DNA of 64,000 nucleotides from Entomortierella parvispora E1425 (taxonomy: Eukaryota > Fungi > Mortierellomycota): positions 1,178,001-1,242,000 of the forward strand of contig BQFW01000007.1 in NCBI GenBank assembly GCA_020891255.1. Direction: 5' to 3'. Under the pieces are notes generated by a model that was given only the letters and a program-made list of their open reading frames with translations, was not told the origin of the DNA and did not search any database. This document shows positions 1-64,000 of the stretch, piece after piece (the first letter of the stretch is position 1; every line of letters begins with the position of its first letter). Position numbers and translations under genes: made by a program.

Positions 1-342
1 CAATTGCTTCTCCTTTTCCTTCTCCTCCTTTTCCTTCTCCTTCTGTTCCTCTGCAGATTTATTCTTGCGCGAAATGTAGTAGGCTGCAACAAAGGCTATC
101 AGGACCAAAACACCGATGACGATGCCGAGGGCAATGAGTACTGTTTGAATGGTTGAATTGACCTCGATTTGAGGAGTGCCGCCACCGCCATCGCTGCTTC
201 CAACGCCCGCGGGTGGCGAGAACTGTGAGGGATCGCCGGCACTGGGGTCAACAAGAGTTGGAGGGATATCGTCTGGAAAGATGGTCCCTGGGATAATGGA
301 AGACACATCTGGAGGAACTGAGGTCGGTGTTGGTGATGCCAT
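1..342 (-). CDS. Single-pass membrane protein, 5' part only (runs off window edge)
   Basis: Read by hand from ATG at 342, open to position 1: MASPTPTSVPPDVSSIIPG...TVLIALGIIVGVLVLIAFVAAYYISRKNKSAEEQKEKE. P/S/T-rich N-terminus, one hydrophobic helix, basic stop-transfer. Missed by the ORF track because it has no stop in the window. Confidence 0.8.
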   Translation of the reverse strand, partial: MASPTPTSVPPDVSSIIPGTIFPDDIPPTLVDPSAGDPSQFSPPAGVGSSDGGGGTPQIEVNSTIQTVLIALGIVIGVLVLIAFVAAYYISRKNKSAEEQKEKEKEEKEKEKQL

Positions 343-3300
343 GGTGTGTATGTTTGTATAGGTAGGCAATATTAGGGTAAATGTCGTTTGGATGTTGAGT
401 AGTTCAATTAGTGAAAATGTAACGGTGTTTTGATAGGCGTTACCAGGAAGGAAAAAAAAAAGAAAAGTAGAAAGAAGACAACCAGGATATCAACTTCACT
501 CGCTCGCCCTGAAGAGTGTACCTGGCTATGCACGCAAGGGAAACGAGAAAAAGGAAAGAAGCATCAAGACAAAGAGGACGTGGTCAGTTCAAGAGCCATG
601 ATAGGTGAAAACGAATGGTCTCTTCAGGATCCCATGGCGTCTACTTTTTTTTTAGCGGTTATCTTTTTTTTATCCTCGACCCAAAAACTCGCACCACCTC
701 GGAAAGGAGAGGGAGGGAGGCAGATAGAGGATGAAAGGGGGACAACCAGAACGGATGGTAGGCTGAAGGAGATGTAGGAGGAGGAAGGGATAGTACAGAA
801 AGGGGGACCAAAAGAGAACGGGGGGTGGAGATGCCAGCCGACATTTCGGGATAAGCAGACCAGAGCGCGGAGGCATGAAGTTTGCACTTGCCTGAACGGC
901 ATCTTCGCTCAACTTTACGCGTTGAGGTGCAACAGAATTGTGACAGCATCCATTGACGGACATAGCGCACGGTGGTGAATCAGGGCTGTTTGTGGCACAT
1001 TTGGCCATTTTGAGTGTTCCGATGTGCAATTGCAAACACTGCAGGAAGGGCTGTTTCGATCAAGATTGAAAGTCAATCCGTGTGAGAAAGAAAGAGAGCA
1101 GAAGAGCAAAAGAACAATGGCCGCGGACACAAAGAGACAGACAGAGAGACAGCGTGAGCGTGTGCACTGTCTGTGGTTCACAGAAAGAGAGTGCACCCTG
1201 TCGATCTCTGCTCTTTCTTGCTCTTGCTTCTTTTGCTCTTGCTCTCTCGCTCTCTTTCAGATCAACGCATGGCCCGCTCGCTCGCTCGCTCTCTCCGCCA
1301 CCAACCGAGTCTCTTTCTCTATTCTCTCTCAGCCTCCACCATGCCATACCGCACCACACCACACCACACCACCCACCCAAAGAAAGCAGTCCGAAGTGCT
1401 CCTTTCCTCCCGTCTGCAGCCAACCCAAGGCCAAAAAAAAAAAAAAAAAAAAAAAAGTCAGAGCACAGTTCCTGTGTCATCATCGTCTCTTCCCTCTCCG
1501 TTCTGATCAAACTCTCCGCCCTCTCTCACACCCCCCTTCTCTCTTTCCCTCGCATCGTAACGCATCCCTTCTCCCTCCCTCTCCTTCCGTCTCTGTGCCT
1601 CTGCCAATCAACTCTAAAGGAGATTTCCGTCTGTCCGTTCGCGCTCTGTCTTTGTCCTCTCGTCTGTCCTCTGTTTGTCATCCGACCGCCCCTCCCTCCG
1701 TCCCTGTTTCTCACTCGCTCGCTCTCTGTCTCTCCCTCTCTCTTCAAGTAAGTGTGCATGGCAAAATTAGACTTTTATTTTATCTCCTCCTGTTGCGAGA
1801 TCGCTGTCTGTCCGTCCCTGTCTCTCGGAAGCCGATCGATCGGGCAGCGATCGCACGTACATACACAGAGTGTGGGAGACTCGTGCATGCCGCCCTCCCC
1901 TTCTTTGTCTGCCCATCATGTCCCGTCGGAAGGGGAATAGGGATGGACGTCTTGTGCACGCACACCTCTGAGTCCTGCCCTGATTCTTGACTTTGTTTGT
2001 TCTCTTCTCCCCCACCCCCCTCCCCCCCGCCGCTGTTTCATTTCCTTTTGTTCGTCATGTCCTTTCGTCTTTTTGGTTTGGTCTGTTTTTTTGGAGCTAC
2101 CATGAATTCCTGCACCTTCATTCTTCTCTTTTATCCTTCCTCACTCTGAGATGAAATGTGAAGACGAACAAGTTCTTCCAGCTGGCGCTTGACTTTGACT
2201 CGGCTGTTTGTTTTTCTTTTTTTTTATCATTCGTTTTTTGCCACCAGAGAGGTTCAACTCTCTTTTTTCTCTGTTGTATTGCGCCCAATGACAACAGAGT
2301 CAAGGAATTGAATATTTTTTTTTATTTTTTTTTGCGCGAAAAATAAGGTTTGCAAGTGCCAAACTGCGCTATTTGCACTCTCTAAATGGAAAGGAGAGAA
2401 GGACCCCGCCAGTGGTTTTTGCTGTCTGGTCGTGAAGAGTACGAGGAAGAGATTGCAGAGGGTCGCCATGGGGCAGGGGAACAAAAGGGAGTAGAGTCAA
2501 AAGAAGAACTGAGAAAAAGATCAGAAAAAGGTAGCTTGTTGGGATAGGCCAAAGAACTGGAGAATGAACTGGATGATGAGGATTTGTCAAAGGGGGTCAT
2601 CTTTGTGACCAGAAATGGACAACACCCAAAAAAGAAAAACACACGGGAACCCGGCTGATGTCAGGGACGAGTACAAAGAGGAAAAAGAAAATGTTGAATA
2701 TCACGACCAACAACACAATTGAACAACAAAAAGTATCTGTTGTTCGTGTGTTCCTGACTGATGCTGGACGCTTCTGTTGCTGGATGCACGTCGATAATTG
2801 TTGTTGGCGGCTGCAACAATACGCAAGGGGGGCGTGGTGCGGATGGCTCTGCTTTCGCCACTCTCTCTCTCTCTTTCTCTTTCCCACCTCTCCTCAATTC
2901 CAACGTTTTCCATGTTTTTTTTCCCCTCTGGCAAGATTCGATGGCGATTGCCAGTTTTGGTCTGATTGATCGATTTGCATTGGATTAATGGAGAGCAAAG
3001 AGGCTATTTGTTTGTCTACAACCTGCGGTCATTGTTGTTGATACCTCCCTCCTCAGGTAACGCAAACCAAACCCCAGAGCGATGCGAACTAGATCTCGGT
3101 GAGAGCGAGCGTGGGCAGAGTCTCAAGAGCCACAAAGTTGGAAAAAGAAAAAGAGTGAAGAGACTGAACTGATGACCGAGGAAAGATCCAGTTTGGAGGC
3201 CGAAGGCTCTTGTTCAATTAGCCCAAGGAAGCGCCGGAAGATGCAAGCAGACAAACAATAAGAAAACAAGGTGCGAGACGAGAGTGCGGGAAAGAACAAC

Positions 3301-3976
3301 ACCTCAGATATGACGGGTCTTCTTTACAGGAGGCGTTAGTTGACCAGCAGATGAAAAAAAAAAAAAAAGTGAGCAAAAGGAGAATTACAAGGATAAGGAG
3401 GAGCCAGAGCGGGAGAAGGAGAAAGGAGCCTTGATCCAGCCATCTTCATTCGTGGCGGCGATGGTGCTGAGGGCGGTGATGGCGAGAGTGACAAAGAGGC
3501 CCCGGGAACCACTGCTTTCCTGGAAGAGCTGGCAGGCGACCAGGCACCAGGGGGACGAGCGGGATCAATCGTGCCATCGGCGGCCGTGAGAATACGGCGG
3601 CGGTCTGGTCGAATGTGATCCCGCTCGCGGTTGATTCGATGTGTAATTTTACAATTTTGATTCCCCCTCTTTTTTTTCTTTTCTTCTTGACCCCTTTTCC
3701 TCCAGCCTTTTCTTGACTTTACTTCTTTTGTCTCCCTCTCCTCCCTCCTCTCTTCCCTCCCTTCTGCCCCGCCACACTCACACCACTTCCCTCTCTCCTC
3801 CTCTTCTCTCGTTGCCATTGTCTCTCCTCCCTCTGCTCTGCCTGTCTCTTTCTTTTGCTTGTCTGCTTGTGTCTCTCTCGACACCCAGCCAGCTCTGACA
3901 CGGACACACGGACTCACGGTCCTTGTCTCGTCTTCATTATCTTTCTGTCTTGCTTATTTTTAATATCCAATAGTCA

Positions 3977-5666
3977 ATGTCATCAGACATGGCCAATCCT
4001 CCCATATTCGACTCGGATGCTGCCTTGATGGCCTCGAACCCGGCGCAAGGGAACGGCTACAGCCCTTACCCGTCCATCTATGGCAACATGGTCGGCCAAG
4101 GCATGAACTTCAGCCACCAGGCCCCCTACCAGGTCCAGAACCCAGGCACACCCACCTCACTACCACCCATGCACCCCAACAGCGCCTACAGTGCCAACCC
4201 AAACAACAACTTTCAGTTCTCATATCACGGAGACGCAGGATCTGCCCCACAGCCACCTCCCGCCGCAGGTGCCCCCGGCTCCGGCCCGAATGCGCCTTTG
4301 GCGACTCCCTCGGGTGCTCAAACGACAGATCCGTTAGATTCGGGAGCTCAAGGTCATGGCGCCCATCAGCACTCGCCACATTCGCATCAGTCTCAAGCTC
4401 ATCAGCTTACCCCACCCCAGCAGCACCCTCAAACACCGCAGCAGCAACAGCAGCCACAACAATCACACCAGCAGCAGCAGCAGCAACGCCAAGCCCAACA
4501 ACAGCACCAGAACGCAACGCCCTCACCGTATCAGCAACCTACGTCTCAAGCGAATCATCCTGGCATGGGTAACATGATGCATGGACACCCGATATACCCT
4601 GGCGATAACCGTTATGACCGCCTCCCTCAGCAGAGATACATGGATCCAAACATGCAGCCAATGTTGGGTCGGAGTAACTCCCGATCTGGAGATATGCCTT
4701 GGACTCAGCCAGGGATGATGCCCGACATGATGGGTGCTGGAGGAGCTGTTCGGAACCCTGCAGGCGTTCAAGGCCGTGTACCAGCAAAGCAGAATATGGC
4801 TGGACTCAACAACATGGGGGGTATGGGTATGAACGGTATGAATATGGGCATGAGCGCCGGTCTGGGAAGCATGCCAGGAATGCCGGGCTTGGGCCCAATG
4901 GGCGATCGAGGCTGGGGCGGAGGTGGCTTGGTGGGCGCGCCTACAAGCCCTTATGGCCACCCTCAACAGCATGCTCAGCAACTGCACCAGCAGCAGCAAT
5001 TCCACCATGGACTCCAGGCTCACCCTTACCAACAGCAACCGCCACACATGATGCAGCACCCTCAAGGAATCCCACAAACTGCGCAACACATGGGCAACCA
5101 CGGCCGTGTCGGGAGCATGGGACCCATTCCCGGAGGAGGCATCTCTAAAAAGAAGGTGAAGCGACCTGTCGTTCCAGCGGTGAAGGACAAGAACTGCCCC
5201 AAGAGGCCAAGGAACTCGTACATTTTCTTCACGCTCATGAAGAGGTAATTTAGCACGATTTGATTGATATTGATCGATAATTATTTTTTGAAAGTGTGAC
5301 GTGTCCCCCAAGAGTCAATGTTGACCCGCCGTCTAATTCTATAGAGATGATATCAAGAAGAAGCACCCAGAATTCAAGCCAACAGAGATTACAAAGATGT
5401 TGGGAGAGGAGTGGCAAAAGCTGTCGGAAACAGAGAAGGAGTCGTATGGATCTATGGCTGAGAACGACAAGAAGAGATATCAGTCAGAGATGGAGTCGTA
5501 CGATGCCAATGGCGGAGCAGCAGCCGCAGCCGCAGCTGTAGCTGCAGCTGAGACTAGTGGACACAACCAAGTCGCTCATGGTCACAACCATAGCCACAGC
5601 GGTGGAATGGGAACAGGCCCACCTGGCGGTCATGGCGGAGATATGAATGAACACTGGAGGGGATAA
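3977..5666 (+). CDS. HMG-box (HMGB/NHP6-type) protein with long Q/P/G/M-rich N-terminal region; exons 3977-5244, 5345-5666
   Basis: Splicing GTAATT(5245)...ATAG(5344) joins PKRPRNSYIFFTLMKR to DDIKKKHPEFKPTEITKMLGEEWQKLSETEKESYGSMAENDKKRYQSEMESY, a complete HMG box. Confidence 0.92.
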
Positions 5667-6428
5667 AAGCAGGAGCACCATACTCAAAGAATACCGACAA
5701 GGAAGCCAGGGCCGATGATGGTCATTGTATTTTTTCTTCTACTTTCGCTTCCGGGTCAACGTCCAAGAGCAAGGAATGTCAGGACAAGGCAACAAAAGAT
5801 TGAACAAAAACAGAAAAGGATGATTCGGGACAAGAGTTGCAAGGGACTTGAGCAGGCGTTCTGTTTTCTTTCATGACGAGGATTCGTTTGTTGTGTGTTT
5901 TTTTATTTCAGCTTTTTGGATCTTGTATTCGATCGTCTGTTTACTCGTTATTTTATTTGCGAAGTTTTTTTAGTACCTCTCCTGCCTTCTTTTTGTTGCT
6001 TTTGTTCATTACCATTAGTTCTATCGTATATTAGTGTCTTTCTCTCTCTCTTTTTTCTTTTGTTCTCTTCTCATATATATCATCTCACTCATTGTCAATT
6101 GCTTGTATTATTGTGTGTTTTTCATGATTGATATCCTGGCTTGATCTGTGCTTCTCGTCTCAAAAGGCACGCTTTCTAATTCGGTCAAAACACGCGAGAA
6201 CAAACAAACAAACACGAGAACGTGCTCTGTCATGCCACGCTTTGTGTTGCGCTCGGAAAAATGTGGTCCTCGTTCACACGTGCGGTTTCCCCAGACTGCA
6301 TGGCTGCATGGCCAAGTAATCTTGTTTTTTTTCGTGCTTTGGTTTCATCCTTGAACACATTCTTGGAAAAAAATTGACAACCATGTGTTTTTTTTTTTTT
6401 ATTTTCTTTTTCGCTTTTTTTTTCTTCT

Positions 6429-8991
6429 TTATTTTACCATGAAGAAGCAAACGCCGTTCTTGGCCTTGTCCACAGCGGCGCTCAGTGCCTCCTGATCTTT
6501 TTCCAGGAAGTGAGCCTCTTCAGGGATTTCACTCAGATGGAGGGTATTGTACAGCCTTTGGAAATGCTTCTGGCGACCCTGCAGCTGAACTACCGGTCGA
6601 AGATCTCCATGGCCGCTAGTTACCAAAAGTGCCGTGTGAGGAGGTAGGGACTCTACAATTTGGGCAATGCTCCGATCTAAACGAGAAAGACCCTCTCGGA
6701 TTTCATCCTCACTCGCCTGAACCAAATCAGAAATGGGCCCCTTCCTGATGTTCAAGCAAGGTTCAATCTCCATGGCGTTGGCTGGAGGGGCGGGCGACCC
6801 TGGTCCCGGAGATGAGCAAGCAGAGGACGTTGTGGAAGATGCAGCGATCCTGTTGGTTGAGGAGTGCGGCATTTTGCCGTGATTGATCTCTGCATCCCGG
6901 AGACGTGCCCAAACAAAATGATGGCTCTCCAAAGCCTTGGGGATCGCCTCCACCACCGCAGCGTCTGAATCCGGCTTCAAATGAAGGGACAGTCCTTCGG
7001 TAGTATCCCAATGGTCCCGATCAATGACTACGGATGTCTTTGGCTTGGTCGAGTTTCGACCCAATCTGGAAAAGATGGATTCTTGCTCATTGTTGTACTC
7101 TCCAAAGCCTGCACCTTTCTTGACCTTGAGTTGCACCAAGTCCATACAGGCTTTGGCGTCCTCTGCCGAGTCGTGACCCTTCTCACCGCCTTGTTGAATC
7201 TTGCGTCCCAACCATCTATGGGACAACCACTTCAAACTAGCTTTGAAAGGTGGTCCACGGGTGTGGTGAAAGACAATACAGGTATCAATAATGAATGGGT
7301 GTGCAAACTACATGAAAAAACGAAGACATGTTGGTTAATATATCTCTCTCTAGTAGTCATACAAGTCACATCGGCAAATATGTCGAAAACGTACCTTCAA
7401 AACCTTCATATCGTTCTCGAGTGAATGACCAATCAAGATGGTATCATAGGTCACCATGGCCTTCAGTGCCTTCTGCACGTCCTCTAGCCGAGTCGTCACG
7501 CCTTCAAGTCTCTCTGCAGTGATACCAGAGTACTGGGTCAAATAATCCAAAATCGGGTTATGAGGCAGAACCAGCTCGTCATATATAGTCTTTCCAGCAT
7601 CATCAATCACCGTGACGCGTGTCACTTCCGATCCAGCGGAAGTCCGGCACTATTGAATCATTACAGTCTTGTTAGATTGTCAACAGAATTCCAATATGAA
7701 TAAGTCCTTTCAGCATTATTGTTTTACCATTTCACAGTCGATGGCGAGTAGTTTTTTTTCTGGTTGAGCCGCGCCTGTGTCGCTCTGTTTAGGCTGTTCT
7801 GTTTGAATCCATCCTTCTCCAAGGCTGTCCTCTCCTGAAAGATACGTTGGCAGAGGATAATCCGATTCCTCCAGTTGCTGAAGAGTCAAGATGAATTGCT
7901 CTGCACTTGATTTCTTGGACTCTACTGCCTCTACGTTGTTTCCATAAAAAAACTCGTTAAAAAACAGGCGTCTCTGAAATCAGCTCATTCTCCAAGGGGG
8001 TAACACTTACTGGCCTCCTTCTCCTTTTCCAACCGCGCCTTCTCTGTGTTGCTCAAGGGTACATTCAAGAGGGTATTGGTTGCGGAATGAACCCGGTTTT
8101 TGTCGCCTCCCGCCTTGATTACGTTCATATAATCGAAAAACTTTTGAAGTTGCTTAAACTCTGTCACGGGTCCAGAGGTCGCCAAGGAAGGCCAGGCTAC
8201 GGGCTGTGAAGAGGTCGGGTCGGAAAGGTCGACGTGGAACAGATCTGGGTCGAGTCCTTCCACATAAAGGAGGACAACTTTGTGAATGTTGAACTTGTTC
8301 TTCACCATGATCCAAGGCAATGTCTTGGTCTCGGTCAAAAGATATACGACCAAATCTCGAAGGTCCTTTAGAAAGAGAAGTGGACAGAACATCGTTTAGT
8401 ATTCACTCTCCCCTTGTCAGGCTGCTATAACTCAATCGTCGTCATTTCCCGTCCCTTGATCGTTGGCGCTCATACCTTGAGTGAAAGCTTGGTATGACTC
8501 CTGCTGAGCATGAATGACGGCTGTCCATTGTCGCCTTCGTTCAGCTTAGCCAACTTTTTGAACTCTTTTTTCTTCAGCTTGCGTTCTGCCTTAGAAAGCT
8601 GAGTGTTGGTTGATCCTTCGCCTTCTATCAGTAGGGGAAAATCAGGTGGAGTAAAATTGCCAAAGTCAATATCCACTCCTTGACCCGGTCGCTCATGAGG
8701 AGCGTCCAACGTATGCCTGTTTCCCTTACGAGTCTTCTGTCTCTTGCGGTCTCTCTCCTCTGAATCTTGGATTTCTTGATCATTTTCATTATTATCATCC
8801 ACAGCATCGCGTTTCTGACTGGACTCTTTGTGTGAAACGGCCGCTGCCGTCGAGGTTGCCTGAATGTCGCTGTCTGAAGGCTTGCTTGGAGTCATGTCCA
8901 TGTCCTCGGGATTAGTGTTGGCGGCGACAATGACCTTCTCGGTCCATGTCGCTGGTTTAATGTTGCGTCTCTCCTTGTCCCGCTTTCCCAT
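6429..8991 (-). CDS. REX1: DEDDh RNA exonuclease (REX1/RNH70/REXO5 family); exons 8991-8476, 8365-8011, 7930-7728, 7649-7395, 7307-6429
   Basis: Spliced product contains LLAIDCEM-CRT, LDYLTQYSGIT, ILIGHSLENDMKVLK, FIIDT, LKWLSHRWLGRKIQ and GHDSAEDAKACMDL (Exo I/II/III motifs). All introns are GT-AG. Confidence 0.93.
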
Positions 8992-10742
8992 GTTCCTGTG
9001 TTTGTTTGTTGTTGAAAGTGAGGTAATGAGGAGACGCATGCTCCTTCATATTTTCAAAAAAAAACTTGTTGTTCAAACTGAATTAAGCAGTCACTTATCG
9101 ACGCGCTCTACGCGTCCAAGCTCGAGAGCTCGTTGGGCGAAGTTTTTTGTCAATGAGCACGACCCACAACACAGACAGAAGAACCCCTCTTCTTGCCCCC
9201 CCCCCCCTTTTTCATTATTCCTCCCCTGTTTGAAGGAAGTTGGAATTCCATTTATTTTAAGATGTTTTCGGAAGATCAGTTGGGTTCCTGCTCCTTTATT
9301 TCATGCCGAAAATGATGATCATGCTGCATGTGGAAACCCAGTAGTGAAAGACAGAGAAATAGAGACTCATAACAAGGCAGGGAAGATTGTTGATACCCTT
9401 TTGTCCAGCGTTCCATTTTTTCAATGTGCTCTCAAACAATTCTCCTTTTTCTCCTTGTTGGACGTTTAAACCAAGAGATCTTGTAGTCTTTTGTGCGTAA
9501 AATCCTGCACAAGTGAAAAAGAACCAATCCCCCAGGAGAATAAAAGGAGAACGACGTCTTCTTTTGGAGAGGAGACAAGATCCAGCTACCTTTTGAAACG
9601 GAGGTACCTGAAGAGCAGCTCTCGTTCTGTTGATCCGAAAAAACAGAGTATGCTCTTCCTTCTTTGCCACCACCGCTCGCAATATCCCTGAAATAGGAAG
9701 TAACAAATTCATAGGATACAGAAAAGAGGGACGGGGAAGAATGTAGGAGATAGGAGAAAGAAAAAGAAAAGAAACAGAAAAACAGAGCGTTAAGAACGTC
9801 TGCTTGTCAATGAACCCGCCATTTTTACGTTCAGAGTTCGGAGGGATCAACATGAACAACAAGGATGACAAAGAGCTATTATTATTCAAAAGGCTACGGA
9901 GAATTTTCTTTTAAAATAGAAGCCAGTCCCTGCGACAAGGTGGGACAGAAGGCAGGGAGAAGGGGAAAAGGGATTCGAGAGAACGAGAGGTTGAGCAGTG
10001 GAAGAGTCCTTTTCCAGAGGATTTTCACAGGAAACTCTTTGAGCAAAGAGGGAAGGGGGAAGGGGTCAAGGGATGGAGGAGAGATATGACTATTTTAAAC
10101 AGCTCAACGTCAGAGTCCAGGCCGGGCAGTGTAAGGGCAGGATAGTGTGCGTACCTGTTGAGTTGGGCAAAGCAGCAAGGAAACAACAGAGTGCCCACCA
10201 GGAGGAAACTAGACGAAAGGAAGAATGAAAAATCATGGTGGTGCAAAGTGGTGAACAAACGAGAAAAGGAAAACCACGCACAACGCACACAATGCATTGC
10301 ATTGTCTGTGCGATCCCTCAGTGGGTCAGGCCGACGGGCAGCAGGTTTGGGCAGGGTGCAGCACATGGTTTGCAAGCGCTGTGTGTTTAGGTGATGATGC
10401 CCCCCTTTCCTGTCGTTCTCACCCTTCTGCCTTGCTTCCACTTTTTTTTTTCTCTGCCTGGTTCTGCCTCCTTTGCATACCATACGGCGTCGTTCTTTCT
10501 GTTCGTTTTCCCTCACTTTTTCTTCCTCTCCCCCCTCTCCCCTCCACAACTTTTGTTTGCACTCTCTTTCTTTTTTTCTTCTCCTTATCCTCTCGTTCTC
10601 TCCCATCCATTCTCATTCTTTTTCACCTTTCTTTGCCATAAAAGTATCACCTCTCAAGAAGCAGAACGAACATAAAAAAACGCGAAATCATCATCATCAT
10701 CGACACCAAAAGAAAAGTATACTAGCACGAAGAAAAAAATCC

Positions 10743-13700
10743 ATGGCATCCCAAGCTGCTATTCCTGGACCACCGACGTATTCCCCTCCAACCACAATCA
10801 CACACACCCCTACAACAAAGACGATGACGGCAACAGGAAAGGATTTCCTGATGCCTGGATCTGGGACGACCACAACTGCCGCTAAAAGACAAGGTACTGT
10901 CTCTTGTGCAGGAGTCACAGCAGCCACGGCAACCGCTATATCGGCAACAGCGGCAGGAGACGAGGGGGAGGGCAAAGGGAGGGGGAATGGAGCTGAACCT
11001 CTTCTCAGTCCACAGAGTCAACTCGCCCAGCTCCTGATACAGCAACAAAAACAAGCTCACCCCCATCATCATAATACCCAGTCCTCCAATTCCACAATCC
11101 TTTCCAACTCTGTCGCTTGCCTTTCTTCCACGATTGCTGCTTCTGGTCTCGTACTCTTGCCTCCACCACCACTCACAGTCAAGAACTTGACGATTCATAC
11201 CTCTCTCCTTTCGACCAAACAACACCTCTTGCAACAACAGCAGCAGCTCCATCAACTGCACCACGCTCAACTGGATGCTGCTCTCAAGAAGCAGCGACAA
11301 CATCAACAACAGATCCAACAGCAACAGCAACAGCAGCACCAAAATCAGGCTCTTTTACCACCCCAAAATCCCCCAGGCGTTTCATCCGGGGAGAATTGTA
11401 CTCCAGGTGGTGGTTGTGGTGCAGATGGAGGAGGAGGGCTGGACGAGGTGGAAGGGGATCGTCGAAGGGAGAACACCTCGATGGGGTATGTGGGTCACGA
11501 TGGTGGCAGTGGTGAGTTTGGTGTTGCGATGTCACCGTCACAACCCACGTCTCGATCAACCACAAGGGTGACCTCCCCTGTGCCTGGGGTGGGCGCAGCC
11601 AGTGGAGGAGAAGGAGCCCAGCATCCAGTCAATGGCAATATCTCCGCGGCCAACAATGTTCAGAGTCTCTCACCTTCCAAGACTGGCTCGAGCACGTATT
11701 TTTTTCGAGGTAAGATGATCCCAAAAAAAAAAAAAAAGTTGGCGTCTGTTCAAGCGCGCTCGTGCTTCACCTTTTACTTTCCTCACCCATGCTTTTCCTC
11801 GGTCGAGAGATAACGCGCTGATTGTCGTGTCGATTGCAGTTTGCTCACGTCAGAAGAAACAGGAAAGAAAAGAAAGGTGTGATGCTGTGATGACCTTCGA
11901 TTTTTGTTGGCTTTAAGCGATCAAAAAGAAATATGGGGGATCCTTCCATTGTTTTTTTTTCTCCCGTTTTTTTGCTCCACATCCACAGCTGACAAAGGGA
12001 TTGTTTGCAGAAGTTGGCCCAGCCATCCTTCCCAGAGCATTGAAGGAAAAAGCCCCCATGGCCTAGCTTTTCCCGCTGCACACCCGCCTCCCCTTTTTTT
12101 ATCTTTATTTTTATTTTGTATCCATGTTCTGTCAGAGGGCTGTAATTGTATCTGGTTTAGCGGGAGCATGTCTACAAAAAGAAAACAGATGACAAACATC
12201 GACGTAAACAAATGGGACCCGATGGTCGGTGGGAAGATGGTAGGAAAAGTAAAAAAAAGGGACCATGCCAAAAGAGAGTAACAATTGCCCGTCAACATAT
12301 TTCTTCCCGTGAAAAATAGGAGACCACAGTATGGATCATTATCCACCGCCTGATCAATGGACATACACCATGACCCGTTATCACGCATCGCTTATCCCGC
12401 TCTGCGAGATTGAGGAACCTCCCACTTTCTATGAAGCTATGGACGACCATGCTTTTCATCCGAAGAGCGGTGATAATATTAGTAGTGAAAACAGCAACCT
12501 CTTGCCCAGCAAGAGGAAAGAAATTGATGACTACGAGGGCTCAAAAGAAGAACACGAGAGGGAAGATTCGTTCATGTTCGACGACGGGGAAGGGGAAAGG
12601 GAAAACTCCAGGGACAGGGACGACGGAAGGGAAGGAAACGAGAACAAAGCAAGGGAGAAGAAGAACAACATCAAGGGCAGACTTGGAGATATCCACTGGG
12701 AGGAGGACATTGAGGAACGACACGAAGAAGGGTCTTCTCTGTTTTTGTTCTCGCGTCGTCGTCGCCTTCCAGTTACAAAACCACATTACCAGATTCCCGA
12801 CCAGAGACACTGTGACCCAAACCGAGGTCAGCACACCCAGCCACACCAACTGCTGCACAAAGTGCAGCCGCATCAACAAAAACAAGAGCAACTGCAGTCT
12901 GAGCAGCAGAAACAACAACAACAGCACAGGCAGCAACTCATGCATCAAAGCCAGCATCAACAACAACAACTGCAAGTCAACTCCCTGGAGGACCCTGGAT
13001 GCGATTCTTCTCGCCTTTTTTCATGCCAAGCACCATTCGATAACAACCACAAAAGTAACAAGCACATCGACGATAATGATAATAGTACTTATACCATTCA
13101 CAGCAACCTGCACCATCACACCTTTCACGACAACCACGACTCTTTCCCACAACAAAATCGACCTGACCAAATTCATTCCACCACCGACACCATGACCATT
13201 CCCCACGCGTCCAGTACCGTGGCCACTATCTCTGTGGCCGCAGCAGATGACGCGACCTTTCCCAATTCATCACAACAGAAACATCGATCATGGGAGCCGT
13301 CATCGCCACAACTCTCTCCTTTGATCCGGCATCAAAAGAGACGTGAACGGACCCTGGGAAGCAGCGGCGAACAAATATTCTTTTATGATGGCCCAAACCT
13401 TCTTCACGCCAAAATCTATCACGACCGCGATTGGAACCTTGACAGCGCTGGTACCACCGGCGGACAGAGCGATTCCTTGAGCGAGGGAATGGCAGCGCTG
13501 AGCACTCGAGCCTATGCAGGCACAGGCACGGCCACAGTGCACTCAAATGAACCATTACCAAACCATTCCCACGGACGGTCGCACCGCTCTCGACGACATC
13601 AACTTTCAAAACGACACCCCATCGACAGTTCTATGAACGGATCCGCCAGCTCTCGACGATCGCGTTCTCGGTCAAGATCCATGTCCAGGTCCAGATCCAG

Positions 13701-15237
13701 ATCCAACTCTAGAAGAGCAGTGACATCAGCAAAAGCACCCACCATCTCGAGGAAGCAGACTCTCTATCGAACAGAGGATTTGATTGCCAATGGAAAGGTG
13801 TCTGTGTCAGCCATTACAGTCGAAGCCACGACCACGTCTGCTGTACCAACAACATGCGAGATTGACACCTCTAAACTGAGCCCCAAAGGACGATCAATGA
13901 CCATGTCTGAAGGTATGTTGAGAAAGGAGCAGAAACTCTACAGCCAGCAGCAGCAGCAACATCACTCTCAGTACCCAGACCGGAACCAAGACCCACAAGT
14001 GCCATGGATGTCCTACCCGAGCGCCTCTCTGTCTGCTGCGACAGGATCTAAAAAGCCAAAAAGTCGACCCAGCATTTTGACTCGAGGCTTCTCCGCAGAC
14101 TCTGGTTCGCGACAGGACAAGAAGAAGAACCAGCAGCAACCATCACCCATGGAGAGCCCCAAAGGTGGTCGGGCCCTGCCTCTTCCTGGCACACCGCCTC
14201 GCAAGGCCACGGCCCGAGAGAGATTGGTTGCCTTGGTCACCAGAAGTACTCCCCCGCAGACAGTGGCTCCGTTGAACTCTGCGAGCCCGTCTTGGAATGC
14301 CAGCAATGATCACGCAAGTGGTCGTCTTCTGGGGACTTCGATCCATAGCCATCAAAGTGGCAGCAGCCCTTCAGCCCATGAAGATGACTATCACCACTAT
14401 CAGTACCAGCAGCAGCAACAGCGACGCGCATCCTCTCGCCAGAGCCATTCCCCAACCATCTTGACCCAAACCCATCACCGACGACAGGGCTCCCCTACAT
14501 TTGTGAGGTCACCTGAGAGTAGCGTTTATAACCATACCGTTGGACCATCGACAGGAGCAGGAGCAGGCTCCTACTACTCATCTTCTCAGCAGCACCATCA
14601 GTCTCACCAGTCACATCACCGCCGGCAGATGTCCTCGCCCAAGTTAGCGGAGCCTGTGTTGGGATTCCCGTACAACAACAGCTCTTTGCTCACACCGGCA
14701 GATCTGCACCATCATCGATCCCCACCCGCCATGTCTCCAGCCTCCCCACTGGCGGCTTTCGCTACAGTCCGAGGGTCCTCCAACTCCACCGACACTTCCT
14801 CCTCCTCACATCGACGATCGAGGAGTCAGAAACCGAGACCATTCTCAGTGGCGACGATGGAGAAGGTAATGAGTGACCATCATCACCACCAGCACCATCG
14901 TCATCATCGTGATCGTCGGCTTGGCGGCGGTGGTAGTGGCAGCGAGGACAACAGCGAGATGGATTTGAACCCTCGAGGAGCCTCTTTCCACCAGGGATAT
15001 CACCAATACCCGACCCACCCTCATCTCCCACAAGGGTTTTATCAAGATCCAAGCTCTTCAAAGCAGAGGCACATGTCGGCTGGTGCAGGGGGAGGAGGAA
15101 ATGGCAGACCCTGGACAGACATCTTGCTCCTACCGATCACTAGTCTGATCAACATTACGCGGACGAATTCTACGGTCAGCTCAAGGACCAAGGACTCGCA
15201 TCAGCCACTGCCACAGGGAATGGGCATGGATAAGTGA
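10743..15237 (+). CDS. Large low-complexity (Q/H/S-rich) uncharacterised protein; exons 10743-11709, 12320-15237
   Basis: Two long ORFs join in frame via GTAAG(11710)...AATAG(12319), giving ...YFFR-G-DHSMDHYPPP. No recognisable globular domain. Confidence 0.72.
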
Positions 15238-15397
15238 AGGCGAAGGAAGGAGGGAAAAAAATATCAAAAATACCAAAAAGAACAATAAAACAACCACAGA
15301 AACAAACTATTGAGCTATTGAGCTTTATCATGATGTCAAAAGGTCACCTACACCACCAAAACAATGTTGCTCTCGCTTGTCGCTATGGTCTTGGATA

Positions 15398-17028
15398 TTA
15401 AGTCTTGTTCCTGAAGGTGGTTGAGAGATCGGCTCGAATCGACAACTGGTCAATGATAACGTCAGGGCTAGCGTACTCGGTTGACAAACCATTCAATTGC
15501 AAGTCTAGGGACTGTAACTGGGCCAATTGGCGAAACTCGCCAACCAAGTACTGGACCAGAGCCCCATCTTCAAGTCCCTGTCCTCTTATTTCCATCCCTT
15601 CCTCTACTCTGTAGGTACAAAGACTGAGCTTGAGAGATCGGAGGCCAGTGCACGCCCAAGGGTGAAGACCTAGGTCTACAACCATATGGTCCCCATGATT
15701 ACGGATGCGACTCCTGTCCTCCACTGAGATAGTAGTCTTCCAGATAGTAGAGCCAAGGAGATGGATCAGGCTCGGAAGCTGTGATACTAGATCAGCGAAC
15801 TCTTCCAGTAACATTACAATCGGCCGCAGATCCAATCGGCACAAAGTGGGGCCATGATGGTAAACAAGACTTGTCCACAACCTAGGACTTTTGTCCAGAG
15901 TCCATCGATCTATATTTGAACTCTGAAGCTCAAAGGACTCCAATCGAAATCCTGACGTATTTGCTGTAGTCTTTCTGTCGACGATTGAGTCTTGAGGGGC
16001 CTGCAACAGACTCAAAGCCCAGCTAAAAGAGAATGCATCCCTGTTTCCTTCCTGTGTAAAAGTTAATCTTGTCAAAAGCGGACAAGTCTCATGCAAGACT
16101 TTTGCGATTCCTGTCGCGTATTCGCTTATATCACCTGATGATAGGGTCAATTCTTTCAAATGGGAACACATCCTCAACACGGGGAGGTAAAGGAAGAACT
16201 CGTTGGCTTTGCGATGTTGAATCCTGAGAGACTCTGGAAAAGGCACGGTAGGATACTCGCTAGGCACTAGACTCCAATCCATTCCTCCAGATGGATTGTC
16301 ATCCTCGTATGAATCGTCAACGTCTAGGGTCGATAGAGACACTGTTTGAATTCGTCGACAAGCCCAGATGGTCGCTTGATAATACTCACTGGAGCGGCTT
16401 CCACCATTCGCTTCATTCATTTCAAAGGTGTTCAGTCTCGGATGATTACTAAGGAGATCAAGTAATCGACTGCATCCGTGCATTTCTAGTTGAGGGAGAA
16501 TGGTCACCAAACGAGTCAAGCTGGAATGAGATTCGGCAAGCTGAAACAGGTCCCTGACCAGCGGAACATTTGAGAAAGCAGTGCTGAGATTTGGAAGGGC
16601 CAAGGTGATCGTCTCTAGGTTCGGAAATGGAACGATCGATGTTTGGACAGGATTCTTGATGTTGTTGTCACCACTGCTCCTGTTCACTTGATTCGCTTGG
16701 CTTTGCCCATCGCCGACAAAGACAGCATCAGCATTTTGACAACGTTCTTCGGTCAGGGGCGACCTCAAGGGATGACGAACAACCATTGACAGGACATGAG
16801 AACCATAGAGACGGCGCGCAGCCGATTGATGGTTATACAAAACGTAGTCTTGGTCGGACGGACGATGCTCATTGAAATCGATGGTTTGATAAAGCAACGG
16901 AGAAAAACGCGTGTTCCAGTTTTTGGATACCAGAACGCAGACAACATAGTGCGCCCTCTCCAGGTGAGAGTTGATGGACTGGAAAAGGTCCAGATATCTA
17001 GTATCGAGTCAATGGTAGGAGAGAACAT
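15398..17028 (-). CDS. F-box/LRR-like protein; 5' end ambiguous (frameshift or unrecognised intron near 16990-17000)
   Basis: 499-aa ORF with LRR-like segments and the HPWACTGLRSLKL signature. Upstream in the same frame reads INSHLERAHYVVCVLVSKNWNTRFSPLLYQTI (F-box-like), but there is no in-frame ATG before an upstream TGA. Confidence 0.75.
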
Positions 17029-17362
17029 TGTTGGCAAGAAGATGGATGGAGGTGCACAAGGGTTTGTTGCTAGGAAGGAAGTGAAAGGAGAGAGGTTGAT
17101 ATAACTCGAACTGATCATTTTCGACTTTCAGGAAGGCGCAGAAGATAATTATCATGAATCGAGTGCCAACCTCTTTTCTTTTTTTTTTTTTTTTTTTTTT
17201 GCGCTCTCTCCAGTTCTGGTGGTCCTGCCATGTTTTCATCCCCTGTCTCCAACCCGACTTCTGATATTCACTTCACATATGGCGCGGTCAGAGGTAGCTC
17301 TCGGTTTTGAACTGTTTTTGGTTTAATGGCGTATTTCATGAAGATGGTAAACAAGTGTAACA

Positions 17363-18694
17363 TCATTGACCACCATGCAATAAGGATTCTCTATCCCGAA
17401 CAGCATCCTCCTCTTCTGCCGTAGGCGGTTCTACCCATCCTTGTGGAACGACGCAGGGGAACATTGTACCGAGCTTGGCAGCTCTATTGATCCATGCTAG
17501 CGAACAAAGAATGAAATATAATCATTGGTGCCGTCTTTCAGGGTGATCCAACCTCCGCCAGGGCGTAAATCTGAGCAGAACAGAGCCATGAGCTACAAGC
17601 GAGAGAAAGTTTGATCCGCGTTTTTTTTACCTGGTGGACGTGATCCAGTGAGTCTGAAGGCCATTTCCGATGAAAAGTGATTGCAATTCCTAAATGTATG
17701 TCAAACAGAGTGAGTCCATCCATTGCTGCAAACGAGGACCTGTGGCCGACCATGACCCATAATATAGACTTCCCATGGCTCTCACTCTCGTACCTGGTAA
17801 GTAGCGTGTATGAATCGCCCGTGAATTCCTTCGAGAGTTGCTGGATCACTTGATTGATCTCGATGTCTGATTTTGTCGTGAATCCCACCAAGATAGTCTC
17901 TCTAGAAAACATCAAAAAGAGTGGCGCTAGAGGTGAATAATCGAGCAATCCAGATCCGACCTGAATGTCGATCCCTCGATCCCTCGATCCCTGTTGCCAC
18001 GACTCCTTGTATTCCAGCATCCTTAAACTGGACTTTGCTCATACTTGTAAATGACTCCTGGCGGTCCAACCCGTGGCTCTACACAAAACACGCCAGTGAA
18101 GTTATACTCATGTCCACCGAAATTGAATTCTATATTTGCAACCATTGAACAAAAAAAAAAAAAAAAAAAAGGAGCAGAGTTAAAGCAAAAGAAAAAGGGC
18201 TCCCAAAAAAAAGCATATCAACCATGACCAAAGCGTGATAGTTATGCAAAGGAACCAAGCTACAATTAGCAGGAGGCGTCTTTGTTTCGCTGCACAGCGT
18301 TCTGCATCAAAGAACATACCTTTCTCGAGGATCTCTACTCCGGAATGAAATACACCTAAACCATGAAAAAGGAAGCAGTGGCAGGAAACATTGAGTCAAT
18401 CGTCCTTTGAGATCCTATATCATTCTCTCAAAATTTGGACAAGGCGAGAGAAGTGTGGTGGAGAGTCCATACCAACGCCCATGTAGTAACCAAGTGTTGT
18501 AATGGCACTTGAAGGGATCTATAAAACGAACAACACAGAATTCATGTTCAGTAAGCAAAGTTCTGCAGCCGCAGCGTTTTACAGTCTGCTGGATGCAATT
18601 TAGGGGTGTTTGACAAACGATGGTTCCAATGAGCACCGACCATGTCGTAGACATTCACGTAGACAGGAACCCGTCGTGTTGCAGAAGCTGGCAT
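17363..18694 (-). CDS. DESI2: PPPDE/DeSI deSUMOylating-deubiquitinating isopeptidase; 7 exons: 18694-18641, 18518-18473, 18355-18320, 18129-18045, 17901-17794, 17689-17631, 17496-17363
   Basis: Hand-spliced: MPASATRRVPVYVNVYDM-IPSSAITTLGYYMGVG-VFHSGVEILEKE-FNFGGHEYNFTGVFCVEP...LLTR-NCNHFSSEMAFRLTGSRPPA-WINRAAKLG. Catalytic His (FHSG) and Cys (NCNHF) present; all six introns are GT-AG with consistent phases. Confidence 0.93.
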
Positions 18695-18922
18695 TATGGA
18701 CGAAGGGTGATTAGGTCGGCAGGTGTCTAGAGGTGATGAAGGCTGCAGAGGCGAAGTTTAAATTCTTCAAGAATTGGATGACTTCGTGTTGTTTTGAAAG
18801 GAAGGTGGGGAAAAGAAGAAATGGATGCTTTCCACCGACAAAAGAAAGTCAGTGGTCGCTGTCAAGGGAGGACCTTCGCCCAAAAAAAAAGACCCTCTCC
18901 CACGAGGGATGAAATAAAAGAA

Positions 18923-18993
18923 TGCGTGGTCCGGGAATCGAACCCGGGTCTACCGCGTGGCAGGCGGTAATTATACCACTAAACCAACCACGC
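18923..18993 (-). tRNA. tRNA-Gly(GCC), intronless
   Basis: GCGTGGTTGGTTTAGTGGTATAATTACCGCCTGCCACGCGGTAGACCCGGGTTCGATTCCCGGACCACGCA folds to a cloverleaf with anticodon GCC and canonical B box; a T-run terminator follows. Confidence 0.97.
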
Positions 18994-19049
18994 TTTTGCT
19001 TGATGTTCAAGATTTTCGAAATTCATCTATCATGTCAAGAGACATATAA

Positions 19050-19084
19050 TCACGTGATAATAAAAACATTTTGGGATCACGTGA
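19050..19084. promoter_or_regulatory. Two TCACGTGA E-boxes upstream of tRNA-Gly (19050-19057, 19077-19084)
   Basis: Exact palindromes 57 and 84 bp upstream of the tRNA 5' end. The same motif occurs upstream of the other three tRNAs. Function is inferred. Confidence 0.6.
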
Positions 19085-19267
19085 CATGTATTTCGGCAAA
19101 TAAAATGTTGCAAAAAAAATAAACAGCCTTTGCATTTGTCGTCTGGACCACGCGGCTTTGCTCAGGTTGTAGATATTTTGGTCTCGCACTTCACTTCTTT
19201 GGCTTGACATAGCAAATAAAATGTTGCAAAAAAAAAAAAAAAAAAAAAAAAAAAGACATGTATTTCG
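19083..19267 (+). repeat. 159-bp segment with terminal 24-bp direct repeats and A27 tail, flanked by 13-bp direct repeat GACATGTATTTCG
   Basis: GACATGTATTTCG at 19083-19095 and 19255-19267; GCAAATAAAATGTTGCAAAAAAAA at 19096-19119 and from 19212; A run 19228-19254. Confidence 0.7.
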
Positions 19268-19346
19268 TCCTCCACGTCGCGGTGAGAAAAGCAGAATCGT
19301 TCTCAATCGCGATATCTTGATACAGTTCATTTTTCATTATTCTATT

Positions 19347-20961
19347 TTAACCGCCTTTTCCACCTCCCAGCAATTGCCCAATGCCTCCAGGAAGACCATT
19401 GGTGATTTGACCAATCTAAAACAGCAGTAGTAAGAAATAAAGGAAGATGAGTATCAAATTGTTCATATCGCGTTATGCACAAGAACTTTGGAAGCGACCG
19501 ACTTACGTCTGTAGGACAGGCAAAGTTGGCAGATTGGTTCTTGAGGCCTGGACTGACCGAGAAACCAAGAATCTTGAGCGTCAACTTGATGTCGTAGTTG
19601 ATTGTGAGCTGGCCATCGACGCCACCCAGAATACCACACCTGCTAAGGATGTCTTGAACCACTGTGAATCCTGGGTCCTGCTGGCGGTCATAGCTGGCGG
19701 TGATGGGGAACAGGATTTCTTTTGTGGACTTGCTCGGAAAGCTCGCATTAGTGATTTCACCTCCTCCCAATGCAGGGCTATATCCTGGATAGTAAGCCTA
19801 AGCCAGAGCAGAGCAAAAGAGACGCGATGATGTTTAGTTAAGCAAAAAGACCCGCGGCACCCATTGTTTCGCTCTAGAAATAAGCTGACACAAAACACGG
19901 CAAAGCGAGAAACATGGCGAAATCAAATAAAATCTGGTGCAGCCCACGTTTTCCCCTGCCAACTGGTCTGCACAGGGCTCACAGGAACTAAAAAAGAAAT
20001 GCCCTCGCCCACCTGGACACGCCCCCCGCGCAACTTAGCTCCATCTCTCTCTCTTCTCCTGTCATCATTCCAAACAGTGATGCTCTCTTCCACGACGCCT
20101 TTTTGTCAACAGCCTCTGCAGTTGTACGCGCCCTAATCTTACCGTGGCGGCAATCTTTTCAAAGTTAAAGCCAATTGGATTCGGGTTCTTGACTTGGATT
20201 GTTGCCACGAAATTGATGGCCAGAGTCGTGTTGCCCTGATTGAATGCAAACGTGGGTTCGCCTTGCAGGCCCAAGTAGTCAACCGTAGGGATTTTGAAAA
20301 CTGTCAAGACAATAACGACTAGGACAATAATGGCCAGCAGGATGAGAAGGAAGAAGCAGCAAGTAACTCTGCCGCAGGTGGACCGAATGCAAGGGAAACA
20401 AGGCAGACATTTCGACCGTGGCCTTTCCTCCTTCAACGCCCTGCTCTTGTAACTGTTGCTCTGCATGCTGCTCGGTCGACTGCTGCCGCCCGCGCCACTC
20501 CTGTTCTGCTGGGTTGCCAAAAGCTGCATCGAATTACGCTCATAGCCATTGTAGTACTTTGGTTGTTGTAGTTGCTGTTGCTGTTCTGAGGCGTCATAGT
20601 AGCCTCCTGTATTATTGTTAGCGCCGTTGCCTCCTGCAGCGTGATAACTGTCGTAGTACTGATCGTGATCATATTGGCCTTGGGGATGCTGCTGTTGATT
20701 TGCAGCGTAGTGGTGGTATTGCTCCTGCTGTTGCTGGTAATCTGGGATATAGCCGTTGGTATCGTACGGTATACCGTATGTGTCTCGTTGCGCATTGCGC
20801 TGCCGGGCAGACGGCATTTCCTGCATGGCGTAGTTGTCGGGCTGTTGGTTGGATCTCATTGCATCGAGAGTGGGAGTAGAATAGTAAGAGTCATTGTGGC
20901 CGTCGCCATTTGAGTTTCCATTGTTGTTCTCTTGGTAGTGGTTGTTGCTCCTGTAGCTCAT
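19347..20961 (-). CDS. Single-pass membrane protein with LEA_2-like beta-rich ectodomain; exons 20961-20143, 19797-19507, 19415-19347
   Basis: Q/N/Y-rich cytosolic N-terminus, Cys-rich juxtamembrane segment (KCLPCFPCIRSTCGRVTCC), TM helix, then IQVKNPNPIGFNFEKIAAT-AYYPGY, typical of LEA_2-like domains. Introns are GT-AG. Confidence 0.82.
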
Positions 20962-21747
20962 GGTGAGGACGTTGTTCTGCTTTCTGGCCTTTCGAGGTTG
21001 GGGTGGACTGGGATGGGGTGAAGAGAGATGGGATGCAGGACGGCAGTTGCGGTCATGTGCGACACGGGGCAAAGGGAATGCAAAGGGCAGAGTCCAGAAT
21101 AGCAGACAGTGAGAGCAGATGATGACGATGCGATGCAAAGGAATGAAGGAATGAAGGACAGAAAGAGAGAAAAGCAAAGACAAAGAGAGAAGGGAAGAGG
21201 GAGAGCTATGTCAGTCGTGTCAAGGACAATAAATAGAGTGTGTGTCTGCCCGGTTCCTGTGCCTGGCAGAGCGTCTGTGCGTCTTTCGGTGTCTTTGGGT
21301 CGGAAATCATTTGTCGGTAATTTATGAATCCGATCCGTGCTGAATAGGGCAAGATGGTCCTTTCGTCCCTTTTCTGTTCTCTCTCTCTCTCTATTCTATC
21401 TCTCCTCTTCTCTTTCTGCCTGTCCCTTCTCTTCTCTTGTCTCTCTTGTCTTCTCGCTTCGGATTATGGCAATTGTAGCAAAGTGCCGATAGACCACCCA
21501 GCCGACGGAGATCCACTTCCCATCCGATAAAGTATGACACGTGCTTCTCCGGGCATGGAGAGCCGATCGATCTCCCTGCAGGGATGTCTATACCAGGCTT
21601 GTTGGATGCCTCATTCTGGACGTCCACCTCACTCTCACACTTTTTTTTTTTGTTCGAGATATTTTCATTTGTGGATTGTGGATTGTAGATTAGGAAAAAA
21701 AAATTACATAAACATTCAAAGCTCTGCTGAGCTCTTGGCTGGCATCC

Positions 21748-22072
21748 TCAGTACGGGGTGATAGACGTCCCTAGCCCTGCATTGACTCGCGCTACGTTGT
21801 TGTCATTGAAGATATTCGTCATCTTGAACACATCCCCCACCCAATAATAATTGACGCGGATCCGGAACCAGTAGGGCCATCGGGTATAGCAATAGTTGGC
21901 AAGCGCATCCAGGAGAGAACCGTTGGTCTCATCTGCCAGTGGGCCAATGCAAAGCTGGGGTATCTCTCCCTGCTTCAAAGATGCAAGGATGTCAGACTCC
22001 AGAATGCTCAGGCTAAAGAGAGGGATTTTTTTTTCGATCAGTAAAGATGAGCTTTGAATCAAACAACAAGTC

Positions 22073-22107
<35 letters not shown>

Positions 22108-23958
22108 TGAAGACTCACTTGATGTCGATCTGCTGCCATAGGATAAAAGATCCATCCGTGGGGGGGCCTTGCTCGCACCAGCTAAAGTAACTCGCGTTCA
22201 GTTGGTCCGGTTGAGTATCCTGACTTGTGTACGTAAATCCATCCAGCTTCCATGTGTCTTTTTGGTTGGCCCATGTTGGTATAGGTGGCGGGATCGAATA
22301 ATAGGTGTCGCTCATAAAAATCATCAGTCGCTGGTTGGCCAGGATCATTTCCCTCAATGTAGGCCAAGGCTCGCTGAGCGATGAGCGGGGCCACATAAGG
22401 AGATCGCCAGTTGGGAGCGTGAAGTACTGCAAAACTTTTGCCACGAGAGCTTGAGCCATTAGATCTTGAGGGCCGTCAAATTCGTTGAATTCAATGGTCA
22501 AAACTTCGTAAGGGTTGGCGAGCAAGAACGCAAGTATGGCGCTGAGAACCGAATCCAACGTGACGCCAATGGCTCGCGTCGGTCCGTACCCATGGCACAT
22601 TACAACTTCGGTGTTGTTGTTGGTCAGACAAGTTCCGAGATCCAAAAATCGAATGCCTAAAGGAAGGAGCAAAGAAGGTCAGAAATGAGGGAGAGAATGA
22701 CGAGAGAGGAGCATAGCAGAAGGCGCTGGCTCATACCGTCAGACAATTGCTGGGCCACTGTATGGTCCGGCTCATTCTCCCAAAAGCAAGAGATAGCCCA
22801 CGCAGGAATAACCTCAGAGCAGGCTGATCCCCAGAGTGTACAGATCTCCAAACTACTTGTACAAATATCCTCCCAGCCAAGACAAAACGACTCTGTTGCT
22901 TCACATGCGGACGAGAATGCGCCGCAGAGCCAGTGAAGCCAGTTTGGCAGAGCTTTCAGACAAGAGTTGGAGTATTGGGTGCAGCGTATCTCCCATCCTT
23001 GGGTACAGTTCTGGGCTTGTTGAGCACACACAGTTGTAGTCTCCAGACAAGTGTTGATTGCAGTCGTGCAATCGTATTCAAGATTATAGGTGGCGCTGTT
23101 GTGCGTTCCTGGGTAGGTCTGAGTAAGAAGATACGCTATCAGTTAGCTTCAGTTCACTGCCCTTTGTCTGCATGTCCATGCGCTTACCACTTGATTATAT
23201 CTTAGGTCACAGATATCTGAACGTCCATTACACAGCATGTCCGACGAATTGACGACAGCCATGGATCGAAAACCAGACAGAGGCATGTTGACCGCCTTTG
23301 CTCCTTGAGGGATACTCGAATTGCGCCGATGAAGCATTGGGTGATTACTTTCCTCTGACAGCAGTCCACGCTTTTGATTCACCGTCTCTTCGTTACTGCA
23401 GCTGCTCATTGCATAATCAGGGACATGCTCAACGCTACCCGTCCCAAAAAGAGCACCAGCGTCGGGTTGTCGCCGCAAAACACATTCGGGATTAAGACGA
23501 GGATCTTGTAGTAGTGCCTTTCGCTCTTGGTCGGGTGTCAATGGTGGTCGCTGCTTTGGTTGTGGTTGTCTCTGCGGCTGGGTCCTCCATATTGGTGAAT
23601 CCATGGGTGAGGATCCAGAAGCTGAGGCTATAACTGGTGACAAGACAATACATAATCCGACCATGACCCACATACACAGAAGGATAAGAGTGCTTCTCTG
23701 ACGGCCACCGCGACATCCCCTCGTTTTTCTCAGTACTGTGCCGGTGTTGATCCCGGTCGCGGACCCAGCCCTGTGTATCGCTCTGACAGAGTGACTACAG
23801 AGGAGGACCACGTCGACTCTGCATGATGCCTCCTCATGCATAGAACAGGATGCCGCATCACTCCTCCTTCTTCTAGCCTCTTTCAATTGTTGCGAATACT
23901 GGACCATTGTCTTGTCCGAGACTGCCCCATTCTGTGGCCGTTGAAAGGGACAAGACAT
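21748..23958 (-). CDS. PLC-like phosphodiesterase (PI-PLC X-domain-like TIM barrel), probably secreted or membrane-anchored; exons 23958 (or 23907)-23188, 23118-22737, 22656-22119, 22012-21748
   Basis: LCNGRSDICDLRYNQV-TYPGTHNS, QQLSDG-IRFLDL, VMCHG and NPYEVLTIEF motifs; hydrophobic N-terminal segment. Confidence 0.88.
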
Positions 23959-25302
23959 CCCCCGCTGTGGTTTTTTGTTTGATCCTGGTTAGATCTTGGG
24001 TCACAGGGCTATTCACCTGACCTTTGTCGAACATCTTCAAGCACTCACCTGTTGACTCTGTATGTCGGTGTCTGTCGACCTTATCTCCATGGTTTTCTTC
24101 TTTACTTCTTTTCGTGATCAAGTTGCTTTAGGTGTATGGGCGTGGGAGTCAGAAAGAGGACGGCGAATGGTGATACCAGGGTTTGGGACAATGATAAGCT
24201 TGCTGAGCTTTGCCCTGCTGCAGAATCAGTTGGAGCTGGATCCTCGTCGAAAGCGAAGGGTCAATTGAAGATCAGAGAAAAATGACCAGGCCTTTTGAAG
24301 CCAGACGGAATGGGCGACGGGAAGGATAGTGAACAAGCTGCACGAAAGAAAGATTGAAGAGGGGGAAAGAAAAAAAAAAGAAAGAGCAAAAGAGACAAGT
24401 TGAGCACTCTGTGCACTCCAGTGCACAGACATCCACCCCCTTCCAGCAACCCCCTTTGACAAACAAAGGTAAACGGAAAAAAATAAGAGAAAGGTCAACA
24501 GCAAACGCGCCAGTGTTGTCAGCTGTCGTGCAAAATAAAGCTTTGTTGCAAGCTTTGTCCGTGGGGCTGTCTTCGTGGACCCTGTCTTTTAGCTTGTCCA
24601 TCAATCACCCATGGCCATGGCAAAAAAAAGGGGGCGAGTGTTACCCAAAAAACCAACATTCTGGGCAGCACAGAAAACAACAGAGAGGAACAACCATTGC
24701 AGCGAACAGCGGACAGCAATTGTTCCTTGCTGTTGTTGCTTTGTTTTTCGGAAGAACGGTTACGCGGTTGCTCCACCCACCTTGCACATTGACGACGTTC
24801 GTCCGCTCGCTTTTTTCAAAAGAGTGCTTTTCCGTCATCCGTGTCCCTGCATCCTCGTTTTCTTGTGGGGAATAGACAACAAAAAGTCATACGACTCCTA
24901 TCTCTCTCTGTACAATTGTCACCCTTTTTTTTTCAACGTGCTAAAATCGACGCATGGCCACCTTGTCAAGCAGGAGATATAGGGAAGGAGGCAGGGAGGG
25001 AGATGTGCAAGTGCGCGTGTGCAACGTGCCGTCGCTGTTGGAGTTTCTGACATTCACCCCCTGGTTCCTGAGTGACGGACAATCTAGAGTCCGAAAAAAA
25101 CGCGTGACGGGGCGTGTGTTTTTTACGTTCATCAATGGTACGCTGATCTTGAAGGTGAAGCCTCGTCAAGAACCGAGTTGACGCAACTACGGTAGTTTGC
25201 TTTGGTATGGCCAATAAAAAATACCCCCATTTATAAATTCTTTGAGATAGAGAGGGAAGAAAGGTTGAGGATGAAGGGGAAGAGAGGAGGGAACAGGGTA
25301 TT

Positions 25303-27945
25303 CTAATCCAGCTTGACGTTGCGATATATCCTCATAATGAACTTGTTGGCTGCGAAATGGCCGACAGATCCGAGCATCAAAAAGATGGCCATGCACGCCA
25401 AAGCCGTGTTGCCAAAGTAGAAGCTCGTCTGGAAGAGACCATACATTCTACAATGGAAAACAAAGAGATAAAGGTTAGCATGCTGTCGTTACGAACAACT
25501 GACCCCTCCCATCCCCTTTCTCTCCCATCTTGATACTAGATAACTTACTTTGTCTTTTGCATAAAGTAGTACACAGCATAGATGTACACATAAGCTGCTG
25601 TCGATCCACAGGTTGCCATGCTCATCCAGTGCCACCTGTAGTCCTCTGTATTGATTACAAAGTATGTGCTCACGACAGTGACCGAAGCCGTCACAAGCAT
25701 CACGATACCAAAGACCAACAATCCAAAGCCATAGACGTAGTAGACCTTGTAGCTCCAGAAGGACGTGAACAAGAAGTAAATTTCAATGAAGATGGATGCG
25801 AAGGGCAGAATACCCCCAAGCGCAATGACCACAATTGGCTCCGCGTACCAAATCTTTTCAGGAATGGGGCGTGGAATTGGGTGCACTCTGCAAGGGAAGT
25901 CTGCCTTTCCAGCATAGTTCTTTCCGATAAGAGTTCCGACAAATGTCAGCTACGAAGCAGCAAATCAAAGTAGTAGATTTGTTAGTATGAAGCTTCAAGC
26001 TGAAAGTCATTTCTTCTTCTACAGTTCGCAAGAAATTCATACTGGCAGAACAATAAAAATCCAGATGGCCAAAAGAGCAACCATCGTTCCAAAAGGGATA
26101 GCACGAGAACTGGTGTAGTAAATCGCCACGGCATTGTTCAAACCCGTCACTAGGACAACAGCACCAGGCCAGAATGCAGCTGTCAAAAACATGGCGCGAA
26201 CCCAGTCCCGTCCGCCATATTGAGAATACTGACTCGAGCTGGAGTATCCAGAAATCATCGAAGTAAAGGCATAGATGAAAATGGTTGCGGTCATAATACT
26301 GGCTCGTTCTGTCCATTCCTGTCCAAAGATAGTATAGAGTATCACAAAGAACGATGTCCATGCGAGCTGGTGTCCTGTACCGACAAAGGCAGCAAACGTC
26401 ATTGGGTTTGCTGGCGGTCTGAACACATCGCCGTGGATCTGCTTCCAGCCATAGTCGTCGCCTAGGTCATGGTCCTGTCGTTTATCAAGAAAATAACAGA
26501 TGAATGTTAACTGATAGGTAAGAATTGTTGCATGGCAAGCCTTAAGATGTAGATCTTCGAACAACAAAGAAATCATACAAAGTCATTCAGTCCAGTTTCC
26601 TTGTCATATCTGGCAAAATCCCTCCTGAGATGGCGGATCCACATTGCGCTCACGAATCCAGTCAGGAACAGCACCATCATGAGCGAATTGAAGATTGAGA
26701 ACCAGTGAATCTAGCCCAATATGGCGGAACGAAAGCTGGTTTAGTCGTGATCGTGTCATCTATTGCACACGTCCACATGCGACAAGCTCCCACCTTGTTT
26801 TCAAAGAAATCAGAGTCCAAATACCGTTCAAATCTCGATTTGAATGGCGTTTGAGTCTCTTGCCAGGTTACAGAGTATGTAAACTCTACATTCATGCCAT
26901 TCTGACTACTGACCAACTCCACAGGTGACTCAGCCTTGACTCTGGCAGAAATAACCTGGTTCCCATTATACTCGAATTCAAATCGCTGGTGTGTGAAAAG
27001 AGAGACGCGTCCTGTTGTATCATCCTTGACTCCAACCATTCCTATTGAGTAGCAAGCAGTATCAGGGTCAGGACATTTGCCTTTGTTCTCCAAAACTTCA
27101 AAATCTATCGCCTGCAGCCATTCACGGCTCTTACCCCAGACAGGAAGGTCATCGATGAAGTACTGAAACCAGTAATCGTGCGAAATTGCATAAGAGAAGG
27201 TCTTGATTTCCTGGGATGTCAATGTGAATTCGGGGCAAATTGGCAGCACTACCTGGTTCTCTATAAGATGAAAGTCGATGGTTCGTACATCATGGTGATG
27301 AAGGACAAAAGTGTCGGTAAGCAAAGCCCGCGCGCCTTTTCCTCGCTATAAATAAACGGCGGCGGTAGCAAACACAAAGCAAAAAAAGAGAATTGCTCAA
27401 CGTACGTGGAAACTTGATGGGAATGCCTGAGTTGATGAGCTCCATACCCAAGAGTGCCTCACCCAAGGTCTCATGGCGATGTTCTACTTTTCCTTTTCCT
27501 TTACAGTATGGAAGCTGAAAGTATTCGTACGTTTCCTGGCGATTGCTAATTAGAGGAAACGAAAGAATAAATAAACGTGTCAGAGCTCTGGAAGTAAAAT
27601 TAAAAAAAGCCGACACCCAACTCTTGACTGGGTTCACTTCCTCTCCTGTGGATCGTATTACTCCTGCTGCCGCGCTTGTCCTATAAACTTACCTCAAGGG
27701 ACCGACCGAGTTTGCCCACACAACAACATCCTCAGCTGCCGTATACTACTCGAATGAAAAGAGGCAGCCGTAAAGGAGGTCAGCTTTCAAATTAGAGACG
27801 CAATGCCCTCCAGCCTGCAGAATCTGTGATTCAATCGCGCTACCTTATGGCTATGCTCGTCTGCTGCGACATTGATAACAGCAAGAGCCGAGACGAGTGC
27901 TGCGGACAAGAATCCTTTGATGGCCCAGCCGTTAGCGCGTCTCAT
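25303..27945 (-). CDS. TM9SF3: Transmembrane 9 superfamily protein (TM9SF3/EMP70 family), multi-exon
   Basis: Signal peptide [30 protein letters not shown], then [72 protein letters not shown] and [12 protein letters not shown]...NVKLD stop. Confidence 0.95.
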
Positions 27946-28107
27946 GGGTGCAATGTATTATCTGTTCCTGAATGGAATGAAAGAATCCTGCTCTCTCCTT
28001 GTGATGTCCGAAAGGAGTATGTATCCAATGGCGGGTGCTGCAATAATGGTTGACAGTCGACGATAACCGAGATCGCTGAGATGACGAGAGTAGCAAAGGA
28101 GGATGGA

Positions 28108-28179
28108 TGGAGAGGGTGGAGAGGGTGGAGAGGGTGGAGAGGGTGGAGAGGGTGGAGAGGGTGGAGAGGGTGGAGAGGG
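28108..28179 (+). repeat. Minisatellite (TGGAGAGGG)x8
   Basis: Eight perfect 9-bp units, read directly from the sequence. Confidence 0.95.
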
Positions 28180-28333
28180 GTGGAAGAACGAATGGAATGG
28201 AATCTATTGCGCCCAAAGAAGGCTGGTGACTGTGCTTCTGATACCATCTTCGTTCGCCAAAGGAGACGACCTGCATTCCACGCCATCAAAGAAGCGGCCA
28301 ATTCTCTCTCTCTGTCTCTCTCTATGTCTCTCT

Positions 28334-28430
28334 CTCTCTTCACTCGCACTCCTTTCTTTCTTGTCTCTCTTCACTCGCACTCTTTTCTTTCTTGTCTCTC
28401 TTCACTCGCACTCTTTTCTTTCTTCTCTCT
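28334..28430 (+). repeat. 31-bp tandem repeat x3 (CACTCGCACTCYTTTCTTTCTTGTCTCTCTT)
   Basis: CACTCGCAC recurs at 28341, 28372 and 28403. Confidence 0.9.
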
Positions 28431-28825
28431 CTTCTCTCTCTCTCCTTACATCCTGAGCTACACAATCCTACGCGCTCAATGTCCATACACCCCTGGGTGT
28501 AAAAGGCTATCTAGACAACTGTTGTAGGAAGGAAGAAGGTGCTTATTCAAAAGAACTTGTCCTCTAGCGCAGGGCGTTGCACCACACTCAAGGTTCAGAA
28601 TCATCAGCAAGTGAACTGTTCAAGGACAATCGGCATCGCAGGACAATCAGCATCACGGACCGACAAGCGAGCCTGTCGTGGATCCGCGATTTTTTTTTTT
28701 TTTTTTTTTTTTTTTGGTGGCAATCACCAGAAGAGGCACCTTTTCACTGCATGCAAAAGAAGCATTCTCGTTCAGTTCATTCACTCCATCCTTTTCATTC
28801 TCCCATCTGGATTTCACTCTCTTCC

Positions 28826-29989
28826 ATGAGCGACGAACCCTGGCCCGCTCGTTTTCAGCAAGAGTTTGCTCGCATCCCCGACAACTGCGACGACAAGGAC
28901 TGGCACCCTACCTGGTGCGCTATACTCTCTTCAGTCTTTTCATTCGATGATGGGTATATGATCGCTCCCCAAACCTACTCCGAGGATGGCGATGCCTATG
29001 GTGAAGGCAACCCGGCCTATATTATCCAAAACGAAGAAGGTGTCTATGTCCTTGGACTCGAGATCAGAAAAGCCAGCGACATGGAGTGTATGGAGAAGAG
29101 ACAAAGTGCGGAGAGGGACACCCGCGACAGAATGCGAGATTGCCCGTCGGTTCCACAGTTCCGGATGATTTGCGCCATCGGCATGCATTGTGCCGTCTTT
29201 ACGAAAGATTCTGCCACTGGATCCATCACTCCGGCAAGTGTCCGCTATCATCCGGGCCATGACCACGAATATGCACCCCAGGATTGGTGGAACATTGACA
29301 TCTCGACGGCAGAGGGCAGGACCGCCCTAGGAGCCTACTTTGATGAAGCGAAAATCATGTCCTCTGCCCTCCCACGAAATACCTTCCGTGGCCACGCCAC
29401 TTTGCCAGCAAATAGCCCCGTACCATGGTCTCCCCGACTGCAAATGATCATGGCAACATTATCCTCTGCGAGATCCATTTCAGCGGCTAGCTGGCATCCT
29501 CTCTATTGGGCTTTATTGGCTTCGGTCTTTCCTGTGGATAAAGGCTACAGGATAGTTCCACAGATCTTCCCAGCAGCCCATTGGCAATATGAGTATATCG
29601 AGGATGTCGTTGTACTTGTAGTAGAGAACGAAGGAGGGATTCCGACTATCGGTCTGGAGGCTAGAAGATCAAGAGGAGGCTCTTTTAACAACAGCAACGA
29701 GCGTGCCCTTTTCGATCGGGACCTGCGATCCAGGTTTCGAGTCCTCGCTTCGCCTCTGCCAAAATTTCACTTGGTGAGTGCGATTGGTACCAACTGCTGC
29801 GTGTACACATTTGACCAGGCAGCGCGGTCAATCAGTCCTTCGAAGCTGCCTTCTAAAGGGCCTCATCCAGACTCTGCTCCTCAAAGTCGCTGGAATATCG
29901 ACCTCACGACCTTGGAGGGCAAAATAGCGCTGAAATCCTACCTTTTAGATGCCAAAGAGATGGCTTCTTCGCTTTTTATCAAACAATAA
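28826..29989 (+). CDS. Intronless protein made of two tandem ~180-aa homologous domains, PD-(D/E)xK nuclease-like fold suspected
   Basis: ATG at 28826 (MSDEPWPARF). Repeat halves share WHP..W..L.SVF..D.GY.I.PQ, NE.G....GLE.R, .AIG..C.V.T.D and APQ..WNID..T.EG..AL..Y...AK.M.S.L. Fold assignment is inference. Confidence 0.8.
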   Translation: MSDEPWPARFQQEFARIPDNCDDKDWHPTWCAILSSVFSFDDGYMIAPQTYSEDGDAYGEGNPAYIIQNEEGVYVLGLEIRKASDMECMEKRQSAERDTRDRMRDCPSVPQFRMICAIGMHCAVFTKDSATGSITPASVRYHPGHDHEYAPQDWWNIDISTAEGRTALGAYFDEAKIMSSALPRNTFRGHATLPANSPVPWSPRLQMIMATLSSARSISAASWHPLYWALLASVFPVDKGYRIVPQIFPAAHWQYEYIEDVVVLVVENEGGIPTIGLEARRSRGGSFNNSNERALFDRDLRSRFRVLASPLPKFHLVSAIGTNCCVYTFDQAARSISPSKLPSKGPHPDSAPQSRWNIDLTTLEGKIALKSYLLDAKEMASSLFIKQ

Positions 29990-30111
29990 TGAAGCGTGGT
30001 GCATTGAAAGGTGGCTGTGTGAACTTGAGACTTGTTTGTTCTTGGAATGCATTTCCTCGGTAGCTCCATCTTGCCTTCATCCACCATTGGCTCAATTCAT
30101 CTTTAGCCTCA

Positions 30112-31000
30112 ATGAGTCTTGTCGTCGGCTCCCAAGGCCTCTCCCTTTTGACAGAGTCCAGTCAATGCTCACCTGAAACAAATATCCTTCAGCAAGAAGG
30201 ACAAAAGATCTTCTCGCGTCAACGGAATAATCCTCTTGATCTCCCAGAGATCCTCTTTATGATTGCCGACTTTTTGGATCGTCGCTCCCTTTTCACATGC
30301 CTCTCTGTTTCGCGCACATGGCATCAAACCTTTCTTACCAGGATCTGGCCCTCTCTTCATATCGACATGGACTCTCATAGATGCCCACCTCTGTCAGTCC
30401 TGCAGTTACACGCGACTCTCATCTACTCTCTCTCAGTGGGGAACGATACTTGCCGCAGCAGTGGGAATTTTTTTGTCCACATCTTTCTAGCCTGACCATC
30501 ACTCAGGCCCAAAAACCGAGCCTGGAGGCTCTGGCCTTTATCCGTCGACACCAGCAATCCTTGGTCTTCCTCTCTATAACTTGGCGATCTTCCATAATGC
30601 TGTCGCTCTCACGGAGAATGATATCAGTCATGACGATCGACCCTGGGTCTGTCTGGGGTTGACGGATCTCACGTTTGCACCATCGCTCCTCAATCCAAAG
30701 TCGCAGGCAAAGTTCATGGATCGGGTTGTGAGTCTAGTGCGACTGCAACGGTTGGTTTGTGTGTCGCCTGGCGGCGGCCACCGAGGTCAATCTGTTCGGT
30801 TGACATTAAACAAGGGATTGGATCTACTAAAGTCATTGAAACTGAGGGAATTTGGCCACTGGAGTACATACTCGACAGATGTTTGGGGCAAGCCAGAGGC
30901 ACAATGGGTACTGAAGAACTGGCCTGCTCTCAAGACCCTTATTGGCGTCAAACTGAACACGCGTGCAAAGCATCTATTGAGGCACCTGGTAACTAGTTGA
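30112..31000 (+). pseudogene. F-box/LRR pseudogene with two frame changes and a large internal deletion
   Basis: F-box (PLDLPEILFMIADFLDRRSLFTCLSVSRTWHQTF) in frame 1, FFCPHLSSLTI...IRRHQQSL in a second frame, DDRPWVCLGL...WVLKNWPALKTL in a third. No GT-AG intron restores the frame. Confidence 0.8.
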
Positions 31001-31112
31001 ACAAACAAGACAAGAAATACAAGAACATACAATATTTCGTTCTATGAATGTTTTCATGATGATGATAAATGCTAAAAATGCTAAATGGGATGCTGAAGAA
31101 TATCGTTCACTT

Positions 31113-34100
31113 TTAACGTCTTCCGCCACGTCCTCCACGGCCGCCACCACGACCACCTCTAGATGATCCACCGCCACGTCCACCGCCACCACCGCCTCTT
31201 GAGCTACCACCACGCCCTCCGCCACGCCCTCCCCCGCCACGTCCTCCACCGCCACGACCACCGCCGCGGCCTCCACGGCTGCCACGAACCACGTTGGAAC
31301 CAGCATGGCGACCAGTCTTCTCGCGTCTTGCCTCCTTGGCCAAACGCTCCTTGGCAATGACTGTCGACGACTTGAGCTCTGAGCGAACCTCAGAACCACC
31401 ATGACCGCCACGACCACCACGGCTTCCTCCACGCCCTCCACGTCCAGAAGGTGCACCACCAGCAGCCTCGTTCTCCTTCTCTGCAAATTTGGCTCTCTTG
31501 GCCTTGCGCTCGTAATCGTGAGCCATAGGGTCCAAGGGCTTGGCCTGCTCTTGACGTGTGTGTCTGAACCGCTTCGCTGCCAATGTAGCACGCGACGAGG
31601 GCAACTCCATCTCTCCAGCACGGGGCAGGTTGGTCTTGGTCTTGTGCTGCCAATCTGTGAAACGACCACTCTTGAAAGAAGCCGAGATCTTGTTTCCAGA
31701 CTCAGTGGTAATCAACTTCTTGTTGTCGGCACCGATACCCAATCCCTTGACAAACTTCTTCTTCTTGGCATCCCACTTGACCGTGTTCTTGTTTCTGTTC
31801 ATGGTCTCGCGTTCATCACCGTTCATGTCCATAGTAGCATGCTGAGCCTGCTCCAAGAAAGAGTTGTTGGTGTTGACCATAGAGTATCCACGTTCGGTAT
31901 TGGTATCCTGTTGGGTATGAGACATGTAAAAGTTCTCGTCCTTGAAGGTGGTGGGCTTCTCCTTGACCTCGCCAGGAGTACGTCTCTTGGAAGGACCGAC
32001 AGTGCGCTTGAAGACACCCTCGAGATCGGCCTCCGATGCCTCAGGTCCCAGGTTGGCGACCTGCTCACCGTCTTCGGCGGTTGATGCTTCGCTGGGGAAA
32101 AGGTTCACTGTAAGACCGGCCTTCTTTTGACGGGTCATGGAAATCACCTTGTCCACTACACCACGGCGGGTCTTCATCACGTTTGAGGCCACAGTCGATC
32201 CCTTGATACCACGCTGACCAAACTCAAAGATGGTCTCTGCAGGACGGAAGTTGGATATTGAGGCAATCAAGTTGACACGGTTTTGCTCCTGCTCGTCGAT
32301 CGAATCGGCTAAAAAAAATGAATATGAAGAAATCCAAGTCAGATTGTGAAAGAAAAATAATAAAATGCCAAGAGCCTCCTGATGTAGGTCTGCCGCCAAT
32401 TCTTACCGAACAATGGGTTCAATTCTGCGTACTCGTCCATGTCGACAATTTCCTTTGCGCGCTTGTAACTCTCGACAGCTGCGGAGGGTCGGGACTTGCA
32501 GTACAGCTTATAACCGTTCATGGACACATTCTTCAGTGCTGTAAGGTTGGTATCATCAAAGATGTTGTTCTTGACCCATTCGCTGTCGACCTCGAGCAAG
32601 TGTGTGGGGAGTCCTCCAATGACAATATCCGAGGTATAATCGGGATCCTGCTCCTTGGATGAACCCACAACCATCTTTCTGGCCAAGAACAGCTGCAAGT
32701 CGATCAGGTAGGGAAGTTCCTCAGGGGAGACAAACGAAAAAGCCCAACCTTTCTTTCCTGCTCTGGCAGTACGACCAACACGATGGATAAAGACCTTGGA
32801 GTTGTCTACGAAATCGTAGTTGATGACGTTCTCGAGCACGGGAATATCGATACCACGGGCAGCAACATCCGTCACGACCAAGATGTTGGAATAGCCCTTA
32901 CGGAACCGATCAATCTGAATCTTACGCGCAGCCTGATCCAAAGAACCGTAAATGAACGAGACCTGGTATCCTGCAGTGATTAGAAGGTTGGAAATGTACT
33001 CGACGTGATGCTTGGTCGACACAAAGACAATGGTCTGATGCTCCGTAGCGGCCCCCACAATCTCCTTGGCCACACGCTTGCGCTTTTTTGGGTTTTCCTC
33101 ATCACGCTCAAACTTCACGCCAGTATCCTGAGGCAATTTGATGACATTGCGAAGAACGGTCAACAGGGCTGCTTCCTTGTCCTGTTGTTTCACACTGAAA
33201 AAAGTCATCTCCAGATCCTTGCTAATCTTTGTCTCGACATCCAAACGGACAAGAGTAGGCTCCTGCAAACCGGCCTTGGCGAAATCGACCAGGAGTTTAG
33301 GAAGGGTGGCAGAGAAGAGCAAGGTTTGACGGTTGGGCTGGAGACGGTGCAAGATTTCGTGCAACTGAACCTCGAAACCCATCTCGAACAGGCTATCGAT
33401 CAAAAAAAACAAGCAAAGTTTCGCATTAGTTCAAAGGCTGGGTTCCTGGATTACCTGGATGAAGCATTGACAAGGAATAAACTTACCGATCGGCCTCATC
33501 GAACACAATGTACTGAACACTCTTCAACTCGAGCTCCATCTCGACAATCAAATGCAAGAGACGACCGGGTGTGGCAATCAAACTAGAAGAGTAATTCATG
33601 TTAGGTGACAAAAGCCTCCGTGAATTAACGCCAATAACCTCAGCATCCGACAACCACTTACATATCAGGGTTAGCAGCCAACATGGCGAACTGCTCTTCA
33701 AGCGAATCTCCTCCCACGAGAATACAACTGCGAAGATCCGTATGCTTTCCAAGCTCCTTGCAAACTTTCTGGGTCTGCATTGCCAACTCACGCGATGGCG
33801 ACATGACGATAGCACGAGCTCCGACCTTGGCTGAATGCGACTTGAGCTTCTCCAACATGGGAATCAAGAAGGCAGCTGTCTTTCCTGAACCGGTACGGGC
33901 CATACCCACGACATCTCCTCCCTCCATGATCAATGGAATACATTTGCGCTGAATAGGCGTGGGGACCTTGAATCCCTTGTGAAGAATAGCCTTATAAATA
34001 GGGAAGCTCAGTCCTAAAAGCGAGAAGTGAATATGCTGTGAGCGACTGCGCGAGAACATCGGTCCTACTTGCTTCCAAGAGTTCACGACCACTTACCCAT

Positions 34101-34567
34101 GGACTGAAATCCTCCAGACTTCTTATGCTTCTTGTTGGCAGCCTGTAAAAAAGAAAACGGACTGCATGATGAGTAAAGGTTTGGTTGAAGGTGATAATCT
34201 TCCGACTGGGTGAAAAGCGAGTTGAACTGACCATGTTGGCGTTTGCAATGAACTCTTCCTCTTCCTCAACGTTAGCCTCGCCCATCAAATCGTCCAGGTC
34301 CATGCTAGCAGTGGGTCTTTTCCGGGGAACTAGCGAGGATTCCATATCAACATCCGAGTCGCTCATGGCTACTTCTTCGAAATCAGAGATCTCTTCCTCG
34401 TCCTCGCCCTTTGACTTTCCGCCCTTGCGATAGTGGGACTTTGAGCCGCCGGTCTTCGAGCCCGACTTTGCGCCAGCGCTCGCCTTTCCAGCAGGCTTGG
34501 CCGCGCCAGCACGGGAGGCAGTCCTTGCGCCAGCCTTTGCGGGCCTGGCAGTCTGCTTGGCTACCAT
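31113..34567 (-). CDS. DBP10: ATP-dependent DEAD-box RNA helicase DBP10/DDX54, multi-exon
   Basis: [68 protein letters not shown]; DBP10 C-terminal WDAKKKKF...[13 protein letters not shown]; RGG-rich tail. Confidence 0.96.
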
Positions 34568-34932
34568 TGTATTATGAGGGTGAATGGGATGGGGGGGGGG
34601 GGGGGGGAAGGAAGGGTGTTGATGAAGAAAGAAATGAATGAATGGATGGAAGCAAGTTCTCACATGCAGCCTTGTGGCAAGGTCGAGGCTCAAAAAAAAA
34701 GAAAAAAGTATTGTTTACAGCAACACACCCCCGCTAAACGCAAGTCTTTCTGCTCGCACAATCCGCGTGCAATCCGCTGTTTGCGTTAAGCGAGGGCTCT
34801 TGCTCTTCTCCCAAATCGAGAAACAGGACTGCTTTTCACAAGCCACAGCCTGCAACAGTCCCACATCGCGCTCCCCTGTGAAGAGATCTCCGGCATTCCA
34901 GCATTCCTTCCGCATCACACTCTCCTCCGGTC

Positions 34933-36613
34933 ATGGCATCTCTTGCTCGTATCGCTTTTGCTCGGGCACTTCCCCGTACTACCCCCGCTGCCCTCTCGCC
35001 AAGATGGGCCGCTAGACGCACCTACACAACTCCCGCCACAGGCTCCTCTGGACAGCCCCAGACGCCCCGTAACCTCGCGGCTGAAGCCCTCGCCCAGAAG
35101 ACCGGACAGGCCCCTACTCAGACCCAGGCTACCGCACCCAAGGGAAAGAACAAGCCTTCGAAGATTGAAAAGACCCCCACCAGCCCAGCTGTTTATGCTC
35201 TCTATGGCCTCTTGGGAATCACTGCTGTTGGCTTTGCCTACAACGTCGGTAGGTCATCGTAACACCAGATCGAATACAGGCTGATCATTAGGCTATGTCT
35301 TTCTAACTCTATCTGACTCCATGGACGTGATTCTTGCCTCTCTCTAGGTTGCCCGTACCCCGATGAGGAGGGCGTCCAGGATTCATTGAAGCACCCCGAT
35401 GAGAACTTTTTCAGCGGATACATTCGCCGTGCTCAGGAGCGTTACCAGGCTACTCGTGACAAGATGTCTAACCCCATCTGGGAGAAGCTCTTGCCCGATC
35501 CCCTGCCTGCCCCTTACCAGCAACCCTACACCCTCGTCATCAACTTGGACAACACTTTGATTCACTCTTCCTGGGACAAGGATCGCGGTTGGAGGGTCGC
35601 CAAGCGTCCCGGTGCCGAATACTTCCTCGCCTACCTCTTCCAGCATTACGAGATTGTCATCTTCACCAACCAGAACGCGGATGTACGTTTATTTACAATA
35701 CTGGGACATGTCGCAAAAGGATAATATGGGATAAGCTCTTATCCAGGGACTAATGTTGTTGATACCTTTTTTATGGTTATATCTAGACCGCACTTCGCAT
35801 CCTTGAGAAGCTCGACCCTTACCAATACGCCCCCTACCGTTTGTTCAAGGAGAGCACGCGCTATGTTGATGGAAAGCATGTCAAGGATTTGTCGCATTTG
35901 AACCGTGACTTGTCCAAGGTCATTATCATGGACTCGAACCCTGATTCTTATTCCCTCCAGCCTGAGAACGCTATCGCCATGAAGCCATGGCTGGGCGACC
36001 CCAACGATACTGAGCTGGTCGCCATGATTCCCTTCCTTGAGAGTAAGTCGTAGTACTGCGTCTGGGTTTTGCTATGGCCGTTTGAACATTATGATCGGCT
36101 TGATCACTACAGTGTTTTAATTTATTTATTTTTTGTCTTCAAACAGCTATTGCTTTGACTGAGGTAGAGGATGTCCGTGGTCCTTTGGCCAAGTTCAAGG
36201 GCACCAACATTCCTGTGGAGTTTGCCAAGTGGGAGGAGGAGTTGAAGGAGCAGATGCGTTTGCAGTGGGAGGAGGAGCAGAAGAACAAGAAGGGCAAGGG
36301 ATTCGGTATCTTCCGCGTAGGAGGTCAACAAGCAGAGCAGCCCCCTGTGCCACTCTTTGAGCAGCAGCGCCAGCAGTTCCAGGAGCACTTTAAGCGCACG
36401 CACGAGGCTGTGGAGAAGGAGGCAGCTGAGAACTTGAAGAAGCAGAAGGAGCTCGAGCAGCAATTGAAGCATATGAAGATCTCTGTGTGGGATATCTTCA
36501 CCAAGGGAGGCCCTGATCCGGAGGCCTTGCAGGCTGCACTCGCAGAGCAGGAGGCCAAGGCCAAGGCTGCTGCTGCCACTGCTGCTGAATCTGCGCCAGC
36601 AGCCAGCCAATAG
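34933..36613 (+). CDS. TIM50: Mitochondrial import inner membrane translocase subunit TIM50, multi-exon
   Basis: Arg-rich presequence, one TM segment, [82 protein letters not shown]. Confidence 0.95.
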
Positions 36614-36805
36614 AGGATAATTGTAATTTTGTATTCATGCAGTAAACCATTCAATCTACAATACGTGGGGAACGAAGGACGGGTTACCGAAAAAGAAGGA
36701 CATTGTGGGGAACAACAGTGATGCATGCAGTGTCTCTGTGATGCGATGTGTTAGTTGTCTCGACAGTGCTGACGGCGAACAGCGGACAGCCAACCGCCAG
36801 AAAAT

Positions 36806-36860
36806 AGAAGCCAGAAAAGAAGCCAGAAAAGAAGCCAGAAAAGAAGCCAGAAAAGAAGCA
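36806..36860 (+). repeat. 12-bp tandem repeat (AGAAGCCAGAAA)x4 plus partial unit
   Basis: Read directly; intergenic between TIM50 and the amino-acid transporter. Confidence 0.9.
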
Positions 36861-37513
36861 AAAAGAACCTGCGCCCCAGACCAGACCAGGCCCCTCTGGC
36901 AGCAGCTGCAGTTGAAGCAGCTGCAGTAATCATGGAAATAGACTCCGCGCTACCCTGGATGCAATTGACAATTGAATACACGATTGACTAGACAGCAACC
37001 CTAACGCGCCAGTGAAGATTGTAACGTCATGGTCGTGCCCAGTGCCCAGTGCCCAGCCTGTTTGTTCCTTGCTTTGTTCCTTCAGACTTTCAGTCACGCT
37101 TGCTCGCTCGTTTCGGCCAGGAACCAGCAAAAGAGGAAACACAAGGAAGCAAGCTAGCTGGGGAAGGGTCACCCTCTCCATTGTCTCATCCCTCATCTGC
37201 ATTCTTTTTCTTCTCTTCTTTTTCTCATCCCTTCTTTCTCATCGCAGCTATTTCTTTTTCTTTCCTTTGCTTTATTCTCTCACTCCTCATCACCCTCCAT
37301 CTCTTTTTTTGGGTTCCACAGAAACAACGGACACAATCCTTGGAAGAGAACTTTATTGCATCGGCATTCAACCCCTCGACCCACCGAACAGGAGAAATAC
37401 ACTACATCTCCCACCCCGCCCCATTCAGCCCTCCTTTCCCTCAAGTGCCTATTTTTACAACAAGAAAAAGACCTGCACCAGCAACCTCTAGACGAACATT
37501 TCACCCTTGCAAC

Positions 37514-40162
37514 ATGGATATGGATGAGAGCGACCGTTATAGAATGCCTGCTGGGACGACCACAGGCGCTCCTACTAGCAGCGCCAGCAACGGCTACAGA
37601 CGCTACAGCATGGGCGAAAGTGGCAATGAAAGTGGAAGCGATACCACGGCTTTACAATCCAATCAACATGTCAAGCGAACAAACAGCTTCACGAAGAAGG
37701 GAAGGTCTTCGTCCTCAGGAGGATTTGATCCGGACCGCATCCTGTTCCAAGCAGAAGACAATGACGATAATGACGACGAGGACGATCTTGTCTTGCATCT
37801 CAACTCGGACGCGTACGATCCCCAGAGTGCAGCTTCGACGGCCAAAGTACCATTGGTCTCGTACAAGAAAGCGGACTCGAGGCACTCTAGGACATCTGGA
37901 AAGCCAAAATCGACAGCACAACCTAAACGACAGGGAGAATATGGTCGTATTTCGCACGACTCTTTCCACTCGGGCTACTCAGAAGAATTCGAGGAGGACG
38001 ATGACCGAGACGACTTTGGGCAGGAGGAGGAGGATGTAGGGATGATGACGGGAAACCGAACAAACCGCAGCGGAATTGGCAACGGGGGAGGCGGCGGGCA
38101 TGGGACCAACGAAGATGCCAAGCTGCCAGATCAAGGCGGAAGTCTGTTCAACAGTTTCTTGAACATGGCTAACAGCATCATCGGCGCAGGTAAATGAAGA
38201 ACCAATGAACCAGATTGGATGTTGAAGGGCCGTCCGGGATTTTAGTCTGTTTCCAATTGCTGACCAGGAAGCTAACTTTTGATTTTTGCCCCACTTCTCG
38301 TAGGCATCATTGGTATTACAATCGTCAGAAATGCTACAGTGAGCGATATATAGAGCAGAAAAGGAGTACATTCAACCGGCACTAATTAGCAGATTTTGCT
38401 TTTGTTAGGTCTTCCGTTTGCCTTTCAGGAAGCTGGGTTGGGCATGGGGATCATCCTGCTCTGTGTTCTTACTTGGATTGTCGGTACGACATTGGTTTTT
38501 TTTTTTTTTTTTCGCCACCAAATTAGCGTATCATTTACCTGCTCACTCACCCTGATCGCCGTCTGTTGCATCTTAGACTGGACCGTTGGACTCCTCGTCC
38601 ACAATGGAAAACTTTCGGGAAGACAAACATACCAGGATCTTCTCATGTTTTGCTTTGGCAAGGCTGGGTTGATCATGATCTCTATCTTTCAGTTTATTTT
38701 CGCCTTTGGAGGTAAAGCAAGCACTCATTGGACCTCTCAGCCCACTTTCATTTGATACTGACTGTTACGAGGGACTCCTTGATTTGATTTAGCTATGTGC
38801 GCCTATACTGTTATTGTCGGTGATACCCTGCCACACGTTCTTCAAGCGCTCATCCCTGGAATTGAGACATGGCCATACCTTGGATTCATTGCCCGTCGAA
38901 CATTTGTGATCACATTCTGTACCGTCTTGATTTCATTTCCACTGTCTCTGTACAGGGACATCTCCAAATTGGCTAAGACGAGCGCTGTGGCTATGCTTGC
39001 TCTTGTGGTGATCATCATCGCGGTTATGATTGAGGGTCCCAGGACACCGACGGAGATTCGAGGAGACCCCACCCTTGTCTGGTCATTTGCGAGGCCAAAG
39101 CTCTTTCAGTCAATCGGAGTCATTAGTTTTGGTAAGGGGGTCGATGATTACCTCTATTTTCTTTGGACGCGAACCATTGTTTTGCTTGTGGGCGACCATG
39201 GCGATTAATAGGTCTATATCTTCTGTCTGATTTAGCGTTTGTTTGCCATCACAACTCGTTCCTCATCTTTGGATCGCTGCAAAAGCCTACAGTAAGGACG
39301 CCCGCCGATCCTTTGTCGAAAATAATATGAAATGCAGGAGCTTTTGAAAGGACTCTTGGAGTGATGGGCTAAACTGAGCCACCATTCTCTTTAGATGAAC
39401 CGGTTCAAATTAGTGACACATATGAGTATGACGGTATCTCTCCTTGCCTGTTTGATCCTGGCCCTGTCAGGATACATGGTGTTTTCGGACAAGACCCAAG
39501 GTAAGCAGCGCCTCCTTCTGATGGGGATTGATAGGTTGGATTCTTGACACAAGGATGAACTAACTCTTCTTTTTTTTTCGAATTCTTGGGAATAGGCAAT
39601 ATCCTGAACAACTTTCCATCCGACAATTTTATCATCAACATTGCGCGCTTTTGTTTCGGCGTCAACATGTTTACTACCCTGCCGTTGGAAACCTTTGTCT
39701 GTCGTGAGGTAAGACTTATGAAGAAACAAAACGGCGGCTGCCGTCGGACCTGCCTCCCCAGCAAAAGAACAAAACTAACCTGGCCACCTTTCTTCCTCTT
39801 TCTTTTCAACTCAACATCAGGTCATTGAAACCTACTACTATGCTGGACTGCCCTTTTCTATGAAACGGCACTTTATCATCACCACCGGCCTTGTCGGGGC
39901 TGCATTGGTGATTGCACTCTTGACCTGTAACCTGGGTTTCGTGCTTGAAGTCACAGGCGGATTCTCCGCTACTGCCCTGGCCTTCATCCTTCCTCCACTC
40001 TGCTATCTGAAATTGTCCTCGGGTTCGATTTGGAGTGTTTCCAAGATCCCTCATTTGGCGTGCCTGGCTTTCGGTGTTGCGGTCATGATCTTGAGCACCC
40101 TCTTCTCCTTGCAGCACTTCCTGGCACCTCCCGATGCGTCTGCATCCCAGTGCTCTATGTAA
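37514..40162 (+). CDS. AVT2: Aa_trans family amino-acid transporter (AVT2/SLC38A11-like), multi-exon with a 9-nt micro-exon at 38304-38312
   Basis: SFLNMANSIIGAG-IIG-LPFAF, PLSLYRDISKLAKTS, FQSIGVISFA-FVCHHNSF, NFPSDNFIINIARFCFG, LAFILPPLCYLKL. Confidence 0.92.
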
Positions 40163-40353
40163 CATTACTTTTTTTAAAAAAAATTATAATCGGGAAGAAT
40201 GAGAGAGATACAAAACCAAACACGATCGGCAGCAATTGTAGTCCTATGAAAAAAAAATAGAATAAATCTGCCGTTACCCTGGCGCATGTGCTTTTGTGAG
40301 TAGATACTTCTAATTTTTATATTCTATCTGTTGTCGTTGACAGGGGACATTCT

Positions 40354-42884
40354 CTAATCTTTCAGGGCAATCAGGATCATGTTTCTTGGACTTTCAACAA
40401 CATCAAAACCAGCCACCAACTGAACCAATCCTTTTTTTGAAGTCTTGTTCTCCAAGCTGGAGCTTTCATCGTCTTCTGTGCCCAGGATCGTCTCATGAAG
40501 ATGCATGGCTCTGTCCAGCAGAATCATACCTTCGTAGAGAGGCCCCAGCATCGTCCTCAAGGCCCAGAGGATTCCAATCCTGTACAACTCCTGCTTCAAG
40601 AACGCGTCGTACTCTCTCTGGGCCTCCTCAGGGGTGATAGCATCCACTGGCAACTTGAGTCTATTCAGCGCCGTGGCCACATAATGAGGAAAGCCTTTGA
40701 GTCGATGTTTACCCATGCGTCCCAGAACGGGTGCGATGGCTGGCGGGCCGGGGTACAAGGCTCGATCGACCATGAGTTTCTATTAGTATAGAGAAGAGAA
40801 AAAAAGAGAACAAAAGAGTAAATAAATGGACAAAAAACAAGCCAATTCGAGAACAGAACGTACAGACATCACTTACGTGCAAGAGAGCGCGGAAGTAATG
40901 ACCATGAATAGCATCCTCGGTCTCCTTTTGGTATTTGAGCCACCTCTCAGGTGATTGACAAGCAATCATCTTGGCGTGATCTCCCAGATGGGCTTTGTGT
41001 CCATTAAACACTTTGCTGAGAGGGAATCCATGTGTACCTGAATGTGACAAAGTCAATATAAGAATACAAGATCTCTCAAGAACCATCTTTTGTCCACAGT
41101 TTTCAGGCTTACCATCATTCATAACAACATTTCCATCCCGATCATAACGCTCGGTTATCCAATGGTAGCAGCAACCAACACTGAACAGACAGGTCGCTGA
41201 ACTTTCCAAATACAACTTGATCATATTACTCGTCAAATCGCCACAGGCATGAAGTCCACAGAGCGTCCATCGTTCGTCCTCCCCATCTTCCCTCTGAAAT
41301 CTCCTTTCTTGCTCAAGGCCTCCCTCGGAACCAACGACAGCAGCAGCATTCTCCCTTGGTTTCTTGGGGAAATGCTCTTTGAGTAGTGTCGGAAGCGTAG
41401 CGGCCGTAATATGATGGGTGATATGCTGCAGTTGAAAGTTACTGCCTGGGGTCGTTGCCAGTTTGGGGTCGTTGGCAGAGTTCAGCGCAGCTGAGGTTGC
41501 AGTTACAGCGGTATTTGCGGCCGATTCTAGGTCCATGCTATCCAAGTGAACGTTGCCGTTGCAGCTGGAAGTGGAAGCTCCAGTCTTGGGTATATTTTGA
41601 AAAGCGTTCGAAGATCCAGAAGAGGTGGCGGCAAGATTCGAAGTGCAAGTCGTTGTCTTTTTGGCCCTCGCTTTTTTGACCCTGGTTGTTTTGCCAGGCT
41701 CTTCTCCAGTGGTGGCGCCATTGGATGTTGAAGATGCGCCATTGCCACTGTTGCTGTTGTTGCCGTGTGCAGGACTACTGCTCCTGGAACGGCGTACACC
41801 TGACTTTGTCTTTTTGCTGCATGCAGTCGTCGATGTCGTCGTAGTCGAACTTGATGGCGTGACATTGTTGACAGAGAGCGACGGCGAAGAGGTAGAGATA
41901 GGGCAAGAGCTTCCATTCAGGTCACTCGAAGTCCCTGCTGTCTCCATCGCCATTGCCTCCGCTGCTGCTGCTGCTGCTGCTTCACTCCGTGCCTGCTGTT
42001 TGGCTGCCTTCTTTGCCGTGCTCTTCAGCTTAGATTTGTTGACAAACAGCTTTTCTGTCCTCTTCTGAGTCGTCTGGGCTCCACAAGTCTGAATCGTATT
42101 CGAGTCCACGCCCAAGACACAGAGCTGATGTTGAAAAGCCAAGACACGACTGAGATATCCCTGTCCCGCTCCCAGATCGATAACAGACCCGATTTGATGT
42201 TCCTTTGCATAGGAGGCGATCAATCCGCTCAAGATCTCAACCTCGTGAAGTTTCTTGGGAGACATGCCTGGGATAAGATGGATATCCAATGTGTCTTTGA
42301 ACTTTGCGTCTATTGACAAGTTGTAAAATGAGTTAAAAACAATTTTTTGCTCTGGAATCCATCCAGAGTATGCCTCTGATGACTGAATACTGACGAGGAA
42401 AGAGAACGAGAAACAAACACTTACAGTCTGGGTCGAGGGTCCGGTTGATCGACAGTTTTTTCACCATGCTTACAAACGCCTTTAAGGACTCTGGCCAATC
42501 CTGAGGCTCCCCCTCCACTTCCGATGATGATAAGGAGGAGGAGGAGGAGGAGGAGGAGGAGGAGGAAGCAGACTTGAAGTCCCGGAGTTTGCCCAGACTG
42601 ACGAGCTCCATCAGATCCAAAGAGCTGAGCGTACCCTGCTCTGATTCAAAGGCTTTGCGCCAGCTCTCTGGCATCCTCGTCTCCCAGGAGTTTGTCGTGA
42701 AGTAATCAACAATCATCAACTCGGTCACTGGCTCGCACAGGCTCAAGAAGGACTGGAGACTATCCAGGTACTGCTCCAGACTGTCAAACCCGGGGGGGAG
42801 AAAGGAGTCTGCAGTTTTGGTCCTCTGCATCCTGCTGGCGTCGTTCTCTTTGGGCAACAATGATGCCGTGCTGATGCGATCCAT
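40354..42884 (-). CDS. METTL25: METTL25-like SAM-dependent methyltransferase (Methyltransf_32), multi-exon
   Basis: MSPKKLHEV, VIDLGAGQGYLSRVL, LGVDS, GLHACGDL, VGCCYH, and C-terminal LGPLYEGMILLDR...FDVVESPRNMILIALK. Confidence 0.88.
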
Positions 42885-43066
42885 GATTCTCTTGGCTCGA
42901 TGTCGGATCAAGAATGAATTTGAGAAGAAAGAGGAATGAAGGAAAGGTGTCCGTGGGACCTCAATCTCCACAAAAACGAAGAAAAAAAAACTTAAAAAAA
43001 CGGCCATTGCAGGCAACGTGGCTTGTGAGAAAAAAAAAATTGAAAACGTATGGGAGCAAAAGGAAA

Positions 43067-43137
43067 TGCGTGGTCCGGGAATCGAACCCGGGTCTACCGC
43101 GTGGCAGGCGGTAATTATACCACTAAACCAACCACGC
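43067..43137 (-). tRNA. tRNA-Gly(GCC), second identical copy
   Basis: Same 71-nt sequence as 18923-18993. Confidence 0.97.
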
Positions 43138-43203
43138 TTTTGCTCAATGGAAGCTGATTTCCAAATTCATCTAAGTTCCTGATTCTGAGAAAGACCGTGG
43201 AAG

Positions 43204-43229
43204 TCATGTGACCTTGTGTGATCACGTGA
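43204..43229. promoter_or_regulatory. E-box pair upstream of the second tRNA-Gly (TCATGTGA 43204-43211; TCACGTGA 43222-43229)
   Basis: 67 and 85 bp upstream of the tRNA. The first reads GTCACATG on the minus strand, matching the RTCACRTG CDEI consensus. Confidence 0.55.
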
Positions 43230-43663
43230 TTAGTATGTTGCGCGCGCGAGCGCACGCAAGGTAAAAAAAAACTTCCAGGTTCTTTGTTGCCAGACGACGT
43301 CCATTTGCACAACTGTCTTTGTACCTTCTCATTTCTTTACGGTTCGTTTTACATACATGACCCAAGATTGTAAAAGACTTTACGGTATGAGGGCGATAAC
43401 TCAACGCTATGACGCGACAGAGAATGAATCGCGTTTCTTTTATCAAATGTCTTTCTTTCGTTTTTTTTTTTTTTTTGGTGGTCCAAGGTAATGCACACGC
43501 GCTTTGAATACATGTAGAAAGGGAAAAAAAAAAGTGCTGAAGCTGATGCGATCATGGCGCCTGGAGCACTGAGAGGAGGATTTTGTTTTCGAAAACCAAT
43601 GCGCTTTATTAAGCCAAGTCTTGGATAAATACATAGAGCAATTGAAGGAGTCCATTGGCAAGT

Positions 43664-44614
43664 CTAGGCGTTGGCATTGGCATTAGCCTCCACGTTCAGG
43701 TTAGCGATCAGATTCAGGACACCACCCAAAAGCGTGGAGCGTTTCTCGGTGCAGGCTGTGGGGACTTCCTGGTTGTAGAAATGAGCCAGACGGGGTTGGA
43801 ATTCGTTCTCGAGGTTGACGCGCAAGGTCAGGACAGTGTGGGCATCATTCGAGTCCTTGCAGCCTGTCTTGCACACGAATTTGGAATCCACACTCGCCGC
43901 CACATCAATACCAGCCTGTGCTCCAGAGGGATCGGCACATTCGGTGCAAGACTGAGCAGCTGGGACTGGGGCTGGAACTGGAACGGGGGCGTCAGCGGGA
44001 GCAGGGGCTGGCTCGGCAACAACGGGGGCGGGTGGCGGAGGAGCAGCAGGCTCAGGAGCTGGGACGAGATCAGTGTTGGTCATCTTCTCAGTACAATCCT
44101 TTGACAAGCCCTCAGCATTGACGTTAGCCTGGATGCGATCCAAAACCATGTTGGTGATGAGGATATCCAGCTCAGCCATCTTGTTCTCAATCTCCTCCTT
44201 CTTGGACCAAGGCACGTCCATATTGGAATTGGAAGTCACAGTGGCCTTGATCGCAGGGGCAAGGACTTCGGGTGAGCACGCCTTCTTGGCCTCATCAATC
44301 TTGCCCTGAACAGCCACGGTAAGCGCGGCCTTTTCTTGGGGAAGGTCCTGGGTACCCGAAGTAACCTTGGCAGTATCGATCTCAACCATAAGATTATCAA
44401 GATGGTTTTGGGCAATGGCGGAGTAATGGTCTGCGGAAGCCTTCACGATCAAATCCAAGGCAAGTCCATCTGTATGGGTACAGTCAGCGCAACGTTTGGT
44501 GAGAACGTGGGCAGTAGCATCAACCTGGGTAACGTCTTGAGAGATCAGAGGCGCAGCGGACGCTAGAGTGGCGAGAGCGGCCGAGATCAAGAGAGTGCAA
44601 GAAGAGAACTTCAT
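43664..44614 (-). CDS. Secreted Cys-containing protein of unknown function, 316 aa, single exon
   Basis: Signal peptide MKFSSCTLLISAALATLASA, probable Kex2 site LTKR-CADC, helical regions, Pro/Ala linker, Cys pairs. Confidence 0.88.
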   Translation of the reverse strand: MKFSSCTLLISAALATLASAAPLISQDVTQVDATAHVLTKRCADCTHTDGLALDLIVKASADHYSAIAQNHLDNLMVEIDTAKVTSGTQDLPQEKAALTVAVQGKIDEAKKACSPEVLAPAIKATVTSNSNMDVPWSKKEEIENKMAELDILITNMVLDRIQANVNAEGLSKDCTEKMTNTDLVPAPEPAAPPPPAPVVAEPAPAPADAPVPVPAPVPAAQSCTECADPSGAQAGIDVAASVDSKFVCKTGCKDSNDAHTVLTLRVNLENEFQPRLAHFYNQEVPTACTEKRSTLLGGVLNLIANLNVEANANANA

Positions 44615-44712
44615 TTTTTTTAAAAAAAGAGAGAGTGAGTAGGGGGTGTTGATTGTTTGGGAAACAAATTGAAGGTGTTGGATGTTATGAGAAAGGATGA
44701 TGCCAAGGGTCC

Positions 44713-44719
44713 TTTTATA
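44713..44719 (-). promoter_or_regulatory. TATA box (TATAAAA) of the secreted-protein gene
   Basis: CTATAAAAGG on the minus strand about 100 bp upstream of ATG 44614. Confidence 0.55.
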
Positions 44720-45983
44720 GCAGTCTAATAGGGACAGGCTATGTCGAGCGTGGACCCTTTAGTTATCCGGAACTACCTTCTCCACTGTGCAATGGCCGGG
44801 ATTGCAGCTCATATGAGAACTTGGAACCTTTTGAAAGCAGAATCATGAGTGACAAAACGAACATGTCATTGAGAAACAGGAGCGCAAGGAACAGGGACCA
44901 GAACCCGCGTTCTTGTTAGCATGCCCTCTTCATGAACTAGGAACATAGAACGCCGTTCTATTTGCCACCACTTTCTGCGACTAATGGGTGTAGCGTATCG
45001 TCAGTCATCCTGCCACCCATTCGGTCGTTCAAGGAGTAACCTCAGTCACCTTCTTTCTCCCCAGTCAACATCCTTCAACAGATTCTTCATTCCGTTCGAA
45101 TGCAGTGAAGGCCATGAGCTACCACGCAGCGGTGTCTGCTCTAAGTGTCAGAATAAAACGTAAACTGAAAAGGAGGGAGGGAACCGTAGAGAAGTGTCCG
45201 GGGCTGTTGGTCATCGTCCGGTGTTGTTGGAATAACTCTAGGAGATTCTAGAGCCTTGAAAGGCAACCGACGAAGCGCGTTCGCGTCGCGTGGTTATTTT
45301 GAAGGTTGGTTGCCTCTCCTGTCTCCAACACCATCCAGGGGGAGCCTTTGGTCGTCTATATCGTCTATAGTGCGTTTGGGAGGATCCAGATCGTGTCTAG
45401 AGGGCACAAAAAGGAGAGGAAAAAACTCTTTTTCTTTTTGCTCGCACAGATCATCTCAAGAGCCTCCTTTTTTTTCTTCTTTTTTTTCCGGATGAAGGAT
45501 GCTATCCTGAGTCCGTTTCGTTGACAGCAAAGAGAGCCTGGGATCGTCAAGTTATGTCACTCGACCTTTGGAAGCTCATCAATGAAAGAGGACTAACTCT
45601 GAAGAAGCAAAGAGCTCTGCGCGCCTGTATGAATGATACGCCTAGAGAAAAGGAGTAGAGTGACGGCAACCCGATTCTCAAAGCCGGGTCAAATCGAGAT
45701 CGCTCTCCTCTGTGTTTGTTGTGGACGCCTTTTTCTCTCAATCCTTCGCCGCCATCGTTTTCCCAGGGGTCTCCTTTTTTTTTCCCGCTTTTGATTCCCA
45801 ACTCCACCAAAAGAAGGGCGATCATACACACTTGAGATCCTCTTTTTTTCATTCTCTTTTCCTTCTTTATCTCTCGTTCTCGTCCTGTCCTTTTCTTGCC
45901 TTCCATCCGAATCTTCGTTTTTGCTCTCTTCCCTTCACCTTTTCCTTCAGGACCGAAGAAACCGCAACTCAGTCGACAATAGA

Positions 45984-48092
45984 ATGACAACCTCCCCTCG
46001 CACAAAGACAACAGTCCTACTGGGTCTGACGGCGGCAGTATCGGTGTTGCTCTGTGCAACAACAACTATCAACGCCCTCCCGGCAGCCATTTCGCGCGAG
46101 CTCTACTTCAACGGCAATGTCATCACAGAAAGCAGCATCAACAACAATAAGATCCCTCATCGCTCTTCACCTTCCGTAGCGGACCAACATGAACCTTTCC
46201 CCTCCTCCTCCCAACAGAGGAGGGAAAGGAACCCGGATCACGACTCGATCCTGTTCGGTCCCCAGGATTTTGCCGTCACACGACCAAAGGATCGACCCCT
46301 TCGACCCCCTTCATCATCCCTTGCCAACCATGACGGCAACAACAACTACCAGGGTCATGATTTCCAAGTCTCCTCGTTTTTAGAATCCACCCGTGAAAGT
46401 CGCCGTCAGGCTGCAGCCGCGGCCGCAATCTCTGGGCAGTACTACCAAGCCAGTAGCAGAGAGCAGATCCTTCACCACTGCACGACCCATTTCTTGGCGC
46501 TTTTGGATTCAGAAATCTCGGATCGATTGGTTGCTCAACTCTCTCGACTGGTTATGATGCTGCCTGTAATTGGGGTCGAAACCCGCGCGGTGATGCGGAC
46601 AAAGGTCCTTCAGGTCATGGAAGATATTGTGGCCTCGAGTGGATTGACCCAGTATAAAACTTTACGGAGGGTGATTCAGACTGCCGTGGAAGATGCTGCC
46701 TTGTTGGAGCCATCCCCATTGCCCAAGAGAATAGGCAAAAGTGGGCGCCAACAAAGAGAAAGATCAGGACCAAGAAGGCAAAAATCTGGTGAAGAGCGGC
46801 TGGAGGTACATTCGTCCTATACCGACGAGGAGCCGGAAGATGCCGCTGAGAGTGATGATGTGGACAGTTACAGCGGCGGTAACGCTGAGGATGACGATGA
46901 TGACTCGGATTCAGTCTGGTTTCGTCTCCCGTCAGCACTGAAAAGAAAGACCTCCAGCAGTAACAACGATAATTCAATGGTGTTGAACGAGAGTGAAATT
47001 CCCGCGGTCACGGAGGTCGCCATGGAGGCTATTCTCGATTACATGGCTGAGATCTTGACACCAACGTTGGTCATTCACCAGCTCACTGAGGCTATCCAGT
47101 CTTCATTGCAGCAAATTTCAAAGCTAAAAAGCCTCCATGGCGACAACAACAATGGTGACGGTGGTGACAAGGATGATGTTGACCAGGATCTAGATATCAA
47201 CGCCCTTAGCAGCCAAAATATCGCGCGAGATCATCATAGCCTCGATCTCTTGAGCGACGATTGGGTCTGGTCCTCTTCCGTCCCCGGTGGCTCAGGACGA
47301 CTCGAGGACGAAGAAGAAGAAGGAGATTCGGACAGTCGTGGTCAAGATGAAGATCTCTGGGATCAAGACATGGAGCTCCATCCTTGGGACTCGACTGGCC
47401 GTCTCTTTGAAGACTTTGAGGACGAGGCTGCGGACAGTATTAGCAGCGGCAGTAGCAACATGGACCAAAACGAAGATCAAAACTCCTTCGTTTCGAACTG
47501 GGAAGTCTCGGCAGCTGGTGGCGAAGAGGATGAAGAGAACGACGATGACTTGAATCCATTCGCCATTGGCATCCAAGATCCTTCAGACACGCTACAAGAC
47601 GACGATGAGGACGATGACGATGAGTACTACAGCAGCAAGGATTTTGATGGTGATCAGACTTCATCCTCACCATCTTCCTTCGGGAACTACGCCCGGCAGA
47701 CCTACCTGAATCGATTCCAGAAGCGAAGCTTAGATGCATCCTCGGTGACGCTGGCCACAGAAACAATCCAAGAAGATCACGGTCCAGCCTCAGCGGAGAC
47801 GCAAGAGGATCAATCCCTGGAGGCATCTCTACGAAAACGAAGCGACAATGTCCTTTTGAGCAGGAGAAGACCCATCTTTGCACCCGACCCACGACTTGAG
47901 AACTTGTTAACACAGCTTATTGAACCTATGTTGACCTCGTTTATCGATGAGGATTTCCCAGCAAGTTGCAAGCGTGTGCAAGGAGAACTCATGGATGGTA
48001 TCATTTGGTCTCTTGATCAAACAGAGTCCAACAGCATCCAGGAGAGCAATGATCTCGACCGACTCGTCCTCCTTGCCGAGCTCGAATATTAG
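45984..48092 (+). CDS. Secreted acidic low-complexity protein of unknown function, about 702 aa, single exon
   Basis: ATG 45984, signal peptide VLLGLTAAVSVLLCATTTINA, helical islands separated by D/E/S-rich tracts, dibasic KR sites near the C-terminus. Confidence 0.82.
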   Translation: MTTSPRTKTTVLLGLTAAVSVLLCATTTINALPAAISRELYFNGNVITESSINNNKIPHRSSPSVADQHEPFPSSSQQRRERNPDHDSILFGPQDFAVTRPKDRPLRPPSSSLANHDGNNNYQGHDFQVSSFLESTRESRRQAAAAAAISGQYYQASSREQILHHCTTHFLALLDSEISDRLVAQLSRLVMMLPVIGVETRAVMRTKVLQVMEDIVASSGLTQYKTLRRVIQTAVEDAALLEPSPLPKRIGKSGRQQRERSGPRRQKSGEERLEVHSSYTDEEPEDAAESDDVDSYSGGNAEDDDDDSDSVWFRLPSALKRKTSSSNNDNSMVLNESEIPAVTEVAMEAILDYMAEILTPTLVIHQLTEAIQSSLQQISKLKSLHGDNNNGDGGDKDDVDQDLDINALSSQNIARDHHSLDLLSDDWVWSSSVPGGSGRLEDEEEEGDSDSRGQDEDLWDQDMELHPWDSTGRLFEDFEDEAADSISSGSSNMDQNEDQNSFVSNWEVSAAGGEEDEENDDDLNPFAIGIQDPSDTLQDDDEDDDDEYYSSKDFDGDQTSSSPSSFGNYARQTYLNRFQKRSLDASSVTLATETIQEDHGPASAETQEDQSLEASLRKRSDNVLLSRRRPIFAPDPRLENLLTQLIEPMLTSFIDEDFPASCKRVQGELMDGIIWSLDQTESNSIQESNDLDRLVLLAELEY

Positions 48093-48201
48093 ACTGCCCT
48101 TTTTTTTTGATCCAACTACATTCGCGATAGTCTACCATCGTGAACTACATATTGTACTGTACATAAACACTTTATTTGATCATGGATGATATGACACCTG
48201 T

Positions 48202-50228
48202 TCACCTTGATTCCAGGTGGGTCTTGACATCCTTGGCGACGCTGCAACCAGTCACAGCGGCGTCATTCTGGACAACCTTTGAGCCGACACGTTGGCTTGG
48301 CTCTTCATCAAAATCACTCTCGTCTAAGGCCTGATCTGCTGGAGGCTCCGCCGGATGGCAGTTGTCTACGTCTTCCATCCATTGACTCTGCAAAACGTGC
48401 CCTGCCTGCGAGCGTTTCCTGGGATTGATCTCCAGCAGTTTGTCTATCACCTCCGAAATGTATTCTGGCCAACCGAGGGTCGTGTGTGTCGCTTGTTCAA
48501 GGGCATAGATATTCACAAATTTGGCCTTGTGAGGTAGCCTACGTTGATCTCTAGGAGTCACCGACTCTTCCGTGAGAGTCTGTTCGACTTTGAATTGGTA
48601 GCTCTCCCAGATCGGATCTCCTTTGGAAGCCTCGGCCCAGTTGTAACGTCCGAGCCTCATGCACATGTAAATAATACCACAAGACCACATATCCACTTTG
48701 CTAATAGCCGACGAATTTTGGAACGTTTTTCCAAAGGTTAGGAAGACTGATACTAACTATAGGTAGGCGACACAGCTTTCGCGTTACGGTGGATGAAACT
48801 GGTTTCTCTTACCGAGCATCAAACGTCTTGCAAGTAAATTCTTCGGGGGCTATGAAGGGTCCACTTCCCCGGATCGAGGTCGAGGACCTGACTTTCTTTT
48901 CCCAGGGCATCCTGAAGACCTCACTGTTACCAAAATCCGCAATCTTGAGGCAGCCATCAGCAGTAAGGAGCAAATTCTCAGGCTTTAAGTCACGGTGAAC
49001 CACACCCATCGAGTGCAAGAAGGCGACTCCGTTGATGAGCTGGGAAAAGAAGCAACTGGACTCGGCTTCGCCAAGGGTGGTGGCACTGGCGATGAGCGTG
49101 TGCATGTCGCCACCGGGGCAATACTCCATCACCTCACTGTAAGCTTCGCTGTGGAGCTGAAGGAGATCCAGGGTCTGGATTACATTGACGTGCTTGAGCG
49201 AAGACGCGATACAAAACTCACTCGTCAACCGTCGCATGTAGGACTTTTGAGACTCGTCGTGATTGTGCTTGAACTCCTGTTAATTACAACAACACAGATG
49301 GACCTTGGTCAGCAAGAAGGCAAGACATATTCAATAACACAAGCAATAAAAGTACGCTCTTTTACCTTGATTGCAAACACAGTTTCATCGCCCGTCTCCG
49401 GATTCTTTTTGACCGAGAGTCTGACGGTTCCAAAGGTGCCTGTTGATGAGGGTAATATACGGTTAGACCGTGAGCAGATTACACCTTTCGACGTATTTTA
49501 GACAACTGGCTTTTCTTACCTCTGCCTACGACTTGCTGCAGATCACCATACTTTTGTAAAAACTCTTCCTTCACCGTTTGTTTCTTCTTGCTGCCGGGCG
49601 CTAAGTGCGACTCGCCCTCAAAGTCATGGATTTTTTCCTTCATTAAAGACAAAGGATGTTCCATGGCCTCCCGCTTGATATGGTGGCCAAGATGTAAAAG
49701 ATTATGGTGATGGTCCTCCTTGTCCTTCTTTACATCCAACAGCTCTCTGAACCTCCGAACCTGACTGAACAAAAACTGATGGCGTTTGGGTGCTGAAAGG
49801 TTGTGTCGGTGGGAGCCATGAGGGAGTCTCTCGAACCGGTGCTTACTCTCGTTGACGGAGGAGTGACCTGAGGAAGAAGGGGCAGCGTCTGAGGAGGAAG
49901 AGTCGATGGAGCGAGCGGCATTCTTTCCCGGCGCCGTTGGAAGGAGGTCGAAGGCTGAGGGAATTTCGGCCAGGATGTGACGCCGGCCACTGGCGCGACT
50001 TTTGATGGATGGTGCGGCGGAAGAGACCTCGCTTTGCGGTTGCGGTTGAAGCTGTTGAGAAGACGAAGCGTCGGACGTGACCAGCTGGGCTGGACCGTTT
50101 TCATTCTCAGCAGCAGCGATGGCAACCATGCCTGTGGGGACAGTAATGAGTAAGGGAGCTGCAGGGCCGATGTTGTCTTTGAGCGAAAGAGGAGCGAGGG
50201 TGGGCTCGGGGGGTGTGGCAGTTTCCAT
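48202..50228 (-). CDS. Ser/Thr protein kinase, NPR/HAL (Hrk1/Sat4-like) family, multi-exon
   Basis: VVGRG-TFGTV, VFAIK-EF, LTSEFCIASSLKHVNVIQTLDL, HRDLKPENLL, KIADFG, FIAPEEF, DMWSCGIIYMCM. Confidence 0.93.
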
Positions 50229-50605
50229 TGCAAAAGCGAGGGGGATGAAAGCGAATGGGAACGAATGAGTGAATGAATGTGAAAGTAGGCGCAGGGAAGA
50301 GCAGAGAAGAGCAGAGTGAGAAGGGAGGCGCGTGCCTGATCAAGACCTCCACGGTCTCGGCCAAGAAGGACAACAAGGACAAGGGTCATGGCATGGGCCA
50401 GTTGGACTGGCACAGTGCACCCTGTGCTCGTCCAACTACGCAGCAAGTGGTTCCAAGGTCACCGACTGCTGAGGTCATGATTTTGTTGGCGTGGGAGTGG
50501 CCAGTTGTTACAGTTGCATCACTCGATTGGCTTGGATATGTGGGAGGGCGAGGGAGGGGAGAGGAGGCAGTGCTCTGCTCAGCCACTCGGCTTTTCCCCT
50601 GCAGG

Positions 50606-50697
50606 TGTGCAATGTGCAGGTGTGCAATGTGCAAGTGGGGAGGTGTGCAAGTGTGCAGGCAGGCAGGCTGTGCAACCCCCCATTCCGTATTTGCACA
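50606..50697. repeat. Cluster of eight TGTGCA/TGCACA hexamers (includes a 15-bp unit x2)
   Basis: TGTGCA at 50606, 50613, 50621, 50628, 50644, 50652, 50669; TGCACA at 50692. Confidence 0.8.
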
Positions 50698-52181
50698 TTG
50701 GCGACGCGAGACGATTCCTCTCTTCCTCTCCGGGTGTGTCCTTGAAGTCAAAGATTCAAAGCCAGACCACCTTTGAGGCAGGTCTTCCACCGGTGCCATG
50801 TGGCGCTGTGTGACACCTACCTGTGCATCAGCCTGGAGAGGAAATCATGATCTACTGCTTTTCTTTTCTTTTTTTTGTCGTCCCTACCAGCTGCTGTCTT
50901 CATTTACTCTGTTTCGCATCCTTCTAGACTTTCCTTGACCCCTGTCTACCCTGTCTGCTGGAAGCGAGGATGGCAACAATTCAAAAATAGAGATAGACAG
51001 AGAAGGAAAGAAAAAAAAATAGAATTCAGTAGGGAAAAGGCGCCTGTTTTATTGGGGGCTGTTTGTTTGCCTGTCCGCTTGCTCGCTCGCTCGCTCACTC
51101 CCCTCCTTTTCGAGAAAGACAAAAGTTGGTCGTGTGTGTGCTCTCATTCTGCTTTTACGCTCTACAACTTTGAACGCTCTACAACTTTGACATTCAGGCC
51201 GCTCGGTTTATGCCTGCTGTTCAGATAGACGTCTTTAGCTGTATGGAGCAGCAAGAAAAGAGAGATGGCAAGATGGAAATGAGGAAAGAAAAACAAAATT
51301 AGAAGCGCGAAACCATCCCTGGAGTCAAACACGCCTGCCACACGATGATTCTGATCCATGTGTTGCAGAGGGTGGTCCCTGCCTCGAATGTCTTTGCTGG
51401 CTGCCAAGCTGCAGGCAGGGCGCAAGGAAACGATAAAGCAAAGGGCGGGGGTTGGAACAAAATAAAAAAAAAAAAAAAAAAGTGGGTGGAACACACGACT
51501 CAGCTGCAAAACCGAACTGAGCAATTGTCCACGACATATGAAGGTTGGCGAAGAAGGGCTCACATTCTACGCACTCCATCTCAGCGATGTTCGACTTCCT
51601 TGTTTTCCACAGCTAGGAAGGACAGACTCGACTGGCAATACAAAACACGGGCGAGATTGATTGAGAAGACATACAGTATGCAGGCTGGAGGTCAATCTGC
51701 CTGAGGAGCGTGGCACTCGTTGGAGTGTCTCTCCTCCCGACGGATCGACTGATCGCCTTTTCTCTCATCATTCTCTGCGATCACATCCATTCATCTCTCA
51801 TTCACCCTCATGACCCCTCCCTTCCTTCTCTGAACAAACACCTCGGGGCATACTGAGCACACGATAAATAGCTGGATCTGCGCATTAGCCTCCTTTTCAA
51901 TATCCCCTAGCACTAAAAAAGAAGATACCAGCACACGACCCCTCTCTTCCTTTTTCGCTCAGGGCCAACTTCTTTTCTTTGTTCACTCTTTCCTCACTTT
52001 GCTCCTCGGCCTTCTTTTGCTACCTCTCTCTTTCATAAACACACCCCCTCATCATACATACATACCTTTCCGTCCTCCTCCACCACCACCACCACCATCA
52101 CACACAGCTTTCAGGAACACACTTACCTCCTCATCACCGCTCTCTGCCTCGCTGCCTATCACACCCACTAGCAATACAGCG

Positions 52182-54306
52182 ATGACCTCAGTGCTACAAT
52201 CTCTGAGAACTCGCGTGCAGTCAATGGGCTTGACGTTCATTCTCGGCTTCCTCCTCTGTATCTTTCAATCCTCCGAGTCAATTTTAGTCAAGCTCGCAGG
52301 CAATCGACCAGAACCTCACCCAAGTTCGGCAAAACTCTTGTTCCTGGCTGAGCTGTTGAAGTTGTTGAGTAAGTACAGTAGCAAGCCAACAAGCTTCTCT
52401 ATGAGAAAAAGAAGCGCGCAGAAACAAGACTCTATGTTACCTTTGACCAGCAAAAAAAGAAAAGGAACACACCACTGTGGAGAAGACAGAAGGAAACACG
52501 GAAGGCAAGGCATCGGTGCACCTTGTGTTTGACGCTTGTGCCATCTTGCAAATGTGTCCATGCAGTGTGGAGCAACCACAAACCCCAGCACCAAGAGCAC
52601 TTGATGAGGTCTTCTCTCATCTCTCACTCTCCAGCGAATTGTCAAAAACACAACCCATCCAGCACCAAGCGAGACTTAAGAAGGGGGAAAATGAGCCAGG
52701 ACAGGACCAAAGAACGGCTCAAAGGAAAGGCGGGGCTGAAGGAACAGTGCCTTCGAACAGCCAAGCGGGAAACGGCAGAAGGGGACGCGATGTATTTTTG
52801 GTCGTGTGCGGGGGAGGAAAAGATATTTTTTCTCAACTGCTCTGCTCTTGTGCAACGATCGTGGTTCGGATGTCGTGTGGTGTTTACTGTTGCAGCACAC
52901 GACCAATGTTCCCATTTTAGTTGTGTGGTCATTCATGCTTTACGCCCACCTCCGACCCTTCAGTCTCCAGTTCTGGGTGACGTGAAGTTGTTCCAGGGAT
53001 TGCATCATTAACGCCACCATATTGTCACTCTCTAGTTTCATACGCCCTCCTCTCCGTTGAGCGGAAACACGTCGTTGGCTTTGGACAGTTGCTTCGGAGA
53101 AGGTGTTGCAAGAAAGGCGCTAAATGCGGTCGTTCCAATGGAGACGCAGAGATGCAACAGCAACAACAACAGCAACAACATCAACAGCTGGACCAGGAGG
53201 AACGTAGAGGAAAACGGCTCTTAAGTGATACCAATGACGACGAAGACGATGACGAGACTGAAGATATCGAATCCCCGGTTACCCCTACCTCCACAGATCG
53301 ATCAGAACGGTCAGCCGACTGCAGCTTTCCCCCGATTCTCCTCTTTGCGGTTCCCGGGGCCATCTACTTTTTCAACAACAACCTCACATTCGTGTTGCTT
53401 TCGCTCATGCCTGCACCCACCTACGTTGTGTTGTCCAACCTCAAGATTCTCACCACGGGATTTCTCTCGTACCTGTTCTTGCACCGACTTTTGACGACCC
53501 CCCAATGGATCTCGCTGGGGATTTTGTTTTTGTCGACAGCGGTCTCGCAGGTGGATCTGGAGAAGGGACTGAGTCTCTCAATCTCGATCCAGGCCTTCAT
53601 GCTCATGATGCTATTCTGCTCCCTTTCCGCGTTTGCATCCGTGTTCTCTGAATACGTGATGAAGGACAAGTTTGCCAAGGAATCGATTCATTTGCAAAAC
53701 ATGAAGCTCTACATGTTTGGCATCCTCTTCAACGGATTGACCTACCTACTCACCCCTGCGACTGCAACAGCCGGAGGAGCTGCAGTGGAAGCAGGTGGAT
53801 TCTGGTCAGATATTGCACCGATTCACTTTATGATTATTATGGCGTACGCTTCCCTGGGCTTGGTCACCTCGGCCATTATCAAGTTCTCGGGTTCGATTAC
53901 CAAGGTTTACGCGTCGTCCATGTCCATGTTCTTTGCAGCATTGGTGTCCTGGCTGTTGTTGAACGACCATTTGACGGTCCTGTTCTTTGTTGGATGCTTT
54001 GGATGCTGCTACGCCCTTCATCTCTACTACCGCGCACCATCCACCAACGCCGCAACAACTTCAGAATCATCCAACGGTACTGCCGTGTCTGGTGAGGATG
54101 AGGAAGAGTTGCTGGAGCGCAACAATGGAGAGTCTGCAGGCCGGCACTCGACATCCTCCTCCTCCTCTACCTTCTCTACCACTTTTACGAACTCATCACC
54201 CACCTCCACACAACATGCCCCGCTGTCTTCTGTGAAGGTGGTAGATCGCCATGAATATCTCTCCTTGGACACCATTGATGACCATGACGATGACAACAGG
54301 AGGTAG
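52182..54306 (+). CDS. Nucleotide-sugar transporter (SLC35A-like); exons 52182-52368, 53036-54306
   Basis: Splice gives FLAELLKLL-ISYALL; LFAVPGAIYFFNNNL, YVVLSNLKILTTG, QWISLGIL, FASVFSEYVMK, IHLQNMKLYMFG, GLVTSAIIKFSGSITK. Confidence 0.92.
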
Positions 54307-54467
54307 TCCTTCCCCTATCGGTATACCTTCCTAATAGCACCCGTCCCATGAATCCCTCCATCCTCACTTGTACAATAAACCGCTCAAAAAATGAATAAAG
54401 CAACAGACAAAGAAACGTGTATTATTGATTATTCTAGGGTAGCTTGCGGTCAGGTCCTCTTCCAATG

Positions 54468-54767
54468 CTACACCGCCTCTACGTTGTTGTTACGTTTCCA
54501 GCACTCTCGAAAGGCCGTCATGGCGTCCTTGCAAGCTCGCCAGTCGTGTGTTTCGGAATAACAGTTTTGGAGAGCTTCGTTCTCGGCGGCACAGCCTGTC
54601 CGTTCAATCCGCTTCTCGTACTCGTCCTCGTCTTCCTCCTCCTCCTCTGCACCCTCTGGCTTTTGTGGGCGCTGATGTGGCTCATGAGGACGGGCTGTCG
54701 GCGCCCATTCGGGATCGTCCTTGTGCTGATCAGTTGAGGACGAGGAAGATTGCGCTGATTTGGACAT
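54468..54767 (-). CDS. COA4: Cytochrome c oxidase assembly factor 4 (twin CX9C protein)
   Basis: RIERTGCAAENEALQNCYSETHDWRACKDAMTAFRECW, two CX9C motifs with the DWRxC signature. Confidence 0.9.
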   Translation of the reverse strand: MSKSAQSSSSSTDQHKDDPEWAPTARPHEPHQRPQKPEGAEEEEEDEDEYEKRIERTGCAAENEALQNCYSETHDWRACKDAMTAFRECWKRNNNVEAV

Positions 54768-55023
54768 TAGGTTTTTAGAGGAGGAAAAGAAAGTTGTGGG
54801 AATGAATTGCTTGAAGCAAGAGTTGAAGAGGACGGATGGGTCTCGACGAACAAGGGTAATGCGAGAAGAGGAATGAAGGGACTTTTTTTTTTTCCCCTTT
54901 TTTTTCCTTGTCCGCAAGAGAACGCGGGTTGATCTGGGGAGGTTTTTTTTTATGTCTTCAATCGTCGTTTATTCAATATGAACCAAAATGAGATGATCCG
55001 AATCGTCCTTTTTTTGCAGCACC

Positions 55024-56701
55024 TTAGCTGAGGATTGCCAGGACCACAATGCCCGCTACCACGGATACAATCAACAGAAGGTAGCACGATTTTTTGCGTG
55101 CGTTCCGTTGATGAATCGCCGCTGTTGTCAATTCCTCTGAAGCGGCATTTGTGCTCATACTGATAGACGTGACATTGTTCTCAATTGAATCTATTCAGAG
55201 GGAACGAAAAAGAAAAGGTGAGTAGATAGATCATGGCTAGATAACCTTTGCGCACTGGCACGTGGCGCTTACCGAGCATGCTTCCTTGTTCGTTGACCAT
55301 AGTGCCCAGGTCGCGGAAGATCTCGTTCAGCTCGGTAATACCATGTTCAATCTCCCGAATCTCTTCCTCGCGTTGAACAATCATGGACTCGTTGTATTCC
55401 AGCTCATTGTCGACCACCATCAATTGCATCCTTCGCTGGCTATCTTGGACCAAAGGTTGTTCTCCAGAAGCACTAGCATCCTCATCCCTTAGAGAATTAA
55501 ACAAGCCGATTATTAGAATGAGCAGTTATATTGACATATCGACATGAGGGGGGTGAGCTTTGGAAAAGGATCATTGCTCCGCACTTACTCGTAATCATTT
55601 CGCACGTTCGACTTTCGTGCCTGGTCCACAAAATTGCGCTGCGTCTCTGCAGACACTCTCTGTACTTTTTGGAACTCAACCAACACCCTCTGAAAGTCCT
55701 TGGATAGCTTTTGGTACTCGATTTTTTTCTATGTTAGAGAACAAACTTGAACTCGTTAGTTTCCTCGTGGTCATTCGCTTAGGCCATGACCTATTCCAAT
55801 GTACTCTAGCAACGTTGTTGATTGCATGAGCTTTAGGTCTTTTGATGGTTAATTCTTACCCCGGTGGTGTTATCGAACCTTGCAAGGTCCTTGACGTCCT
55901 GGCTGGTATCCTTGACTTGCAAACGTGTCTCTTCGGTGATATCATGACTTGATGCAGAAGCAAGAGAGAAGAGGATTAGCAATTGCAAACGAAGGTTTAG
56001 CCGCCGATAATGAAATGACGTTGACAACACAGACGTCCCTGTGGTCAGGTCAGGAGATAATTTTTTTGAAGTCGAAGAATTCGCCCAAAAAAAACATCGG
56101 GGAGAGACAAACGCCAAGAGAAACCCGAGATGCTTACAGCTTTGTCCGCAATTCCTCTGTATCCTTGTGGGTGCCCAAAAGGGCAACGAGTCGCTGTATT
56201 GATGACACGTTGCTATTGATCTTGAAGACCTGCTGCGAGATTTGCTGCACCCGGGTACTGAAAGCCTGCGCCGCGTCGGCTGAATGAAGAGAAGAGAAAG
56301 AAATGAGACACGCACGAAAAGTCAGTGGTCATGGTCATTCGCCGCGTTGTCTTTTCCTGAGTGAAGTCCGACTCCTGCGAGTTATGGAGTCTTTATCGTG
56401 TTGTATCCCTGCACGTAACAGTCGTTTTCTGGTAAACATGCATTGTCTGGCGAGGAGTTTGGGCTCTTCGCTCAGAATGGCGTCTGTCCAGAAATCACTT
56501 CACAGAATGGGGTCCATGTTGTTCTTTCATTTAGTTCAAGAAGCAGAAAATGCTTGTTTGCTATTCCTTCCATGAGACCTTCCATGAATACTGGTGTGCA
56601 TGCACCTCCTTACCATTGTTATTTTCTCGAGGGTTGGGGTTGTTTCCACCAGTACGTCGATAGCCGCCTCCCTCTCCTCGTTCCAAGTCTGCAAAGGACA
56701 T
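55024..56701 (-). CDS. PEP12: Endosomal/vacuolar Qa-SNARE syntaxin (PEP12/VAM3, STX7/12-like), multi-exon
   Basis: MSFADLERG start, Habc helices (LGTHKDTEELRTKL), SNARE motif IVQREEEIREIEHGITELNEIFRDLGTMVNEQGSML, C-terminal TM ending LAILS stop. Confidence 0.92.
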
Positions 56702-56946
56702 TGTTCAAACAGAATGTGAAAATGTGAGTGTGTGTGGGTAAGGATGAATGTGTAATCTGCGCGGGTTGGAGGGACTTGAAGGAAGGAAGAAGGGGAAAAG
56801 AGAAAAGAGTTGATAATGAGGGAACAAGTGGAAGAGAAACGAATAAGTGAGGAAGCGCGAGGAAAAAAAAAGAGTTTTCGCACGACTGTAGAAAAAAATC
56901 GCTAATAGCTTTTAATTTTTCCCTACTATTCTTCATTCAGGACGCA

Positions 56947-58438
56947 TCAATCATCTGAATATCTTTCTACGATCTTGATCTTGCAGTCGTTCTCCAAAAT
57001 ATCCTTTGTCTCGTCCGTCATATCGACCTGCACCAGCTTCTGGAGCTTGGGCCAATTCACCTGAACCCAACGAGCCTCTGCTTCACCCCACACTGATTCC
57101 CAGCCAGAAAAGCCGCCTACAAAGGACCTTAAACGTCCAAGAGTCCTCAAAGAATCCAACCCTACTTCGCCAGCCGACAATGTGAAAAGCAGTTCCCCTG
57201 ACATGTACATATTTAGCGACTCGAGTTTGACGAGCTCCGATAGCCGAGAGAGGACCATGGCCTGCGTGGGGATAGGGCCGGCAAAAATGAACCTTAGGCG
57301 CAACTTTTTCAAGTCTCTACAGACCCAGGGATTGTCTTCTGCTAAGATATCCGAGGTCCATATCTCATATCCTTTAAACACCTCCAGCTTTGGCATGGAG
57401 CAGAGAATGGACTGTATGGCGGGGCCAGGCAGGTTCTTGCAGTTATGAAGCTTCAGGACCCGGAGGGTTGTCAAATGGCGAGGGGATAGGCCCTTCAGTG
57501 TGGTCCAAGCATCCAGGCCAAACTCGGAGCCAGGCAGACAAAGTCCAACCAGTCGTGGAATCCACTCTACCACTTTTGAAAAATCTTTCAGTTGGAACGA
57601 CTGCTGCGGCAAATCAAGGAACTCAAGTCTCCTCATCCAGCGACAGTCGGCCGATTGCCTGAGCTCGCGCGCCAGGAAATACATCGGCCCCCTCTCCCTG
57701 TCACTACCAGGAGATCCCGTAAACCACCGGAGATGGATCAGGTTACATCGCTTGATGAGCCAAAGGTGACAATCCTGGACGTGAGTGCTGTCAAATGAAG
57801 TCCCGACAATGGTGAGTTCCTGGATATTAGACGATGGTAGGGATTGGTTCATTAAATCGGTAATAGAGCTAGCTTGGTCGAACCATGGGCCTGCCAAGCC
57901 AAGAGTATCGAGGCGAGACCACACCTTCTCGTACATCCGAGTCAATTGATCAGAACACTCTGGCAAAGGCGCCTTCCAAGCATACAGAACTCGAAGCTTC
58001 TGGCATCCAATTATGGCATCCAAGAACTCGGTTGAAAGGGATTGCTCAGTAGAGAGACCCATCAGAGTGTGTCGATGCCGATGTACCATGTCAGCGGTGG
58101 CTTTAGATCCGTCCAGGACTCGACTGAGGACCAAGTTGTTCAGGTTCGGAAAGAACACCTCTCCTCGATCATGATTCTGAACATAGACCCGGCGGACCAG
58201 CGAAGAGTACGCGGGCCCAATCCGGAGAGGTAATCTGCTCGCTCCAGAATTTAAAAACTCAATATTGGACCAGATCCGAGGGACTAGCACATGGTACCAT
58301 AGATGACAAACACGAAGACAGGTAGTCACGTCTGTTGGGCTCAAATACTTTCCAACCACCATGACAATTTCAGGAAGTTCAAGTGGATAGGGTCGAATAT
58401 GTTCTTGCTGTTCACAGGATCCTAAAAAAAAAGGCATT
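56947..58438 (-). CDS. Intact F-box/LRR protein, single exon
   Basis: PLELPEIVMVVGKYLSPTDVTTCLRVCHLWYHVLVPRIW (F-box), LRR-like repeats, DNPWVCRDLKKL, and C-terminal WGEAEARWVQVNWPKL. Confidence 0.9.
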
Positions 58439-58742
58439 GTGGAGAGCGTAGAGAGGAATTGTAAATGGCGAAGGAGTTGGAATGAATTGCATTGCTTCAC
58501 GTGGCACAGTCGATTTTTTCCAGGCGCGTACCGCTCGCACCATGTCCACTTTTTTTTCCCCCCCTCGATCGTCTTACCTTGTACCTAGTGCAACTAGACT
58601 TCGCAAGAAATAAAAATCAAGCCGATAACCATGTCGTTGCGGCGATGGTCTATGGCAAAAGGCAAGGTCAGTGGACAAGAGACCCAAAAGCAGGGTCTTC
58701 CATCGCAAGAAAGAGTAGCAAAAGGTAACAAAAAAGAATTTG

Positions 58743-58814
58743 TGGAGCAGCTGGTGATTGAAACCAGGGCCTCTCGCATGCAAAGCGAGCGCTCTACCAC
58801 TGAGCTACAACCCC
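58743..58814 (-). tRNA. tRNA-Ala(TGC) with atypical T-stem (U53-A61) and U6/U67 mismatch
   Basis: GGGGTTGTAGCTCAGTGGTAGAGCGCTCGCTTTGCATGCGAGAGGCCCTGGTTTCAATCACCAGCTGCTCCA folds to a cloverleaf with G3:U70 and A73; T6 terminator downstream. Functionality is uncertain. Confidence 0.85.
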
Positions 58815-58869
58815 TTAATTCACATGATATCCAGAAGTTATGATCGACTAAGATTCAGCGGATCATATG

Positions 58870-58900
58870 TCACGTGACGATCACTTTGAACATCACGTGA
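58870..58900. promoter_or_regulatory. Two TCACGTGA E-boxes upstream of tRNA-Ala (58870-58877, 58893-58900)
   Basis: 56 and 79 bp upstream; an additional TCACATGA sits at 58820-58827. Confidence 0.6.
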
Positions 58901-59064
58901 AGATGCTGCGGTGTTGCCAAGCGACCAAAAAAAGGCAGGGTTGGTGCTCTCTCCGCAACGCCGCCTCAAGGGACAGCTGGGAACATGCAACTGCGCACTA
59001 ATGGATCTGCGCAAACAAAAGCTATTGGTTCACTCTTGGTCAACTGTGATCTTCAACTGGAATT

Positions 59065-60006
59065 TTACTCGATTTTGATATCAAAATGCTCCCACTCTGC
59101 CTCTGTGAATTCAATCCCAAAGAATTCCTTGAGAATATTCTGTCTCTGATCCTCCGTCTCAATATCAATACTCATGACCGTGCCATTGCTATCCCTGATT
59201 TTGAACGACTTGTTCATGAGAAGGTTATATTTTCCATCCAAGGTTCCCTGAAAGACCCAAAATTGACCATAGAAAGTTGACTTAGGTGAACAGCTGGACC
59301 AATAGTTGTTGATTTCACAATCGATGGCGTAGTATTGTCGTTCTGTGAAGGCGTAACAGGGCGTCCATTTCTCACGACCGCCCTTGTCCTTGTCCTCCAT
59401 GCCCATAAATTCTTGGACCTGCCAATATTCCTCTCCAGAGTGTCCCAAAATGTGAGGTTCCTCCAAGTTATGAAACGCCTTGACCATCCTCCGTCGATGA
59501 CCAAAGAATTCGACTTCAAAGCCCTCTTCCAACTTGAGGGGATAGAAAGACGAGGCTCCAAACCCGATATCAAAGACGTATTTAGAGTTGTTGTCCTCTG
59601 CAAACCGGATGATCGTAACTCGATGGGTCAGACCTCGAAAAGAGATCGGGTCGTCGGGTTGGCGGGGTTTGCACATCCGGGCAAGTGTATATTGGGTAGT
59701 GAACCCCAAACCACGAAGTAATTCAAAGGCCAACTTGTTGAGCGAAAAGCACCATCCTCCCCGGCGTCGATTGACAACACGATCGTAGATTGCATCCAGC
59801 TCTATCTCGACTGTGCGAGACTTTGTGGCTCGGAGAGAAAGCAGCTCAAAAGGTATAGAGGTCACACATCGGTAGTGCAGTTCGCGCAGCGTGTCCAGAG
59901 TGGGTTCTGGAAGGACATTGGCGTGTTTGAAAGGATACCCAATACGCTCGAGGATGGCAAATATCTGCTCCTGTGAAAAGTGCTCTTCCTTTATGACAGG
60001 CACCAT
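59065..60006 (-). CDS. NAT: Arylamine N-acetyltransferase, single exon
   Basis: SIPFEL, RRRGGWCFSLN (catalytic Cys), LTHRVTII (His), YVFDIGFG (Asp). Confidence 0.94.
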   Translation of the reverse strand: MVPVIKEEHFSQEQIFAILERIGYPFKHANVLPEPTLDTLRELHYRCVTSIPFELLSLRATKSRTVEIELDAIYDRVVNRRRGGWCFSLNKLAFELLRGLGFTTQYTLARMCKPRQPDDPISFRGLTHRVTIIRFAEDNNSKYVFDIGFGASSFYPLKLEEGFEVEFFGHRRRMVKAFHNLEEPHILGHSGEEYWQVQEFMGMEDKDKGGREKWTPCYAFTERQYYAIDCEINNYWSSCSPKSTFYGQFWVFQGTLDGKYNLLMNKSFKIRDSNGTVMSIDIETEDQRQNILKEFFGIEFTEAEWEHFDIKIE

Positions 60007-60124
60007 AAGGGAAAGTGGGGAGAATGGGAAGGAGGGCTTTTTGCAGTGGAGCTTTCGGAAGGAAAGCCAAAAAAAAAAAAAGGAAAAGAGCAGTTGGCGC
60101 GTCCCGCGGCGGCGCCGATGAAGA

Positions 60125-60168
60125 TCACGTGATATAAATGTCACGTGATACAATCATATATCACGTGA
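60125..60168. promoter_or_regulatory. Three TCACGTGA E-boxes between the NAT start and tRNA-Phe (60125-60132, 60141-60148, 60161-60168)
   Basis: Exact palindromes starting 93, 77 and 57 bp upstream of tRNA-Phe, with a TATAAA-like element between the first two. Confidence 0.6.
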
Positions 60169-60217
60169 CAATTATATCCTTAAAGTCCTCGACGGACTTC
60201 GGATCTTATGGCTTCAA

Positions 60218-60224
60218 GCGACCT

Positions 60225-60265
<41 letters not shown>

Positions 60266-60290
60266 GTGTGTTCAATCCACACAGGTCGCA
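60218..60290 (+). tRNA. tRNA-Phe(GAA), intronless
   Basis: GCGACCTTAGCTCAGTTGGGAGAGCGTCAGACTGAAGATCTGAAGGTCGTGTGTTCAATCCACACAGGTCGCA folds to a perfect cloverleaf; TTTT terminator follows. Confidence 0.97.
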
Positions 60291-60579
60291 TTCCTTTTGC
60301 CTCGCCTCGATTCAAAGCGAGGCGACTCCTTTTTGCGGCGAAACTGCGTCAAGATCGGTGTCAATGCTGTGGGCTGTGGTTGTCACAAAAGACTGCAAGG
60401 AGTTCGTTTTGACTCGAAAGGAGATGAATCAAAGGGGTGCAGCAGCAGTTAGTCTTTGCCAGACAGAGAGAGAACTAAGGTTCGAACGGCCCTTTTTTTT
60501 TTCTGTGGGTATTTTGTTTTGTTTTCATTTCTTTCATCTTTCCCACCCGATCACTCCTTCCGTAACCCTTTTTTTCATA

Positions 60580-61723
60580 ATGGTGAACATTTGCCTCGTT
60601 TCCACGGCGGCCTCTTTATTTCTCGGCCTGCTCTCTATCCATGGCGAGGCTCGACCCTTTCCGGGTAGTCAAGAGGCAGTACAGACGCAGTTCAATCTCC
60701 AGCAGGGTCCACAGAGGCAGACATGTTTATCAAGAGAGTTCACGGACATGGTGGTTTTTGGCGATTCCTTCAGTGATGGCGGCAATACCTTTGATCTATC
60801 CAACGGTTCTTGGCCCGAGCCTCTCTATTACCCTGGCGGAAGGTTCTCAAACGGCAAAGTCTGGACAGACTATGTGAGTGGAACTACCAGCAAGGAAAAC
60901 TGGATACAACGACAAAGTGCCTCCAATGTCACTAACGTTCCTTTGTTTCTTTCTCCTGGATTTGATACAGGTTACGGAAGCAAGACGATTTAGAACAACC
61001 AACTTTGCATATGGAGGAGCCACAACTGATTCAAAGGTCGTGCAAGGATATTCTGGAAGGGAAGCTGATATCCCAGTCCCTGGATTTCATCAACAACTGG
61101 ATACATACAGTGCCGAGTTGAAGAATGGCGACGCAGGCGATGAGAAACTGAACTCGACGCTGTTCGTAGTGTCTTTTCAGGGTAACGACTTTATTTTCGA
61201 TCCTAACATTAGAACCGAACAAGTGCTGTCAAATATTGAGCACGGCATCCGAAGATTGATCGAAAAGATGGGTGCCCAACATTTGATTGTTGTGGAAAAC
61301 TTTGACTTCGGAAAAGTCCCTTACTTCCTTTTCAACTCGACACTTTCAAGAGAGAAGACAGCCCTCGCACAGAAGCAATATCGGGAATACCAAGAGCTGA
61401 TCCAGCGATTGAGGCGAGACTATGGTGGATCGAAGAGGTCACTCAAGTGCAAGGAGGGCAGCGAGAATGGCAGCAATGCAGACTCGACTACAGGAAAACG
61501 GAAAGCGAATATTGTCTTCTTTGATCTCTATGCCCTCTTTGATAAGCTGCATTGTCCCAGGCAATTGAGACGGCTCGGTATCCGAGACATCGATCATGGA
61601 TGTGTTGATGATAGGGCGACGAAGCAGTGCGAGTCTCCTTCGGAGCATTTCTTTTATGACTCGTTCCATCCCTCGACCAAAGTGCATCGCGAAGTGGCCA
61701 ATGGCATTTTGGGCCTTATTTGA
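60580..61723 (+). CDS. Secreted GDSL/SGNH lipase-esterase; exons 60580-60873, 60971-61723
   Basis: Signal peptide; VVFGDSFSDGGN, GRFSNGKVWTDY, NFAYGGAT, QGND, FFYDSFHPST. Confidence 0.94.
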
Positions 61724-62970
61724 AGTTATGAAATAAAGGACCGAAAAAAATCAATGAGAAAAAGGGGGATGATTGTTGCCTGCAAGAGGATGGCAGCTCA
61801 ACGGTCTTGTGGGAGCACATGCCCACAGTTGGAGCAAGTCCAATTTCGCCCAAAGTCTTCCCTCGCACCACGTTTTGCATGCCTATATGTACCATGAGCT
61901 GCAAAAGATCCCGCATCTCCTTTGACCCGGATGTGAGCTTTTACGAACGATTCAAAGATTCAGATCGTGTTTGTGAAGGCTAAAATTGCTTGTGGAGCAA
62001 GGTCTTGCGCAGACAGGAAAACATCAGTGATATTTTTAGCCCCCTTTCATATGTTCATTCGACAGTGCATCGGCCAACGACGACCGTTGTGAGCGCTGGG
62101 TACAGAGGAAAATAATAAACTGGTCCATTCCTGTGGCAAGAATTGTCTAGTAGGCAAAGTGCATGGAGCCGATTTGCTTTAGGCCTGCGAAGGAGAGTCG
62201 TCCATGAGATATTCGGTACTTGAACACCAGGAGTCTTAAGGCTCAGAGAGCTGTTTCGTAGCAGCAGGGTGCAACCCATTTGTCATCGACGTCTAGAAAG
62301 AAACAGGGAGAGAAGAAAAAAAAAGTGAGCCATCAATGGCTCTCGTTCCTTTGCAGACGAAAGAAATTATGGCGTGAGGACCATGTTGCTTGTTGGGTAA
62401 AAAGGAAGGGGGCAGGTCAGTTGCGTCAGACCCTGGCGCGCCTCCAGTTCCCGGGTCAGGGAGCGAGCGGTTGTAACCGCACCTGCGCCAGTGAAATGGT
62501 GGCAACAAATGCAAATGCCTCGTCCCACGCACAAGGGCGTCGAGCAGCACCCAACCAGAGACCAACAACAGCCATTGGAAGGTAACCATAGAGTCGACGC
62601 CCCAGCCGCGGCGTTAGACAGAGTTTTTCGTCAGAGACGAACACAAAACTGGTCTGAGCAAGAGCAGCAAACCAAAAGAGCAGGCAGACAAAGGGAAAAC
62701 AGTGAGCAGAGCCATGAGTGCGAGCAGCCAGAGGAAGGGGGACAACAGGCCGGTAGCCGGAGGAACCGATTTGCTCGTTGTTGATTCACTTCTTCCATCC
62801 ACCCCCCATCCGCATTCCTCCCTCCTTCTTTCGCTTGTCGAGCCCTGTCTTCGTTCGTCTCCTGTTCAAAAGGGAGATACAAACATCGACACCAAAGAGA
62901 GAGACGGTTTCCTGATCATTGCAGCCCATTTCTCTCATCTCGGAATCCTCTCTCGCTCTACATTCAGACT

Positions 62971-64000
62971 ATGCAGCTTCGACCAAGAAGTATGCCGACT
63001 CTGGTCTGGCAGTCCTGCCTCTCGCTCCTGGCTGCCATGAGTCTTGTTCAGGCACAACTCACGGTAAATAGGAAGACAGGGGTTTTGAAAACAATTAATA
63101 ACAGGAACAATGGCGGTCCAGAGCACTTGCAGACATACCGCTTTAGAAGAGCGACGACAGCCTGACCGTTAACAGCAAAGCTTAAGAGTTGGACGATGTC
63201 ATGGTCTCGACATGTAGACAAGAGAAGGAGAGGAAAGAGGAGAAGAGTGATCTTCCACCTTCTCCTGCACCGGTATCCAAACTCCACAATCGCAACGCGT
63301 CGGACTGACACATCCATCTCCTTTCTATTACAGGTCCCCCCGACATCCGCGACGGAGGTGCCGCCGACAACTATCACAACGACAACAGCAGCGATCATCA
63401 TCACCACCACCACCACCACCACCACCACCAATTCTCCCCCTCCTACCATTCCCGTTACTCCTACTGTCAGCACCACCACCTCCGCCTTTGTCTCTATACC
63501 CACCACTGCTCCTCCATTTACCAGTTCCTTTGTAACATCCACTGGAGCTACGACTACATCTACGACTACCGCTCCACCTTTGCCTACTACAGGTGGCAAG
63601 GAGAGTTCCAGCAACAATGTCCCAGTCATTGTAGGCGCTGCCGTCGGTGGTGTTGCTGTGATCATCATTTTCGCAACAACTATAATCTGTTTCCGACGCC
63701 GCCGACGTAACAACCGGGATTTGACCTTTGATACTCTGCAAGGTATTAGCACATCGGGCGCAGCTTCCCGTCAGAGACCCGACCAACGGTACAATCAGAA
63801 TGTGGCACCAGTTGTCTACGATGATGACTATGATTATGACGTGGCAGAGGCTCATCATGGGCATGTGCCAGGAGGGTACGGTGCGGCCGGAGGACATCAG
63901 GGCTATGACAATGGGTACGACGCCTTTGGCGCGCCTCTCCCATCAACGTACCAGAACCCCTCCATCTTCCAGGAGGATTCTTTGGCCTACTCCACTGCTG
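62971..64000 (+). CDS. Type I membrane mucin-like protein (Mid2/Wsc-like architecture), 3' end outside window; exons 62971-63063, 63334 onward
   Basis: Signal peptide ending VQA-QLT, GT-AG intron, S/T/P-rich stalk, TM VIVGAAVGGVAVIIIFATTIICF followed by RRRRR, Tyr/Asp-rich tail. Confidence 0.85.

What the first reader, a model, noticed from the sequence alone, without database searches (positions are those of the whole stretch)
19050..60168. Every tRNA gene in the window has 2-3 RTCACGTGAY-type E-boxes about 50-95 bp upstream: candidate bHLH-driven upstream control system for Pol III genes
Seen: eight exact TCACGTGA palindromes at 19050, 19077, 43222, 58870, 58893, 60125, 60141 and 60161, plus TCAYRTGA variants at 43204 and 58820. 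All lie on the 5' side of the four tRNA genes (three isotypes, both strands), spaced 16-27 bp apart. All eight are preceded by a purine and seven are followed by a pyrimidine. At uniform composition the 8-mer is expected about once per 64 kb and the 10-mer about 0.25 times; by eye I saw none elsewhere. Established: RTCACRTG/GTCACGTGAC is bound by bHLH-ZIP factors (yeast Cbf1 at CDEI, USF, TFEB), and tRNA genes normally rely on internal A/B boxes. Inference: this lineage may use a Cbf1-like factor to open chromatin or recruit TFIIIB at tRNA genes. I do not know of such an arrangement described for fungal tRNA genes.
Basis: partly seen in the sequence, partly recalled or inferred. Interest (0 to 1): 0.82.

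Follow-up and report, generated by a model that had tools for sequence, protein, structure and literature searches.

The report
E-box sites upstream of fungal tRNA genes
In this soil fungus (Entomortierella parvispora) and its relatives, most tRNA genes carry one to three copies of the palindrome RTCACGTGAY 50-100 bp upstream, a motif found almost nowhere else in their DNA. This points to an undescribed upstream control element for RNA polymerase III genes, probably read by a helix-loop-helix protein.

Summary
The window has four tRNA genes and eight TCACGTGA palindromes. All eight lie 53-90 bp upstream of a tRNA 5' end (expected 1.25 per window; 0 of 100 shuffles reach 8).

I extended the test to 312 kb of non-redundant Mortierellaceae-type DNA.
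- All 21 exact 8-mers lie at -105 to -45 of a tRNA gene. That zone is 0.41% of the DNA.
- One-mismatch variants are 41-fold enriched in the same zone.
- 16 of 22 tRNA genes carry at least one box.

The boxes follow the tRNAs, not the neighbouring protein genes. A related species keeps them at the syntenic tRNA-Phe and tRNA-Ala. In Gryganskiella the same two tRNAs lie head-to-head, 136 bp apart, and share two boxes at the same distances. Podila, Linnemannia and Mortierella alpina keep the flanking genes but have neither the tRNAs nor the boxes.

Outside tRNA flanks, CACGTG is the most under-represented of all 4096 hexamers.

The binding protein (Cbf1/USF/TFE-type bHLH-ZIP) and the mechanism (acting next to TFIIIB) are inferred, not shown. 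I found no description in the literature library. First readers of this scan noted the same pattern in four other windows of this genome.

The parts
18923..18993 (-). tRNA-Gly(GCC), ordinary type-2 Pol III gene with A/B boxes and a TTTT run just downstream
19050..19057 (.). proximal box ATCACGTGAT, centre -60.5 from tRNA-Gly
19077..19084 (.). distal box ATCACGTGAC, centre -87.5 from tRNA-Gly
43067..43137 (-). tRNA-Gly(GCC), second copy with an unrelated far flank
43204..43211 (.). variant box (GGTCACATGAC on the tRNA strand), centre -70.5; the same variant is kept in L007 and L022
43222..43229 (.). box ATCACGTGAT, centre -88.5 from tRNA-Gly
58742..58814 (-). tRNA-Ala(TGC)
58870..58877 (.). proximal box GTCACGTGAC, centre -59.5 from tRNA-Ala
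58893..58900 (.). distal box, centre -82.5 from tRNA-Ala; 23 bp from the proximal box, the same spacing as in L032 and L038
60125..60132 (.). distal box ATCACGTGAT, centre -89.5 from tRNA-Phe; not present in the L032 orthologue
60141..60148 (.). middle box GTCACGTGAT, centre -73.5; aligns with a box in the L032 orthologue
60161..60168 (.). proximal box ATCACGTGAC, centre -53.5; position conserved in L032 and in Gryganskiella (L038)
60171..60179 (+). ATTATATCC block directly after the proximal box, identical in the L032 orthologue; possible TBP/TFIIIB contact region (inference)
60218..60290 (+). tRNA-Phe(GAA)
59065..60006 (-). arylamine N-acetyltransferase gene lying between the two tRNAs. It is context, not part of the element: it is absent from this position in Gryganskiella, where the boxes persist

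Best explanation
RTCACGTGAY boxes are a conserved cis-element dedicated to Pol III tRNA genes in Mortierellaceae. There are one to three per gene, with centres between about -53 and -100 from the mature tRNA 5' end. The tRNA genes keep the normal internal A and B boxes and T-run terminators, so the boxes add to the type-2 promoter rather than replace it. The most likely reader is a homodimeric class-B bHLH-ZIP protein of the Cbf1/USF/TFE kind (inferred). No box centre lies closer than -53.5, which is about where the upstream edge of TFIIIB would be. I therefore propose that the factor binds right next to TFIIIB and either stabilises or recruits it, or holds the flank open and insulated, so coupling tRNA transcription to a regulated factor. 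Shown: the motif, its exclusive position, its conservation and turnover, and its avoidance elsewhere. Inferred: the protein, the contact with TFIIIB, and the direction of the effect.
For: (1) In the window, 8 of 8 TCACGTGA lie at -53 to -90 of the four tRNAs, which cover three isoacceptors, both strands and unrelated flanks. (2) I fetched 22 environmental loci using only the tRNA-Gly core sequence. All 9 TCACGTGA in them lie at -57 to -93 of that tRNA. (3) In the pooled 312 kb, 21 of 21 exact sites fall in the -105 to -45 zone, which is 0.41% of the DNA. One-mismatch variants occur at 7.0 per kb inside the zone and 0.17 per kb outside it. (4) In the syntenic orthologue L032 (its N-acetyltransferase is 80% identical), two tRNA-Phe boxes keep their positions while the spacers diverge. 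The tRNA-Ala boxes have moved but their number and 23-bp spacing are kept. (5) In Gryganskiella (L038) tRNA-Ala and tRNA-Phe lie head-to-head 136 bp apart with no protein gene between them. They share two CACGTG boxes at -60.5/-83.5 and -53.5/-76.5, the same distances as in E. parvispora. (6) Podila, Linnemannia and M. alpina keep the neighbouring transporter, CHCH and syntaxin genes but have no tRNAs and no boxes there. (7) Outside tRNA flanks CACGTG is the most depleted of 4096 hexamers (22 observed against 116 expected, counting both strands). It also ranks first in the named non-Entomortierella loci taken alone, and CACATG is in the top five. This fits a potent factor whose stray sites are selected against. 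(8) The half-site flank is a purine at -5 in 36 of 42 cases, and TCACATGA variants co-occur with exact boxes. Both match the RTCACRTG preference of Cbf1-type proteins (general knowledge). (9) There is precedent for a bHLH-ZIP protein acting on Pol III through TFIIIB: c-Myc binds Brf1 (PMC4482074).
Against: There is no binding, expression or chromatin data. No RNA run could be listed and the read-laying run returned only DNA contigs. Six of 22 tRNA genes in the wider sample lack a box (L009, L010, L013, L019, one L021 copy, L023), so it is not obligatory; those loci may also come from other lineages. The environmental loci have no taxonomic label. The sample is small and biased: tRNA-Gly dominates, and several loci are orthologues of each other. 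I could not run a genome-wide tRNA scan. The hexamer depletion was measured on mostly coding DNA and may owe something to codon effects. No candidate bHLH gene was identified in this genome. For tRNA-Phe the boxes also lie about 120-160 bp upstream of the divergent acetyltransferase start codon, so that one locus is ambiguous.
Confidence: 0.6

Rival explanations
1. The boxes act mainly as a barrier. A tightly bound factor stops Pol II reading through from the upstream gene, or stops nucleosomes or silent chromatin spreading, so the tRNA promoter is shielded rather than activated.
For: In three of the four window loci the upstream neighbour is a protein gene whose 3' end points at the tRNA flank: 20065-21183, 43664-44614 and the acetyltransferase 59065-60006, all on the tRNA's strand. 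Strong avoidance of CACGTG in mostly transcribed DNA is what a roadblock site would produce. General regulatory factors are known to do this in yeast (general knowledge).
Against: In Gryganskiella the two boxes lie in a 136-bp spacer between two divergent tRNA genes. No Pol II gene can read in there and no nucleosome fits, yet the boxes and their distances are kept. Two or three copies at a fixed distance from the tRNA suggest interaction with the Pol III complex.
Confidence: 0.22
2. The boxes are functional and tRNA-linked, but the reader is not a Cbf1/USF-type bHLH-ZIP. It could be an SREBP-like bHLH, a bZIP that accepts an ACGT core, or a lineage-specific Pol III accessory protein.
For: The sequence alone cannot identify the protein. 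ACGT-core palindromes are also bound by some bZIP proteins, and SREBP-type proteins accept ATCACGTGA (general knowledge). No bHLH gene was found in the DNA examined; the one pattern hit was a 25-codon chance ORF.
Against: The T at -4, the purine at -5 and the tolerance of CACATG are the classic class-B bHLH-ZIP signature (and general knowledge).
Confidence: 0.12
3. The boxes belong to the promoters of neighbouring Pol II genes, and the tRNA genes merely sit inside those promoters.
For: Three tRNAs lie just upstream of, and in the same direction as, a protein gene (methyltransferase, F-box-like, GDSL lipase). The tRNA-Phe boxes lie 120-160 bp from the divergent acetyltransferase start codon. 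An unchecked first-reader note reports boxes at a UTP4 gene elsewhere in this genome.
Against: The distance to the tRNA is fixed while the distance to the protein start codons ranges from about 120 to 460 bp. The neighbouring genes have unrelated functions. Dozens of other protein genes in 308 kb have no such site and no box clusters. The boxes persist in Gryganskiella without the acetyltransferase and F-box genes. The ribosome-biogenesis genes DBP10 and KRR1 have no box.
Confidence: 0.04
4. The boxes are passive passengers: they were copied along with tRNA genes by duplication, or are remnants or targets of tRNA-directed retroelements.
For: Window tRNA-Gly copy 2, L007 and L022 share a longer upstream block. 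First-reader notes report tRNA-targeting retroelements in this genome.
Against: Three isoacceptors have non-homologous spacers. Box number and exact position vary between loci. Boxes are kept or regained while the surrounding DNA diverges between species. The site is a short palindrome with no element-like context.
Confidence: 0.02

Closest known systems
Cbf1 sites (RTCACRTG: yeast centromere element CDEI; ribosomal-protein and rDNA promoters in Candida albicans)
   Same: The same palindromic core with a T at -4 and a purine at -5, and tolerance of CACATG. In C. albicans Cbf1 serves the translation apparatus, binding ribosomal-protein genes and the rDNA locus (PMC2834713).
   Different: Those targets are Pol II or Pol I genes or centromeres. 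Cbf1 is not reported at tRNA genes in the paper I read, which never mentions tRNA. Here the sites are almost exclusive to Pol III tRNA flanks, and the two ribosome-biogenesis genes I could check lack them.
c-Myc/Max action on Pol III in mammals
   Same: A bHLH-ZIP protein stimulates Pol III through TFIIIB (Brf1). An E-box in the human 5S rDNA spacer is used by Myc-Max (PMC4482074).
   Different: At mammalian tRNA genes Myc is tethered by protein contact and no E-box is needed. Here a defined DNA site lies at a fixed distance from most tRNA genes.
Upstream TATA elements of tRNA genes in S. pombe and plants
   Same: A sequence-defined element in the 5' flank that supplements the internal promoter. 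According to PMC11547032, these are the only 5'-flank consensus sequences described so far.
   Different: Those are TBP sites at about -30 inside the TFIIIB footprint. These boxes are palindromic factor sites at -53 to -100, outside that footprint. TATA-like words in the -50 to -20 region occur in only a few of the 22 flanks here.
Type-3 Pol III promoters (U6, 7SK, vertebrate tRNA-Sec) with a distal enhancer bound by Oct-1/Staf
   Same: Ordinary sequence-specific transcription factors bound upstream enhance Pol III (general knowledge).
   Different: Type-3 genes lack functional internal promoters and depend on PSE and TATA elements. These genes have normal A and B boxes and no PSE-like element.

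Membership tests
Class-B bHLH-ZIP E-box site (Cbf1/USF/TFE type) | Palindromic CACGTG core | tested here: met
   8 sites in the window and 21 in the pooled set
Class-B bHLH-ZIP E-box site (Cbf1/USF/TFE type) | T at -4 on both half-sites (TCACGTGA) and a purine at -5 | tested here: met
   All 21 sites are exact 8-mers by definition; a purine at -5 is seen in 36 of 42 half-sites
Class-B bHLH-ZIP E-box site (Cbf1/USF/TFE type) | Bound by a bHLH-ZIP dimer in vivo or in vitro | not testable with these tools
   No ChIP, EMSA or proteomic data. No candidate gene was recovered
Type-2 Pol III promoter (tRNA gene) | Internal A and B boxes in a canonical tRNA fold, with a T-run terminator close downstream | tested here: met
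   ARAGORN and Rfam scores of 62-70 bits. TTTT or longer within about 10 nt of the 3' end at all four genes
Upstream TATA element of tRNA genes (S. pombe / plant type) | TATA-like sequence at a fixed position around -30 | tested here: not met
   Only a few of the 22 flanks have a TATA-like word between -50 and -20, and not at one position. tRNA-Phe has a conserved ATTATATCC block
Type-3 Pol III promoter (U6-like) | Entirely upstream promoter (PSE plus TATA) with no need for internal boxes | tested here: not met
   The genes are standard tRNAs with intact A and B boxes. No shared PSE-like block is seen across isoacceptors
Pol II promoter element of neighbouring genes | Position and presence follow the protein gene, not the tRNA | tested here: not met
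   Synteny: the boxes stay with the tRNAs in L032 and L038 and are absent where only the protein genes remain

The most novel reading that the evidence does not exclude
Mortierellaceae have turned a bHLH-ZIP protein into a near-dedicated upstream factor for Pol III tRNA genes. Its optimal site is reserved for tRNA flanks and purged from the rest of the genome (CACGTG is the most avoided hexamer). That would give these fungi a gene-external, factor-controlled switch for bulk tRNA synthesis, an arrangement not described for type-2 Pol III promoters in any eukaryote.
Probability: 0.5. Interest if true: 0.88.

Novelty: new variant of a known kind. Interest (0 to 1): 0.78.

Why it matters
tRNA genes are the textbook case of promoters that lie inside the gene. 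Apart from TATA-like elements in fission yeast and plants, no consensus element has been described in their 5' flanks (PMC11547032), and gene-specific regulators of tRNA genes are largely unknown.

A defined factor site at a fixed distance from most tRNA genes of a whole fungal family would give a simple handle on how upstream factors talk to TFIIIB and Pol III, testable by mutation and ChIP. It would also offer an evolutionary parallel to the Myc-Pol III link of animals, and a possible route by which nutrient signals reach tRNA synthesis.

There is a practical side as well. Pol III promoters for guide-RNA or tRNA expression in oil-producing Mortierella strains may need these boxes.

The genome-wide avoidance of the core hexamer is an unusual signature in its own right and deserves a proper genome-scale test.

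Tried and rejected
- **N-acetyltransferase homologues for synteny.** Most were paralogous clusters in Podila, Lobosporangium, Benniella, Linnemannia and Gryganskiella, with no tRNAs. They were useless for synteny but served as about 190 kb of box-free control DNA.
- **Homologues of the F-box-like neighbour.** Only the L032 orthologue was found, because the gene evolves too fast.
- **KRR1 as a synteny anchor.** Its exons are too short for the length rule of the protein search, so I used the nucleotide-sugar transporter instead.
- **Scans for further tRNA loci.** I searched the prokaryote genome collection and the viral collection with the tRNA-Ala, tRNA-Phe and tRNA-Gly cores, hoping for fungal contaminants. 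All four scans found nothing.
- **RNA evidence.** The sequencing-run tool was busy twice. It then listed only DNA-type runs and no RNA run.
- **Laying contigs of four runs on 57500-62500.** No population-level test of box conservation was possible.
- **Six-frame pattern search for a bHLH basic region.** The one hit, in L011, is a 25-codon ORF and was rejected as chance.
- **A link to ribosome-biogenesis genes.** There is no CACGTG in the KRR1 or DBP10 promoter regions, so a shared regulon is not supported in this DNA.
- **Chance** is rejected. **Passenger or duplication origin** is rejected.


Full report
**Observation.** The window contains four tRNA genes by ARAGORN, and the same four by Rfam, with no other known RNA family.
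- tRNA-Gly(GCC) at 18923-18993 (-)
- tRNA-Gly(GCC) at 43067-43137 (-)
- tRNA-Ala(TGC) at 58742-58814 (-)
- tRNA-Phe(GAA) at 60218-60290 (+)

The expected count is 1.25, and 0 of 100 dinucleotide-preserving shuffles reach 8. I read the four flanks in the tRNA orientation. The box centres lie at:
- -60.5 and -87.5 (Gly1)
- -88.5 (Gly2), plus a TCACATGA variant at -70.5
- -59.5 and -82.5 (Ala)
- -53.5, -73.5 and -89.5 (Phe)

All eight boxes are preceded by a purine and seven are followed by a pyrimidine. The bare CACGTG core occurs only four more times in 64 kb, and never with both flanks. All four tRNA genes have normal internal promoter sequences and a T-run just downstream. They are ordinary type-2 Pol III genes with something extra in front.

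**Source and neighbours.** The window is from Entomortierella parvispora, assembly GCA_020891255.1, contig BQFW01000007.1. The protein genes next to the tRNAs are functionally unrelated:
- an arylamine N-acetyltransferase between tRNA-Ala and tRNA-Phe
- a GDSL lipase
- an F-box-like protein
- a Methyltransf_32 protein

In three of the four loci the DNA just upstream of the boxes is the 3' end of a gene, not a promoter.

**Independent sample.** I scanned JGI metagenome contigs with only the core of the tRNA-Gly sequence, so the scan was blind to the flanks. It returned 22 loci. Six are AT-rich: five are dense tRNA arrays and one (L008) holds a single tRNA-Gly, about 37 tRNA genes in all, with no CACGTG upstream of any. 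They evidently come from another lineage. Thirteen of the loci with 42-54% GC had enough flank to assess, and they hold 14 solitary tRNA-Gly genes. Eight of the 14 carry TCACGTGA. Every one of the nine copies in these loci lies at -57 to -93 of the tRNA.

As a control I used about 190 kb around paralogous acetyltransferase genes in Podila, Lobosporangium, Benniella, Linnemannia and Gryganskiella. This DNA contains no tRNA gene and no TCACGTGA at all.

I then pooled all non-redundant Mortierellaceae-type DNA (312,472 bp, 25 tRNA genes).
- All 21 exact 8-mers fall in the -105 to -45 zone of a tRNA gene. That zone is 1,294 bp, or 0.41% of the DNA.
- One-mismatch variants occur at 7.0 per kb inside the zone and 0.17 per kb outside it.
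- 16 of the 22 tRNA genes with enough flank have at least one box.
- The position outside the 8-mer is a purine in 36 of 42 half-sites.
- No box centre lies closer than -53.5.
- No pairs or clusters of boxes exist away from tRNAs.

**Synteny.** An environmental relative (L032; its acetyltransferase is 80% identical) keeps the order tRNA-Phe, acetyltransferase, tRNA-Ala, F-box gene. Both tRNAs again have two exact boxes 23 bp apart, and tRNA-Ala has a third, ACACGTGA. In the tRNA-Phe alignment the two proximal boxes and a short ATTATATCC block are conserved in place while the spacers differ. In the tRNA-Ala alignment the boxes have shifted position but are retained. This is site turnover under constraint.

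I used the single-copy nucleotide-sugar transporter 4 kb away as an anchor.
- Gryganskiella cystojenkinii keeps the neighbourhood (transporter, CHCH, syntaxin, lipase, KRR1) but lacks the acetyltransferase and F-box genes. There tRNA-Ala and tRNA-Phe lie head-to-head 136 bp apart. The spacer holds exactly two CACGTG boxes 23 bp apart, at -60.5/-83.5 from Ala and -53.5/-76.5 from Phe. These are the same distances as in E. parvispora.
- Linnemannia hyalina, Podila verticillata and Mortierella alpina keep transporter-CHCH(-syntaxin) but have no tRNAs there, and no boxes.

The boxes therefore follow the tRNA genes and not the protein genes.

**Avoidance elsewhere.** After masking the tRNA genes and their 130-bp flanks, CACGTG is the most under-represented of all 4096 hexamers in the remaining 308 kb. 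It is seen 22 times against 116 expected from an order-2 model counting both strands, and against 69 from an order-4 model. It is also first in the named non-Entomortierella loci taken alone. CACATG is among the top five. In the E. parvispora DNA alone the sample is small and CACGTG ranks 22nd. Most of this DNA is coding, so a codon contribution cannot be excluded. Even so, the result fits selection against stray sites for a potent factor, and it suggests the system is family-wide.

**Mechanism (inference).** A 10-bp perfect palindrome implies a homodimer. The T at -4, the purine at -5 and the acceptance of CACATG are the signature of class-B bHLH-ZIP proteins such as Cbf1, USF and TFE (general knowledge). 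From general knowledge of yeast, TFIIIB covers roughly 40 bp upstream of the start site, and the start site lies several bases before the mature 5' end. The empty zone from -50 to -1 and the pile-up of proximal boxes at -53 to -66 therefore place the factor directly against the upstream edge of TFIIIB.

The Gryganskiella arrangement argues that the role is not only to block incoming Pol II or to exclude a nucleosome. It favours a direct effect on the Pol III complex. The precedent is c-Myc, which binds Brf1 in mammals, although without a DNA site at tRNA genes (PMC4482074). In Candida, Cbf1 serves ribosomal-protein genes and rDNA (PMC2834713). Here the two ribosome-biogenesis genes I could check, DBP10 and KRR1, have no box.

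**Known or new.** Full-text searches found nothing describing this arrangement. I combined the motif, E-box, Cbf1, tRNA genes, TFIIIB, Mortierella and early-diverging fungi in various ways. [quoted passage not shown] I therefore rate this as a new variant of a known kind: upstream factor sites assisting Pol III.

**Earlier notes of this scan.** First readers noted the same pattern in four other windows of this genome (s1-201082, s1-185163, s1-199077, s1-183393). These notes are unchecked leads, not independent evidence, and I could not read those windows.

**Limits.**
- There are no RNA, binding or chromatin data.
- The sample is small and dominated by tRNA-Gly.
- The environmental loci are unlabelled.
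- Six tRNA genes lack boxes.
- The reader protein is unidentified.

Noticed in passing
L009:297-401 (-), L010:705-806, L012:195-297, L016:4376-4475 (-), L021:1207-1304; also L006: In six environmental loci the Mortierellaceae-type tRNA-Gly(GCC) is not followed by a T-run. A conserved element of about 95 nt follows instead, and the T-run comes after it. The element has a terminal stem and two hairpins with compensatory changes in 15 of 20 predicted pairs, and gives no Rfam match. It looks like a two-RNA Pol III unit (tRNA plus a small structured RNA), reminiscent of plant tRNA-Gly-snoRNA genes (from memory)..
   Followed up: partly
window 19096-19123 and 19212-19239: A 24-28 nt direct repeat (GCAAATAAAATGTTGC plus an A-run) occurs twice, 116 bp apart, starting about 103 bp upstream of tRNA-Gly just beyond the distal box. 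It looks like a target-site duplication around a short insert. This fits unchecked first-reader notes of non-LTR elements inserting about 90-107 bp upstream of tRNAs in this genome..
   Followed up: partly
L006:161-170 (-), L010:572-581 (+), L020:865-874 (-): The 10-mer AATTGGTGGC occurs upstream of three environmental tRNA-Gly genes, in the tRNA orientation, at about -53 to -121. One of them (L010) has no E-box. Only one other copy exists in 312 kb. It may be a second upstream motif or shared ancestry..
   Followed up: no
all fetched Mortierellaceae loci outside tRNA flanks (308 kb): CACGTG is the most under-represented of all 4096 hexamers (ratio 0.19 to an order-2 model), and CACATG is also in the top five. 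This needs a genome-scale test split by coding and non-coding DNA..
   Followed up: partly
L002-L005, L017 (and L008): AT-rich contigs (19-41% GC) carry the identical tRNA-Gly core. Five of them are dense arrays of 6-9 tRNA genes within 2-4 kb, with no E-boxes. This is an unidentified other lineage with a very different tRNA gene organisation..
   Followed up: no
window 59065-60006 versus L038:7949-8230: The acetyltransferase gene lies between tRNA-Ala and tRNA-Phe in Entomortierella, and each tRNA has its own set of boxes. In Gryganskiella the two tRNAs are head-to-head and share one set. A gene has been gained or lost inside a divergent tRNA pair, and the boxes were re-established on both sides..
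   Followed up: partly
window 18994-19006, 43138-43150 and most tRNA-Gly loci: The sequence CAAGCAAA(A), or a near variant, lies directly 5' of the tRNA-Gly in most loci whether or not they have boxes. It is probably the start-site region of this gene family..
   Followed up: no
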